From NCBI RefSeq assembly GCF_003704095.1, contig NW_020843537.1, positions 62,001 to 126,000 of the forward strand: a stretch of 64,000 bases of DNA, given 5' to 3'. The notes under the pieces are model-generated. The model was given only the letters and a program-made list of their open reading frames with translations, was not told the origin of the DNA and did not search any database. Below are positions 1 to 64,000 of the stretch, piece after piece. Positions within the stretch are counted from its first letter, which is position 1, and each line of letters starts with the position of its first letter. The position numbers were made by a program, and so were the translations under genes. This DNA is from Pocillopora damicornis (taxonomy: Eukaryota).

Positions 1-798
1 TGGACAAATGGATAACGATTTGCATACGTAAGCATTGTGCAACGAGGAAGTGAGGTTCCGTCATACACGAAAATTATCTCTTTGCTAAAGAGATCAGTAT
101 TTTTCGAGACTGGTTGTTAAATAAGAGGTCTTTGATGCAATGAACAATGCAATTACAGAACAAAGTTCGTGGGCTAAAATTGGCGTAGAAGTGATTGATA
201 TTCTATTTGTTCAATGAGGTGCAGTAATTTACTTTCAGATCTACTCTGTCGTCTCACAATCTCTAGAAAAAAATCAGTATTTATTACTGACTAATCGTTG
301 TCATCTTATCTCTTGGATTTTCACTCAGTACAGTACAGTGGTGGATTCTTCTAGTCGACACTTGGCCTGTTTCTGTGTAATGCAAATGAGGTTTTTAGAC
401 CAGATCCCTTCACAGGGCTAGACGGCTTTTGCTTTGTTAGCGCTCTCACTAAACTTTCATACTAAAAAAACTGGAGCTTATTCGAAACCTGTTCATTAGA
501 TGTCAAAGAGCTGAAGTATTAATTCTGACTACCTCTTTATAAGGATTTGTTTGAAATTCAAACGATAGAAATACATATCATTAATAAACTTGATCGTCAA
601 CATCTTTTCCTCAAATTTTCAGTGAAGAAGTGGAGTAGTCAATATTTTCGCTAACATTCAGATGCCCGGAGTATTGTTTCTGCTTTGTTAGCACTTTTAC
701 TTTCAAAACATCATAGTAAAAAACCTGCAGCTTATTCGAAACATGTTCATTCGGTATCGAATATTTCAAGTGTTCACTCGAAGACTCTAACGCGGATA

Positions 799-1709
799 AT
801 GAATAACAGTTTTGTGATTGAAGTTTTTGCCCGTGTTTTATTCAGCTTCACACGCGGTGTGACAGAGCACTACGACCCTGATGAGCCTGAAGTGGAGATC
901 TTTGGATACAACGATAGCTTAAGCAGTGAGGGTCGAGAGTGGAATTGTCAGCCCGTTGATAAACCTATTTATCAGGAATATTCACCGCCATCGGACGACG
1001 ATTATGATCTCTTGTCAGTCGGTAATTCTCGACTTAGATATCGGGTCATTGACGCGAGCTCACCGGACGAAGATGGAGACGAACAGCAAGATGTAGATAA
1101 CGAAATGGCATGGAAGCGATTCAGACCGTCCGTTCTTTGCACAATTTGTCAATCTATGTACATCGGCGCATTAATTTCACTTTTAACTCCAGCCATCTTA
1201 GGCCTTTTTTACGTCATGATCTGTTACGTCTCTTATGAAACAGTACTCAACTGCCAATTTGACCCGAATGAGAGAATCCCAGTTAAAATACAGTGGATCA
1301 GAACATTGTCTGGCGTGATAAGTATAGCCTTTCTATACATGTGGTTCTTTGTAGGAATGCTTTTTCTTTTTCGACCGTATCAGTTAAATGGCGTGAAAAG
1401 AAAACTCATTCTTGTTGCTTTTGTCTTTTTTTGTGTGGATACAGTGTATCGTGTTGTCTTTCAAGTCTTTGGAATATCTAATTCCCAGTTTTCTGTGATT
1501 CGGAAGATTCCTCTCAACATTATATTCCTAATTAGCGTATGTTGCCAAGTTTACCTTCTAGCAAATCACTTTCGGAACCTGTCGAGTAGGACGAGTTTAT
1601 TTATAAAATTAACGACACCCTACTGCTTCACTTTCTTTATTGGCATCTTTGCAGAATCGTTTATTTATCCAATGTACAACAAGCAAACTGAACATGGAAA
1701 ACTCCTTAT
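799..1709 (+). CDS. Uncharacterised multi-pass membrane protein family ('CKMPF family'), 5' half, truncated by assembly gap
   Basis: Open frame from ATG 799 (MNNSFVIEVF...) to the gap, with IYQEY, MAWKRFRPS and FRPYQLNGVKRKL motifs shared with complete copy 37535..39145; no introns. Confidence 0.8.
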
Positions 1710-1809
1710 NNNNNNNNNNNNNNNNNNNNNNNNNNNNNNNNNNNNNNNNNNNNNNNNNNNNNNNNNNNNNNNNNNNNNNNNNNNNNNNNNNNNNNNNNNN
1801 NNNNNNNNN

Positions 1810-3053
1810 ATTCAATAGCAAGCGGAACTGAGGTATAAGTTGCAAATTCCTGAAGCAGCGTCAACAATGAAATATTTTGTAAATAAATGAATTGGTATAC
1901 GTAAAACAATCCGTTAGCACACACAATGGCAGTTGATTCATACAAAATGCTTATGATAACGATATCAGCCATAAGTCTCTCTCGGCGAGGAGTGCGAAAA
2001 CTTCTTCAAGGAGCTGATATTCTTTTCAAGATTACATGAAAAATATGATCACTGAAGACCATGGCGCTTCGTTCTAGAACCTCTACCGCGCAGTAAATTA
2101 TTCCAAGAGCAGCGATGAACTTGATGTTTTCAAGTTCTGCCTGCATTACTCGAAACATGATCGCCGATGCAAAATACAACGGCACTAAGAAGATGTACGA
2201 GTATCCTGGATGAGCAATTTTCTTCAAGCGTTGAGTGCAAAGTCGTAAGATTACCTTAAAGATAACTCCAAAGAGAGGTGAAAAGAGTGCAATCAGGAGT
2301 TTTTCCATGTTCAGTTTGTTCGTTGTACATTGGATAAATAAAAGATACTGCAAAGATGCCAATAAAGAAAGTGAGGCAATAGGGTGTCGTCAATTTGATA
2401 AATTAAGTCGCTCTACTTGACAGTTTTCGGAAGTAATTTGTTAGAAGATAAACTTGCCAACATATGCTACTTAGAGATATAATGTTGAGAGGAATCTTCT
2501 GAAAAACAGAAAGTTGGGAATGAGATATTCCAAAGACTTGAAGGACAACACGATACACTGTATCCACGCAGGAAAGGACAAAAGCAACAAGAACGAGTTT
2601 TCTTTTCACGCCCTTTAACTGATACGGTCGAAAAAGAAAAAGCATTCCTACAAAAAAACCACATGTATCGTAAGGGACGTAAGAGATTATTACGCATAAA
2701 AGGCTAATGAAGGCTGGAGTTAAAAGTGAAATAAATGCGCCGATGTACATTGATTGACAAACTGTGCGAAGAACGGACGGTCTGAATCATTTCCAAGCCA
2801 TTTCGACATCTTCATTTTGCTGTTCGTCTTCATCTTCGTCCGGTGAGCTTGCGTTAATGACCCAAAATCTTACTCGAGAATTACCGACTGACAAGAGATC
2901 ATAATTGTCGTCCGATGGCGGTGACTATTCCTGATAAATAGGTTTATCAACAGGCTGACAATTCCACTCTCGACCCTCACTTAAGCTATCGTTGTAACCA
3001 AAGGTCTCCACTTCAGGCTTATCAGGGTCGTAATGCTCTGTCACTCCTTGTGT
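1810..3053 (-). pseudogene. CKMPF-family pseudogene
   Basis: Homologous to copy 799; ~100-nt deletion near 2665 removes the NCQF loop; frameshifts; PWG codons changed to CCT TGA AGA (stop at 2006-2008); 5' end replaced by a LINE fragment. Confidence 0.85.
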
Positions 3054-3320
3054 GTTTGACGAAGTGGATGACAAACTCTACGCCTTTGAAAAATTGTACT
3101 ACGAAATTCTGAATGAACACACCCCTCTTAAGCAGACTTTGTTTTAATTTTGAACACATCAATCAAGCACAAGTAGAAAAAGCACTTTTGGACGTGAATG
3201 TCCGTAAATCGTGCGGCCACGATATGCTGTCTCTAAGGCTTGTGAAGGAATCGGCATCTGTCATAGATAAACCTATCACTAATATTTTGAACACCTCCAT
3301 TGAACAAGGTTGCTACCCCA
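3054..3320 (+). mobile_element. Non-LTR retrotransposon (CR1/L2-like) ORF2 fragment
   Basis: Translates FDEVDDKLYAFEKLYYEILNEHTPLKQ then FNFEHINQAQVEKALLDVNVRKSCGHDMLSLRLVKESASVIDKPITNILNTSIEQGCYP, typical of the pre-RT region (KSxGxD...P motif). Confidence 0.8.
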
Positions 3321-5792
3321 NNNNNNNNNNNNNNNNNNNNNNNNNNNNNNNNNNNNNNNNNNNNNNNNNNNNNNNNNNNNNNNNNNNNNNNNNNNNNNNN
3401 NNNNNNNNNNNNNNNNNNNNGTTGTATAATTTTCAATGGCAATTAAACAGTTCGATACCTTTTCCCAACGAGCACGCAGTTCTTTTGTGTAACTGTTTAN
3501 NNNNNNNNNCCTCAGGCAAAAAACCCGAATCGAAAATGAGCTTTCGATCAATTGCTTCTCTACGAGCTTTTATCCATGAATACGGTTTGCAATGATCCGC
3601 AGTACTTGGCAGGGTTTAGAGGCGTGATAGTTTCTCCTTNNNNNNNNNNNNNNNNNNNNNNNNNNNNNNNNNNNNNNNNNNNNNNNNNNNNNNNNNNNNN
3701 NNNNNNNNNNNNNNNNNNNNNNNNNNNNNNNNNNNNNNNNNNNNNNNNNNNNNNNNNNNNNNNNNNNNNNNNNNNNNNNNNNNNNNNNNNNNNNNNNNNN
3801 NNNNNNNNNNNNNNNNNNNNNNNNNNNNNNNNNNNNNNNNNNNNNNNNNNNNNNNNNNNNNNNNNNNNNNNNNNNNNNNNNNNNNNNNNNNNNNNNNNNN
3901 NNNNNNNNNNNNNNNNNNNNNNNNNNNNNNNNNNNNNNNNNNNNNNNNNNNNNNNNNNNNNNNNNNNNNNNNNNNNNNNNNNNNNNNNNNNNNNNNNNNN
4001 NNNNNNNNNNNNNNNNNNNNNNNNNNNNNNNNNNNNNNNTTTGAAAATTGACTACGTGTTTAACAACGTGAGCAAATTTATTCTCTTCCAGTTTGTTCTG
4101 TTGCCTAAACAAAAACTGCATGTTCCTGCTTTCATTTCATTCAAAGAATCAGAGAAAGNNNNNNNNNNNNNNNNNNNNNNNNNNNNNNNNNNNNNNNNNN
4201 NNNNNNNNNNNNNNNNNNNNNNNNNNNNNNNNNNNNNNNNNNNNNNNNNNNNNNNNNNNNNNNNNNNNNNNNNNNNNNNNNNNNNNNNNNNNNNNNNNNN
4301 NNNNNNNNNNNNNNNNNNNNNNNNNNNNNNNNNNNNNNNNNNNNNNNNNNNNNNNNNNNNNNNNNNNNNNNNNNNNNGTAGCTTTTTCGTCGTTTGGTTA
4401 TAATTTGACAGGTTTAGAACGACCGAAACCACTTTCAGCCACTCTGTCTCGAAACTTTTTCCTTTTCACNNNNNNNNNNATCAAAGGCAGAAAAAATGGA
4501 TGTTAACTGCAATGAGTTCGCTGAAAACGCTGAGAGTTTGCTTCGTAAGCACTTTCAGTATGGATGTACTNNNNNNNNNNNNNNNNNNNNNNNNNNNNNN
4601 NNNNNNNNNNNNNNNNNNNNNNNNNNNNNNNNNNNNNNNNNNNNNNNNNNNNNNNNNNNNNNNNNNNNNNTAAATCAGAGTTCCCTTCGTCTTTAAGTAA
4701 TATTTGTGTCGATTTGATAACTACGAGCTCAAATTGGATGTAAAATGGAAAGGTTCACACAATTTATCTCGAGACATGACTCNNNNNNNNNNAAAGAATT
4801 GTACAAGTGTTTGTTATTTCTTTGAATAAAATGACCGAGGTACCACACACATAATGTTTAATAATAACTAATATTGTATCGATTAACCAATAGCTATTAA
4901 ATAAAGGTATGAACTGCACTTTCTAGGGGTACAGAGGCTTGATAACTCTATANNNNNNNNNNNNNNNNNNNNNNNNNNNNNNNNNNNNNNNNNNNNNNNN
5001 NNNNNNNNNNNNNNNNNNNNNNNNNNNNNNNNNNNNNNNNNNNNNNNNNNNNNNNNNNNNNNNNNNNNNNNNNNNNNNNNNNNNNNNNNNNNNNNNNNNN
5101 NNNNNNNNNNNNNNNNNNNNNNNNNNNNNNNNNNNNNNNNNNNNNNNNNNNNNNNNNNNNNNNNNNNNNNNNNNNNNNNNNNNNNNNNNNNNNNNNNNNN
5201 NNNNNNNNNNNNNNNNNNNNNNNNNNNNNNNNNNNNNNNNNNNNNNNNNNNNNNNNNNNNNNNNNNNNNNNNNNNNNNNNNNNNNNNNNNNNNNNNNNNN
5301 NNNNNNNNNNNNNNNNNNNNNNNNNNNNNNNNNNNNNNNNNNNNNNNNNNNNNNNNNNNNNNNNNNNNNNNNNNNNNNNNNNNNNNNNNNNNNNNNNNNN
5401 NNNNNNNNNNNNNNNNNNNNNNNNNNNNNNNNNNNNNNNNNNNNNNNNNNNNNNNNNNNNNNNNNNNNNNNNNNNNNNNNNNNNNNNNNNNNNTAAGGTC
5501 ACTATTACTGATAGCGAATCGTAATAAAAATTCTTTTCGATCTTAAAGCTCTGAAGCAGGGGTTTGGTTCACTGCGTTATATTCTTGCATGAGTGCATCA
5601 GAAATNNNNNNNNNNNNNNAAGTTTAGTAGATTACTTTTAAGAATATCACGAGATTCTTAAATTCTGGAGTTTCCTCTATCTACAAATCATCTTGTTCAG
5701 TGCGTGACTGCTGGACAGTAAATTGTTAACTTAGAAACGGTACACTCCAAATACACTGTCTTGAAAAATTTAGAAATACAAANNNNNNNNNN

Positions 5793-6777
5793 TTTCTGTC
5801 TGTTTTTTCCCGTGTTTTATTCAGCTTCACACGTGGCGCGACACAGCATTACGACCCAGCTGAGGCTAAAGTGGAAACCTTTGGATATAACGATAGCTTA
5901 AGCAGTGAGGGTCGAGAATGGAATAGTTNNNNNNNNNNTAAACCTATTTATCAGGAATATTCACCGCCATCGGACGACGATGATGATCTCTTGACAGTCG
6001 GTAATTCTCGAGNNNNNNNNNNGGTCACCAATACGATCTCACCATGCAGATGAAGATGAAGACGAACAGNNNNNNNNNNATGATGAAATGGCTTGGAAGC
6101 GATTCAGACCGTCCGTTCTTCGCACAGTTTGTCAATCAATGTACATCCGCATATTGATTTCACTTCTATCCGCTGTCATCCTCAGCCTTTTTTACATCAT
6201 GATCTCTTACATCTCGTCCGAACCGATGCGGAACTGGCAATTTCACCCGAAGGAGACACCCCCAGTCAAAATACAGTGGATCAGNNNNNNNNNNNNNNNN
6301 NNNNNNNNNNNNNNNNNNNNNNNNNNNNNNNNNNNNNNNNNNNNNNNNNNNNNNNNNNNNNNNNNNNNNNNNNNNNNNNNNNNNNNNNNNNNNNNNNNNN
6401 NNNNNNNNNNNNNNNNNNNNNNNNNNNNNNNNNNNNNNNNNNNNNNNNNNNNNNNNNNNNNNNNNNNNNNNNNNNNGTGTATCGTGTTGTCCTTCAAGTC
6501 TTCGGAATATCTCATTCCCAGCTTTCTGTGACTCAGTAGATTCCTCTCAACATTCTGTTTCTAATTAGCATATGTTGCCAAGTTTATCTTCTAACAAATC
6601 ACTTCCGGAACCTGTCAAGCAGAGCGAGTTCATTTATAAAATTGACAACACCGAGCTGTTTAAGCTTATTTATTGGCATCTTTGCAGTATCGTTTATTTA
6701 TCCAATGTACAACAAGCAAACTGAACATGGAAAACTCCTCACCGCNNNNNNNNNNCCTCTCTTTGGAGTTATCTTTA
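5793..6777 (+). pseudogene. CKMPF-family pseudogene, 5' half
   Basis: Homologous to copy 799; in-frame TAG at 6537-6539; loop Cys changed to Trp; homology ends at a SINE-like sequence. Confidence 0.8.
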
Positions 6778-6844
6778 CCTCTGCGATACCGGTTCATGGG
6801 TTCAAATCCCGTACGGGCCTGAAATTTTTTTCAGGTCCTACTTA
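6777..6844 (+). mobile_element. tRNA-derived SINE fragment
   Basis: Pol III B-box GGTTCAAATCC at 6799-6809 followed by a CCTGAAA-TTTTTTCAGG hairpin; abuts the coding sequence at GVIF; no full cloverleaf. Confidence 0.6.
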
Positions 6845-7070
6845 NNNNNNNNNNNNNNNNNNNNNNNNNNNNNNNNNNNNNNNNNNNNNNNNNNNNNNNN
6901 NNNNNNNNNNNNNNNNNNNNNNNNNNNNNNNNNNNNNNNNNNNNGATATTTGCATGGAGTTGCTCTTAACTTTCGAAACATTATACTAAAAAACCTGGAG
7001 CTTATTCGGAACTTGTTCATTCAGTATCGAAGATCTCAAGTGTTCGCTCGAAGACTCTGTAACGCGGACA

Positions 7071-7195
7071 ATGAATAACAGTTCGCTCTCTGAATTTTTT
7101 ACCCGGCTATTTGGATGACAGCAAATCTCCTGGAAGTTGTGGATAGGCGCTTTGATGAGTCTAAAAGTCACCATTGTAACATGCCATTCACATAG
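7071..7195 (+). pseudogene. CKMPF-family internally deleted remnant (start fused to C-terminus)
   Basis: ATG AAT AAC AGT.. (MNNSSLSEFFTR) with the family upstream region is joined out of frame to AIWMTANLLEVVDRRFDESKSHHCNMPFT-TAG. Confidence 0.85.
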
Positions 7196-9136
7196 CGAAC
7201 TTCTAAAAACTAAATGCCGGCAGTCTTTCAGCCTTCGTTATGTTATTAACATGTGGTGATACTAGAGATTGTTGACATATTACACTTATTATCCAACTGC
7301 AGAAAGTAGATTACAAATGACGCGCAAAAAGAATAAAAATATCCTATGATATCGTAGGGTTATTTGGACAGTTGGCTATTTTGTACTGTGAAAAACCTGT
7401 TTAACAAGTCGGCTGCGCGCGCTACGCTTCTCTATCCGCTTTGCTTTTCCTGCCTCATTAGAAATGAACAGAAAGACTTAGCAGAAAGCAGTTGGCAGAA
7501 AGCAGTTGTGTAGTATGGCTGAGTATTTTTACTCGTTGTCTGTTTTTTGACTCTTAGGTCAAAGTACAGCACAACCCGTAAAAATACTCAGCGATACTAC
7601 ACACAAAAACGTCTAATAAAATATATGTATTCATACTAACATGATTCCGAGTGCAATTCAGAGTTTATAGGCACGAGTAAATCTTTCAAAGACAACACTT
7701 CACTTATTACACTTTACTTATTGCACCAAATTTCAAGAGAAATCATTTTATTACTTGTTAACAATGTACATGAAAAAGACAGAATTTTTAAGCGTCCGTG
7801 CATTCGTATTATAACTTTGCACTCGTGATGCATGAGAATGCACTCATTTTCAGCCAAGTAGAAGCGCGTAATTGTTTCATGTACATTATTACGGAAACGA
7901 GGCAATGAAGAAAACAAAATTAACCCGCGTAGCTTGTGGGACGAAGAAATATTTCAGTCCTTTCTGTATCAAAGGTATATTTGCGACATTGGACTACAAA
8001 GATCTTTTAGAGAGCAAGCAAGCTATCATCGATGCACCAGCGAGGGTCTTAGCACGAAGCTTTCAAGAACATCACCTTTCTTTTCAGTTGAAAAAATTAC
8101 CTCACACCTCATTTAATATGGACATACCGTGTGCGGACAGAAATTGAGGTACATTCAAGACAGTGTATTTGGAGTGTACCGTTTCTAAGTGAAACAATTT
8201 ACTGTTCAGCAGACACGCACTTAACAAGATGATTTGTAGATAGAGGAAACTCCAGAATTAAAGAATCTCGTGAGATTCTTAAAAGTAATCTACTGAACTC
8301 CACACTTGAATATAATTTCTGATGCACTCGTGCAAGAATTCAACGCAGTGAACCAAACCCCTGCTTCAGAGTTTTAGGAACGAAAAGAATCTTTATTACG
8401 ATTCGCTATCAGTAATGGTGACCTTAAATATTTCAGCAAAAATAGACTTAATACAATTTATTCTAAAAAGTTTCAAACTATTCACCAGAGTTAGTTAGAT
8501 GCAGTGTAAACCTTTGCCCTTTAGGTACAACTGCTGATGCGCAACTGAAACGTCCCCTACTTTATTCTGAGGGGTGGGGTGAGGGTTAAGAAACGAGGTT
8601 GCACTATTGACTATAATGTCTCATCTCCCATTTACAATTAACAAAATTCAAGCAACTAAGAACTGATTTACTCTTCTCAGTTTAAGAATTAACAATACTC
8701 TGGGCTTATATCGCACTGATATAACATTTCGATCGGTTCTCAATGTATGGTAAACGGAACAATAGTTTTCTCTCGAGACTAGGCTGAGTGATTTGAATAC
8801 TCTTTGCGTGTTTCATTAGCCTTCAGAGTGAGTTATCAAGCCTCTATTCCTCTAGAGAGTGCAGTTCATACCTTTATTTAATAGCTATTCGTTAATCGAT
8901 ACAATAGAAGTTATTATTAAACATTATGTGTGTGGTACCTCAGTCATTTTATTCTAAGAAATAACAAACACTTGTACAATTCTTTGAAAGAATAACAGAG
9001 TCATGTCTCGAGATAAATTGCGTGAACCTGTCATTTTACACCCAGTTTGAGCTCTTATTTATCAAATCCAGATAAATATTCCTCAAAGACAAAGGGAATT
9101 CTGATTTAGTCCACATTCCTCAACTAGGGCGCACTC
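7196..9136. repeat. Duplicated intergenic spacer between convergent CKMPF paralogs
   Basis: High-identity full or partial copies at 4671-5780, 9764-10882, 12199-12709, 13641-13811, 16689-18009, 18130-19789, 20191-21493 and 23253-24280 (shared strings such as gaggggtggggtgagggttaagaaacgagg and gtaccacacacataatg). Confidence 0.9.
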
Positions 9137-9551
9137 TCAAGAAAACGGCATTTTGCAAGGATGGTTAGTTTCACTAAACCACCCGTGTAAAATTTCTAGG
9201 ACACACCCGCTGGACCACAATGCTAAGGGAACTGCATTAACAATTGCTACAAGTACATGTCTTTTCCATCTTTTTCGCCAAACAGCCATGACGGCCATGT
9301 TCTGATAGTGAGTTTCTATCGCAAGAGATACGCTAGTGAAAAACCACTCAATCACCAGTAAAATCGATGTTTGGATGGCGAACGATATAAGCAAATTTGC
9401 AAAGGATTCGTTTTCCACGTAAATAAGTTGATACAAGAAGAAAACGCCATTAACAGACACGAGGCCGATTGACTCATACAACATACTTATAATGACAATA
9501 TCAGCCATTAGTCTCTCGCGGCGAGGAGTGCGAAAACTTCCCCAAGGAGCT
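9137..9551 (-). CDS. CKMPF family, 3' part (truncated by gap)
   Basis: Open frame APWGSFRTPRRERLMAD...NHPCKMPFS-TGA. Confidence 0.75.
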
Positions 9552-9651
9552 NNNNNNNNNNNNNNNNNNNNNNNNNNNNNNNNNNNNNNNNNNNNNNNNN
9601 NNNNNNNNNNNNNNNNNNNNNNNNNNNNNNNNNNNNNNNNNNNNNNNNNNN

Positions 9652-9763
9652 AGCAATTGTTAATGCAGTTCCCTTAGCATTGTGGTCCAGCGGGTATATC
9701 ATAGAAATTTTACACGGGCGGTTCAGTGAAACTAAGCATCCTTGCAAAATGCCGTTTTCTTGA
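9652..9763 (+). CDS. CKMPF family, 3' tail (truncated by gap)
   Basis: AIVNAVPLALWSSGYIIEILHGRFSETKHPCKMPFS-TGA followed by the shared spacer. Confidence 0.65.
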
Positions 9764-10982
9764 GAGTGCGCCATAGTTGAGGAATGTGGACTGAATCAGA
9801 GTTCCCTTCGTCTTTGAGCAATATTTATGTGGATTTGATAAATAAGAGCTCAAACTGAGTGGAAAATGGACGGGTTCACGCGATTTATCTCGAGACATGA
9901 CTATGTTATTCTTTCAAAGAATTATACAAATGTTTGTTATTTCCTAGAACAAAATCACTGAGGTACCACACACATAATGTTTAATCAGAATCATAACCTC
10001 TATTGTATCGATTGATCAATAGCTATTAAATAAAGGTATGAGCTGCACTCTCTAATGGTATAGAGGCTTGATAACTTACTATAAAGGCTAATGAAACACG
10101 CAAAGAGTTTCCAAATCACTTTTGTTCCGTTTACCAAACATCGAGTACCGGTACAAATGTTTCATCAACACTATATAAGCCTGAGTATTGTCGATACAGT
10201 TCTTACTTGCTTGATTTTTTTGGAGTGTAAAATTCCATAACTACTGAACGAGTTTTTGCAAAATAATTATTGATTTTGTGGACGTTCAAACGTTTATGTC
10301 ACCAATATAAATCTCTGTTAATATACAACAACCATTGCTTCTCTGACGTTAACAAAATGACTAGGAATATTATACATTAGAGTAACTATGATTGGTTGAG
10401 AGACAGTGTACATAGGTGTGTGAAGTTGACATGATAACCCAATATCTGCTGCAGATATTGGGTTATCATGTTGAGTATGCCCAGTTTCCAAGCCCCTCGT
10501 CCGTGAAATGTTCTCAAACTTTTGCAAACTCATAGAGAAGTGTCTTCTTTAGCAGATTGTTTCAAAAAATGTATAATAAAACAATAACCCTATTAAGTTT
10601 TCACATAATATTAAGGACGGGAAAATGTTTGGCTCTCGCTCATGATCTCGAGTCAAATATTCTCCCATCTGGCTCTTCCACTCAGTCATTAAGTAAATAA
10701 AATTGGAAGATGAGACATTATAGTCAATTGTGCGTCCTCTTTTCTCAATCCTCACCCCACCCCTCAGGATGAAGTAGGGGACTTTTCAGTTGCGCACCGG
10801 CAGTTGTATTTAAAGAGAAAAAGTTTACTAACACTGCATCTAACATTGTCTGGCGAATATTTTTAAAAACTTTAGAATAGATNNNNNNNNNNNNNNNNNN
10901 NNNNNNNNNNNNNNNNNNNNNNNNNNNNNNNNNNNNNNNNNNNNNNNNNNNNNNNNNNNNNNNNNNNNNNNNNNNNNNNNNN

Positions 10983-12198
10983 ATGTCATAGGCTCATTAT
11001 TTATGTCGGTCATTTATCTCCCGTATAAGACTTAACTCAACTGTCAGTTTCACTCCTACCAGTCAATTCCAGTTTAAGTTCAATGGATCAGTTCAATATC
11101 TGGTATCCTCTCCTATGCTTTTATATACATGTGGTTCTTCGTAACTGTGGTTTTGTTATTTCGCCCATTTCAGGTGATCGGGGTGAAGAGAAAGCTTGTC
11201 CTAGCAACTTTTCTATTGTATGGCTTGGACACACTTTATCGCGTTGTTCTACAAGCGTTACGAATAAATCAGTCAAAGTCTTTCACAAAGCAAAAGATAC
11301 CTTTCCATCTTATGTTTCTTATGACCATATCCGTGCAAGTTTATTTTTTAATGAAGCATTTTTTAAGTGGACGCTCGAGAAAACAACGGGCAAATTTTTC
11401 TTTCAAATGATTCTTCTGACCTGTTTTAGCGACATTCTGGCTTTCGTCCCAGCTTTTTCTTTATACCCAGCTTACATCGAACTAAACAAGGAAGGTAAAC
11501 TTCTGATCGCTGTTTCCGCTCCGCTTGTTGGAGTTGTTCTGAAAGTAATTTCAAGGATTTCCGTTCAGCGGTTGTGGAAATTTATACATCCGGGATATTC
11601 GTATGTGTTATTGGTGCCGGTGTATTTTGGCTCAGCTGTTTTGTTTCGAGTATTGCAAGCCGACTAAGGCAGTTTACAATCCATGGCTACTCTTGGAATA
11701 ATTCACAGTGTTGCATAAAGTTTTAGAAAGAAGCATGATGGTTATCATTAATCACTTCTGCCACGTGCTTTGGAAAAGAAAATGAGCTCCTTGGGGAAGT
11801 TTTCGCACTCCTCACCGCGAGAGACTAATGGCTGATACTTCTATTGTAAGTAAGTTGTATGAGTCAATCGGCCTCGTGTCTGCCAATGGCGTTTTCTTCT
11901 TCTATCAACTTATTTACGTGGAAAACGAACCCTTTGCAAACTTGCTTAAATTGTTGATCATCCAAACATCAATTTTACTGCTGATTGAGGGGTTTTTCAC
12001 CAACGTATCTCTTGTGATAGAAACTCACTATCAGAACATGGCCGTCATGGCCGTTTGGCAGAAAAGATGGAAAGACATGTACTTGTAGCAACTGTTAATG
12101 CAGTTCCCTTAGCATTGTGGTCTAGCAGGTCTAACATAGAAATTTTACACGGGCGGTTTAGTGAAATTAACCATCCTTGCAAAATGCCGTTTTCTTGA
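10983..12198 (+). pseudogene. CKMPF-family pseudogene
   Basis: Colinear homology through to HPCKMPFS-TGA, with several stops (e.g. TAA 11665-11667) and frameshifts (~11400, ~12070). Confidence 0.9.
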
Positions 12199-12809
12199 GA
12201 GTGCGCAACAAGTGAGGAATGTGGACTAAATCAGAGTTCCTTTCGTCTTTGAGTTATATTTACCTGGATCTGATAGATAAGAGGTCAAACTGAGTGGAAA
12301 ATAGACAGGTTCACGCAATTTATCTCGAGACATGACTTTGTTATTCTTTCAAAGAATTGTACAAGTGTTTGTCATTTCCTAGAATAAAATGACTGAGGTA
12401 CCACACACATAATCGGTTAATCATAACTTTTATTGTATCGATTGACCAACAGCTATTGAATAAAGGTATAAACTGCACTCTCTAGGGGTATAGAGGCTTG
12501 ATAACTCACTATAAAGGCTAATAAAACACGCAAAGAGTTTTCAAATCACTCAGCCTATACTCGGGAGAAAAATGTTGTTCCGTTTACCAAGCACCGAGAA
12601 CCGATCGAATTGTTATATCAGTACTATATAAGCCTGGAGTATCGTTAATACTTGAAATGAGAAGAGTAAATCAGTTCTTAATTGCTTTAATTTTGCTGAG
12701 TGTAAAATTNNNNNNNNNNNNNNNNNNNNNNNNNNNNNNNNNNNNNNNNNNNNNNNNNNNNNNNNNNNNNNNNNNNNNNNNNNNNNNNNNNNNNNNNNNN
12801 NNNNNNNNN

Positions 12810-13232
12810 GTTTCAGGAGTTCGATGGCGTTTCTTGGAAAGTCACTGAATAAGATTATTACGCTCTCGTGTAATTGAGGGCACCGTTGCTTGCTGGCAGA
12901 GCTCTTCTATTTCCTTATTTTCATGATGTCACTTTTCAAACTTACTAGAGAATAATTTCAATCATTCAAGTTGCATTGCTTTAAAAAAGACAAACAAAAA
13001 CATAACATTTGGATATCATCAAGAACTTCAAGTTGTAACAGTCCTTAGCTTTAAAGGTCACGAAATTAAATAAAAAAGAACTAACACTTGACTTAAATTT
13101 GTTCTGTTAGTCTCCAACTCCATTTATAATGCGATCGTTTATCTCAAACTATAGTGATGCTGAGAAGTACACCTGTCCTTTGTAATTTCTGTTAGATATC
13201 CCTCTCTCTTGGTATGGTTAATTACTTCAGTC
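12810..13232 (+). repeat. Duplicate of the 3' flank of copy 27320..28172
   Basis: gtttcaggagttcgatggcgtttcttggaaa... aligns with 28332-28806. Confidence 0.8.
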
Positions 13233-13597
13233 ACATAATTACGCGGATGTTCGAGACACTTTAGGGACAACGAGAGTCAAATTATACAGTCAAATACTTG
13301 TTCGAATCGAAATCGCTATGTAAATGTCAAGGTGCTTTTTTGCAGATAGTCAATAAAGTAGTCCGAACAGTGTTGAAATAAAAAGCACCGTTGTTACTTC
13401 GGTGTAAATTCTATAGTTTTCTTAAGTAGTAGTTATCGCATCTACGTTTTATCTATGGAGATTGAAAGGTACTTCTCAGTAGAGCGATCTCCGTCAACAT
13501 GAAATGTTATTGACTGCTTTTTGGGAGCGCAAATTATCATTATATGGTAAATTATCAGGTTTTGTTCACGTGATTAAGCTAACAAATATTTCTGTCA

Positions 13598-13640
13598 GTT
13601 CAGTGAAACTAACCATCCTTGCAAAATGCCGTTTTCTTGA
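13598..13640 (+). pseudogene. CKMPF-family orphan tail
   Basis: FSETNHPCKMPFS-TGA plus spacer, joined without a gap to unrelated upstream DNA. Confidence 0.75.
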
Positions 13641-14229
13641 GAGTGCGCAATAAGTGAGGAATGTGGAAAAAATCAGAGATCCTTTGTCTCTGAGCAATAT
13701 TTACCTGGATCTGATAGATAAGAGCTCAAACTAGGTGGAAAATGGCCAGGTTCACGCAATTTATCTTGAGACATGACTTTGTTATTCTTTCAAAGAATTG
13801 TACAAGTGTTTNNNNNNNNNNNNNNNNNNNNNNNNNNNNNNNNNNNNNNNNNNNNNNNNNNNNNNNNNNNNNNNNNNNNNNNNNNNNNNNNNNNNNNNNN
13901 NNNNNNNNNNNNNNNNNNNNNNNNNNNNNNNNNNNNNNNNNNNNNNNNNNNNNNNNNNNNNNNNNNNNNNNNNNNNNNNNNNNNNNNNNNNNNNNNNNNN
14001 NNNNNNNNNNNNNNNNNNNNNNNNNNNNNNNNNNNNNNNNNNNNNNNNNNNNNNNNNNNNNNNNNNNNNNNNNNNNNNNNNNNNNNNNNNNNNNNNNNNN
14101 NNNNNNNNNNNNNNNNNNNNNNNNNNNNNNNNNNNNNNNNNNNNNNNNNNNNNNNNNNNNNNNNNNNNNNNNNNNNNNNNNNNNNNNNNNNNNNNNNNNN
14201 NNNNNNNNNNNNNNNNNNNNNNNNNNNNN

Positions 14230-14766
14230 AAGAAATGCAACACCTATCACGTCAGACAGTGTTCTGATCCACTGTATTTTGACCAGGATTGTCTCCGCCG
14301 GGTGAAATTGGCAGTTGTGTGTCGTTTCGTAGGAGACGTAAGCCATCGTGACGTAAAAAAGGCTAATGATGGCAGGTGTTAAAAGTGAAATTAATGCGCC
14401 GATGTACATTGATAGACAAACTGTACAAAGAACGGATGGTCTGAATCGCTTCCAAGCCATGTCGTCATCTTCATTTTGCCGATCGTCTCCATCTTCATCT
14501 GGTGAGCTCGCGCCGATGACCAGATTTCTAACTCGAGGATTACCAACTGACAAGAGATCATAATAGTCGTCCGATGGTGGTGAATATTCCTGACAAATGG
14601 GTTTATCAACGGGATAACAATTCCACTTTCGACCCTCACCGCTCAAGCTATCGTTATATCCAAAGGTCTCCGCTTCAGGCTCATCAGGGTCGTAATGCTC
14701 TGTCACGCCGTGGGTGAAGCTGAATAAAATACGAGCAAAAACTTCAATCAGCAGACTGTTATTCAT
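14230..14766 (-). CDS. CKMPF family, 5' part (truncated by gap)
   Basis: Open frame MNNSLLIEVFARILFSFT...IQWIRTLSDVIGVAFL; upstream 14767-15081 is homologous to 465-798. Confidence 0.8.
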
Positions 14767-15767
14767 TGTCCGCGCTACAGAGTCTTCGAGTGCACACTTG
14801 AGATCTTCGATAACGAATGAACATGTTTCGAATAAGCTCCAGGCTTTTTCATTTGATGTTTTGAAAGTGAAAGTGCCAACAAAGCAGAAACAATCTGCAT
14901 GTTAGGGAAAGTGTTGACTACACTTATTCACTGAAAATTTGAGAAAAAGATGTTGACGATCAACATTATTAATTATATATGCTTCTATTGTTTGAATTTT
15001 AAAGAACTCCTCATAGGGAGGTAGTCAGAATGAATATTTCAGCTCGTCGACATGTAATGAACATGTTTCGAATAAGCTCCACTAAGATGTGAAATATTGA
15101 CTGGGACGATATTTATCTTTCCTATACTTTAACGAATTCTTTNNNNNNNNNNNNNNNNNNNNNNNNNNNNNNNNNNNNNNNNNNNNNNNNNNNNNNNNNN
15201 NNNNNNNNNNNNNNNNNNNNNNNNNNNNNNNNNNNNNNNNNNCTTTTTAAACTTACCTAAGAACTGGACGCATATTTCCGTTCTCTCAGGCTTTCTGTTG
15301 GAACGAAACTTTGTTTTTTGTGCCTGGATTTGCCAAAGTTTTTTATAAAATTGTATTTCATTTGTGTCAGGGGGCGTAGATGGGAAATTATTGGTTTATC
15401 CTGTAACTCTTTTCTCTCTTGATATGCCAGAGATGCAGGTTTCTCACATATGTAAACAGAGAACTGAAAAAAGCAATTTTTATGCGGTGTGAAGACCCTT
15501 TTCTGGGGTGGGGTGGGGGTAGGTAGTGCCAAATATTATTGGCTATTATTTCAATATTTATTACCAGCCACTTTTTCCACTTTTTTTAGCTTTTCTGGAG
15601 GACGAGGCAATATGGCCACGTTTGATCACAATTCACTGGAACATTACATATAGCACCTTTAATTTTCCTCTGTTATTCTTTTGGCATGACAATTATGTTT
15701 TCAATGCGCTGGACTATTATTATTTGTCCTAGTTTTTGGAGATCTTCCAGCTCAGTTGGGATGTCGT

Positions 15768-16670
15768 CTACATATAAGTTGTTAACTGACATGGAAAACT
15801 GCCTTGATTGACTTTAGAGTGACAAGTCTTACAGATAAACTCTTTTCCATCAAATGACAATAGTGTATTAAAAATATCCTGAGAAGGGTGACTAGTGTTA
15901 TTGAGTTTTAAGACAGATTTTTTATAAAGTGTTCTGTTTAAAACACATGTACCTTGAGGCTGCCCTCTTCCATACAAATCTCTAGCGTGAGAAACAAATA
16001 TTTTGAACCCCATATTCAAAGATTAGTACAATAGATTGCAACAACAATACACCTTTCTGTTAATATGAAATTGGTGTAGTTTTCAGATATGAGCGACTCA
16101 AAGACTCTTCGTAAAGAGGTTCAGCAGTTTCTTGGTGAACAGTACCAGAGTAGCTTTCACTGTATTCCAGTTGATAATCAGTATCAAACACATTTAATGC
16201 TGTGGATAATTCTGACTGCATTAAAAACACCTGTCTGGCTAATCGTGACAAACTTGATTTCCAATTTTCGTTGACAAACTGATTTCCAACATTCATTATT
16301 TGAAAACTCATTGCAACACATTGTTGTCCTGCATTTTGTCCAAAAACTAACTCGTTACCTTGACAATATGGAGCTGCTATTGTTTTGTTAGGGTCAACAT
16401 ATATTAGAGGACCAGGATCTTTTTCTATGTCTGTACTTAATTTATAGTTGCAATAATTTGCTATATGATCCTCACTCTTGCAAGAAAACAATGTCAATTA
16501 TGGGCTGGCACGATATTTTATCTTTCTTATACTTTGACGAATTCTTTCACGACAGTTTAAATTGAACGTCATCTTATTTACTAGCTTTATAGCATTTACA
16601 TAACAGTAAAATGTAGATGACATGGGTATACATGAAAGAATACGTGCATAGACAAGTTCACTAACCCTTC
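15768..16670 (-). mobile_element. Degraded Helitron-like ORF fragment: 2A-like motif, herpes-tegument-type cysteine protease-like domain, Cys-rich region
   Basis: LSTDIEKDPGP; YCQGNELVFGQNAGQQCVAMS; NRTLYKKSV...SFDGKEFICKTCHSKV, resembling the Cys-rich region upstream of Rep in animal Helitrons; broken by stops and deletions. Confidence 0.65.
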
Positions 16671-18109
16671 TGAATGCCGTTTTCTTGAGAGTGCGTAACA
16701 AGTGAGGAATGTGGACTAAATCAGAGTTCCTTTCGTCTTTGAGCTATATTTACCTGGATCAGATAAAAATGAGCTTCAACTAAGAGGAAAATGGATAGGC
16801 TCACGCAATTTATCTCGAGACATGACTTTGTTATTCTTTCAAACAATTGTACAAGTAGTCTTATTTCCTAGAATAAAATGACTGAGGTACCACACACATA
16901 ATGGTTGATTATAACTTCTATTGTATCGATTAACCAATAGCTATTAAATAAAGGTATAAACTGCACTCTCTAGGGGTATAAAGGCTAATGAAACACGCAA
17001 AGAGTTTTCAAATCACTCAGCCTATACTCGGGAGAAAAATGTTGTTCCGTTTACCAAGCATCAAGAACCGATCGAAATGTTATATCAATGCTATATGAGC
17101 CTGGAGTATTGTTAATACTTGAAATGAGAAGAGTAAGTCAGTTCTTAGTTGCTTTATTTTGCTGAGTGTAAAATTCCATAGTTATAGAATGAGTGATTTG
17201 AAAGTAATTCTTTAGTTTGTGGAGGTTCAAACGTTTATGTTGCCAAAGTAATTCTCTGTTAATATACATCAACCATTGCTTCCGGACATCAACTAAGTCA
17301 TAAGTTGTATTATCATGTTGAGTTCAAAGTCTGCCTAGGCGTAGTTTCCAAGCTCCTCGTCCGTGAGGTGCTCTCAAACTTTTGCAAACTCAGAGAGAAG
17401 CGTCTCCTTTGGCAGATTGTTTAAAAAAATTTGTAATAAAACAATTACTTTATTAATTTTCCACATAATGTTAAGGACGGGAAAATGTTTGGCTCTCGGT
17501 CATGATTTCGAGTCAAATATTGTCCCACCTGGCTCTTCCACTCAGTCATTAAGTAAATTGGAAGATGAGACGTTATAGTCAATATTGCATCCCCTTTTCT
17601 TGACCCTCACCCCACCCCTCGGGATGAAGTGTGGGACTTTCAGTTGCGCACTAGCAGTTGTACTTAAAGGGCAAAAGTTTACTAACACTGCATCTAACTA
17701 AGTCTGGCGTACATTTTTAGAACTTTAGAACAGATTGGTTTAGGTCGATTTTTAGAACTCTGAAGCAGGGGTTTGGTTCTCTGCGTTAAATTCTAGCATG
17801 AGTTCACAAGTGTGAAGTTCAGTATATTAATTTTAAGAATCTCATGAGATTTAAAAATACTCAGTGATACTACACACCAAAACGTCTAATAAGTTATTTA
17901 TTATCCAGCTCCTTTCTGATAAGTCTTTCTGCTCATGTCTTATAAGGCTGGAAAGGCAAAGCGGATAGAGAAGCGTAGCGCGCGCAATCGACTGGTTAAA
18001 CAGGTTTTTNNNNNNNNNNNNNNNNNNNNNNNNNNNNNNNNNNNNNNNNNNNNNNNNNNNNNNNNNNNNNNNNNNNNNNNNNNNNNNNNNNNNNNNNNNN
18101 NNNNNNNNN

Positions 18110-18129
18110 GCAAAATGCCCTTTGCGTAA
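18110..18129 (+). other. CKMPF-family last codons emerging from a gap
   Basis: (C)KMPFA-TAA followed by the same 3' flank as 7196 onward. Confidence 0.65.
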
Positions 18130-19789
18130 AGAATTTCTGAAAACTAGATGCCGGCAGTCGTTCAGCCTTCATTGTGTTAATTGGCTCGTGTTGGTGCTAG
18201 AGTTTGATGACATATTACACTTACCGGTTATTATCATCTAACTGCTCAAAGCACAGTACAAATAACGCGTGAATAGAGCACAAATATCCCGCGATATTGT
18301 ACGGTTACTTAGACAGTTAGTTATTTTGTGCTGTAAAAAAACCTGTTTAACCAGTCGATTGCGCGCGCTACGCTTCTCTATCCGCTTTGCTTTTCCCGCC
18401 TTATAAGAAATGAGCAGAAAGACCTAGCAGAAAGTAATTGGATAATAAATAACTCATTAGACGTCTTAGTGTGTAGTATCGCTGAGTGTTTTACTTTTAG
18501 ATTCTTAAAATTTATATACTGATTTTTACACTTGAATATAATTCTCATGCACTCGTGTTAGAATTCAACGCAGTGAACCAAACCCCTGCTTCTGAGTTCT
18601 AAAAATAGACTTAAACCAATCTGTTCTAAAATTTTTAAATATTCGCCAGACTTTGTTAGATGCAGTGTTGATAAACTTTTGCCCTTTAAGGACAACTGCT
18701 GGTGTGCAACTAAGAAGTCCCATACCTCATCCTGAGGGGTGGGGTGAGGGTTAAGAAACGAGGATGCACTATTGACTGCAATGTCTCATCTTCCACTTTT
18801 ATTAACTTAGTGACTGAGTGGAAGTGCCGGACGGGGGAACATTTGACTCGAGATCATGTCCGAGAACCAAACATTTTCCGTTCTCTAATATTATGTGAAA
18901 ATTTAATTAAGTAATTGTTTTATTATACATTTTTTGGAACAATCTGCTAATGGAGTCACTTCTCTCTGAGTTTGCAAAAGTTTGAGAGCACTTCACGGAC
19001 GAGGGGCTTGGAAACAAGGCAAACTTTGAACTCAACATGATAACCCAATATCTGCTACAGATATTGGGTTATTATGGCGACTTCACACGCCTTTGTATAC
19101 TGACTGAATTCTCTTTAAAAAATTATAGTTTTCATAGTTACTTTAATGTATAACAATATTCCTTATAACTTTGTTAATGCCAGGAAATCAAGGATCGTTG
19201 TATATTGACATACTTTAACATCGGCGATAAAAAGATTTGAACCTCCACAAAATCAATAATTACTTTGAAATCACTCGTTCTGTAACGATGTAATTTTACA
19301 CTCAACAAACTTAAAGTAACTAAGATCTTATTTACACTTCTCACTTCAAGCATTAACAATACTCCAGGCTTATATATTATATATAACATTTTGATCGATT
19401 TGCGATGCTTGGTAAACGGTACAACAGTTTTCTCCTGAGTATAGGCTGAGTGATTTGAAAACTCTTTGCGTGTTTTATTAGCCTTTCATAGTGAGTTATT
19501 AAGCCTCTATACCACTAGAGAATGCAGTTCATACCTTTATTTAATAACTATTGGTTACTCTACATATAAAGTTATTATTAATCATTATGTGTTTGGTACA
19601 TTTTATTCTAGGAAATAACAGACACTTGTACAATTCTTTGAAAGAATAACAAAGTCATGGCTCGAGATAAATTGCGTGAACCTGTCCATTTCCCACCCAG
19701 TTTGAGCTCTTATTTATCAGATCCAGATAATAGTGCGTACAGACAAAGGAACTCTGATTTAGTCCACATTCCTCACTTGTTGCGCACTC

Positions 19790-20090
19790 TCAAGAAAACG
19801 GCATTTTGCAAGGATGGTTAGTTTCACTGAACCGCCCGTGTAAAATTTCTATGATACACCCGCTGGACCACAATGCTAAGGAAACTACATTAAGAATTGC
19901 TGCAAGTATACGTCTTTTTCATCTTTTCCGCCAAACAGCCCCGACAGCCATGTTCTGTTAGTTTCTATCGCAAGGGATACGCTGGTGAAAAACCACTCAA
20001 TCACCAATAAAATGGATGTTTGGATGGCAAATGATTTAAGCAAATTTGCAAAGGATTCGTTTTCGTAAATAAGTTGATACACGAAGAAGA
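19790..20090 (-). pseudogene. CKMPF-family pseudogene, 3' part
   Basis: 4-nt deletion in ETHYQ; RWK changed to AGA TGA AAA (19919-19921); ends HPCKMPFS-TGA. Confidence 0.85.
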
Positions 20091-21493
20091 NNNNNNNNNN
20101 NNNNNNNNNNNNNNNNNNNNNNNNNNNNNNNNNNNNNNNNNNNNNNNNNNNNNNNNNNNNNNNNNNNNNNNNNNNNNNNNNNNNNNNNNNCAGAATGGAT
20201 AATCAATAACTTATTAGACGTTTTGGTGTGTAGTATTGCTGAGTATTTTTAAATCTCATGAGATTCTTAAAATTAATATATTGAACTTCACACTTGAATA
20301 TAATTTCTTATGCACTCATGCTAGAATTCAATGCAGCGAACCAAACACCTGCTTCACAGTTCTAAAAATAGACTTAAACTAATCTGTTCTAAAGTTTTAA
20401 ACTATTCGCCAGACTTCGTTAGATGCAGTGTTGGTAAACTTTTGCTGGTGCGCAACCGTAACGTCTTCTACTTCATCCTGAGGAATGGGGTGAAGGTTAA
20501 GAAACGAGGATTTACTATTGACTACGATGTCTCATCTTCCAATTTACTTAATGTCTGAGTGGAAGAGCCAGGTGGGAGAATATTTGACTCGAGATCATGA
20601 CCGAGAGCTAAACATTTTCCTGTCCTTAAAATTTTGCAAAAACATCATCAAGTAATTGTTTTATTATACATTTTTGAAAACAATCTGCCAAAGGAGACAC
20701 TTCTCTCTGAGTTTGCAAAAGTTTGAGAGCACTTCACGGACGAGGGGGAAACTAGGCAGACTTAGAACTCAACATGATGACCAGTATCTACTGCAGATAT
20801 TGGGTTATCATATCAACTTCACACGCCTATGTATACTGACTGAATTCTCTCAAACAAATCAGAGTTTTCATAGTTACTCTATTGTATAATAATATTCCTT
20901 ATTTGTTTATTAATGTCAAGAAAGCAATGGTTGTTGTGTACTGAAAGAGATTTACATTGGCGATATAAACGTTTGAACTTCCACAAAATCAATAATTACT
21001 TTGAAAAAACTCGTTCTGTAACTATGGAATTTTATACTCAGCAAAATTATAGCGACTAAGAACTTATTTGCTCTTCTAATTTTAAGTATTAACAATACTC
21101 CAGGCTTATATCGTATTGATATAACATTTTGATCAGGCTCGATGCTAAAGGTAAACGGAGCAAAAGTTTTCTCCCGAGTATAGGCTAAGTGATTTGAAAA
21201 CTCTTTGCGTGTTTTACTAGCCTTTATAGTGAGTTATCCAACCTCTATACCCTGATAAGGTGCAGTTCATACCTTTATTTAATAGCTATTGGTTAATTGA
21301 TACAATAGAAGTTATGATTCTGATTGAACATTATGCGCGTGATACCTCAGTCATTTCATTCCAGAAAATAACAAACACTTTGAAAGAATAACAAAGTCAT
21401 GTCTCGAGAAAAATTGCGCGAACTTGTAAATAAGTATTGCTCAGAGACAAAGGAACTCTGATTTAGTCCACATTCCTCAGTTATTGCGCACTC

Positions 21494-21677
21494 TCAAGAA
21501 AACGGCATTTTGCAAGGATTGTTTAGTTTCACTGAACCGCCCGTGTTAAGTTTCTATGATACACACGCTGGACCACAATGATAAGGGAACTGCATTAATA
21601 ATTGCTACAAGTATACGTATTTTTCATCTTTTCCACCAAACGGCCATGACAGCCATGTTCTGATAGTGAGTTTCTAT
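21494..21677 (-). pseudogene. CKMPF-family pseudogene, 3' part
   Basis: IETHYQNMAVMAVW...PCKMPFS with TGA at 21624-21626. Confidence 0.85.
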
Positions 21678-21777
21678 NNNNNNNNNNNNNNNNNNNNNNN
21701 NNNNNNNNNNNNNNNNNNNNNNNNNNNNNNNNNNNNNNNNNNNNNNNNNNNNNNNNNNNNNNNNNNNNNNNNNNNNN

Positions 21778-22317
21778 ATTCTTAGGTTTATACTACAGGA
21801 CTACAGTTCTCCATATGACATTTTACTAAGCAAAGTCAACTTAAAATCTCCATTCATTAGACGCCTCCAGAACTTCATGATCACGTTATATAAGTATCTA
21901 TTCCTTACGAATTATCCAGGTTATTTGAAGGATATGTTTACCGTACGGTCTTCATCCTAAAATTTGGGCGAAAATCATATCATGTCCCTTCCCAACCCAA
22001 TAACAACGACATACGGTCTGCACTCATAGCAAAATATGGAACTCTCTCCCAGACACTTACAGAACATTAAATTTTCTAGAATTCAAGCAGGAGATCCTCA
22101 GATATGAAGCTTTTCCACAGTAGATCTACAAGTTATGTTTCCCTCTTAGTTTTCCCTCTTAGCTTTTAGTTGTATATAGTTTAGAAATAATATTGAAATT
22201 GTAAGATAGCATATTTTTATCTCATTTTAGCTTTTTTCTCGAAGATATTAGCTCTACAGCTACACTGAATTTCGAGCTTAAATAAAGTATATGTATGTAT
22301 GTATGTATGTATGTATG
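21778..22317 (+). mobile_element. Non-LTR retrotransposon (CR1/L2-like) 3' end with (TATG)7 tail
   Basis: LRFILQDYSSPYDILLSKVNL...TTTYGLHS...AKIWNSLPD C-terminal motifs; AATAAA at 22281 then TATG repeats 22290-22317. Confidence 0.85.
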
Positions 22318-22404
22318 ATTCGAACGGACACATTTTAGAATAGCACATAACTGTACATGCTCAAAGTGGTCGCTGGCCAAAAAACACCACACTTATCTTC
22401 CTTC

Positions 22405-23152
22405 ATCAAATCTTAACTGAGAGATTTATAGACGCGTGCGCACCGGAGGAAAATGAGAAAAAGCTAAGCGGCTTATCAGATGAAGATCGAGCAATGGCTT
22501 GGAAGCAGCTCAGATCATCCACTCTTTCCGCAAAGTGGAGAGCAATGTGTACTGGTGCTTTGATTCCACTGCTGACTGCTACTGTTATCGGCGTACTATA
22601 TATAATAACCTACGTCTGCTATCAGACTATATACAACTGCCAATTTCATGACACGGAGACAATTCCTGAGAAAGCACAATGGATCAGAACATTGTCTGAT
22701 GTCACAGGTTGTGTTTTCCTGCACTTGTGGTTCTATGGAGGCGTGCTCTTACTTTTTCGACCATATCAGGTAATGGGGTTAAACGGGAAACTGTTCCTTG
22801 TAGCTTTTCTTCTGTTTTCTTTGGATGCAACTTATCGTGTGGCTCTTCAACTCCTTGGGATATCGCGTTCTAAACTTTCTGTGTTACTAAAGTTTCCGTT
22901 GAACGGTTTGTTCCTCCCCAGTATATGTTGGAAAAATTATCTCTCGACAAATGCATTTCGTACTCTAACAAAAAGGCGGTATTTGGTTCTAAAAATTATA
23001 TCGCCGAGCCGTTTCTCTTTCATAATAGGCATCTTCGTACCATCTTACATTTACCTGAAGTACGGCAAGCAAGATGCGAAAGGAAAGCTACTTATGGCAA
23101 TCTTCTCGCCTCTCATCGGGGTTGTTCTTGAGGTGATCTCTCGACTATGCGT
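22405..23152 (+). pseudogene. CKMPF family, 5'-truncated copy (3' end in gap)
   Basis: IDACAPEENE..DEDRAMAWKQLR...LIGVVLEVISRLC; the N-terminal ~80 codons are absent from contiguous sequence. Confidence 0.7.
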
Positions 23153-24477
23153 NNNNNNNNNNNNNNNNNNNNNNNNNNNNNNNNNNNNNNNNNNNNNNNN
23201 NNNNNNNNNNNNNNNNNNNNNNNNNNNNNNNNNNNNNNNNNNNNNNNNNNNNAGGAGATGAACAGAAAGACTTAGCAGAAAGCAGTTGGATAATAAATAA
23301 CTTATTGAACGTGTGTAGTATCGCTGAGTAATTTTACTCGTTGTTTGTATTTTGACTCACCCTACGGGCTCGACTTAAATCTCATGAGGTTCTTAAAATT
23401 AATATACTGAACTTCACACTTGAATATAATTTCTTATGCACTCATACTAGAATGCAACGTAGTGAACCAAACCCCTGCTTCAGAGTTTTGGGATCGAAAA
23501 GAATTTTATAATACGATTCGCTGTCATTAATAGTGACCTTCAATATTACGGAAAATAGACTTGAACCAATCTTTTCTTAAGTTTTAGACTATTGGCCAGA
23601 CTTAGTTAGATGTAGTGTTGGTAAACTTTTGCCCTTTAAGTAAAACTGTTAGTGTATAACTGAAAAGTCCTGCACTTCATCCTGAGGGGTGGGGTGAGGG
23701 TTAAGAAACGAGGATGCACTATTGACTTTAATGTCTCATCTTCCAATTTACTTAATGACTGAGTGGAAGAGCCAGACAGGAGAATATTTGACTCGAGATC
23801 ATGACCGAGAGCCAAACATTTTCCTGTCCATCATATTATGCGAAAACTTAAGTAATTGTTTTATTATACATTTTTTTGGAAACAATCTGCCAAGAAAGAC
23901 ACTTCTCTCTGAGTTTACAAAAGTTTGAGAACACTTCACGGACGAGGGGCATAGAAACTAGGAAGACTTTGAACTCAACATAGTAACCCAATATCTGCTG
24001 CAGATACTGGGTTATCCCGTCAACTTCACACGCCTATGTATACTAACTAAATTCTCTCAACCAATCAGAGTTTTCATAGTTACTCTAATGTATAACAATA
24101 TTCCTTATTACTTTATTAATGTCAGAATAGCCATAGTTGTTGTGTATTGACAGATAATTATATTGACGATGTAAACGTTTGAACGTCCACAAATCAACAA
24201 TTAGTTTGCAAAAACTCGTTCTGTAACTATATAATTTTACACTCAACAAAATTAAAGCAATTAAGAACTGAATTTTACATATGATCCACCGCATGTGGTA
24301 AACAAATATCATGTTTAACTCATTTTTCCGCAAGGTTTGTTCTTGTCATTATGTAGTTTCATTAAATTGACCGAAATGAACCATATTGTATTTGTTTGCC
24401 AAGGATTAGACATGCAATTCTGTAGATATTGTTGTAAGAGCAGTTTTTTTTGCTGATACTTTTTTTTTTTTTTTTTA

Positions 24478-26082
24478 ATCAGAGGGCACGGTAACGAATC
24501 CTACAATCTGATTGGTTCTTTACCCGGTCAGTATTTTCCTATCTCTGCCCACGGGCCACGGTAACGCTTTGGTGAGTCGCCGAGTACATCCCTATTTCCC
24601 TACCATTCCTACTTTACATTTTTCATAAATAAATCTCGTTTTTCCGGCTGGGCAGTATTTTTAAGCAAAGACGTTGATCGCAACCTCAAGCCGATAAATA
24701 ACTCATTAATTCTCTCTTTTCGCTCTCTCAAATCACTTTGGTTGACAGAAAATATTGGTTTCAAAATGAATTTGTATTAGCAATAGTGTCATTACGTGAC
24801 AAGCGGCCTAAAAACCGTCAATAATTAATTTTAATCATTCACAAAAAGTACCTAGAAAGTTAAAACATGAGGTATTTGGTTAAAGTTGAACTAATCAATG
24901 AAAAAAGGCCGCATTGAATCTTCTCGTGTCTCGTTCGAGTGTATCATTCGAATTTAGTTTTTGTGGAGGAAAGACCAGATTTACACACGCCATTGTAGCA
25001 AACAAATTAAACGAGCAAACTCTCACAACTTCAAAAAAAAATTTGAATTTACTTACAATTACTTTCCTCGCCGTTTCCTTAAAAAACAGAGGTAAATCTT
25101 CGTACATGAATTAATCGTCGATGAGGGTGAATAGTACTTCCCGTTTGATTAGAAACTCAGTGTTTTTGAAGAAAACATCGTCGTGACAGTCCTTGCCAAA
25201 CTAGTTTCGCTGTTTTTCAAAAGTGTACATGCGCTTTTTTTTCTTACGCACTCTCTAATTGNNNNNNNNNNNNNNNNNNNNNNNNNNNNNNNNNNNNNNN
25301 NNNNNNNNNNNNNNNNNNNNNNNNNNNNNNNNNNNNNNNNNNNNNNNNNNNNNNNNNNNNNNNNNNNNNNNNNNNNNNNNNNNNNNNNNNNNNNNNNNNN
25401 NNNNNNNNNNNNNNNNNNNNNNNNNNNNNNNNNNNNNNNNNNNNNNNNNNNNNNNNNNNNNNNNNNNNNNNNNNNNNNNNNNNNNNNNNNNNNNNNNNNN
25501 NNNNNNNNNNNNNNNNNNNNNNNNNNNNNNNNNNNNNNNNNNNNNNNNNNNNNNNNNNNNNNNNNNNNNNNNNNNNNNNNNNNNNNNNNNNNNNNNNNNN
25601 NNNNNNNNNNNNNNNNNNNNNNNNNNNNNNNNNNNNNNNNNNNNNNNNNNNNNNNNNNNNNNNNNNNNNNNNNNNNNNNNNNNNNNNNNNNNNNNNNNNN
25701 NNNNNNNNNNNNNNNNNNNNNNNNNNNNNNNNNNNNNNNNNNNNNNNNNNNNNNNNNNNNNNNNNNNNNNNNNNNNNNNNNNNNNNNNNNNNNNNNNNNN
25801 NNNNNNNNNNNNNNNNNNNNNNNNNNNNNNNNNNNNNNNNNNNNNNNNNNNNNNNNNNNNNNNNNNNNNNNNNNNNNNNNNNNNNNNNNNNNNNNNNNNN
25901 NNNNNNNNNNNNNNNAAATCACAAGTATGATTTCAGACCAAAATTGCACGATATGAGGTTCAATTACCACTTTATTACATCCATTTTGAAATTGCCCAAA
26001 TACAGAACTTAGTCAGTTCAAATATTTTATTGATGCAGTGCTAAGCCGGTTTGAAATTAAATTTATCCATTTCTTGAGGGGG
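24478..26082. repeat. Interspersed repeats, probably non-autonomous transposon pieces, partly in a gap
   Basis: Non-coding; begins abruptly after a poly-T run; unrelated to cluster flanks; resembles common cnidarian repeats (recollection only, not searched). Confidence 0.35.
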
Positions 26083-26181
26083 NNNNNNNNNNNNNNNNNN
26101 NNNNNNNNNNNNNNNNNNNNNNNNNNNNNNNNNNNNNNNNNNNNNNNNNNNNNNNNNNNNNNNNNNNNNNNNNNNNNNNNN

Positions 26182-27219
26182 NGAGGTATGAATTGCAAAT
26201 TCCTGCATCAGCTTTAAAAGTGAAATATTTTGTAAGAAGATGAACTGATACAAATACAGGACGCCATTAACAGACACAATAGCAGTCGATTCATAAAGCA
26301 TGCTTAAAATTACGATATCAGCCATAAGTCTTTCCCGCCGAGGAGTGCGAAAACTTCCCCAAGGAGCTGATTTTCTTTGTAAAATTACATGGAGAATGTG
26401 ATCGATGAAAACCATAGTGCTTCTCTCTATGACTTCTGCAGCACCATGGACTATCCCAAGAATAGCAATAGACTTGGTGTTATCAAGGTCTGCTTGCAAC
26501 ACTCGAAACATAAACGCTGCTCCAAAATACAACGGCGTAAGCAAGACGAACGAACGTCCTGGATGAGTTACACGCCATAACCGCTGAACGCATATTCGAG
26601 AGATCACCTTAAGAACGACCCCGATGAGAGGCGAGAAGATTGCTATAAGTAGCTTTCCTTTCTCATCTTGCTTGCCGTACATTGGGTAAATATAAGATGC
26701 TACGAAGATGCCGATTATCATAGAGAAACAGACTGGCAATATCATTTTTAAAAATAAATACCGCCTTTTTGTTAGAGTACGGAATACATTTGTTAAGAGA
26801 TAAGTTTGCCAACATACACTGGAGAGGAAAAGTACGTTCAATGGAATCCTTTGTAACACAGAAAGTTTAGAACGAGATATTCCAAGAAGTTGAAGAGCCA
26901 CGCGATAAAGTGCATCCAAAGAAAACAGAAGAAAAGCTACAAGGAACAGTTTCCCCTTCAACCCCATTATCTGATATGGTCGAAAAAGTAAGAGCGTACC
27001 TTGAAAGAACAACAAGTGCAGGAAAACACAACCTGTGATGGCAGACAAAGTTCTAATCCATTGTAGTTTCTCAGGAATTGTCTCCGTGTCATTATACTGG
27101 CAGTTGTTGATAGTTTGATAGCTGACGTAGGTTATCATTATATATAGTGCGCCTATTAAAGCAGCGGTCAACAGTGAAATCAAAGCACCAGTACGTAATG
27201 CTTTCCAAAATGTCGAAAG
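26182..27219 (-). CDS. CKMPF family, central part (both ends in gaps)
   Basis: Uninterrupted frame LSTFWKALRTGAL...QEFAIHT with all family motifs of that region. Confidence 0.85.
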
Positions 27220-27319
27220 NNNNNNNNNNNNNNNNNNNNNNNNNNNNNNNNNNNNNNNNNNNNNNNNNNNNNNNNNNNNNNNNNNNNNNNNNNNNNNNNN
27301 NNNNNNNNNNNNNNNNNNN

Positions 27320-28172
27320 TTATCTCTTAACAAATGTATTCCGTACTCTAACAAAAAGGCGGTATTTATTTTTTAAAATGATATTGCCGAGCTGTTTCTC
27401 TCTCATAATCGGCAACTTCGTAGCATCTTACATTTACCCAATGTACGGCAAGCAAGATGGGAAAGGAAAGCTACTCATAGCAATCTTCTCGCCTCTCATC
27501 GGAGTCGTTCTTAAGGTGATCTCTCGACTATGTGTCCAGAGGTTGTGGTGCATAACTCATCCAGGATATTCGTTCGTCTTGCTATCGCCGTTGTATTTTG
27601 GAACAGCGGTTATGTTTCGAGTGTTGCAAGCAGACCTTGATAACATCAAGTCTATTGCTATTCTTGGGATAGTCCATGGTGCTGCAGAAGTCATAGAGAG
27701 AAGCACTATGGTTTTCATCGATCACATTTTCCATGTAATTTTACAAAGAAAATCAGCCCCTTGGGGAAGTTTTCGCACTCCTCGGCGGGAAAGACTTATG
27801 GCTGATATCGCAATTTTAAGCATGCTTTATGAATCGACTGCTATTGTGTCTGTTAACGGCGTCCTGTATTTGTATCAGTTCATCTACTTACAAAATATTT
27901 CACTTTTAAAGCTGATGCAGGAATTTGCAATTCATACCTCAGTTGCGCTGGTTATTGAATGGTTTATGACCAGCGTATCCTTAGCCATCGAAACTCATTA
28001 TCAGAATATAGCAGTTATGGCCGTTTGGAGAAAGAAATGGAAAAGACACGTTTTGGTTGCAATGGCAAATCTGGTTCCATTGGCTCTCTGGATGACACCG
28101 CACCTCCTAGATATTGTACATGGGCGCTTCGATGAGTCTAAAGATCGCCCGTGCAAAATGCCCTTCACTTAA
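27320..28172 (+). CDS. CKMPF family, 3' half (5' end in gap)
   Basis: Uninterrupted frame YLLTNVFR...DRPCKMPFT-TAA. Confidence 0.85.
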
Positions 28173-29064
28173 AGAACATGTGGCTGGCAACAATTAAGTC
28201 TTCTCAGGTCTCCCCGCTTCAAAATTGATTATCATGGGCTAGTGAAACATTGCGCGAACTGCATCTAATACCAGTAATGCGCTCACCTTGCAAGGTGAGC
28301 GCATATACGCATGCACATTATTCCAAAGCAAGTTTCAGGAGTTCGATGGCGTTTCTTGGAAACTCATAGAATAAGATTATTACGCATTCGTGTGATTGAA
28401 GGCACCGTTCCTTGCGGGCAGAGCTCTCATATTTCCGTATCTTTCACGATGTTTTTATGATGTAACTTTTCAAACTTACCAAATTATGTAATTAATCATT
28501 TAAGTTACATTAAAAAAGAAACTCAAACAAAACTATAACATTTGGATATCATCAAGAACTTTAAGTTGTAATAATCCTTAGTTTTAATGGTCACGAAATT
28601 AAATGAAAAAGAACTTGCACTATTTTGACTCTTTTAACTGAAATAGTTTAAATCTAATTGACTTAGATTTGTTCTGTTACTCTCCACCGTCATTTATCAT
28701 GCGATCGTTTATCTCAAACTACAGTGGTGCTAAGAAACACACCTTTTTTTTTAATTTCTGTCATATATCCCTCGCTCTGGATATGGTTAATTATTTAAGT
28801 CAGATANNNNNNNNNNNNNNNNNNNNNNNNNNNNNNNNNNNNNNNNNNNNNNNNNNNNNNNNNNNNNNNNNNNNNNNNNNNNNNNNNNNNNNNNNNNNNN
28901 NNNNNNACTTAATCACCAGTAGAATTGACGTTTGGGACTTTTCGAAGAGTTATTCCGATTGGTTAATAAATTGATACGAGTACAGAACGTTATTCACAGT
29001 CACTATAACAGCTGATTCATACTACATACTCATGATTGCGATACTCAAANNNNNNNNNNNNNNN

Positions 29065-30644
29065 ACGAGGAGTGCGAAAACTTCCCGAAGAAGCCGATCA
29101 TCTTTTCAAAATCACGTGCCAGAAATATATTTTAGCTTAATCGGGTGAACAAAACCTGATCATTTACCATAATAATATTTTATGTTGACGGAGATTGNNN
29201 NNNNNNNNNNNNNNNNNNNNNNNNNNNNNNNNNNNNNNNNNNNNNNNNNNNNNNNNNNNNNNNNNNNNNNNNNNNNNNNNNNNNNNNNNNNNNNNNNNNN
29301 NNNNNNNNNNNNNNNNNNNNNNNNNNNNNNNNNNNNNNNNNNNNNNNNNNNNNNNNNNNNNNNNNNNNNNNNNNNNNNNNNNNNNNNNNNNNNNNNNNNN
29401 NNNNNNNNNNNNNNNNNNNNNNNNNNNNNNNNNNNNNNNNNNNNNNNNNNNNNNNNNNNNNNNNNNNNNNNNNNNNNNNNNNNNNNNNNNNNNNNNNNNN
29501 NNNNNNNNNNNNNNNNNNNNNNNNNNNNNNNNNNNNNNNNNNNNNNNNNNNNNNNNNNNNNNNNNNNNNNNNNNNNNNNNNNNNNNNNNNNNNNNNNNNN
29601 NNNNNNNNNNNNNNNNNNNNNNNNNNNNNNNNNNNNNNNNNNNNNNNNNNNNNNNNNNNNNNNNNNNNNNNNNNNNNNNNNNNNNNNNNNNNNNNNNNNN
29701 NNNNNNNNNNNNNNNNNNNNNNNNNNNNNNNNNNNNNNNNNNTGACGGCCATGTTCTGATAATGGATGGCAAAAGATTGAAGGAATTTTACAAAGGGTTG
29801 ACTTGGCAGGTAAACAACTTGATATGGGCACAATACGGTGTAAACAGGCATGACACCAACTGATTAATACGACATGCTCACGATGGCGATTTTAGCTAAT
29901 TAGTCTCTCACGACGAGGAGTNNNNNNNNNNNNNNNNNNNNNNNNNNNNNNNNNNNNNNNNNNNNNNNNNNNNNNNNNNNNNNNNNNNNNNNNNNNNNNN
30001 NNNNNNNNNNNNNNNNNNNNNNNNNNNNNNNNNNNNNNNNNNNNNNNNNNNNNNNNNNNNNNNNNNNNNNNNNNNNNNNNNNNNNNNNNNNNNNNNNNNN
30101 NNNNNNNNNNNNNNNNNNNNNNNNNNNNNNNNNNNNNNNNNNNNNNNNNNNNNNNNNNNNNNNNNNNNNNNNNNNNNNNNNNNNNNNNNNNNNNNNNNNC
30201 ATCACCGCTGAGCCGAAATATACCGGTGCCATAAAGACGTATGAATGTCCCGGTATACTGGGTAAATGGAATAAACCGCGATGAAACCAAGAATATAGCA
30301 CAAATAGCTTGNNNNNNNNNNNNNNNNNNNNNNNNNNNNNNNNNNNNNNNNNNNNNNNNNNNNNNNNNNNNNNNNNNNNNNNNNNNNNNNNNNNNNNNNN
30401 NNNNNNNNNNNNNNNNNNNNNNNNNNNNNNNNNNNNNNNNNNNNNNNNNNNNNNNNNNNNNNNNNNNGTTTGAAAATTTATTTTACCTGTCATGCTTAAA
30501 ATAAGGGAGAACACTGTAAAAACGAAACAAAGGGACGGCCGCAAGTGCTGGTGACCCAAATGCATTTAAGGCTTGTAAACCAACACGACAAAGAGCATCC
30601 AAGCAATGCGCAAAGAAAGTGGCCAGAAAGAGCTTTCTGTCTAN
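29065..30644 (-). pseudogene. Heavily degraded CKMPF-family fragments among gaps
   Basis: Islands: HVILKR..SFRTPR (29065-29125), TPRRERLI...HYQNMAV (29742-29921), PGHSYVFMAPVYFGSAVM (30200-30260). Confidence 0.7.
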
Positions 30645-31380
30645 NNNNNNNNNNNNNNNNNNNNNNNNNNNNNNNNNNNNNNNNNNNNNNNNNNNNNNNN
30701 NNNNNNNNNNNNNNNNNNNNNNNNNNNNNNNNNNNNNNNNNNNAAAGAGATAATTGTCGTGTATGACGAAACTTCATTTGCACTGTACTTACATATGCAA
30801 ATTGTTTTCCATTGGTCCACGATGATTGAAACGGCTCGACAGTATTTGCTAAATGAGCACTTAATTCCTTTGTGTAGGTTGTTGGCGCAAAAACAGTATC
30901 GAAAATAACCTTTCGGTCAATAATTTGAAGAATATTAATGAAGGAACTTGTTTGATTCAACAAAAAATTGTCAGAGCTGAAAGCTTGATAAAGAAAATAG
31001 CAGACAGTTACGAGAATTGTTGCTGGAATCTTGCGGGAAGAGTGAAAAAGCTTCCGTTGCATTTCAGGGAAACAAGAAACTGAAGTTTCTAGATTTCATT
31101 GCTTCGGTGATGTTCAGTAAACATTTACGAAGTGAGTCAAAATAACGACGATCGGCCTACTTAAAATGAAGCTTCCCAATGTCCATTTATTATTTCTAGA
31201 TAAGCTGCCATAAGATTTTTTCAATGATGATCGCTCTCTTTGGTAATAAGTCGAATAAAATATTTTATTTTCTTCCTGATTTCAGGAGTATTGTGCATCG
31301 ATATCCAACACTGATTGAGAGAATATATCGATGAAAAAGAGTCACGGACATTTGATATCATTTCTAACCATTTTCAATCG

Positions 31381-31831
31381 TGGACAAATGGGTATCTATT
31401 TGAAGTGAAGTCCCGTGATGATGAAAGAATTCGAAGAGATATTTTACGAGACTGATTCTTAAGGAACGTATTTTGAAGTCATTGAAGAAGTGTTTGCCTT
31501 AAGAACAACCTTCTCAGCTCAAAATTGAAGTAGAACTGATTCCAAGGTACTTCATTTGTTCAATAAGGTGCAGTATTTTCACTTTCAGAGCTTCAATCGG
31601 TAATGGATATTAAAGAACATTGCGCTAAACCTCGGAGAAAAAAAATATTACGTCATGCCTGATATAGCAATGAGTACGGTGACTATTACTGATTTGAAGT
31701 ATGACTACCTCTTTATAAGGATTTGTAGTAGAATTTTCAGTGAACAAGTGGAGTAGTCAATACTTTCGCTAACATGCAGATGGCAGGAGTATTGTTTCTC
31801 CTTTGTTAGCATTTCCACGTTCAAAACATCA
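31381..31831 (+). repeat. Orphan duplicate of the upstream region of copy 799
   Basis: 31381-31600 aligns with 1-240 and 31690-31831 aligns with 510-713; no gene follows. Confidence 0.8.
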
Positions 31832-32269
31832 CTAATTAACACATCAATTCTGGTATGCATATAGATACCAGAATTTTCGCAAATTTATCATTCTAAACTT
31901 TTCAAGAAGGTGTCTTTGGAGTGTGCTGTATGTAGATATAGGTATGTAGATTTTGAAATATAAATCTGTTGTTCCCTTGTTTTCGTATAGTTAACCAAAT
32001 ACACTCAACACTGTCTCAACATTGTATGAACCAAAAGTACGTTTAGTCGATAAGTCTAAATTGTCTTATTTGTAAAAGACATTTTCACCAAACGGTTTTT
32101 TCCAAGGCAGATTTAGGGTACAATCTCCGTCAACACAATATCATTGGCCGTTTATTCAAAGCTTATACTGTTAACACAATGCAAATAACTTTGATGATGA
32201 TAAATTTTTTTGTAACATGTTCTGCATTTAAGTGTACACATTAAATGTGGTCCTATCACTTGACATGAA

Positions 32270-32552
32270 GGGCTTTTCGAATGAGTCGTAAAACCAAAAC
32301 CAAAATACATGTAATCACAACAGCCAATCACAAGAAATGAAAATACCTTTAAAAACCAATGAGAACTCAACATGAAACTGATCAAACTACCTAAAGCGCA
32401 GGAAAACGCACGTACTAAGTCGTGAGTGGTTTTAGTTTTGCATCTGATTGGTTAAAAGAGTTGCGCAAGTTCTCTGGACCAGTCAAAGAGCGAAGTGAAG
32501 GAAACACAAAGCATTCACGGATTACTTTCGACATTCAATTAAAAATTGCTTA
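32270..32552. mobile_element. MITE-like repeat (second copy 39400-39683)
   Basis: Two diverged ~280-bp copies sharing ttttagtttgcatctgattgg and the end tttcgacayt..att.aaaattg; imperfect terminal inverted repeats in the 39.4-kb copy. Confidence 0.65.
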
Positions 32553-33100
32553 AACATAAGCGACTGTATGTATTTCTGAATAGAATAGTCACGAAATGTG
32601 GGGTCAAGGGATAGTGTAAGACTAAGCACTTTGTTGGAAGGTTTCCTCCAATTGCATCGTAGATTGTTCGCGCTTCCTTCTCCCACGTTTAAAACTAACA
32701 CTCGCCCACCTCAGAGGATGTAGTTCGTGGCTTTTAAACTGTGCTTTAGTGGTTTTTATTTAGTGATGAAGTCAAGTGGTTACATATTGATATGATCAAA
32801 TGAAGTACGATGGGTGACAATGAAAACAAGAGGTTTTTTGGTGCTAAAATTATCATGCATGATTCCTCGTGCAAATCAAAGCCCACGGGTCGAGCGGGAA
32901 AACATGCGCAAAACAAAATCAGCCATATTTACATGNNNNNNNNNNNNNNNNNNNNNNNNNNNNNNNNNNNNNNNNNNNNNNNNNNNNNNNNNNNNNNNNN
33001 NNNNNNNNNNNNNNNNNNNNNNNNNNNNNNNNNNNGCTGTTTGTAATTTCTCAGTGATTGATTGGCAGGAATGGCCAGAGTGCTATGAACAGTATCACCC

Positions 33101-33458
33101 TTAAAAATTGATCCGATGAAAATCATCACCCGCTCTAGTGTTATAATACTTAAGCACTGCCTGATACAAAGCTTTTGTTAAATGCGATTTGCCAACACCA
33201 GCCCCTCCACTGAGGAAGCAGTAGAAAGGGGTTTCTGAGGTTTTAATCTGATGTAAAATGTGTTTGCTCTTTATCGGGTGTCTGGACCATTTGACGAAAA
33301 TCAAAATCAGGTAATTCATTCAATATCAGTGGTTCATTATTCAGCGATGTTGATGAAATGTTGAGATCATCAAAGAGGTCATAGTTTTCACTAAAATCAG
33401 GATGTAAATCTTCATGAGATCCAATCCTTGAACGGAATTGGTCAATGGAGATCCCCAT
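33101..33458 (-). mobile_element. Helitron PIF1-type helicase fragment (internally deleted, frameshifted)
   Basis: PFYCFLSGGAGVGKSHLTKALYQ (Walker A of PIF1/RecD-like SF1B helicases) preceded by an acidic linker and an LNKEQ-like motif (PDKEQ). Confidence 0.85.
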
Positions 33459-33950
33459 ATTTACTTGTGTGCTTGAGCGAGCAACAACAATCCAACTAAC
33501 TAGAAACTCAGTTTATTAAAATAGATAACACTCTTGACAGTTAAAGGCAAACAATAGTTTCTTTCAGTTTGTGACACTTTGAGACACTCGTGAGACATTT
33601 TGAGACACTAGTGAGACACTTTGAGACACCCTGAGACTCTTTGAAGCGCAACCCGCACAAATACATTCAAGCCGACAAATGTTGGCTTGCGAGAGTACAA
33701 TGACTCCTTTCAATCTGACACAACCCGCACCGAAGGTCCAAGCCGATAAATGTTGGCTTGTGAAAGCGTAAAAGCTCCTGTGCAACCTGCACTGAACACA
33801 AGCCGCGTTTCAGCGTGTTGACTTACGTGAAAAAATCTTTTGTTATAGACACCTGAAGAAATAACGAAACAAACGCCTCAGATTATGAAAGAAAGAACAC
33901 AAACCAGGTGTTCAAACGTAATCGCCTTTCGTGAGAGCTTAATCGTGAGG

Positions 33951-34280
33951 GAGTTACTACATCACGGGCGACGAGTGGGGGATGAAGAAAAGACCGAAAT
34001 ACGAGTGGTCAGCGGGTAAACAAATTTAATAATTCATATAAATACATATCAGTTATAGTTGCGGAAAACAAAAGTCTTCTAAAGCCGAAATGTCAACAAT
34101 ATACTTCGCTGAATAAAATGTTAAGCAATTTTTCAAAAGTGTTGATGGCACATATATCTTTTACTNNNNNNNNNNNNNNNNNNNNNNNNNNNNNNNNNNN
34201 NNNNNNNNNNNNNNNNNNNNNNNNNNNNNNNNNNNNNNNNNNNNNNNNNNNNNNNNNNNNNNNNNGTGATGTAGTAACTC
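33951..34280. mobile_element. Non-autonomous TIR DNA transposon end(s); a further right end at 35591-35643
   Basis: GAGTTACTACATCAC at 33951 and its reverse complement at 34266-34280; the ~50 bp at 33949-34001 is a near-perfect inverted match of 35591-35643. Confidence 0.7.
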
Positions 34281-34338
34281 GAAGTCGAAGTCTTCTAACG
34301 CTAACTTGTGGTGGATTTCACAGCCAAATCCTTCCAGC

Positions 34339-35490
34339 ATGAGTACAAGCACACTATTAGAGGTATTTGGTCACATGGTGGTCAGTTTTACGAAAGGCGT
34401 GATAGCGTTTTACAACCCAGATGAACCAGAGTTCACGTCAGAGTCCTTGGGCTACAATCCATTAGAAAGTACAGGTCGAGAGTGGGACTATCATCCCTTG
34501 GATGAGTTCATTTATCAAGAATACAGCGATAGAGGGCACACACCTGGCTCCTCTTATATACCGTCAAGAAATATTGCTGTAAGAGTTATAGACGCTTGCT
34601 CACCCGAAGAAAAGGAAGAAACACGAGGTGAACAGCGAGGAGATGACAGAGCAATGGCTTGGAAGAGTTTCAGACCTTCCACTTGTCACACAATTTGGAA
34701 ATCACTGTATACTGGAACTTTGATTTCATTACTAACTGCAGCAATCATCGGCTCTCTATTCTCGTCGTTCACTTATCTCTCTTACGAAACTGTACTCGAT
34801 TGTCCGTTCCACTCCATTGAGTCAATTCCGTCACAGATACAATGGATGAAATGTATATCCGGGATCTTATCTTCTGCCTTTGTATACATGTGGTTCCCTG
34901 TGAGTATGTTACTTCTATTTCGTCCTTACCAGTTAATCGGAGTGAAAATGAAACTGGCGCTTGCTGCTTTCTCAGTGTATTGCTTGGATACCCTTTATCG
35001 TGTTGGACTACAGGCCTTTGAAGTTTTACAGTCCAAGGCATTCACATCACCGAAACTTCCGCTCAACTTTCTGTTTCTTCTTAGTGTATGTTTGCAAGTT
35101 TATCTTGTAACGAGCCACTTCTCGGTCAGCCTTTCGAGGAGGCAACGAGTTTATTTATTCTTACAACTGATTCTTCCAAGCTGTTTCAGTTACATTGTTA
35201 CTTTCATTACAATTTACACAATTTACCCGGCATACAATAAACAAAAAAATGAAGGTAAATTACTGATTGCCATCCTCGCTCCTCTGGTTGGATTTGTACT
35301 CAAAGTAATTTGTAGGATTTCTGTTCAGCGGCTAAGGAACGTTACACATCCGGGATATTCATACGTATTACTGGCGCCGCTGTACTTCGGATCAGCGATT
35401 GTGTTTCGAGTTTTACAAGCAGATCTAGACAGTTTGCGATCTATGGCTATTCTTGGAATAGTTCATGGAATTGCGGAGGTCTTAGAACGA
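34339..35490 (+). CDS. CKMPF family, 5' ~70% (3' end lost in gap or insertion)
   Basis: Open frame MSTSTLLEVFGH...HGIAEVLER. Confidence 0.85.
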
Positions 35491-37458
35491 NNNNNNNNNN
35501 NNNNNNNNNNNNNNNNNNNNNNNNNNNNNNNNNNNNNNNNNNNNNNNNNNNNNNNNNNNNNNNNNNNNNNNNNNNNNNNNNNNNNNNNNNTATTTCGGTC
35601 ATTTCTTCCTGCCCCGCTCGTCGCCCGTGATGTAGTAACTCCCGACCTTTTCTAGGAAAACATTAGTCACGAAAGTGAAATGATAACATCATGCGTTGCA
35701 TTTTGAGTAAAGGTACAACTTTGGGTCACGTAAGCGAACATGTTGAACAAAGCAGGAATGTACAGCTCAATGAAAAAGAAATTTGCGGCGTAAAATCAAG
35801 GAAAGGCGTCCAGTTTTTAACTAAAGCGGAGGTGATAAGGTGGCTGAAGTGTAGAATGCAAACATTGAGGCGACCTAACCTTGAAAAGACCTAAAGACCA
35901 TGTCATAAGTTGGTAGGTTGCTGTGCAACAAACTGCCTCAACCCTGAAGTTAAAGTGGGGTTCTTCCTGCTTGTGACCAAAAGAATCCAATAAACTACTG
36001 CTGGGATAAAAACCTACAGGCGTTTCCAGAAGGCAAAGTGCCTGAACAAAGATGGAAAGAGTTTGAAAATACGCTGCGCAAACTACTTTGTGTAGGTCTA
36101 GGAAAAGCAAACGCTTTTTGTACAGTATTACAACATTAGCATCAAGAGGGGAAGTGTCAGGCTCATCTCTCGATTATTATGAGTAAGCAAACAGAAAAAA
36201 AAGGAGGAAATTTTCCTAATAGAGTACAGCACTCCTTATTCAAATTCTTGGGGGACACAATACCGTCGACTGCAAAAACCTTCCCTCGCTAAGCTTAAGC
36301 TGTTTTTAGAACTGTCAACGCTGTGTTTGAGAGTTTCCGGAAGAACTCACGTTTCTTTATACAGTAAGAGCAAAACCACGCGCGACAAAACAGCAATCCT
36401 CAATACGCCTGAAGCGGAAAGACTGCTACACTATATATTGAAATAAAAAATTATGAATTAGAAAAAAAGGTTAAACCAGTTTCATTCTCAGTCAATGTTA
36501 AAATTAAATTAATTCATGACCTTCTAAAATCTCTCGACATACAACTGACGTTTTTAAGGAATTTTCCCATATTCTCGTGTTTATCAAACATCATCAATTG
36601 TGATTGGTTGAAAAAAATACAAGAAAGTCATGACGATCCTACAGCCTTGAATACGATATAACAAATACAGAACCCGCAATTTTGTTTCCCAGCATTTAGT
36701 CACACAATGATAGTTCCTATCTGTTTGTCCGAGAATGTCACGCAATGGAAAAATTTTTCAGACCATATCGTTAATCTCCTATAGTATTCCGACGCTTTGA
36801 TATTATGAAACGATTCCATCAAATGATTCCATTGAATAATTCAATCTAATGATTTCACAAAACAATTTAATCAAATTATTTGCATCAAATAATTTCATCA
36901 AATGATTTCCATAAAATTATTTCCATAATATGGAAGTAGAGTGGAGTTGGCGTGTGTGAGGACATTTTGTAAAAATGGTCCCGAACCGTCAACTACTAGC
37001 GAAACCACGCGCGACAAAAAAGCAATCTGCAGTACGCAGGAAAAAAGGTGGCAAGGATTTTTTTTCACAAATTTGATGAAAAATAAACTCCAAAATAATG
37101 TACATTTAATACTGAATTAATTAATTAATTCAAATCTGAACACTTGTTGAAACTGCACTCGTTGTTTGAGTTTCTCGTGAGCATAAGGACGAAAAGACGC
37201 ACGTACCAGCAGCATGAAACAAACACTAACGGCCGCTATTGGGCTGATGGAAGCATTTCTTGATGATGCCAAATGGGTATATTGTATTGCACTTAACTGT
37301 CATGATTCTTACGGAAAGCCTCTCCTTTTCAGTCTTAAGTGCGTTTCAAGTTCACAGAACGTCAATATATTCCACGCCTTCAGATCTACCGCATCAGCCA
37401 AAACAATGCTGCTGATTATAAAGTGAAAGAAGTGTTCATTTGTTTTTGACGCTGAGAG

Positions 37459-37466
37459 TATAAATA
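37459..37466 (+). promoter_or_regulatory. Candidate TATA box of the complete copy
   Basis: TATAAATA 76 nt upstream of ATG 37535. Confidence 0.4.
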
Positions 37467-37534
37467 AAGCTGATAGACTACTAAGGAAAAAGGGTGTTTT
37501 GCCATGTAAATCTGCTGAGCATTGTTTGTACAAA

Positions 37535-39145
37535 ATGAGCAGTACATTGATAGAGGTGTTTGGCCATATCGTTTTCAGTTTTACACGAAACGTGACAGAG
37601 CATTATAACCCAACAGAACCTGATTTTACGGCAGAATCTTTTGGCTACGATCCTCTACAGAGCACAGGTCTGGAATGGAATTACCTTCCGGTTGATGAAC
37701 TTATTTATCAAGAACACGAGGACGATGAAGTCACAAGCCCGGATTATTTCGCGGCAAGCAGTCTTAACGTGAGAGTTCTAAACGCCTGTTTACCTGATGA
37801 AAAGCAAGAAATACAAGACGAACAGCAAAATAAAGATAGAGCCATGGCTTGGAAGAGACTCAGACCATCCGCCATCTGCACAGTTTGTAGGTCAATGTAC
37901 ATTGGGGCTTTGATTTCACCGCTGTCTGCTACCATCATAGGTTCACTTTATATGCTTATCTCCTACATCTCCTACCAAACTGAACTCAACTGCCAATTTC
38001 ACTCACACGATTCCATTCCACTGAAAATACAATGGATTCGAACATTGTCTCAAGTGATAGCGTGCGTTTTCCTTTACATGTGGTTCTTTATAGCTACGCT
38101 TTTCCTTTTCCGACCATACCAGTTAAAAGGGGTTAAGAGAAAATTAATCTTCGTTGTCTTTCTGATGTTTTGTTTGGATACACTTTATCGTGTACTCCTC
38201 CAAGCCTATGGAATATCTCATTCGAAGATATCAACATTAAAAAGGCTGCCACTTAACTTTCTATTTTTGATCAGTATATGTTGGCAAGTTTATATTCTAA
38301 CTAATCATTTCCGCATACTGTCCAGAGGGCGGCGCCCAAACTTATTTTTTAAAATACTGTTGCCAAGCTTAGTTACTTTCCTTCTTGGCATCCTCATAAC
38401 TTCGTTTATTTACCCCGTGTACAACAAGCAAAACGGGAGAGGAAAATTAGTAATTGCCCTCTTTTCGCCCCTCAGTGGGGTTATCTTCAAAGCGATCTCC
38501 CGAATTTGCGTTCAGCGGTTATGGAACATAACTCATCCGGGATATTCATATGTCCTATTGGTGTCTTGGTATTTTGGCTCGGCGATTATTTTCCGAGTTT
38601 TGCAAGCAGATTTAGACAGTTTGCAGTCCATTGCCATTCTTGGGATAGTCCACGGCTTTGCAGAAGTCATAGAACGCAGCACCATGGTTTTTATTGATCA
38701 CATTTTTCATGCTATTTGGAAAAAAAAATCAGTTCCTTGGGGAAACTTCCGCACTCCTCGCCGTGAGAGACTGATGGCTGATGTCGCCATCATAAGCATG
38801 TTATATGAATCAGCTGGTATAGTGTCTGTTAACGGTGGTTTGTACTTGTATCAACTCATTTACTTACGAAGCAGTTCACTTTTAAAGCTACTGCAGGAGT
38901 TTGCTTTTCGCACCTCAGTTCAGCTGGTCATTGAATGGTTTTTCACTAGCGTATCTCTCGCGATCGAGACTCACTATCAGAACATGGCTGTCATGGCTGT
39001 TTGGCGAAAAAGATGGAAAAGACACTTTTTGGTAGGGGTAGTAAATGCCGTGCCTTTAGCTTTGTGGACAAGCAATTATCTCATAGAGATTGTAAATGGG
39101 CGACTTAATGAGGCTGATCAGCCATGTAAAATGCCGTTTACCTGA
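37535..39145 (+). CDS. CKMPF family, complete intronless gene, 536 aa multi-pass membrane protein
   Basis: Intact ORF; ATG chosen by homology with other copies (MSSTLIEVFGH); ~10-11 hydrophobic segments. Confidence 0.92.
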   Translation: MSSTLIEVFGHIVFSFTRNVTEHYNPTEPDFTAESFGYDPLQSTGLEWNYLPVDELIYQEHEDDEVTSPDYFAASSLNVRVLNACLPDEKQEIQDEQQNKDRAMAWKRLRPSAICTVCRSMYIGALISPLSATIIGSLYMLISYISYQTELNCQFHSHDSIPLKIQWIRTLSQVIACVFLYMWFFIATLFLFRPYQLKGVKRKLIFVVFLMFCLDTLYRVLLQAYGISHSKISTLKRLPLNFLFLISICWQVYILTNHFRILSRGRRPNLFFKILLPSLVTFLLGILITSFIYPVYNKQNGRGKLVIALFSPLSGVIFKAISRICVQRLWNITHPGYSYVLLVSWYFGSAIIFRVLQADLDSLQSIAILGIVHGFAEVIERSTMVFIDHIFHAIWKKKSVPWGNFRTPRRERLMADVAIISMLYESAGIVSVNGGLYLYQLIYLRSSSLLKLLQEFAFRTSVQLVIEWFFTSVSLAIETHYQNMAVMAVWRKRWKRHFLVGVVNAVPLALWTSNYLIEIVNGRLNEADQPCKMPFT

Positions 39146-39399
39146 GCGTGGGGGGTAAATAAAGTTTACTTACTCCGGCTTCTTTCGGGAAAGGGTTTTC
39201 ACTTTGTGGTCTTGGAGTCTGTTAGTTTTTTTCCCTATGTAAAAAGCGCGGACGTATTTCCATTCAAGTTTTACCGACCTACATTTACCTACTCAAGTGA
39301 GAAAGGGTTCCACAGAGTGCCGAACGTGATTAATAAGGCAGTTCTTTGGTTTGCCATATAAAGCTTTGTAAATCACGATAGAAACAAGCGCCACGTAAA

Positions 39400-39683
39400 G
39401 AAAGTTTCCAACTGAGTGTCGAAAAACCAAAATCAAAGTAATCACAGTGACTAAACGTAACAAAGGTTTACAATATCATCAGCCAATGAGACCTCACAGT
39501 GAGAACAAGCCAACTGCTAGAACTGAGCGCGGGAAACGCGAATGACCAAGTCGCGACTGCTTTTAGTTTGCATCTGATTGGTAGAGAGAATGGCGCGAGG
39601 TTTTGTAGACAATCATAGAGCAAAGTAAGGATAAAGCAATAGCACCTTAGATTAATTTCGACACTTGATTGAAAATTGTTCTA
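39400..39683. mobile_element. MITE-like repeat
   Basis: Homologous to 32270-32552; imperfect TIR (..actgagtgtcgaaa / tttcgacacttgatt..). Confidence 0.65.
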
Positions 39684-41479
39684 AATGCAACCAATAAAAC
39701 GCAGCTTTCTGGCTAGTTATTACGTGATCACTTACATTCTGCCGCACTAAACGCCTCTTATCATTTTGTTTTAACACTGAATTCTCATTGCGAGCTTTTT
39801 AATATTCAGACTTTCGCTAAGATTGTAGCTATTTTCATTTGTTGAGATTTAACAGCATTTCATCAAAATATTCATCAAAAATTGATTTCAGAATAAACTG
39901 ATAGAAATTAGAATCACAAATTGATTTCAGAATAAACTGTGTAGTTGATAAAAGTTAGAAACGAGTGAATGATTTTTATTTATCATAACAGAGAATCAGA
40001 AGAAATAAATAAACTTGGGTTTGACATGATATAACTGACCTCTGGAACTGCAGAAAAGGCAAAAATTGTCCAACAAAAAATTATGAAAATGAAATGCTGG
40101 GTTAAAAGAAAATCAAAGAGGAATTAAATATGAGAAAACGCATAGCGAAATTGCTTGTTATGGTACCAATTTTCGGATGCATATCAGTTCCGATTCTGTT
40201 TATGTCATCTCCAATTCTTCTGGATACGTGGGATCCAAACCTGTAGGTAAAATATCTCATTGAAAGTAGGACACATGTGGGGAGTTAGCTACTTCACCTA
40301 TCACAAAAAGATGAACTCATGGTTCTGTACTAACTGGAGCGAAGGATACACAATCGATGAGCTCATCTCAGTGAGGGTCATTTTTCGCAAGAAATATGGA
40401 ATCCAGTCGCTCGTCAACGACTTCTATCTATTTACAATATCACAATCTCATCGTCAATTCACATTCCGCCAGAGATAATGCGGTTAATTTACAGCCTAAG
40501 CTTGGAGAACCGTGAACGCTGTTCAGGTGGTAACTATGCGTAACAAAACAGAAAAAATAAATGTGTATGGATCTAACAAAACACATTTCAATTCATTTTG
40601 AAAACTGGCAAGGGAAAATTGAAACAACTACATACGTGTACAATCAAATTTATCGAAAAATTCTGAGCAAGGCAAGTTTTCAACGAAAATTCCTCAAGAA
40701 CTAGTACCTGAATTCTATCTGAATATCAATTGAGACCCACAGAAAAGCGCCGAAATCCTTCTTGAGAGTTCAACTTAATTTACTCAGATGAGGATCGAAA
40801 GTGTTCTACTTATAAAATACTCATACGTTTAGACTGAAAGACTGAAAGGAACGGCTGAGAGACGGCTGAGTGACGCACTTCCTAATGACGTGATACGCAA
40901 TTTGCAGGACCAGATTTAGAGAGCTGTACACGTTGGAGCTGAAGTGATACTATATAAGGATAAGATATCAGATTTACAGGGAAAGCCTGAAGGATGTACA
41001 AGAAGAATGAAAGATAATAAACATATGAATGAAAGACTGACACGGAATGATGATTTCTTCCCCGAGGTCAATAGCAGTAAACTGATCGAGGAGTTCAATT
41101 AAATGAAGTACACCCAAGGATCTTATTTCATTCGCATTTATGGTTTCGATCCTCTACACGGCAAAGCTCGATCCACCTTATGTTGAGAAACCTCAAGATA
41201 AAAAAGCTACAGCCACTTCATTTCATATCGATTTGTGCGACTCAAAGCGTGACTGAGCCGTGAAGATTTAGAACTGGTCTTCCTTCACTGAATTTGTTCG
41301 GGCACTACAAAAGATTACAGAGCCGCTAGGCAAGAAAATCAGAAACAATATCTCATTTTCGAAATTAGCAACAGTTGAGGCAACACATTTGGCGGCTCAA
41401 GGCATACATTACTCCAAACGGCTGTGAAAGAGGAAACGAATATCTCTTAGAAATTCGTCCGTGTAACTTCACCAAGAAA

Positions 41480-43060
41480 ATGCGTATCATAGAAATACTA
41501 AGTCACATCATGTACAGTTTTACACGAAGTGTGGCAGACCATTACAGCCCAGAAGATTCAGAATTTACGGCAGAATCTTCTGACTACGTTCCTCTACAAA
41601 GCACAGGTCTAGAATGGAACCATCAACCGGTTGATGAGCTTATTTATCAAGAATACAGCCACTCTGATAACGGTTTTACTATAAGGGTGCTGGACGCTTG
41701 TTCACCAGAGAAGAACGAAGAAATTCCAGAAGATCAGCAAGATGAAGACAGAGCGATGGCTTGGAAGCGACTTAGACCATCTTCACTTCGCACAGTTCGT
41801 AAATCAATGTACTTCGGTGCACTGATTTCAATACTGACGGCTATGGTCATAGGCTCGTTGTATTGTTTGATCAGTTACGTATCTTTTCAAACCATGTTTA
41901 ACTGCCAATTTCACCAAAAGAAGTCCATCCCCGTGAAAATTCAATGGATGAGAACATTATCTGATGCTGCAAGCTGTGGTTTTATTTACATGTGGTTCCT
42001 TGTGAATATCTTTTTTCTTTTTTTACCGCATCAGCTTCAAGGGCTGAGGAGGAAACTTATTTTCGGTACTTTTATGCTATATTGTTTGGACGCACTTTAT
42101 CGTGTAATCCTTCAGAGCTCGGGAATATCCCATTCTAGGCTAACCAAAATACAAATGATTCCACTCATCGTTTTATTTCTTGTTAGCTTATGTTGGCAAG
42201 GTTATCAATTATGGAATCGCTTCCAAGTATTGTCACGAGGACGTATCTTTTTTTTTGTGCAAATTGCAGCACCGGGCTTCTTTACTTTTCTCATTGGTAT
42301 CGTCACGGTGTATTTCACTTACCCAATGTACAACGAAGAAAATGAAAACAGAAAACTTCTTATTGCAATCTTTGCTCCCCTCTCTGGACTCCTTCTCAAA
42401 GTCATCGTGCGAATTTGCATTCAATCCTCATGGAACATCACACATCCGGGATATACCTACATCTTGTTCGTGCCTCTTTATTTCGGCTCAGCGATTTTGT
42501 TTCGAGTAATGCAGGCAGAACTTGAAAACATCAGCGCAATCACTATTCTGGGAATAATCCACGGGGCTGCAGAAGTTCTAGAACGAAGCACCATGGTTGT
42601 CATCGATCACATATGTCATGTTGTTTTGAAAAGAAGAGCAGTATCTTGGGGAAGTTTTCGTACTCCTCGCCGTGAGAGACTAATGGCTGATATCGCTATC
42701 ATTAGTATGCTGTATGAATCAACTGCTATAGTGTCTGTTAACGGTGTTCTGTACTTGCACAAATTTATTTACTTAAAGGAAAACTCTCTTTCAACGTTAT
42801 TCCAGAGGTTTTTGGTGGCGAGCTCAGTCCAGCTAGTGATTGAGTGGTTTTTCAACAGCATCTCTCTGGCAATTGAGACTTATCATCAGAACATAGCTGT
42901 CATGGCTGTTTGGCAACGAAAATGGAAAAGACACGTTTTGGTGGCGGTGATCAACGTGATCCCTTTAGCATTATGTTCTACACTACCAATTATTCAATTT
43001 ATGCACGGGCAGCTTGCTAAGTCCCGAACTGACCAGCCATGCAAAATGCCATTTTCTTAG
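41480..43060 (+). CDS. CKMPF family, complete intronless gene, 526 aa
   Basis: Intact ORF MRIIEILSHIMYSFTR...DQPCKMPFS-TAG. Confidence 0.92.
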   Translation: MRIIEILSHIMYSFTRSVADHYSPEDSEFTAESSDYVPLQSTGLEWNHQPVDELIYQEYSHSDNGFTIRVLDACSPEKNEEIPEDQQDEDRAMAWKRLRPSSLRTVRKSMYFGALISILTAMVIGSLYCLISYVSFQTMFNCQFHQKKSIPVKIQWMRTLSDAASCGFIYMWFLVNIFFLFLPHQLQGLRRKLIFGTFMLYCLDALYRVILQSSGISHSRLTKIQMIPLIVLFLVSLCWQGYQLWNRFQVLSRGRIFFFVQIAAPGFFTFLIGIVTVYFTYPMYNEENENRKLLIAIFAPLSGLLLKVIVRICIQSSWNITHPGYTYILFVPLYFGSAILFRVMQAELENISAITILGIIHGAAEVLERSTMVVIDHICHVVLKRRAVSWGSFRTPRRERLMADIAIISMLYESTAIVSVNGVLYLHKFIYLKENSLSTLFQRFLVASSVQLVIEWFFNSISLAIETYHQNIAVMAVWQRKWKRHVLVAVINVIPLALCSTLPIIQFMHGQLAKSRTDQPCKMPFS

Positions 43061-43741
43061 AGTGACAGTGAGCCCAGGGTCCCCTCCGATGCTTGGACGC
43101 TCGGTTATACGATCAAGGAAATACTATATAGGGAAATTAGCAACAGTTATATATAGGGAAAATACTATATAGGTAAAACTGGCTTCGGAAATTTGTGCTT
43201 GGTTTGCGGATCTATAACAATTTGTTGCAGCATGTTCAAGCTTTGCGTCAGTAGCAAAGTCAAAAATTGATAAAACTCACCCGAAAATTCAGCTCAAATG
43301 ATTTATTTCTGTCTCAGTCATTGGAGATGATACGTTCTCGTCGTCATTTGAAATCAGGTTCAACTTAGGGCGGGGACAAAGCGGCCAACCCGGTTGAACA
43401 AAATAAGCCTACCTTTCCTGCTCGGGCAACCGATTGAAAAACCTGACAGTTTATTTCAAATAGTCTTATACTGGTCAAATTACTATATAGACTTTAAACC
43501 TTAGACAACTATTTAGAGCTCTAGAAGTTTCGGTTTCAGCTTCAATTTATAACCACTGCTAAAGTGAAACCACAATTTCAGATTTACCCACAGGAGGAGC
43601 TTAAACGATCGTTCTAGACAGGTGAAAGAGAGACATGTAGTCTCATAGCTTAAAGAATAAATTAGTCTGAACGAGTGGGAAGACAGATGTGTCGCTTTAA
43701 TAACCTCTTGGAAAGCTTCTATGTAACTTTTTCATCGCAAG

Positions 43742-45351
43742 ATGAATAGCAGCACACTGATAGAGCTCTTTGGTCAGCTCATATTCAGTTTTACGCGAGG
43801 CGTGGCAGAGAATTACAATCCAGACGAACCAGAATTTACAACGGAGTCTTTGGGCTATGATCCTTTAGAATGTACCGGTCGGGAGTGGAATTACCTACCT
43901 GTTGACGAGCTTATTTATCAGGAATACAGCGACATGGAAGGCTCGAATTTGAACTATATGGCGGCGAACAGTCTTAGAATACGGGTTATAAATGCATGCT
44001 CACCAGAAGAAAACGAAGTTGTATATGACGAACAATATGGAGAAGACAGAGCAATGGCTTGGAAACGGCTTAGACCGTCAGCACTCCGCACAGTTGGTAA
44101 ATGTACGTTGGAGCTTTGATCTCAATTTTAACGGCTTCCATGATAGGTTCCTTGTACATGCTGATAACTTATCTCATTTACAAATTTGGAATCGTCTGCG
44201 AATTTCAGAAGTCCATTCCAATACAAGTACAGTGGCTCCGGACAGGTTCGGTGATCATCACCTGTGCCTTTGCTTACATGTGGTACTTCGCTAATATACT
44301 TAGTCTATTTCGCCCTCACCAGTTAAATGGGGTAAAACGAAAACTAATCCTAGTTTGTGTCATTGTCTTTTGTTTGGATGCAATTTACTGTATAATTTTA
44401 CAAGTCTTTGGAATATCTCACTCACCGTTTTCTACGCTACAAAAGACCCCTCTCGACGCATCGTTTTTCGTAAGTGTATGTTGGCAGACCTATTTCTTAA
44501 CAAACCATTTGCTGATACGAAAATCCAGAAAACAACGGGGTATTATTTTCATGCAAATGATTCTGCCCACCCTATCTACTTTTATTCTCAGTGCGACGAT
44601 GATATTTCTCGTTTTTCCAGCGTACAATGAACAAAACAAGGAAGGAAAACTTTCAATCGCTTTATTTGCTCCCCTCATTGGTGTTGTACTCAAAGTCATC
44701 TCGCGAATCTTTGCCCAGCGGTTATGCAACATTACACATCCAGGATATTCGTATGTCTTACTTGCGCCGTTACATTTTGCATCAGCGATTGCGTTTAGAA
44801 TCTTACAGGCGGACCTCAGTAGTGTGCAGTCCATGGCTATTCTTGGTGTAATTCACGGCGTTGCAGAGGTCATAGAACGAAGCACCATAGTCTTCTTTGA
44901 CCATGTTTGTCATGTTATATGGAAAAGAAAGACAGCACCCTGGGGAAGTTTTCGCACTCCCCGCCGTGAGAGATTAATGGCTGATATAAATATCATGGGC
45001 ATGTTGTACGAATCAACTGCTGTTGTCTCTGTTAATGGATTTTTACACCTATATCAATTAGTTTTCTTAAGAAATTATTTCATCTTAGAGCTGCTTAAAT
45101 CATTTGCTATCCGGACCTCTATACCCCTGATAACTGAATGGTTTTTCACAAGCGTTTCTTTAGCGATCGAAACTCGATATCAGAATATGGCTGTCATGGC
45201 TGTTTGGCGAAGAAGATGGAAAAAACATATCTTAGTAGCAGTGATAAATGCAGTGCCTTTAGCTCTTGCAACAAGTTCGAACTTAATAGACGTTGTTCAT
45301 GGACGTTTTAATGAATCTAGTCAGGTTTGTAAAATGCCATTCGCCAGCTGA
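43742..45351 (+). pseudogene. CKMPF family, full length with a single 4-nt frameshift at ~44100
   Basis: gtaaatgtac versus gtaaatcaatgtac in copy 41480; both halves otherwise open. Confidence 0.85.
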
Positions 45352-46261
45352 ACTGCCAAACACTCCACCTCTACCTTTATTGGATTATAATGATGAAGTA
45401 ACCGAGAAACTAGGAGAGAGCGAAAGTTTTTTCTTTATACTATCGTGTGCTTAACATGGATTTTTCCCAAGGTGTGCACAGTGTAAAAATTTTCTCTCCC
45501 AGGTATCTAGAGGACAGAATGAGCCGAGGCAAGAAACACATGACCACACCATACCATGACAATCGTATAACTTGAAACAGTAAGCGCGCAGTTACACGAC
45601 ATATCCAGACTTTGCTTTTTTTGACTATATGTTACAATTTCTTTGGGTTTTTTTTTTTCTCTATTTTTGTTTGGAATTTATTTTTGTAAGCATCTTTACC
45701 TTCCTACACCATCCTCGTCACCTTTTGATTAATTTACACCTCATACTATTTACTTTAATTCTCGAGCAAAATGTTATCGTAAAGTTCTCTTTCTTTAAAG
45801 GCAATTCCCTTGGACTCAAAACAACGTAATATTTTCTTACAAGACAGCATTTTTGCCGTATACTTAGAGGTGAATGGTCGAAATTTTTCAGGGACGGTCT
45901 TTTGTTCAAGGTAGACTATAGTCTCAGTTCTGCTCTCACTGAAATTTTGAAATTCGCATTAGTTTTATCTATGTATAATTTTTCAGTTTAAACCCTTCAA
46001 ACGGTTTTCGTTTGGCTTTGGCTGTTTGTACTCTCTCGGATCTTTTAGCTATTTAAGTAATCAGTTGAGTTTTCCTGTATTTGAGGATGGAACTAAACGA
46101 ATTCTCTAAAGAAATGTTATTTAACTCCAGTGGTTCATTCATTGACGTAAAGTGAGTCACTNNNNNNNNNNNNNNNNNNNNNNNNNNNNNNNNNNNNNNN
46201 NNNNNNNNNNNNNNNNNNNNNNNNNNNNNNNNNNNNNNNNNNNNNNNNNNNNNNNNNNNNN

Positions 46262-47761
46262 TACCTTCCTCTACAAAGAACAGGTCTAGAGTGGGACTAT
46301 CAACCTGTTGATGAGTTTATTTATCAGGAATATAGCGACAGGGAAGTCAGAACCTCTGACCCTCTCACAGTCAGCCGCCATCAAGTATTGGTTATAAATG
46401 CATGTTCACCAGACGAAATCGAAGAAAAACAAGAAAGTGGACAAGATGAGGACAGCGCAATGTCTTGGAAGCAACTCAGACCATCTGCTCTTTGCACAGT
46501 TTTGAAATCAATGTACACTGGAGCTTCGATTTCTCTGCTAACAGCGGCCATCATCGGCTTGCTTTACATGTCAATCTCCTATCTTTGTTACAAAACCGCC
46601 CACAACTGTGAATTTTATCCCCACAAAATTCCAGTCTCAGTGCAGTGGGTGAGAACATTATCTACACTAATTTCATTTGCTTTTCTTTACATGTGGAACT
46701 TTGCGAGGATGTTCTTTCTCTTTCGGCCATATCAGTTACTAGGAGTGAAAGGAAAACTTGTTCTGGTTTCCATTCTTGTTTACTTTTTAGACGCACTCTA
46801 TCGCGTGGCTCTACAAGCTTTAGGAATATCTAATTCCAGACTCTCCGTATTCCTAACGATTCCACTGAACACTTTGTTTCTTATCAGCATATGCTTGCAA
46901 GTTTACTTCTTAACAAAGCACTTCTGCTTCCGATCAAGGAGACTTAGAGTGAGTCTGTTTTTACAGATGATAATGCCTGGCTGTTTCTGTTTCGTATTCG
47001 CTATTGTCATAGCTGCTTTCATTTACCCACTGTTCAACGAATAAAACGAAGACGAAAAACTATTGATAGCTGTCTTCACACCTCTCACTGGGGTCGCACT
47101 GAAGGTCATTTCGCGAATTCATGTACAACGATCATGGAACATTACACATCCAGGATATTACTATGTATTGCTGTCGCCGCTGTACCTTGGCACAGCCGTC
47201 ATGCTTCGAGTTTTGCAAGCTGATCTTAAGAGCTTACAATCCATGGCCATCCTTGGAATAATTCACGGTGCAGCAGAAGTCATAGAACGAAGTACCATGG
47301 TTGTCATCGATCACGTTTGTCATGTTATTTTGAAAAGAAAATTAGCTCCTTGGGGAAGTTTTCGCACGCCTCGCCAAGAGAGATTGATGGCTGATCTTAG
47401 CATCACGAGCATGTTGTATGAATCAACTGCTATAGTGTCTGTTAACGGATTTTTGTACTTGTACAAATTTGTCTATTTAGAAAATGTGTCTGTTTTAGAA
47501 TTGCTGCAGTCTTTTACCGTTCGGACTTTAGTTCAGCTGGTGATTGAGTGGTTTTTCACCAGCGTATCTCTTGCGATTGTGACTCATTATCAGAACATGG
47601 CTGTCATGGCTGTTTGGCGAAAAAGATGGAAAAGACACACCCTGGTGGCTATAGTAAATGCAGTTCCTTTGGCTATGTGGACCAGCACAAATCTTTTAAT
47701 CACTGTGCACGGACGTTTTCAAGAGTCCTCATATCAACCGTGCAAAATGCCGTTTATTTAG
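46262..47761 (+). pseudogene. CKMPF family, near full length with a single in-frame TAA (47042-47044); start in gap
   Basis: NE*NEDEKLLIA versus NEQNKEG/NEENENRK in paralogs; same frame on both sides. Confidence 0.85.
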
Positions 47762-48935
47762 CCGGGCGTGATCAAAGCATTCGTTCTCTGGGCGACCAAG
47801 TAAAACATTTTGACTCAGTCTACGCCTCTACTTCCGCGCAGACTCAGAGGAATGAGCGCGAAGTGCCAGCAGCTGGTGATGAGCGCGAAGCACGGAGGAC
47901 TACGCATTTCCTTACTCCTTTGTGCGCCCACGGGGTTTTCAGCTGAGAGAAGTCTGAGCACGAGGCAGATCATGTTCTGACTTCTGTAGCAAAGAAGTTA
48001 GGGAAGGAATCAAATACATTTCATGATATTTTAATTCATCTGTGAGCTCTAAGATTCAATTTATTGTCCTCTATGGAATAAATTACGGTCACATAGCAAA
48101 AAAAGTTAAGAAACATCGAAGGATCAACAAAAACCGATTAATTAACATCCTTGCAGAATTAATTTCCCTTTGTTTGAAAGATATACTTTGAAATTAAAAG
48201 ATTAACCTTTGAGATAGAGAAATTTCGCCAATTGATACGACCGTTGCAGTTGTTAAAACCGGCGTATCAAAAGAGGCAGAAATATGTAATTTTTCATAGT
48301 CTTCCCAGTGGCAGTTTGGGAAGCTTCAATCGTAGCCGATTGGAACAAATTACAACGTGATGTAGCTTAGAGGGTATTTCGTTTTAATACTGGGATTTTC
48401 AGATAATGAGCATACAATCATAAGTTAATATATTTTGAACATTTATACACCTGACTTCCTGTCTGAGTTCCTTAATTTTCCCTGATCTCTCTCGCTAATA
48501 AGAGGCAAACATGATAGAATCTATTTGTACCTTGTGGCCATTGAAAAAAAATCACACTGTGTCTATCTGGCGAGTGCCACCAGTTATATGCTTACAGAAA
48601 ATTTCTTGAGACTTTGAGTGTGTTGTTTGTCTGTTTGTTTATCTTGTTTGCTCATTTAAAGCATTTCAAAATTTTCCTCATTTTAGTTTAAAACACGTTA
48701 AACTTCAAGTAGCTCCACTCTTTTGAAGTATATATGGCTGTGTTTGCTGGCAATATATGTATATCATTTTTTGTACCCATTAAATGTTGTCCCTAAGGGA
48801 TTAAAGGTTGGTTCATTTTCTGTTTATTTACTTGCTCTCTATCAAAAATAAATTCTTCCCACCAATACATGTTAATCCACATTGTCTCAATCCATTTTTT
48901 CATAGTTCTATAGTGGAGTGTACAGATTCATTTGT

Positions 48936-51367
48936 TTATGCTAAGTCCCTTTGTTTGCCATGTTCATCCTGTAGGTGTGACATGAGATTACGACCCTGGC
49001 ACAATGCTTGGTAGAAACTTTGAATTTCAGCAAATGATGATTCAATATGAGACAGGACAGTAAGCTAGAAATAGATGATGGTTGAATATACATAAATGGG
49101 GAGGTATTTCAAAGAGTTAACGTTCTTTTCAAAAGAAGATTTTCACCTATTTCTTGGGAACATACTAGCAAGTTTTCGTTTCACTCAACAGTTTATTACT
49201 TATCACAGAGTCAAGGATTTAAACTAATCGCAGTGTTGTGGGGCCTGTTGCAAAACTTCAAGAATAGAGTGACCAAAGTATAAGGTTGCTTAAAAAGTTA
49301 ACCTTTTTGAATTTTTAAGCTAATACTGATTTTTCACTCTAATTTAAGATCATATATCATGAAATATACCAATTCTGATAGCTGATAAAATAAAATACTG
49401 TAACAAATAATGAAAAAAAATAAGGTCACACCAAGATAATTTTTGTAGCAAGACTGTCGCTTTGAACTGTTAAATCAGGTTAACTCTGACATAGATCAAA
49501 CTTTTAGACACATATTCAAGTCAAATGGATGCAAGTCACTAATTTGATTTAAAAAAAAAACAGATGTAGAATTATGTACACTAAAGAAAATTGCATTAAT
49601 AGAAAGATCTGAATCATAATATGCCAAAAGTTGAATTTAAATGACAAAAAATTGTACCAACCAATTGACCATCTGCAAGTGAAAAGTTCTTTATCCACAT
49701 CATGTTCTCCAGCAGAGTTGGAAAGTTTGCTAAATTAGATGCAATCATAGGCAGAACCTCAGCTGTGTTCCTGAAGTAAACAATAAACAGTGTAATGAGC
49801 TTGAGGTATCAAATAAATTAAATGAACAGTGGAAAGAACAGAGTGAATATCAAGAAATCTTTGAAGCTTGACAAGACCACTTGAGAGTCTAGGCAAGTCA
49901 AAAAGTTAAAGGACAAATTTCAAACAAATCAAAGCCTGGGAGATTCAATTATCTTGCACACTGAGTAAATTTTTGACTGTCTTTTCAATTTTGACCCTCC
50001 ACTTTAACAACATGAAGCCTTCAAGATTTCCCTTAGCCAAAAGAAAGCTTCTTTGAATTCTTACTTGTGATGTGCAGCATCTATTTCCAGGAATTCTCCT
50101 ACAAAAGGCTGTTGCAATCTTGAAATAAGCTCATCCTTTTTCTCAATAATAGCAGACAGCTGATTAGATAACTGCTCTAGCTGTTGACACTTACTTCCTG
50201 CACAATCAACAAAAGCATATAAAATTATGAAGCAAATAAAGCATTCACAATATACGCAGAATTGTTACAAAGCCTTACAATAACCTTTAACCTTATCTTG
50301 TACATGATGTACTTTTAATGACCAAAATTAGAAAATCATTTAAGTTATGGTCAAAGTTAACTTACCAAGTAAATCAACATGAGTTATGTCCCTTGTTTCA
50401 GCATCTTTCAAATGGCACTGAATTTCTAGATTTACCTAAAATTTAAGTGATAAAAGAAATTCAAAGAGTACACTGGGGCTTTTTAGGTTTAACCCTATAA
50501 CTTCCAAGATCTGATTGTTAATTCTCCCCTCTTGATGCTACCTAATTTCTGGTTAATAACATACAAGAATTTGGTGTTAGATCAAGATTATAACTTCTTC
50601 CTGACATCTTTGAATATTCTCATTACCAGCTTGGTTGATAATGTATAGATATTATAGAGAGAAGGTACATGTTAATCAGCTCTGGGAGTTTATGGGTTAT
50701 TAGGACACATCAGGCTGAGAGTTCCAGTGGTATGTTATAAAGACAGGTCAAAGCAACAGTTTACTTGTACAGTAACTAGTTTGAACTAAGGAGTAAGACA
50801 TGATCATGCAGTCTGGTCATCCAAACAAGAGAAGTCCTGAAAATAACTGTTTTAGGTAAAGTCAGTAGTCAAATTACCTTGTCTAGAGCTTTGCCAAGTC
50901 TTGTGATTTCTCTCAGTAATCTAATTAAAGACACTGAAGGAGATGTCATCTCAACTCTTCGACGAATTCCTTCAATGTCAACATTTTTCTGCTCATAAAA
51001 TAAATAGTAAAATTGAAACGATAAGATGAACTTAAAACTTTTGATAGGCAACATAAAAACCAACAATTAAATGAAAAGGTTTATCTGTTCCTGTGACAAT
51101 TAAGTCATAGGAGTTTGAAAATAGTAATGTTCTTCTCTTTCCCGTTATTTTTGGCCGCTATACATTTGTTTTTAATCGTACGGTAACGCGGAAAATAGGC
51201 TTAAAACTAAGCTTCGGCAGATTGTTAAAAGTACTTTCGCTTACTCTATCAATATGGCCCGTCTTTTCGGCAAAATTCACAATATTTTGCAAGGAGCCAA
51301 CATTGATGTACGTAGAAGACGGTGACCATGGGTTGGAAGTATCTTCCACGAAGGAAGAACGAAACAT
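48936..51367 (-). CDS. HAUS2: HAUS augmin-like complex subunit 2 (six exons, 224 aa)
   Basis: GT-AG exons 51367-51245, 50988-50878, 50435-50366, 50197-50065, 49770-49662 and 49064-48936 join in frame (675 nt). Protein has NPWSP, VNLEIQ and DITHVDLLGSKCQQLEQLSNQLSAIIEKKDELISRLQQPFVGEFLEIDAAHH, matching the HAUS2/CEP27 pattern. Confidence 0.88.
50493..50696. mobile_element. piggyBac-like MITE in HAUS2 intron 2
   Basis: TTAA|CCCTATAACTTCCAAGA ... TCTGGGAGTTTATGGG|TTAT; inverted homolog at 59366-59541. Confidence 0.75.
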
Positions 51368-51882
51368 CGCCCCCTGAAATCAAATAAGTATTCACACTTA
51401 TGTTTAAGAAAAAATATGGCGGATTCAGTAGTTTGGAACTCCCGCCTGCCGCGCGAAAAGGTGGTAAACAGGGTACGGAGGGTGGGGATACTAACTTTTA
51501 AGCAGGAATCATTATATTTCTTCTTTAAAACATGACATGAAAATTTGGTAATTTATTCTAAATAATGGAAGGAGTTCCGGCGTAACCTCTATAATTCAGA
51601 AGTTTCATTTGAACATCTGGAAATTCGGTATGGAAGTTCCTACTCAGCCTGTCCTGGAAAGTGAGTTTTTAGTGTTTTTCAAACGAGGCCACTACATAAA
51701 CATGGCGGTATCATGATGAATGAAAGGTCAGTAAGACGAAGGAAAACCAATCTATTACAAGGCAGCTCCATGTAATTGCTAAAATTTTTGTCTTCTTCTT
51801 CTTAAAGATAAACGATGAAACGGCTGTTGGCTTTTACGAAACGTCTTAAGTTTCCCGGCAAGTGTGCAAAACAGCTGAAAGC
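51368..51882. promoter_or_regulatory. Probable bidirectional promoter (HAUS2 / F-box gene)
   Basis: ~515 bp between divergent start codons; YY1-like AANATGGCGG motifs at ~51413 and ~51699. Confidence 0.5.
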
Positions 51883-53164
51883 ATGACTTCACTTGAGCTG
51901 GAAAACTACCGTCTTTCAGATGCATTTCATACCTCGTTACCTTCGGAACTGTGGTTGGCTATTTTAAAGAACTTAAATCCTGTTTCCGACGATCTCTTAT
52001 CTCTAAGTTTAGTATGTAAGAAGTGGCGAGAACTTATCTTTTCAAACCCCGATCCTGCTCTTTGGCAAAACATTACACTGGCGAATTTCAGAAACTGCAG
52101 CTACGAGAACTTAACCCTCGTGAGGTTCCGAAACATTCTTAAAAGATTTGGGTATCTTTTGAAAGTCATTCGACTACAGAAATGCCACGAATTGTTCACT
52201 GAGATGCTGCTCGCTCATGTTTCTTCTCTGACAGCTTTGACTAGCCTTGAAATAACTGGAATGGTGTGGTCGAAAAAGCTACTCAGAATGTTAAGATGTC
52301 CAAAATCCCTCAGGAATGTATTTTTGGAGGCCTCCTTAACATCAGATGGGCTCTTCAACCATGATGATTTGCAGTACACAGTAGAAAATTTTCCACAAGT
52401 GAAAAACTTTGGCTTGCAATTTTCAGTTATCAAGGCAGATTCTGTAGCCACAATTAAAGGTGTTGTGTCTTCCAAGTACAGTCACCACATAACTTGTCTT
52501 TTGCTGGAAAGGGTAAAAATGGAGTGTACCGATCTGCAAGATGCGGTGAAGAAATTAAAAGGACTGAGAAAATTTGGTTATGGCAGTGATCAAATTTATG
52601 GTCTTCCATCTCGGCATCTTCTGCAGTTAAACTCTAAATCATTGCAGGAAGTTGAGCTTTTCCAAGTAGGGGATTTTTCAAAGTTTCATCTTGTATTTCC
52701 ATGCCTGAAAAAACTAACCATGAATGCATGCACATCTGTTGGGGAACTGAACATTGAGGCACCAGGGTTAAGAACTCTGTATCTCTCACTATGTGTTGAA
52801 GTGCACAACTTCAGAGGAATTTCAGCAAGCTTCTTGCATGAGATGAAAGTCAGAAGATGCCATGCACTCATCCAGGCTGAACTTATTGGTCTCTTGATAA
52901 AAAATCCAGATATCAAGGTGTTAGAGCTTGAGGTGTACTGGCCAACTTTACGACTTGATCAAATTTCTACTCCATCACTTGAAAACATTACTATATTTGA
53001 TAATGGTGAGCGTTTGACATCTGTTGATGTCCGTTGTCCCAAACTTCAACAGCTCATTATCAAGAAGTCAATGACAAGATCAACCATCTTGAAAGCGGTG
53101 TCAATATTGTCGCACAATGTCAAAAAGGTTGTCCTAAATGATGTACCCTACCTTCAGAAAGTCA
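51883..53164 (+). CDS. F-box / leucine-rich-repeat protein (3' end in gap)
   Basis: F-box LPSELWLAILKNL...LSLVCKKWRELI followed by LxxLxL-type repeats (LKKLTMNACTSV, LRTLYLSLC, CPKLQQLII); in-frame TAA at 51847 places the first ATG at 51883. Confidence 0.85.
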
Positions 53165-54229
53165 NNNNNNNNNNNNNNNNNNNNNNNNNNNNNNNNNNNN
53201 NNNNNNNNNNNNNNNNNNNNNNNNNNNNNNNNNNNNNNNNNNNNNNNNNNNNNNNNNNNNNNNNCCTTCAAGTGAGGTATCTTTTTTAAAATTTCATTTC
53301 ATTTTTTTTAATTATGAAGTTATAAGAGTACAAGAAATGACCAAATCTGGTGAGGAAGCCCATGGGAAATCACAGGGCTTTGCCTTATGAACTCCCACTA
53401 GCAAATATTATAGCCTCAATTTTTCATATGATTCTTTTCCATGGGTTTAATTTTTTTTTAAGTGAGAAACAGTCCAATAGTCCTCTGAGGGCTGGATCAT
53501 TTTCTTCATTTTCCTTTTTCTCCTTTGTTTTCTTTCAAAATGATTAAAATGCTTTACAATTTTACATCAAAATGGTGAAACCTAACTTCTAGGGAACTTC
53601 AACAGTCTCCTTTTCAACCTGAAATTTTCTTATGGCTGGTAAGTATGGTCTTTTATTGAAAGAGGAAATGAGTCATACATTGAAATTTTTGGACTTAACT
53701 AGTGAAAATTCACAACAAGATTTATGTTGATATGTGATTGAAATTAAGATGTAATAGGTAGTACAGAAGCATATTTTCATGTCATCTCCCACAAAGGACA
53801 ATAAAAATGACTTTCTGTTTTTTAGAAAATGTGTGTTGCCAACTGGAAAATAGCTGTCATTTCTATCCAGCTTGGATTTTGCAAATAATGATAATTAAAT
53901 TAAATTTCATTTCGACTGTAAATTAAGCATTTAATTTATTATCAATGATATTTAATCAATTGGAGCATTCAATTAATCTTTTAAATTTTATTTATGTCAG
54001 GTTTCAAAAAATAGGATAATTAAAACCACCATATAAATTCTATTGTATATACTGTTATTCAAGAACCATTGAAAATAAAGTTGTGAATCCAAAGTTGAAT
54101 TGCCTTATGTGGTATAACTTTCAGCAAGCCATTGCCCCTCAGACGGTGTACTATTTGATTTACCACCATGAACTTAGCCAGTCAGTCAGTCATTTAGATA
54201 GTTTTTTAGGGTGATTTTAGACAGTGGTG

Positions 54230-55575
54230 TCCCACTTAAGACCACTGTCCAATTTTAAACACTAGTGGCCAATCCGAGAGAGGGTTGTCCCATTTTAGAA
54301 ACTAATGTCCAATTTTAGACGCAGGTGTCTGATTTTGGACACTAGGCTCCAATCACAGACCAATTTCCAATTTTAGACTGTAATGTTCCATTATAGAAAC
54401 TGTTGCTTCTTTTCAATTTTTAAGACTTTAGTGTCTCATTCCCCATTTTAGACATTAGTGTCTAATTTTAGATCCCAGAGTCTGATTTTAGACACTAGTC
54501 TCCAATTGTAGACTCTTGTCTCCAATGTAAACATCACAGACCAATTTCCAATTTTAGACTGTAGTGTCCATTATAGAAACGTGCTTCTTTTCCATTTTGA
54601 AACATTAGTGTCCAATTTCTGATTTTAGACACAAGTGTTTGATNNNNNNNNNNNNNNNNNNNNNNNNNNNNNNNNNNNNNNNNNNNNNNNNNNNNNNNNN
54701 NNNNNNNNNNNNNNNNNNNNNNNNNNNNNNNNNNNNNNNNNNNNNNNNNNNNNNNNNNNNNNNNNNNNNNNNNNNNNNNNNNNNNNNNNNNNNNNNNNNN
54801 NNNNNNNNNNNNNNNNNNNNNNNNNNNNNNNNNNNNNNNNNNNNNNNNNNNNNNNNNNNNNNNNNNNNNNNNNNNNNNNNNNNNNNNNNNNNNNNNNNNN
54901 NNNNNNNNNNNNNNNNNNNNNNNNNNNNNNNNNNNNNNNNNNNNNNNNNNNNNNNNNNNNNNNNNNNNNNNNNNNNNNNNNNNNNNNNNNNNNNNNNNNN
55001 NNNNNNNNNNNNNNNNNNNNNNNNNNNNNNNNNNNNNNNNNNNNNNNNNNNNNNNNNNNNNNNNNNNNNNNNNNNNNNNNNNNNNNNNNNNNNNNNNNNN
55101 NNNNNNNNNNNNNNNNNTTTTAGACACTAGTGTCCAATTTCCAATTTTAGACACCATTGTCCAATTTTAGACACTCATGTCCAATTTCCAGTTTTAGACA
55201 CTAGTTATTAATTTTAGACACTAGTGTCCAATTTCCAATCTAAGACACTTGTGTCCAATTTCCAATTTCAGATACTGGTATTCAATTTTAGACACTAGTG
55301 TCCAATTTCCAATTTTAGACACTAGTGCTTGATTTCCAACTATAGACACTAGTGTCCGATTTTCAATTTTAGGCACTTGTGTCCGGTATTTGACACTAGT
55401 GTCTGATTTCCGATTTTGGACACTAGCATTCAATTAAAGACTTTAGTGTTCGATGCAAGTACTGTCCGTTTCCGATTTTAGACAGTATTGTCTGACTTAA
55501 GACACTAGTGTCGGATTTTAAACAACAGTTTCTTATCTTGGACCCTGGCGTCCGATTTTTAAGACTAGCGTGCGC
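54230..55575. repeat. Degenerate minisatellite, 20/27-bp units GACACTAGTGTCCAATT(TCCAATT)TTA
   Basis: Many tandem units visible on both sides of the gap 54644-55117. Confidence 0.9.
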
Positions 55576-57449
55576 GTTTGGACACAAATTTTGTTTGATT
55601 TTGGGCACTGGTTTTATTTGGGCACGCCTCTCCAATTTCGGACGATATGGTGGTTTATCGTTAGATGTCAGTATTGTTCGATTTCAGGTACAAGATTTTA
55701 ATGGACCGTTTCATGAAGACTCAGTCGTGAGGAAATGTTCGCCATAGTGCTGTGATCGTTGACATATTCTTTTAGCTGAGTAATGATTACAATTATGACT
55801 TAGCTATATAATTTCTATAGCTGAGTAAGAGAGTAAGGGTGAAAAGAATTAGATTTGTCTCAAAAAAAGTAGTAAAGTCTTCACTGAACGTAGTAAAGCC
55901 TTCCAACTGTCCTTAAAATATGTATTTGCTGTCAAAGATAAGTGTATCTTGCGGGTATTCGTTAAAAGAAAAATTGGCATAAATATTTATCATAAGCATT
56001 TAAACTTATTCGTTAGTCGTAAAAGCTCACAACAATAATGCTGTCTTGTGTAAACTGATTTTTAATCATGCATAAATTACTCAGAAAGGTGGATCTGACA
56101 ACCGCCTCTGGAAAGAATCCACCGTTTCGATGGACTCCATTATGAGTACTAAGGTGGAAACACCAGTAAATTAGTTGCCACCTGAAAAGCCCTTGAAAAC
56201 TCATTAACTGATACCTCCAAAAGCGTTGTTATTATGTTTCTAAGGCAACAGTGGATAGGGTTTCGAGTGGATAGCGATTTGTGCAATGCGAGGGTAGCAA
56301 ATAACAGATCAAGGGTACTTGAAGTTGCTTAAGGTTTCCACTTTATTTTCCATTTTTTTCCCTACTTGGAAATGAGGGGAACTCTTTAAATTAGTTAAAA
56401 GAAATTAGAAGCTGGCGTCTGAAAAAGATTTTTTACAATTTAGAACTAAATGCCTCTTAGCTAAGCTTGTAAAGGTTTAAAAATCGACACGAAACATCAT
56501 GCTCTCTTTAATAGCATAATATTTCCGTATAGGAAGTCGTTTTTTTTTTCTCTGTTTTTTTCCTAAGGAAAGTGAAATCATGGGCTCAGTCTATGATACT
56601 AATCCAAAGTCTCTTACTCGATGCCAACAAATATGTGCAAAAGCCAACAAGTTTTTTTTTTTTTTTTCATTATCCTTTATATCTCGGGATTTTGCTTTTC
56701 AAAATATATTAAAATGTTTTATCACAAAGATCGCTGAACATCGAGTGCCTGTCCATGGGTAACTTGAAACCGCAAGATAAAACAGAACTTGCTGGGAGCC
56801 TTAACTTCGTTCCTTATCGATGCTTCATAAGATGTTGTGTTGGCTTAGAGTATGATACATATATGTCGCTTGGGTCTCCATAATTAGCTGCCGGGCAAAA
56901 ATTTGTCTTGCATGTTTTTAGGTCGTTTTTGAAGCTATTGTCAGAGTTGATTTTTTTCCGAACAAAAACATCTTCCATATATAATTAATATATGGACTTT
57001 CTTGTTTAGTTTACAAAAGTGAATTTTGTTTTTCGGGCTTTTCGTCAACATGGCAGGTGTTCGCTTTCAATTAAGTTGTCTGTCGAATTGCATGTTTTTC
57101 AGGGATGGGTAGGGGAATATTAAAAACAATAGTAAAATCAATTTAAAAAGGGCTGCTTGTTTGATTTTCTGCGGTGGCAAACTGTTATGATAATCGATTA
57201 TAGAGATTAAGAGAGCTTTTTAGAATTTTTTTTGAAAATAAAGATGAAAGAGGAACTGACGAAACTATCTTCTCTCTCCCCTCCCCTAGTTACCAGTATA
57301 ACCTGTGTCTGTTATACCATGTGGTCTGCGGGAAATGATTGGCGCGGATTCAGGACAGTTTGCATGGGTCTTGTTCTTGACAGCGAGAAAATTTTAACAT
57401 TTCTTTGCTTTGCGTTGTCGGTCATTTACGGTTTGTGTCCGATCAGCCG

Positions 57450-57545
57450 ATGGAACAACAAGTTCTGAGCTCGTTACCCGCGGAGATTGCTCCGTCGGGA
57501 GGCGGAACGGCAGAAATCGGGTCGATCTCGAAGGAAAGTGAACTG
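57450..57545 (+). CDS. Probable first coding exon of an unidentified gene (MEQQVLSSLPAEIAPSGGGTAEIGSISKESEL)
   Basis: Local GC/CpG rise; ATG followed by G (+4); consensus donor CTG|GTAAGT; followed by >6 kb of AT-rich DNA without convincing exons. Confidence 0.45.
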
Positions 57546-59365
57546 GTAAGTTTTGGTGACTTTTGTGGTTCAGCTGCATCGTACGTATCTTTGACAGTTG
57601 GTTAATTATCATCGTTGAACACTAACATAAAATCTTTAAAATATCCAGCCTCATATACGTCTGACAACACAGACGAACAGTTCTTGAATCCTTCTAAAGT
57701 TCTGAATCTTATAACAGTTTCATCAAAAGTGTCAAGTCATGATCTGACACATTCGGGATGTTGTTGATGCCCAACTAAGGATCTACAGGTCATAATCGAA
57801 ACAAAAATAAATGTTGATTTCCAGTTTGCGGCTCCAAACAGAACCCGGATCTAGTTTACCTGAGTGAACTGAAGTAAAATATCGAAGACGTGATATTTGA
57901 GCTCTTGATTGTTCTGTTAGCGTATCGATGGGCGATGAAATCAGTCTGGTCGTTTGCTACACTACACTGTTTATACTCAAACGTAGTCTTTGTGAAATAT
58001 GCGGTGATTATTAGTTCACTAGTTTCGTTGGTATTTTGTGCTAAGAATATCTAGCTTTCTCTGTATTTGTGCATCGGAAGGAAAAACGCACGCAACATTT
58101 CCGCTTTCATTTGAATTCTATGTTTAATTTTCATCGTTAAGAAAAATACCACCGCAGGCCTTGTGACGTTTGCTATAATTTTTGGCCGAGTGATAAATAT
58201 TGTCACTTTCGTTTATTTGATCGGCGAGAACGCGATAGACTTCCGCTAGCCTAAACGACTTAAGACAAATTGCATCTGGTACACCGTCCGATTAAATGAT
58301 AGTATCATATTTTGCATCGCGATAAGCTTGAGAGCTTCCTCCCGCGACCAAACACGAACGGAATTAGTGAGGTTATCGAACATTTCATCGATCTATCTGC
58401 AGTGAATGGTTATCTTGTAATAAAATGAGTAATGTGGCTGGAGAAAGACAGTTTACCTTTATTGTGCTCTAGACAAGTGTCATATGTCTGACAGGTCAAG
58501 ATTTGAAGTAATAATAAAATCTTGATTAAAAGTATTCATTACAAAGACACGGACTATACGCATTGTAGAAAAGGCGTCCGTTGGAACATTGGCCAAACAA
58601 CAGTTTGTTTCTGTGATCTTATTCCTAATTACCGTTCAAATTGAATGGAATCCGCTCCTGAATTTATCTGCAAAGTTTGTGGAAACACGATGTTGGCCCA
58701 AGAAACATATCAGGTTTGAAATCACAAACAATGTCATACACGCAATAAACAATCTCGACGTTCAAAGCACTTCACTCAGATAGTATTGGGTTTTGCTTGG
58801 AATATTTGTACTTTTCGCACAGGAGCTATGCAGTTAATTATTCATTTTTAGGCAGTACTCCAGGAATGCACATGCCGGCTTCTTTTTAGACAAAGGGTAA
58901 CTCAAGTGAGTGAGATTGAATGTCAGAATATTGCAGCTTTACTCAGCAACAACGTAAAGGATTTACAGTTAAAGATACTTAAGAATCATTGAAACTCAAC
59001 ACTCACATAACTTTGGCAGGGTCAAAGTTGGAAAAAGAAGTAGTTACAGATAGAAATCAAGTTATATTCTGATTGAGAACAGTATTGTGTCTGTTAATTT
59101 TATCCCTGGAACACAGGGGCGTATAACACCTTGAGAGTTCTGACCTCAAACATAGTCATACTGTGTTGAAAACAAATTTAGTTCACTCAAAGTAAATTAT
59201 TACACATTTTTTACAACATGAATGTATAAATGCAGATTTTATTTACTGAAGAGACCACTTTGGGAAGCCACAAAATGTCAATTTTTCCATTTCATGTTCC
59301 TCAAGTGTTATAGGTAAATTTTTTTCTCAAAGTGGCATTTTCTAAAAAATTGAAAAATTCATCAA

Positions 59366-59541
59366 CCCTTTAACTCCCAGAAGTGATCAACATGAAACTT
59401 CTCCTAATAATATCCTATATTCAAACTTATTAGGTACAAGTTGTTGTCTTGATCTAACACCAAATTCTCTTAACTAATCTAAAAGAAAATGTGTTGTAGC
59501 TAGAGGAGAGAATTACTAATCAGATTTTGAGAGTTAAAAGG
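59366..59541. mobile_element. piggyBac-like MITE
   Basis: TCAA|CCCTTTAACTCCCAGA ... GAGAGTTAAAAGG|TTAA; reverse-oriented homolog of 50493-50696. Confidence 0.75.
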
Positions 59542-62500
59542 TTAATTAAAGAAAGTGAAATCTAATCCATGCTGTAGAGAGTTGTCAAACTCACATTCCA
59601 GATATGTTCCAGATATGTGTGAGGCTTCCTGTTCATTAGTTATGAAATGAACACATTTCTATTCTTTCTAAAGAAAATAAACCTTACCACAATTGTTGTG
59701 GCCTAAGGTCTCTTTTTTAAGTAATTATTTTTTTTTAATTATTATGAGAGGCTGGAACAAATTTCTAAAATTGACTGGAATGAAAAATGTAACTTATCAT
59801 AATGACAATTTTCAAAAGAAAATGTCCCTATGATATAAGGGTTTGTGGATGTGGTGTTGTGCTGTATCCTTGGTTGATGTTTTTCATCTCTAAATTTATT
59901 TTGTAGTCTGATATTTTATGAACAAAAAGGAGTTTTAAGCCATTAATATTTAAGCCCCCCTGGTTCAAAATGAGGTTTTGGTCATTATGCTTGGAAAATA
60001 AATATTATAATAGCTATTTGCTTGAGTTCTGTATTTCATGTAATTTAGACAATTGGTGATAATGACAATTATATTTTCACTTTAATGAAGAAGTTTGAAT
60101 CTCTTGCCAAAACCAAGATCATGTCATGTTTTTTAATTTACATTTTAAGTGTAAAATCACAAAACCACAGAGAGACAAAATGACCATTGTTACATGAAAA
60201 GCAGTGTTTTTTTGCATAAGAATTAGCAACTGATTTGTGTCTTGTCTTTTAAAAAAAATAATTTTGGAATGTTGTAGTGTTACCCATTGCTTAAGTAACA
60301 TAATCTCGTGGCCTGATATGCACTCTGAAGACAAGTACTAGCACATCTGTGCCGTGTGGTGTTTGTCTTTGATCTATGATTGGCTCAATAGTCAATATGA
60401 AATAAATTTAATAATGAGCTTGGATTGTATAATTGAGTCTCATTTACTCTTAATAATAAAAAAGCTCATTACTCCATTTACACTCGGTGTCATTCATATC
60501 CCGATTTGCTCCAGATGTGATGGACTTCTACGGAATTTATGTAAGTCTCGTATACTTTTTTGTGAGGAACTACAACACAGGATATATGAAATCCTCATTT
60601 TTTTATGTTGGTATCTTGTAAATACATTGCAAATATGTGCATATCATGTACAGTTATTTAAGACAGTCTTGCATTTCTCATTTAGCAAAGAATTTTTGTG
60701 TCTGGGAATCAATCTGTACTGTGACCGTCTGTGAAATCTTCCCTAAACCTAGGAATTTTTTTTTTGTTGGGAACAGTACTTCCTTCTCAATTTGAGCAAC
60801 TGTTCAATGATGTATAATCTTGCCAATTGAACAGATAGAATAAGTACAGTGTAAGTGCCAGCACTTTGTTTCAATACAAATTTCAGTCATTAATTTTGAA
60901 TTTGAATCAGATCACAAAGGAATTGGAAAAACAAATAAGGATAAATTTCAAGTCATGCATCCAATTGAATCTCCATGCTTTGTGGGTTAACTGATGTTTT
61001 GTGTAATAGTGTGGAAACATGAATCACAATGTTCTTATGTTTTTTAATTTAACACTGAGAGTTTTCAAAAATATATCCTGACACAAAACAAATGTTTTGC
61101 TTTTTTGTAAGCTATACATTTTGAAATATTCATGAATTTGTCATTTTTTTTTTCAAGCCTTAATTATTTCTTAAATGCAAAGAAGATTACAGCTTTTAAA
61201 TTTCTGTTGTCTGCATGCAATTATAGCTTACTTTCTTTTAGGAAAATTAAGTTGTAAATGCATGATGCTGTATTGAGATGAAAGTTCTTTCTGGTATGAT
61301 TTAAAATAGGCTAAAAAGAGGGGAAAAAACTGAGGAGACTGAATTATCATTACAGACTGAATTATCATCCAACAAGGAACAATGTAGCTATTGAATCCAA
61401 ATTATTTCTTCAAGGAGCTTAAAATACTTCAGAGGTAGTTGATATTTTTGAAGTAAGGAAACTAATTCTTGTGTTATTTCCTTTGCCATCTTTTCACCTT
61501 ATTCGTTATTATCTCCACATTGTATTTCTTCTTTAAATTTAAAAAATGCATGTGTATAGAAGGTGGAATTGGCAGAAAATAAACTTTAGGAAACCCAATG
61601 ATTGAGAAAAACAATAAGCTGTTCATTAATTAATGTGGGAAGTGATAATCACTCCATTAAATATTTGAAGCCACTATGTATTACATGATTATACAATTTG
61701 TCATATTCATTACAGAGAAATACTTAGAGGGCAGAGGGAGAAGCTTTAATGAACTGTTATTTTACTTTTCCTCTTATCCTTTTTCTACAGCAGAACTTGA
61801 TGTTATCAGTTGTAAAATAACAATTAAAAGCTTAGGAATGAAGTAGTATAGAGAACAGACGTTTTGTAGAAGTATACGTGTAACCTTTCACATCTGAAGT
61901 AAAATTTTTTTTCTAGTTTTGAATTGGTATTGCTTAGTCAAGTTGAAATTTCCCATGTCTAATATTGAAACCGTCTATGAGAAATACTCTGCTTTGTTCA
62001 TCTTTAAATTAAGTTGTGAGATGTCGTAAAGTGTAAATAAGTGATAAATAGGTAAAAATGGTGCTTTGATTAGAACCATTAGGGGCATCGTGGAACATAA
62101 TTAAACTGTGCTACATGGTTAGTCATATCTCAAATTTAATTTCAACCAAAGGAAAGTGTGTCTAAACAGAGTTAGAAGAGATACCTGTTATAGAACGCAC
62201 TGAGCAGGTGAAAGAAGGTTCTCTCCCATCCCTTTGGCTCTGCTGTTGTGTACCAAGTTTAGTGACCCATGTCCCAATAGATCTTAAATTTAAATGTGAC
62301 AATTGCCCCAGTGCTGATGTTATGACTTGATTAACATACAAATTCTCAGAATATCATTGCCATGTTACCTTTTGTTTTGTTTGGAGAATTCCTAGTGAAT
62401 ATATATTCTACCAGTTGTTTGTTGATTTACTTTTTAATAGCCACAGTTGACATGATCAGTTGTTTGCAGTTTGTGTTTTGAAAACAGTTACAACATTTGT

Positions 62501-64000
62501 CAGTGTGAATTCATGTTTTTTTTTTTTAAATAGTCTCAGTGGGAAAAATATGAATAATTACCTATAGAGTTCATATGTATTGCTCATTAAAGGAAGTTTT
62601 TATTGTGAAAATGGTGTGTTGATGAACCTTACATCTTAGAGTGTTCTGCAGCTGGTAGGGCAGAGGTGTTAAATTATTCATAACTTGTGTTGAAACTAAA
62701 TTAGATTGCTTTGAAGCCTTCCAAACTACATGTACATGCAGGGGTCACAGCGAAAACTCAGGATTTTTATCATGGAGGTGAAGTTTTCTTTGTCTGTTAG
62801 TCTCCTTTTTTCTTTTGTATATTGTTGCAATAACTGTTTAGCCCCCATGTTGAAGGAGACTGAGCCATTGTTCAGATTCATGGTGTTAAAGTGAAAGTAC
62901 AACTGTATTCAATTTCTTTTACTACAAAATAATGTGTTTTACTTGCAGACTTTATATAATCAGATTGTAGTTGTGTTTGACTGTGTGAAATTGTCAGAAT
63001 AAGTAGCAATTCAATCTCTTGCTTTAGTGTCTTGGGATTTTGATACAGGACTTCAATGGCTAAATTATTTTTTTTCAACATTTATGTGTATGTTTAGTTA
63101 AGGTATGAGATAAGTTTCACTTGTGGTTATTTTGTGGAAGCCAAATATTAACATTACATAGTTCACTCTGTTGGAAATGTTTAAAATTATGATAATTTGG
63201 CAGACACTAAAAAACAGAAGAAAATTTCAGGCCATTGTTCCCAAGCCAGTGTTTCATTAGTATGACCTACTTCCATTGTCTCCACTCAACCAGAGTACAA
63301 TCATATATTACAATTTCCTTTGACAATTTCTGATCCATATTGTTAAATTTTTTGATCAATGATTGATTTTAGAGAAAATCATTTTTAGAAACAAAGAACT
63401 GACAGAAATTTTGTATTTGGGTTAAAGTTTTGTGTCAGGCTAATTACTTTACTAGGTACCTTTGTGTTATGAAAGGGAACTTTTTACTTCAACTAAAGCT
63501 AATTTAGGGGCAGGTTGTTGCATGGTAGTCTACTAAACTGCATTAATAATGAATGTCACTGAGCAAGAATTTGTTTTTATATAGAAAGACCACAATAAGT
63601 TACTGATGAATTATTAATTAGGCTTAGGCACTTCTCAATGGAAGGCTTCCAAGTAATCTTTTCACAGTCTCTGTCCCACAGATATGTTTAATTCCATGAA
63701 ATCAGAGATTTGGAATGGAAAAATCCAGTTTGGAAAGTAACCATCAATAATCCTGAAAACAATGAATTGATTTAATGATCAAAAGAAAGAACTTCTAGCT
63801 ATGTTCCCTGAGATGTATTAAATAAAAAAATTTTTAATACAGGAGTTTTTATTGTTTTTTTTTTTTACCTCATATTGCTGTAGCTTTTCTCTTACCATAA
63901 AAATTTTTAATTTGTTGTGGACATACACCATTATGATGCTGTTTTTTGTTTGTTTGTTGTTTTTTTTTGTGATAGCTTAAATTTAGGTCATCCTTTATAT

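What the first reader, a model, noticed from the sequence alone, without database searches (positions are those of the whole stretch)
799..47761. Large tandem expansion of an unnamed intronless ~11-TM membrane protein family
Seen: about 22 copies or fragments in 47 kb, all intronless although neighbouring HAUS2 has five introns. The C-terminal half is near-invariant (HGxAEVxERS, PWGSFRTPRRERLMAD, SMLYES, EWFFTSVSLAIETHYQNMAVMAVWRKRWKRH, CKMPF) while TM1-TM5 and loops vary. Known: it lacks class A GPCR motifs (DRY, NPxxY), the gustatory-receptor-like TYxxxxxQF motif and MFS motif A. Inference: clustering, birth-and-death turnover, single-exon structure and a variable half on a fixed core are typical of chemosensory, immune or allorecognition receptor families. 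This may therefore be an undescribed receptor, channel or transporter system.
Basis: partly seen in the sequence, partly recalled or inferred. Interest (0 to 1): 0.9.

Follow-up and report, generated by a model that had tools for sequence, protein, structure and literature searches.

The report
Unnamed cnidarian 11-helix membrane protein array
A stony-coral genome segment carries a real tandem cluster of at least 12 single-exon genes for a cnidarian membrane protein with 11 helices that matches no named family or solved structure, so its job (probably moving or sensing small molecules) is still unknown.

Summary
tblastn finds 19 copies or fragments (not about 22) between 805 and 47761. Because 12 pieces overlap on the same residues, they represent at least 12 distinct genes. 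Two are intact single-exon ORFs, two are nearly intact, eight are open but cut off at assembly gaps, and seven are degenerate. An independent TARA coral scaffold confirms the two intact neighbours at 98.7% identity.

All named relatives are cnidarian: stony corals, a sea anemone and two hydrozoans. There is no hit in Pfam, NCBIfam or PDB sequences. A confident AlphaFold core (pLDDT 90.6, pTM 0.90) has no Foldseek match in PDB or BFVD (TM-score at most 0.24).

The predicted topology is N-terminus inside, 11 helices, C-terminus outside, with no ectodomain. Copies are under purifying selection (dN/dS about 0.2) and most are old (dS above 1). The C-terminal half is more conserved than TM1-TM5 but is not invariant. 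TM2 and TM5 vary on all faces. No transposon, prokaryotic or viral link was found.

Best reading, inferred: a small-solute or ion translocator, or a ligand-tuned pore, diversified by birth-and-death duplication. An immune or allorecognition role is disfavoured. Copy number in the first 35 kb is uncertain because of gaps.

The parts
805..1707 (+). Copy 1, residues 2-306, open reading frame, cut off by gap 1710-1809
   Evidence: tblastn 56% identity, no stops; frame open up to the gap
1811..3053 (-). Copy 2, residues 17-467, pseudogene (4 stops, 1 frameshift); its C-terminal end abuts gap 1710-1809
   Evidence: 89% nt identity to copy 1 over the shared part
5793..6782 (+). Copy 3, residues 5-320 in three pieces separated by five N gaps; its integrity cannot be judged
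   Evidence: gap lengths are only estimates and nothing was filled
9140..9547 (-). Copy 4, residues 401-536, open, cut off by gap 9552-9651
   Evidence: 72% identity, no stops
9653..9760 (+). Copy 5, residues 501-536, starts at gap 9552-9651; inverted relative to copy 4
10985..12195 (+). Copy 6, residues 134-536, pseudogene (6 stops, 3 frameshifts)
14230..14760 (-). Copy 7, residues 2-180, open, cut off by gap 13812-14229; young relative of copy 1 (dS 0.31)
19793..20088 (-). Copy 8, residues 436-536, degenerate (stop and frameshift), abuts gap 20091-20190
21519..21677 (-). Copy 9, residues 477-529, degenerate (2 stops), abuts gap 21678-21777
22413..23153 (+). Copy 10, residues 77-326, open, cut off by gap 23153-23252
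   Evidence: 98.5% identical to database protein P0146
26182..27219 (-). Copy 11, residues 114-461, open, gaps at both ends
   Evidence: 93% identical to P0069
27321..28169 (+). Copy 12, residues 253-536, open, starts at gap 27220-27319; inverted young relative of copy 11 (95% nt identity, dS 0.09)
   Evidence: 97% identical to P0073
28908..29127 (-). Copy 13, residues 389-467, degenerate remnant
29744..29899 (-). Copy 14, residues 414-486, degenerate remnant (37% identity, 1 stop)
34345..35490 (+). Copy 15, residues 2-381, open, cut off by gap 35491-35590; its last ~155 residues do not follow the gap
37535..39145 (+). Copy 16, intact single-exon gene, 536 aa; used as the reference copy
   Evidence: 99% identical to P0001 on TARA scaffold L001, which is colinear with window 35814-42156
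41477..43060 (+). Copy 17, intact single-exon gene, 527 aa
   Evidence: also present as the second gene on L001
43748..45351 (+). Copy 18, full length but with one frameshift at an A-run near 44098-44101
   Evidence: could be a sequencing error or a real lesion
46262..47761 (+). Copy 19, residues 38-535, N-terminus lost in gap 46162-46261, one in-frame stop at 47042-47044
49617..50264 (-). Neighbouring spliced gene HAUS2 (two exon pieces located); not part of the family
   Evidence: Pfam PF15003, E 1e-13 and 2e-3
51862..53289 (+). Neighbouring single-ORF F-box protein; its end runs through gap 53165-53264; not part of the family
   Evidence: Pfam F-box-like, E 6e-11; gap list

Best explanation
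WHAT IT IS (shown). This is a genuine tandem array of 12 to 19 single-exon genes in a stony coral, probably a pocilloporid (that part is inferred). The genes encode a membrane protein family of about 530 residues whose named members are all cnidarian.

PREDICTED ARCHITECTURE (predicted, not measured).
- A disordered acidic N-terminal tail of about 110 residues lies in the cytosol and carries a conserved acidic-aromatic motif.
- Eleven transmembrane helices follow.
- A short C-terminal tail lies outside the cell.
- There is no ectodomain.
- Two conserved cysteines (C153 and C531) both lie outside and may form a disulfide bond.

MECHANISM (inferred). The protein moves a small polar solute or ion across a membrane, either as a carrier or as a ligand-tuned pore.
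- TM6-TM10 and the cytosolic motifs (HPG, FRTPRxxRLxAD, WxKKW) form the common translocation or gating core.
- A ladder of conserved polar residues spans the bilayer: R412 and D416 at the inner boundary, E425 near the middle, D215 and Y218 in the outer half, and R354 and Q357 at the outer mouth.
- The hypervariable helices TM2 and TM5 set the selectivity of each paralogue.

ORIGIN OF THE ARRAY (inferred). It grew by unequal crossing-over with birth-and-death turnover. Most paralogues are old and kept by purifying selection, a few are young, and several are dead.
For: ARRAY AND STATE OF THE COPIES. Independent confirmation of copies 16 and 17 comes from TARA scaffold L001 (98.7% identity over 6343 nt).

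WHO HAS IT: 1218 clusters at 90% identity and 590 representatives at 50% identity. Named members are Oculina, Acropora, Desmophyllum, Montipora, Actinia, Hydractinia and Clytia. Tandem pairs also occur in the distant loci L002 and L004.

STRUCTURE: 11 long helices with high confidence (pLDDT 90.6, pTM 0.90). All the positively charged loops fall on one side of the membrane.

CONSERVED RESIDUES: conserved charged or polar residues sit in the helices, and the two cysteines are conserved in at least 46 of 49 sequences.

SELECTION: median dN/dS is 0.195 overall, 0.21 for TM1-6 and 0.15 for the C-terminal half.

VARIABILITY: entropy is highest in TM2, TM4, the L4-5 loop and TM5, and lowest in the L6-7 loop, the L8-9 loop and TM9. 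In TM4, 6, 7, 8 and 10 the variable face is the hydrophobic face, as expected for lipid contact. TM2 and TM5 vary on all faces, with sites that switch between polar and apolar.

AGE: each window copy is as close or closer to an Oculina protein than to most of its neighbours, and the copies are scattered across the tree.
Against: - No homology or fold match ties the family to any transporter or channel. The best Foldseek hits (Rh proteins, MdfA, LacY) have E of 0.02 or worse and TM-scores of 0.24 or less.
- No internal repeat of the kind common in carriers was found.
Their depth in the membrane was estimated only from helix boundaries.
- Tens of paralogues per genome and about one third dead copies are more typical of sensory receptor families than of carriers.
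- Nothing shows that the window's own copies are expressed.
- The topology rests on the positive-inside rule alone.
Confidence: 0.42

Rival explanations
1. A non-conducting chemosensory or signalling receptor. Small ligands bind in a pocket formed by the variable helices TM2, TM4 and TM5. The conserved cytosolic face (HPG loop, FRTPRxxRLxAD, WxKKW and the N-tail motif) couples to one shared intracellular partner.
For: - Its genomic behaviour matches chemoreceptor families: intronless tandem arrays, old paralogues, young duplicates and 7 of 19 pieces degenerate.
- The most conserved segments are cytosolic loops.
- A linear motif in the disordered tail is conserved from corals to Clytia.
- TM2 and TM5 vary on all faces.
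Against: - It has no GPCR or insect-receptor motifs or fold.
- Conserved buried charges (D215, R354, E425) are easier to explain by translocation.
- One of the most variable segments, the L4-5 loop, is predicted to be cytosolic.
- No expression data place the copies in sensory cells.
Confidence: 0.25
2. A membrane-embedded enzyme, for example one that modifies lipids or foreign compounds. Its active site would sit at the cytosolic membrane interface and be built from H334, E380, D388, R412, D416 and N483. The family would be diversified for substrate range in the way detoxification enzyme families are.
For: - A cluster of nearly invariant His, Asp, Glu, Arg and Asn residues lies in or next to cytosolic loops.
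- Enzyme families for detoxification and glycosylation are also tandemly amplified in corals (PMC10236652).
Against: - There is no sequence or fold match to MBOAT, GT-C, acyltransferase-3, PAP2 or any other membrane enzyme in PDB or Pfam.
- Two of the five fully invariant residues (R354 and Q357) lie near the outer end of TM7, far from that cytosolic cluster.
Confidence: 0.12
3. An immune or allorecognition receptor family that recognises macromolecules from microbes, symbionts or neighbouring colonies.
For: - Tandem expansion in corals parallels the amplified innate-immune families described in PMC10236652.
- Expansion is much larger in stony corals than in the hydrozoans seen so far.
Against: - Predicted extracellular loops are only 3-14 residues long and there is no ectodomain.
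- dN/dS is 0.15-0.34 in every region, with no sign of diversifying selection.
- Paralogues are old and shared across coral lineages.
Confidence: 0.05
4. The apparent size of the array is partly an assembly artefact. Short contigs from a repeated or heterozygous region may have been scaffolded in arbitrary order and orientation. Alternatively, the copies could be transposon cargo drifting neutrally.
For: - There are 41 N gaps, and 14 of the 19 pieces abut a gap at one end or both.
- Three inverted pairs straddle 100-N gaps, one of them at 95% identity.
- Copy 15 lacks its last third although the gap after it is written as only 100 N.
- A 0.5-1.5 kb 3' flank recurs, twice without a gene body.
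Against: - Twelve pieces overlap on the same residues and differ by 5-45%, so they cannot be one gene or simple alleles.
- The 34-48 kb part is contiguous, and part of it is confirmed by an independent assembly.
- Intergenic ORFs carry no transposase, reverse-transcriptase or integrase domain, and the old copies share no termini.
- dN/dS of about 0.2 excludes neutral drift for the open copies.
- Tandem pairs recur in the unrelated loci L002 and L004.
Confidence: 0.08

Closest known systems
Intronless tandem chemoreceptor GPCR arrays (vertebrate olfactory, TAAR, V1R and T2R genes; coral-amplified rhodopsin-like GPCR orthogroups, PMC10236652)
   Same: Single coding exon, tandem clusters, tens of paralogues, a mix of old conserved paralogues, young duplicates and pseudogenes, purifying selection on each copy, and conserved cytosolic motifs next to variable helices.
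   Different: It has 11 helices rather than 7 and the N-terminus is predicted inside. DRY and NPxxY are absent, there is no 7tm Pfam hit, and there is no Foldseek match to any GPCR.
Insect odorant and gustatory receptors (seven-transmembrane ion channels) and cnidarian gustatory-receptor-like proteins
   Same: Predicted N-in, C-out topology. The N-terminal helices vary and the C-terminal helices are conserved. Outside loops are minimal. The family is large and tandemly expanded. A ligand-gated pore is one plausible way it works.
   Different: It has 11 helices rather than 7 and lacks the TYxxxxxQF motif. No OR or GR structure appears among the Foldseek hits. Its oligomeric state is unknown.
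Secondary transporters (MFS such as LacY and MdfA; Rh/Amt), which are the top but non-significant Foldseek hits
   Same: A polytopic all-helical protein of 400-450 membrane residues, with conserved charged residues inside helices and short loops.
   Different: E-values are 0.02-0.1, TM-scores 0.12-0.24 and rmsd 17-24 angstroms. There is no 6+6 or other internal repeat, no motif A and no Pfam hit.
Anonymous 'conserved dark orthogroups' of stony corals (PMC13044578) and coral-amplified tandemly duplicated orthogroups (PMC10236652)
   Same: These are coral genes with no ascribable function, many of them membrane-associated and often tandemly amplified. This family may be counted among them.
   Different: Those papers treat such groups in bulk. 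In the text I searched, I found no description of this family, its topology, its fold or its spread across Cnidaria. I could not link an orthogroup number to it.

Membership tests
Class A (rhodopsin-like) GPCR | Seven transmembrane helices with an outside N-terminus | tested here: not met
   11 long helices in two AlphaFold models; the positive-inside rule places the N-terminus in the cytosol
Class A (rhodopsin-like) GPCR | DRY and NPxxY motifs; match to Pfam 7tm_1 | tested here: not met
   Both motifs are absent; there is no Pfam hit in 23 members
Insect-type 7TM ion channel / gustatory-receptor-like | Seven helices, a C-terminal TYxxxxxQF-type motif, and the fold of the OR/GR structures | tested here: not met
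   The motif is absent; there are 11 helices; no OR or GR chain is among the top 50 Foldseek PDB hits
Major facilitator superfamily | Twelve helices as a 6+6 internal repeat, with motif A between TM2 and TM3 | tested here: not met
   hhalign of the N-terminal half against the C-terminal half gives probability 0.1; motif A is absent; the LacY and MdfA Foldseek hits have TM-scores of 0.19 or less; there is no Pfam hit
Rh/Amt ammonium channels | The 11-helix Amt fold and a match to the Pfam ammonium transporter family | tested here: not met
   The best Foldseek hit, 7uzq_L, has E 0.042, TM-score 0.15 and rmsd 23 angstroms; there is no Pfam hit
Birth-and-death multigene family (genomic behaviour, not a protein family) | Tandem clustering, with paralogues of very different ages and pseudogenes side by side | tested here: met
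   dS ranges from 0.09 to above 2, and seven copies are degenerate; the window's copies are scattered among the paralogues of other corals in the tree
Transposon cargo | Transposase, reverse-transcriptase or integrase genes, or shared terminal repeats, flanking the copies; neutral evolution | tested here: not met
   No such Pfam domain occurs in intergenic ORFs of 75 aa or more; similarity among the old copies stops at the coding sequence; dN/dS is about 0.2
Horizontally acquired prokaryotic or viral gene | Relatives in bacterial, archaeal or viral sequence | tested here: inconclusive
   Pattern scans of genome contigs and viral contigs found no relative, and BFVD and NCBIfam gave none. The pattern scans only reach fairly close relatives.
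Cnidaria-restricted family | Members in several cnidarian classes and none outside the phylum | tested here: inconclusive
   Members are present in Scleractinia, Actiniaria and Hydrozoa.

The most novel reading that the evidence does not exclude
This could be a new structural class of animal chemoreceptor or ligand-gated channel. It would be an 11-helix, N-in, C-out protein found only in Cnidaria. Stony corals would have multiplied it into large tandem arrays to sense or exchange small molecules from seawater, microbes or their algal symbionts.
Probability: 0.25. Interest if true: 0.9.

Novelty: new variant of a known kind. Interest (0 to 1): 0.62.

Why it matters
Corals are known to amplify membrane receptor genes in tandem, but the amplified families discussed so far carry recognisable domains (PMC10236652). 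Many stress-responsive coral genes are 'dark', meaning they have no ascribable function (PMC13044578).

This family has four features that make it worth pursuing:
- It is large: 1218 clusters at 90% identity.
- It is old enough to be shared by anthozoans and hydrozoans.
- It is under purifying selection.
- Its predicted fold is very confident yet matches nothing solved.

That makes it a concrete, experimentally tractable candidate for a new transporter, channel or receptor class in an ecologically critical group. If it senses or moves small molecules, it bears on how corals perceive their chemical surroundings, their microbes and their symbionts. If it is a new fold, it is a worthwhile structural target.

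The practical lesson for this window is that fragment counts in a gap-rich assembly overstate gene turnover.

Tried and rejected
SEARCHES THAT FOUND NOTHING.
- Curated libraries: Pfam on single copies and on all 23 members of A1, NCBIfam, and PDB sequences by phmmer and by two profiles.
- Foldseek with the full-length model against PDB gave only noise. I re-predicted the core alone from a deeper alignment to rule out an effect of the disordered tail. There was still no match in PDB or BFVD.
- Internal repeat: hhalign of the N-terminal half against the C-terminal half, and a self-comparison of the core, found none.
- Literature: Noel et al. 2023, main text and supplements; accession and locus names of the named orthologues; keyword searches; and the 2026 dark-gene paper. 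No description of this family turned up, and I could not map it to an orthogroup number without sequence identifiers.
- HAUS2: the ten longest open segments of 55.2-64 kb gave no Pfam family above its threshold. The gene was then found at 49.6-50.3 kb.

TECHNICAL FAILURES.
- The search for homologous proteins with the distant-member profile A2 was swamped by hydrophobic words and returned only 8 proteins.
The smaller alignment A4 worked and found no prokaryotic or viral relatives.
- One search was a mis-specified query of mine that was too short, and it returned nothing.
- In one search mafft dropped the stop character in copy 46262-47755, which put its codons out of register. Its dN and dS values in that table should be ignored. 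Later runs used X at the stop.

INCONCLUSIVE.
- The Logan contig L003 has no poly(A) tail, so it says nothing about transcription.

REJECTED READINGS. Transposon cargo, simple allelic duplication and an immune ectodomain receptor were each considered and set aside. The reasons are given under the rival explanations.

Full report
1. WHAT IS IN THE SEQUENCE

The window holds 41 runs of N. It is AT-rich, at about 36-40% G+C where it can be read.

tblastn with the intact ORF 37535-39142 (536 aa) finds 19 copies or fragments of one protein family between 805 and 47755, on both strands.

Two copies are complete, uninterrupted ORFs: 37535-39145 and 41477-43060. Copy 43748-45351 is full length but has one frameshift at an A-run near 44100. 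Copy 46262-47761 has lost its first 37 residues in a gap and carries one in-frame stop at 47042-47044.

Eight further pieces are open as far as they can be read but end at an assembly gap. Seven are truly degenerate, with multiple stops or frameshifts.

Twelve pieces overlap on residues 134-461 of the reference, so the 19 pieces stand for at least 12 different genes.

2. THE GAP TEST THE SCAN'S PROGRAM ASKED FOR

Gap 1710-1809 does not interrupt one gene. Its left side is a + strand copy that is open up to residue ~306. Its right side is a - strand copy read from residue ~467.

The gaps between 3321 and 4479 touch no family coding sequence. The short islands between them give no tblastn hit even at E<=10. 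The ORFs listed across them are N read as X.

Copy 34345-35490 stops at residue 381 at a gap written as 100 N, and its last third does not follow. That gap therefore hides at least 465 nt or a wrong join.

Three inverted pairs of copies straddle 100-N gaps. The order, orientation and number of copies in the first 35 kb are therefore uncertain. I filled no gap and looked up no missing letters.

3. IS THE ARRAY REAL?

Yes, at least from 34 to 48 kb. That stretch has only two gaps.

TARA Pacific coral metagenome scaffold L001 is colinear with window 35814-42156 at 98.7% identity over 6343 nt. It carries the same two neighbouring genes.

The overlapping pieces elsewhere differ by 5-45% in nucleotides, which is too much for simple alleles.

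Distant subfamily loci from other assemblies (L002, L004) also carry two adjacent copies, each as one continuous ORF. Tandem duplication and a single coding exon are therefore habits of the family as a whole.

Next door, HAUS2 is a spliced gene on the - strand. Its exon pieces match PF15003 at 50064-50264 and 49617-49808. I searched them exon by exon and made no joined model. An F-box gene follows at 51862-53289.

4. WHO HAS THE FAMILY

The word-indexed search returned 1218 clusters at E<=1e-3. The exhaustive HMMER search returned 590 representatives at 50% identity.

Every relative that carries a name is cnidarian and is called uncharacterized or hypothetical:
- Oculina patagonica, with at least 19 proteins among the top 120, nearly all on one 33.5-Mb record;
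- Acropora muricata, Desmophyllum pertusum and Montipora species;
- the sea anemone Actinia tenebrosa;
- the hydrozoans Hydractinia symbiolongicarpus and Clytia hemisphaerica.

The hydrozoan proteins align over nearly the full length (BLASTP 29% identity with E 4e-51; hhalign probability 100 with E 1e-54).

The window's proteins are closer to Oculina than to Acropora, and the window matches a TARA Pacific coral sample. I therefore infer, but have not shown, that it comes from a robust-clade coral, probably a pocilloporid.

Pattern scans of bacterial, archaeal and viral collections found no relative. Their reach is limited. Absence outside Cnidaria is not demonstrated.

5. WHAT THE PROTEIN LOOKS LIKE

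No library recognises it. This covers Pfam on 23 members, NCBIfam, and PDB sequences by phmmer and two profiles.

AlphaFold2 on a 23-sequence alignment gave pTM 0.78, with a disordered first 110 residues. The membrane core alone, on a 49-sequence alignment, gave mean pLDDT 90.6 and pTM 0.90, with 11 long helices.

Foldseek found nothing significant:
- PDB: best E 0.02-0.04, TM-scores 0.24 or less, rmsd 17-24 angstroms. The top names are MFS and Rh proteins.
- BFVD: best E 0.067.

There is no internal sequence repeat.

All the lysine- and arginine-rich loops fall on one side. This gives N-terminus inside, 11 helices and C-terminus outside. The outside loops are only 3-14 residues long, so there is no ectodomain.

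The two conserved cysteines, C153 in loop 1-2 and C531 in the C-terminal tail, both lie outside. A disulfide bond between them is an inference.

Across 49 sequences from corals to hydrozoans, F192, R354, Q357, R412 and D416 are invariant. Nearly invariant are W106, C153, D215, Y218, P312, K319, R323, H334-P335-G336, E380, D388, P408, R409, E425, N483, W490 and C531.

By helix position these residues form a ladder of polar residues from the inner boundary to the outer mouth. This is inferred, because I had no coordinates.

The disordered tail keeps an acidic-aromatic motif from corals to Clytia.

6. HOW IT EVOLVES

Nei-Gojobori estimates between window copies give a median dN/dS of 0.195. By region the values are 0.34 for the N-terminal tail, 0.21 for TM1-6 and 0.15 for the C-terminal half.

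dS is above 1 for most pairs. A few young pairs have dS of 0.09-0.3 and dN/dS of 0.37-0.58. The values for copy 46262 in that table are unreliable because of a register error.

Over 116 coral paralogues, the N-terminal helices have 1.19 bits of entropy and the C-terminal half 0.72 bits. TM2, TM4, loop 4-5 and TM5 are the most variable. Loop 6-7, loop 8-9 and TM9 are the least variable.

In TM4, 6, 7, 8 and 10 the variable face coincides with the hydrophobic face, as expected for contact with lipid. TM2 and TM5 vary all round, with sites that switch between polar and apolar.

Each window copy is as close or closer to an Oculina protein than to most of its neighbours. In a tree the window copies are scattered rather than forming one clade. 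Most duplications are therefore old and the paralogues have been kept.

Transposon features are absent. Similarity among the old copies stops at the coding sequence. No intergenic ORF of 75 aa or more has a transposase, reverse-transcriptase or integrase domain.

A 0.5-1.5 kb 3' flank is shared by the younger, mostly degenerate C-terminal fragments in the first 25 kb. It occurs twice without a gene body. I read this as segmental duplication, but that is not proven.

7. MOST LIKELY MECHANISM AND ITS RIVALS

Shown: this is a real, selected, cnidarian multigene family of 11-helix proteins with no ectodomain.

Inferred (confidence about 0.4): it translocates a small polar solute or ion, as a carrier or a ligand-tuned pore. 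TM6-TM10 and the cytosolic motifs would be the common core. TM2 and TM5 would be the specificity elements.

Rivals:
- A non-conducting small-ligand receptor that signals through the conserved cytosolic face (0.25). The chemoreceptor-like genomic behaviour favours it.
- A membrane enzyme with a cytosolic-interface active site (0.12).
- An immune or allorecognition receptor (0.05). This is disfavoured by the missing ectodomain and the low dN/dS.
- An assembly or transposon artefact (0.08). This applies only to the copy count in the first 35 kb.

8. COMPARISON WITH WHAT IS KNOWN

In the genome the family behaves like intronless chemoreceptor GPCR arrays.

In topology and in its pattern of conservation it resembles insect odorant and gustatory receptor channels: N-terminus inside, C-terminus outside, a variable N-terminal part and a conserved C-terminal part.

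It fails every membership test for GPCRs, insect-type channels, MFS and Rh/Amt.

Coral papers describe amplified tandem orthogroups (PMC10236652) and anonymous membrane 'dark' orthogroups (PMC13044578). I found no description of this family in particular.

9. VERDICT

The family is an undescribed protein family of a familiar genomic kind. I rate it a new variant of a known kind, with interest 0.62.

The boldest reading that remains open is a new structural class of cnidarian chemoreceptor or ligand-gated channel (probability about 0.25).

Noticed in passing
window 1710-1809, 9552-9651, 27220-27319: Three pairs of family copies lie in inverted orientation on either side of a 100-N gap, and the pair at 26182-28169 is 95% identical. 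They could be real inverted duplications that broke the assembly, or contigs joined in the wrong orientation.
   Followed up: partly
window 4671-4948, 8631-9140, 9760-10882, 12195-12709, 16673-18009, 18337-19793, 20196-21519, 23378-24279: A 0.5-1.5 kb stretch just downstream of the gene recurs at 76-90% identity beside six mostly degenerate C-terminal fragments. It also occurs twice without a gene body. No transposon domain was found in it.
   Followed up: partly
window 35491-35590 and 35814: Copy 34345-35490 ends at residue 381 at a gap written as 100 N, and its last ~155 residues do not follow. The independent TARA scaffold also ends at window position 35814. Both assemblies therefore break in this stretch, within about 330 nt of each other.
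   Followed up: partly
window 37535-37860 (residues 1-110 of copy 16) and the same region of relatives: The N-terminal tail is predicted to be disordered, yet it keeps an acidic-aromatic motif (roughly L-[DE]-D-F, then D-x-[IV]-[YF]-x-E-[FY]-[DE]-x-P) from corals to Clytia. W-K-x-x-R-P follows just before TM1. It looks like a docking, sorting or phosphorylation site, but which one is unknown.
   Followed up: partly
window 38525-38533 (residues 331-333 of copy 16): A conserved N-I-T sequon sits next to the invariant HPG in a loop that the positive-inside rule places in the cytosol, where it could not be glycosylated. It is either not a glycosylation site or a warning about the predicted topology.
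   Followed up: no
window 51862-53289: A single-ORF F-box protein gene (Pfam F-box-like, E 6e-11) lies beyond HAUS2. Its 3' end runs through gap 53165-53264, so its true end cannot be read.
   Followed up: partly
window 16063-16497 (- strand): The longest non-family open segment in the array is 145 residues long and has no Pfam match. Its nature is unknown.
   Followed up: partly
L004 15941-19944: In the distant locus L004 the tandem pair of family genes sits beside an HLH gene and a BTB-BACK-Kelch gene, both called as long single ORFs. The organism of this ENA assembly is not named.
   Followed up: no
cluster of P0326: One distant cluster contains members of 847 and 856 residues beside the usual 539. 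This hints at fused or extended forms of the family, which I did not examine.
   Followed up: no

Follow-up and report, generated by a model that had tools for sequence, protein, structure and literature searches.

Does a decayed piece of transposon in the genome of the coral Pocillopora damicornis descend from an element that divides its protein as some viruses do, by having ribosomes skip a single peptide bond? The question is raised by a stop-to-stop frame of 145 codons (16060-16497, minus strand) in the window, that is, the whole stretch of 64,000 nucleotides analyzed here. The original prediction took this frame for a Helitron remnant in which a 2A-like (StopGo) motif stands directly before a deubiquitinase of the herpesvirus tegument type. 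StopGo sequences have been described in RNA viruses and retroelements and in a handful of cellular genes. Their mechanism, release at Gly and restart at Pro, is set out in sections of PMC12846837. We hold it to be rather probable that the window contains a dead Helentron fragment in whose intact relatives the motif makes some ribosomes skip the Gly-Pro bond, yielding leader and enzyme-transposase as two proteins.

The remnant is real and larger than predicted. It runs from 15262 to 16672 on the minus strand and is a dead, internally deleted HLE2/Helentron copy, truncated at its 5′ side, with its 3′ end kept and with no Rep, helicase or endonuclease. At 16672 the likeness to the DNA of sister copies stops, and from 16673 the sequence is that of a host tandem gene. 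From this edge inward the remnant comprises, all on the minus strand, the end of a leader (16432-16672, with stop codons and a 21-base deletion), the decayed octapeptide DIEKDPGP (16408-16431; the family form is D[IV]ExNPGP), a broken viral tegument-like deubiquitinase (Herpes_teg_N/C76; 15939-16407) whose domain identity is taken from relatives, a Cys-rich/DUF6570 fragment with stops and frameshifts (15593-15938, located by tblastn with residues 563-686 of the related protein P0011) and a 3′ terminal region (15262-15596) in which a sub-terminal inverted repeat (15281-15295), a hairpin (15268-15281) and the end itself are all slightly decayed. A second, 56-base leader piece on the same strand (15087-15142) is 86% like 16491-16547 and adjoins a masked gap. 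In tblastn with P0011, the remnant covered residues 13-253 and 563-686 only; DUF6570 lies at 610-738 of that protein (Pfam) and its Rep region begins at 891. At the junction between deubiquitinase and DUF6570, roughly 310-330 codons have been deleted from the window copy.

The octapeptide at 16408-16431 (within the longer KLSTDIEKDPGP, 16408-16443) and the GQQC cysteine at 16318-16320 (within YCQGNELVFGQNAGQQCVAMS, 16306-16368) both lie where they had been placed, in a pseudogene that is dead in both motif and deubiquitinase. The Cys is retained; after the catalytic helix, 19 residues have been lost and 5 gained, two frameshifts are present, and Asp-x-His has become Val-x-His (15987-15995) in a frame different from that of the Cys. 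The 2A core is broken by an Asp in place of the Asn; according to sections of PMC12846837, that Asn is essential in FMDV 2A and Asp is absent from the natural motif variants given there. The Asp codon (GAT) is one base from the Asn codon of sister copies, which is AAT or AAC in 16 of the 19 copies with the motif located (window included), from 26 loci examined. A six-frame scan of the window yielded D[IV]Ex[ND]PGP once, and 100 shuffles yielded it 0 times. Because the window peptide alone gave no Pfam match at E<=10, the family assignment of its deubiquitinase rests on relatives. As a query, the same peptide matched 104 places in its own genome. At 47-79% identity it also matched 31 longer proteins, a majority of which have a precomputed Herpes_teg_N domain; the 3′ terminal region returned 52 matches in that genome, most sharing one end point. 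Transcript evidence on the window copy amounted to pieces of 39-76 bases, explicable by other copies.

The remnant sits inside a tandem array (window 655-47761) of more than ten copies of an unrelated host gene in both orientations, many of them broken. The array gene is intron-poor and encodes a hydrophobic, multi-pass-like protein of roughly 530 residues (for example at 37427-39145 and 41369-43060, both plus strand), and two of the copies gave no meaningful match against Pfam. Elsewhere in the window, 51850-53289 (plus strand) is an exon of an F-box protein (F-box-like, E 1e-10) with Leu-rich repeats recognized by eye.

The nature of the parent element is apparent from intact relatives of 2,400-2,600 residues, in which Herpes_teg_N, DUF6570, Helitron_like_N and PIF1, with a weak endonuclease match, all lie in one frame. 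Rep and PIF1 helicase share a frame in all six relatives scanned, and Exo_endo_phos matched in three of six proteins at E 1e-5 to 1e-3, under the curated cut-offs. The linkage to Rep and helicase that had been assumed for the parent is thus borne out, intact copies joining the deubiquitinase domain in one frame with Rep, PIF1 helicase and a putative endonuclease. DUF6570, present in the relatives and as a fragment in the window, is described in sections of PMC11417382 as a marker of HLE2, whose definition there also includes inverted repeats near the ends and a 3′ hairpin. In sister copies, an inverted repeat of 12 bases lies close to either end and a hairpin marks the 3′ end: 5′ ACTCGGGCTTTC occurs in seven of eight ends among those listed, and the 3′ ends (n=12) carry a GAAAGCCCGAGT-type arm and an ACGCA-AATA-TGCGT-type hairpin, with decay. 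On a possible insertion between T and T, the element ends show 5′ ends that mostly start TT and 3′ ends that read AGTT. The window copy retains the 3′ end only. A near-complete, frameshifted element in the same genome (L021) keeps an intact motif together with Rep and PIF1 helicase; RNA-library contigs from two studies covered 20-28 of its 30 bins at >=90%, contigs alone being no proof of transcription, and two such contigs span its motif without a joint.

Several further features of these elements were observed. At the 5′ ends of L002:727, L012:801, L014:501 and others, a second, partial copy of the terminal repeat lies inverted about 12 bases downstream and could form a 5′ hairpin. In L021, contigs skip three stretches (1114-1938, 2338-2684 and 4405-4761) bounded by GT..AG when read antisense to the transposase frame, a sign that antisense transcripts may be spliced. 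Near the 5′ part of the same element, 7645-8232 showed very high contig depth in all four RNA libraries, which is probably due to a shared repeat or to non-autonomous derivatives.

The deubiquitinase of the family is a viral tegument-like deubiquitinase (VTD; Herpes_teg_N/C76), confirmed in relatives by Pfam and by fold; the label C76 is taken from the original prediction and from the source name of one match. Herpes_teg_N scored above its cut-off in P0011 and P0021 and in five of six further proteins scanned. A model of P0133 (94 sequences, pLDDT 72; an earlier one from 16 sequences, pLDDT 39, was set aside) matched the VTD of a zebrafish Helitron (8ADD: E 8e-11, Z 18.1, rmsd 2.8, 188 aligned) and cytomegalovirus M48 (2J7Q: Z 16.9, rmsd 3.0, 184 aligned, 13% identity), the best non-VTD fold reaching Z 7.9. 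GxQC is present in 21 of 22 intact relatives and FDSH in all 22. A C76 profile match had been named as a check, and the relatives do match Herpes_teg_N and share the fold of the tegument deubiquitinases of Helitrons and cytomegalovirus. A sequence search of solved structures (P0011; alignment A3) gave no VTD match, only the Helraiser transposase (E 4.5e-6); it was Pfam and the fold that made the link to VTDs. We rejected an endogenous herpesvirus as the source, given the transposon ends, the linkage to Rep and the 13% identity to M48.

Such an enzyme is already known from Helentrons and is not new. The herpes-type deubiquitinase of Helentrons was described, assayed and crystallized in 2022 (Erven et al. 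2022, PMC9741609); sections of that paper record it from vertebrate, insect, cnidarian and mollusc Helentrons, report activity for zebrafish domains and suggest a role in preventing degradation of transposition proteins. Herpes_teg_N was catalogued in 2024 in HLE2 subgroup b, as listed in sections of PMC11417382. We also observed, in P0003 (about 365-520), P0011 (about 285-440) and many relatives, a second, degenerate VTD-like repeat without the catalytic motif, followed by charged tandem repeats. In the N-terminal 500 residues of P0304, P0312 and P0314, a UCH/USP-like domain stands in place of the VTD (Pfam UCH_1, weak); three deubiquitinase classes (VTD, UCH/USP-like and, in P0306, OTU) share one slot in close relatives.

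How far the octapeptide belongs to the family was assessed in three sets selected without using the motif: long deubiquitinase proteins, representatives of 50% clusters of the deubiquitinase, and proteins chosen by the Rep domain alone. Among the long proteins, D[IV]ExNPGP is present in 21 of 22, the remaining one beginning inside the domain. The cluster representatives (the best 150 of 1,525) gave 53 informative domain starts, meaning those with enough upstream sequence, in 52 proteins: 30 had a strict motif, 11 a near one and 12 none. Of these 12, most look like fragments that are short or frameshifted, and two of the domains come from the distant P0122. Selection on Rep returned 52 motifs of the form (D/G)(I/V)ExNPGP, spread over 50 of 100 proteins and none of them beyond residue 466, where 0.0013 would be expected by chance. 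Ninety-nine of these proteins had enough Rep for a tree; 49 carry the motif, 5 have a deubiquitinase preceded by 25 residues or more but no strict motif, 7 are cut just ahead of the deubiquitinase, and 38 are without an N-terminus or deubiquitinase start. P0321, which has no strict motif, carries a rare Thr variant. P0335, P0361, P0364 and P0369 have a deubiquitinase and enough N-terminus, yet no motif, and that of P0304 is broken, so that the motif is dispensable in some lineages. The named carriers are corals and a hydrozoan and the sole insect record is without the motif, the taxonomic range being uncertain.

The NPGP expected of the family consensus is accordingly found in relatives as D[IV]ExNPGP. 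Across the 52 motifs E, N, P, G and P are invariant, I and V alternate, the fourth place is free and Gly replaces Asp in two. This variation parallels that of viral StopGo sequences, Gly for Asp included, and the motif codons differ synonymously among copies. As judged from these comparisons, the octapeptide is under selection in the Helentron clade. Such selection would be accounted for equally well by an attenuator, where ribosomes would stall or leave the message and not resume efficiently, so that transposase is throttled instead of two proteins being made. Self-restraint by 2A-like motifs has indeed been proposed for retrotransposons in sections of PMC3708506 and PMC13405545. Nevertheless, the final Pro, which restart requires, is fixed in 52 of 52 motifs, and we regard an attenuator as unlikely.

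The motif is a separate module outside the enzyme fold. In the P0133 model it forms a low-confidence loop (residues 63-70) after a helix, the match to 8ADD starts at 74, and from protein to protein the distance to the catalytic motif ranges over 20-29 residues. The motif also precedes the OTU domain of P0306 and the UCH-like domain of P0312 (UCH_1 at E 9e-4, under the cut-off, on the sister P0304). These properties bear on a post-translational role as protease site, binding motif or linker, with 2A likeness retained by descent from a 2A. The octapeptide always stands directly ahead of a cysteine-protease domain, as such a role would have it; yet the motif, besides lying outside the fold, is indifferent to protease class, VTD domains without it exist (P0122), its substitutions obey the rules of the StopGo ribosome tunnel, and upstream conservation runs out near -24, about as far back as the exit tunnel reaches. 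We therefore consider a post-translational role improbable.

Upstream of the motif, three unlike tracts were distinguished, for which we coined the labels H-type (the window's own), P-type and L-type, the last being Leu-rich (classical LLLLSG). The H-type tract has conserved Y/F-24, K-23, H-19, N-16 and L-10, with little past -25; in the window copy, where the tract stands ahead of the motif in the leader end, the His at -19 occupies 16465-16467. His-19 is found in 34 of 37 rows, of which 3 are P-type, and Leu-10 is conserved. Within -14 to -10 the hydrophobic positions are F/L-12 and L-10 only, and a helix is present in the P0133 model. The tract aligns with an active cypovirus 2A at N-16, K-11 and L-10. 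Among 16 L-type proteins most are Leu-rich upstream, and their branch includes Hydractinia and Clytia records. A quick Rep tree of 67 of the 99 rows (the 32 without an N-terminus omitted; SH-aLRT only, midpoint root) united all 49 carriers within a group of 60 rows (95) and the H-types within one of 36 rows (97), the latter also including P- and L-type cases, and these mixed types suggest that the leader has been swapped repeatedly. In P0046 and P0318, residues 31-108 contain tandem 2A-like motifs, a P-type motif with the first deubiquitinase residues and then an H-type motif with the full deubiquitinase, which looks like a recombined leader.

Whether such sequences skip has in part been addressed by a published screen of 20-mers in a human-cell reporter, described in sections of PMC13405545. 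Family-type 20-mers number at least 17 among the matches listed, and none was called skipping: 13 were non-skipping and 4 fall-off. By type there were seven H (six non-skipping, one fall-off), nine P (six and three; one with a broken core) and one L (non-skipping). Three are identical to P0125, P0293 (2,626 residues) and P0346, all non-skipping; the other 14 were assigned by pattern or, in one case, by its Acropora source protein, and the non-skipping TYNPVCLNKLSTDIEKNPGP was omitted from the 17, its source being unclear. For comparison, 14 peptides skipped among the first 27 of 42 Leu-rich ones ending LLLSGDVELNPGP, and set against 0 of 17 this makes strong context-free skipping by the Helentron family unlikely. 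A supplement row of the screen contains a coral protein that has the same motif, is labelled PIF1 and matches a VTD structure; its curated annotation is helicase alone. Family strings looked for in the supplements of PMC12338488 and PMC12846837 gave, among the matches listed, nothing but unrelated DIEKNPGP/KLCGDIE rows.

The rival explanations draw differently on these results. The four fall-off calls, the sole non-null ones for the family, would suit an attenuator; however, such calls are common on motif-free peptides too and so give skipping no support, and 0 of 17 family peptides fell into the reduced-protein class. The 13 non-skipping 20-mers would agree with a post-translational role. A vestige, active in a Leu-rich ancestor and idle now in coral H-type elements including the window's family, would find support in the H-type peptides, which have no Leu run and of which six of seven were non-skipping; inactive 2A-like motifs are also common in retrotransposons according to sections of PMC3708506. 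Against this, H-type elements whose Rep is only 61-92% identical to that of P0032 have drifted in the flanking linker and yet retain the octapeptide, along with His-19 and Leu-10; a vestige thus seems to us very improbable.

Skipping in context continues to be our preferred reading, and the design of the screen leaves room for it. Its 20-mers begin at -19 and so do not contain the conserved -24 and -23 of the coral H-type; its classes are model-based, the model refitting 86% of its training samples, and some entries are engineered repairs. In the screen a Leu run at -14 to -10 drives skipping, and H-type tracts are without one. A truncated P2A reached only about 8% in sections of PMC12338488, and the motif alone is insufficient for an active 2A in those of PMC3708506. 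Given that 0 of 17 skipped, though as 20-mers tested in a human-cell reporter and classed by a model, the sequence is filed as 2A-like and not as a functional 2A. For the coral H-type motif to function, an upstream context of about 25 residues, or else a cnidarian ribosome, may be required. It is tempting to speculate that cnidarian Helentrons are the first StopGo-using DNA transposons, parting an often membrane-type leader from a transposase capped by its deubiquitinase, and hold a new coral long-context class (Y-K-x3-H-x2-N...L-x2-DxExNPGP) invisible to 20-residue screens, a possibility to which we give slightly less than even credence. As for virus-like polyprotein processing with a C76-like deubiquitinase in the parent element, the original prediction stands in its deubiquitinase and in its family motif, but the published 20-mers did not skip and a herpes-type deubiquitinase is no novelty.

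The leader gives a clue to what skipping might achieve. A transmembrane-like stretch occurs in all 11 H-type (coral) leaders of at least 270 residues and in 9 of 16 L-type leaders; a comparably hydrophobic stretch occurs in only 2 of 50 downstream parts. H-type leaders called at under 270 residues, whose N-termini may be incomplete, make up 21 of the 32 scored, and 20 of these have no hydrophobic stretch; nor has that of the window's nearest relatives (P0003). A protein-atlas search with the leader gave no match, and the leader is consequently assigned to no family. A P-type leader held in common with retrotransposons was considered and rejected, no other cargo being seen among its eight matches in the same genome: three run into the same deubiquitinase, one has the motif and a frameshift after it, and four are without a motif by the pattern used.

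In our model, one long frame would encode leader, 2A-like motif, deubiquitinase, DUF6570, Rep, helicase and endonuclease in that order. The leader would come off at Gly and translation would resume at Pro, four residues ahead of the deubiquitinase fold, and skipping would be partial. It would separate the leader from a deubiquitinase-Rep-helicase-endonuclease protein and would not free the deubiquitinase, which, because the motif lies ahead of it, would stay on the transposase and might guard it against ubiquitin-driven degradation. With leaders often transmembrane-like and downstream parts rarely hydrophobic, the likely use would be to free a nuclear transposase from an often membrane-type leader and to set its dose. 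Taken together, the sequence comparisons show a selected 2A-like element in a DNA transposon, one that likely causes skipping.

The window copy and the deubiquitinase are themselves ordinary; the wider meaning lies in the motif. A literature search on Helitrons, Helentrons or DNA transposons with 2A, outside which lay Repbase Reports and subscription journals, found no report, and the word "Helitron" has 0 occurrences across the main texts of the 2A papers PMC12338488, PMC13405545, PMC12846837, PMC3708506 and bioRxiv 10.64898/2026.09.24.754024. A 2A-like element in a clade of DNA transposons is thus apparently unreported. A Helentron clade keeping the motif through swaps of leader and deubiquitinase would show rolling-circle transposases made as virus-like polyproteins, and skipping would explain how a nuclear enzyme can come from a frame beginning with membrane helices. 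Furthermore, strong conservation set against a negative 20-mer screen offers a sharp and cheap test of the upstream context, or the host ribosome, that StopGo needs.

Among known systems, the closest are the VTD-bearing Helentrons (zebrafish DrT1/DrT2; PDB 8ADD; PMC9741609) and HLE2 subgroup b of HELIANO (PMC11417382). They likewise carry Herpes_teg_N/VTD with Cys and Asp-x-His in frame with DUF6570, Rep, PIF1 and endonuclease (the last a weak match in our relatives), 8ADD is the fold match, and sections of those papers mention cnidarian examples; unlike them, the window copy is catalytically dead. NPGP and skipping have 0 occurrences in the main text of PMC9741609, and no 2A is listed in the sections of PMC11417382 on HLE2. 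The 2A-like sequences of APE-type non-LTR retrotransposons (L1Tc, Ingi, CR1, L2, Rex1, Crack), as given in sections of Odon et al. 2013 (PMC3708506), resemble ours in placing D(V/I)ExNPGP near the start of a single long frame ahead of catalytic domains, in mixed activity and in the same proposed uses, leader separation and dose limit; by contrast, the Helentron carrier is a rolling-circle DNA transposon, its next domain is a deubiquitinase and the H-type tract is not Leu-rich. Viral class A StopGo/2A sequences (FMDV F2A, cypovirus 2A), according to sections of PMC12846837 and PMC12338488, share the core octapeptide, the tolerated variants, K-L at -11/-10 and a helix before the motif, and the Leu-rich type recurs in the Helentron branch that contains hydrozoans. 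Viral activity has, however, been measured in that literature whereas the Helentron family 20-mers did not skip, and the H-type adds Y/F-24, K-23 and H-19 and is polar at -13 where F2A has Leu. Finally, herpesvirus large tegument deubiquitinases (C76: M48, UL36, BPLF1) share the fold and the order of the active site but, at 13% identity, differ from an enzyme that is transposon-borne and for which nothing points to a viral insertion. If skipping occurs, the likeness would extend to a deubiquitinase at the N-terminus of a very large protein, where the herpesvirus tegument enzyme also sits.

Follow-up and report, generated by a model that had tools for sequence, protein, structure and literature searches.

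The ion channels and lipid scramblases of the TMEM16 (anoctamin), OSCA/TMEM63 and TMC families are the described systems that offer the nearest structural comparison for the coral protein family examined here. In TMEM16A, a disulfide (C379-C836) connects the TM1-TM2 loop to the TM9-TM10 loop, and in OSCA proteins the eleventh helix is an N-terminal TM0 and the C-terminus lies inside. According to the account in PMC5868767, superfamily membership is defined by Pfam clan CL0416 (Anoctamin, TMC and RSN1_7TM), and the TMEM16 calcium site is built from pairs of N, D or E residues on TM6, TM7 and TM8. The common core has been described as ten helices including TM10 (PMC11534332), which forms the dimer interface of TMC proteins (PMC9605866). 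TM6 of TMC proteins has also been reported to begin with a signature motif, whose Cys bonds the TM5-TM6 loop to that of TM9-TM10 (PMC12250529). A further system to be considered is the fission-yeast protein SPCC553.12c, which is annotated as 'transmembrane transporter (predicted)' (PMC5990653).

A 64,000-nucleotide stretch of Pocillopora damicornis contig NW_020843537.1 (hereafter the window) was analyzed, and its forward strand carries one open frame of 536 codons, followed by a stop, at 37535-39145. Based on the open frame, its homologues and structural models, this single-exon gene (P0001) is predicted to encode an 11-helix membrane protein, and 110 of 111 close homologues agree with it at Met1. 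Directly upstream of the main ATG there is a start-stop (ATG TAA), TATAAATA is present at 37459-37466 (approximately 70 bases upstream of the start codon), and AATAAA occurs at 39158-39163, 13 bases past the stop. RNA-library contigs (5 runs, 2 studies) overlap pieces of the gene, but they overlap intergenic DNA as well and are therefore not evidence for its transcription.

The family is represented in the window by 28 tblastn pieces on both strands. Only one further copy is whole (41486-43057, forward strand, 59% identical, seen in both the ORF list and tblastn), and all others are either broken or truncated at N gaps. On the forward strand, these include a paralogue with a frame change near 44101 (43748-45345) and one with an in-frame stop near 47044 and a start lost in an N gap (46262-47755), both recognized from the ORF list and tblastn, as well as a gap-cut copy at 34345-35490 and a frameshifted copy at 5793-6782; more partial or broken copies, many of them cut by N gaps, lie on both strands at 805-29899 (all by tblastn). 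Several 100-base N gaps are flanked by overlapping or inverted pieces of one gene (window 1811-3053, 9140-9760 and 26182-28169; also L002 and L003), which suggests local mis-joining, so the counts of broken copies may be inflated. Genome-wide, 56 matches were distributed over 12 contigs, including paralogues that are 22-30% identical. Among eight genome copies with long open frames, dN/dS is about 0.22 (with dS near saturation), and these copies are under purifying selection. At 51862-53289 (forward strand), the window also contains an F-box protein (PF12937, E 5e-11) whose tail looks leucine-rich and which is truncated by an N gap, and it contains an ORF fragment at 3113-3595 (forward strand) that we take to resemble part of the reverse-transcriptase region of a non-LTR retroelement.

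In protein searches, 1215 and 1429 clusters proved to be related, 191 were reached with a profile built from distant members, and 684 representatives were found at 50% clustering. Oculina, Acropora, Montipora, Orbicella, Desmophyllum, Actinia and Nematostella were named among the best 120-150 matches per search, and all named matches among those listed were 'uncharacterized' or 'hypothetical'. In Pfam, none of four window proteins matched a domain of clan CL0416 at E <= 10 and none of 28 family members at E <= 1, and searches of Pfam, PDB sequences and PDB profiles with the family gave no useful match. A feature-cluster link in the ESM Atlas was the only likeness to PF28488 (SPCC553_12c), which was assigned to 13-14% of members in the two clusters closest in features. 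The full-text articles searched yielded neither a description of the family nor a paper on six of its gene ids; gene tables that accompany single-cell atlases of corals and anemones could contain family genes, which would affect both novelty and role. The family consists of many tandem, intron-free and unnamed copies in corals and sea anemones, and comprises more than 1000 related sequence clusters, with no functional name among the named matches and no match in the Pfam set searched.

Two AlphaFold models were used to characterize the architecture of the protein. Model 1 (whole protein, 111 close sequences) had a pLDDT of 69.8, with residues 13-110 unresolved, and model 2 (residues 100-536) reached a pLDDT of 92.7 and a pTM of 0.92 with an alignment of 149 sequences, namely 145 of 301 near-full-length ones retained by an 84% identity filter and four added by hand. 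Both contain eleven long helices, in agreement with the approximately 11 hydrophobic runs counted in the original prediction. On the forward strand, the modelled helices comprise helix 1 (residues 113-148; 37871-37978), helices 2-4 (163-191, 201-224 and 234-258; 38021-38308), helices 5-7 (266-298, 301-327 and 340-358; 38330-38608, including a conserved H334-P335), helices 8-10 (363-396, broken at 383, 408-443 and 449-480; 38621-38974), and helix 11 (486-524; 38990-39106). The last of these has a basic start, predicted to be cytosolic, in which the previously noticed WRKRWKRH is present from W490; by consensus, a calmodulin site was considered as a presumed candidate for this stretch. At position 391 (38705-38707), where helix 8 ends on the inner side, a Cys that could be a palmitoylation site is found in 101 of 111 close homologues, and the residue is Phe here.

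The proposed N-in/C-out arrangement of eleven transmembrane helices is very probably correct, being the best fit to the model, family hydropathy, alternating loop charge and tail sequons. Family-mean hydrophobic windows range from 1.23 to 2.09 over the 11 helices. In the near subfamily (78 rows), the net charge is +3.1 to +4.8 for the N-side segment and for loops 2, 4, 6, 8 and 10, versus -0.4 to +1.8 for loops 1, 3, 5, 7, 9 and the tail; in the far subfamily (71 rows), the corresponding values are +0.9 to +6.0 for inside segments and -0.8 to +1.1 for outside ones, with +2.5 for the tail. The tail carries sequons in 60 of 71 far rows, and loop 9 does so in 49 of 77 near rows. It is very improbable that the topology has been misread, with re-entrant or interfacial helices or an inverted protein, in which case the two conserved Cys would not both be outside and might be conserved for palmitoylation or metal binding. 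Hydrophobicity is lowest in helices 8-10 (1.23-1.43), membrane crossing is deduced from predicted helices rather than coordinates, and 62 of 78 near rows have an unexplained sequon, N331-I-T (38525-38533), in the predicted cytosolic loop 6. Against such a misreading, this sequon is found in 0 of 71 far rows, the subfamily rich in tail sequons, the charge alternates regularly across 12 segments in both subfamilies, and the 11-helix model is confident.

Both of the cysteines to which attention had been drawn are encoded on the forward strand, Cys153 in loop 1 by TGC (37991-37993) and Cys531 in the C-x-x-P-F tail by TGT (39125-39127), and both are predicted to be outside. Cys153 is conserved in 147 of 147 non-gap rows and Cys531 in 145 of 146; the tail reads CKMPF here (from residue 531), and a C..PF tail is found in 120 of 145 proteins. 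Within the window, the loop-1 Cys is present in 10 of 11 aligning copies and lost, as had been reported, in the broken copy at 5793, where Trp replaces it. The tail Cys is likewise visible in 10 of 11 matches that reach the position, but the eleventh is frameshifted and has CKMPF in another frame. Among 28 sequences 22-69% identical to the query, C153 and C531 belong to the 8 invariant columns; they are also two of the 17 columns conserved at >= 97% in both subfamilies, and no other Cys column in the 149-sequence alignment spans both subfamilies. A mean-field coevolution analysis of 384 rows was too shallow and gave no support for the pair. Two exclusively kept Cys on the predicted outer side have the look of a single disulfide, and their conservation suggests that a Cys153-Cys531 bond, as originally proposed, probably joins loop 1 to the tail.

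Conserved charges are also buried in the predicted membrane domain. All of the motifs listed earlier are present (LDTLYR at 214, KAISR at 319, HGFAEVIER at 373, MLYES at 422 and VIEWF at 465), and ten charged residues that both subfamilies conserve fall within the best 19-residue hydrophobic windows, namely D215 and R219 in helix 3, K319 and R354 in helices 5-7, and H373, E377, E380, R381, E425 and E467 in helices 8-10. Other conserved polar residues inside these windows are N241 and Q251 (helix 4), K304 (helix 6) and Q357 (helix 7), and R323, D388, R409, R412 and D416 are located at the inner edge; helices 1, 5 and 11 have no conserved polar residue inside their windows. The ion or solute pathway suggested by these charges has gained a lead from a weak fold match (see below), but the path itself is only a putative one. 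Under either reading of the fold, the conserved residues are ready targets for mutagenesis.

The N-terminus is acidic, as predicted, with 21 D/E versus 5 K/R in residues 1-105. Its mean net charge is -16 in 70 near rows and -11 in 71 far rows (range -6 to -21), and it is acidic in every row. Hydropathy, model 1 and the alignment indicate a weakly hydrophobic helix with a conserved pattern at residues 2-21 (37538-37597, forward strand); judged by hydropathy alone (peak 0.66 at residue 10), it is not a clear signal peptide. A basic juxtamembrane motif, W106-K-x-x-R-P111 (37850-37867, forward strand), is predicted from alignment and charge to be cytosolic, and the AMAWKRxRPS noted before is present as AMAWKRLRPS from residue 103. 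An acidic-aromatic motif is aligned at residues 54-61 (37694-37717, forward strand), DELIYQEH here and [DE]x[IV][FY][QE]E[YF] in the family. The PVDExIYQEY of the original prediction is present as far as PVDELIYQE, but this copy ends in H (PVDELIYQEH) instead of Y, and PV is restricted to the near subfamily. E60 is invariant (143 of 143 rows). Tyr occupies position 58 in 65 of 70 near rows; of the 73 far rows, 10 have Tyr there and 62 have Phe, and 37 have Phe at position 61. With Phe in place of the first Tyr in most far rows, the element is not a tyrosine motif, and the suggested role in tyrosine sorting (defined by YxxPhi) or phosphorylation was rejected. It may instead bind the basic cytosolic face or a partner, and FFAT and LIR motifs were considered by consensus as presumed candidates. 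When residues 1-70 were docked onto the membrane domain with alignments unused, the result was 'no answer' (score 0.00), which is uninformative either way.

The predicted fold weakly matches TMEM16/OSCA/TMC channels. Foldseek searches against the PDB and viral models gave no match at E <= 0.001; although the top rows were mostly transporters, no transporter fold among 1000 chains aligned better end to end than TMEM16/OSCA. HHalign comparisons with anoctamin and TMC profiles from the same genome gave under 1%, and the ANO-TMC positive control just 0.9%. Helix-register tests gave p values of 0.007-0.19 for summed profiles in three windows and, with helix direction preserved, of 0.74, 0.31, 0.21, 0.027, 0.068, 0.040 and 0.016 in seven windows (control 0.23-0.018), which favour TMEM16/TMC kinship with weak support at most. 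Neither the window proteins nor the family members matched clan CL0416 in Pfam, and the predicted protein ends 12 residues past the helix aligned to TM9, leaving no TM10; for these two reasons, the family is not filed as a member of the superfamily.

Compared with TMEM16 proteins (mouse TMEM16A and F, human TMEM16K and afTMEM16), the family has no Pfam or profile match, 11 instead of 10 helices, short outside loops, an outside tail, long helices 9-10, and a single exon, and it lacks TM10 and, in the model, a folded cytosolic domain. A Cys is conserved in both loops that would match TM1-2 and TM9-10 of TMEM16A, and the conserved E377, E380, D416, E425 and E/D467 lie on helices mapped to TM6-TM8, with N471 in 62 of 71 far rows. 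It differs from TMC proteins (worm TMC-1 and TMC-2, and the coral TMC in L011) in that the TMC signature motif and a conserved Cys in loop 7 or the start of helix 8 are absent from the family alignments and TM10 is missing, and from OSCA/TMEM63 in its predicted N-in/C-out topology; the RSN1 Pfam entry had no match in the family.

The weak resemblance to anoctamin, TMC and OSCA means that the family may consist of overlooked ion channels or lipid scramblases, and the chance that the 536-aa protein works like one of this type appears to fall slightly short of even. In this case, helices 1, 2 and 5-11 would correspond to TM1-TM9 (helices 5-7 to TM3-TM5, 8-10 to TM6-TM8 and 11 to TM9, with helix 1 as TM1 taken from the range ends), helices 3-4 would be an inserted hairpin, and the protein, missing TM10, would be a monomer or pair differently. 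Ions or lipids would pass along a charged groove of helices 5-10, in which E377, E380, D416, E425 and E467, on the TMEM16 calcium-site helices, would form a calcium or salt-bridge gate. An extended version, which we regard as unlikely, is that of a stripped, TM10-less branch with two added helices, used by corals and anemones as intron-free tandem repertoires of sensory channels gated by ligands or calcium, and having a common ancestry with the SPCC553.12c family. If the family is anoctamin-like, the fold can lose TM10 and the cytosolic domain, the minimal conducting unit becomes testable, and corals possess a large set of candidate channels or receptors. If not, it represents a confidently predicted 11-helix fold without a clear solved relative.

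In a rival reading, the same topology and disulfide would belong to an unrelated fold, that of a distinct secondary transporter or channel, perhaps the animal branch of the SPCC553.12c family, in which the buried Glu, Asp, Arg and His would serve as substrate and proton sites. This reading is somewhat unlikely; the end-to-end comparison of 1000 chains speaks against it, and the yeast family could itself be anoctamin-like, which would make the two readings compatible. A role as an expanded chemoreceptor repertoire, whose copies would bind outside ligands and gate their own pore or signal via the basic cytosolic face, concerns function rather than fold and could be combined with an anoctamin-like channel, but is distinctly unlikely. 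The single-exon tandem copies, many of them broken, and the large number of related clusters are consistent with it, as is the faster change of the predicted outer half among genome copies (dN 0.49 vs 0.33 for the inner half), together with the higher near-row conservation of inside loops 6, 8 and 10 (0.91-0.94) than of outside loops (0.66-0.81). However, the outer loops are short (5-15 residues), dN/dS is well under 1 in both halves, and faster outer change is common in membrane proteins. Moreover, the eleven predicted helices, instead of seven, exclude seven-helix receptor folds (GPCRs and insect-type 7TM ion channels).

Long open frames were also observed in coral anoctamin and TMC genes. 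Six coral anoctamin genes with few introns form a tandem array (G000:C1045:51000-98000; L012-L014 and L018-L020), five of which contain one open frame of approximately 520 codons reaching TM6, and a coral TMC gene is present as a single 754-aa open frame (L011:1184-3448; G000:C3810).
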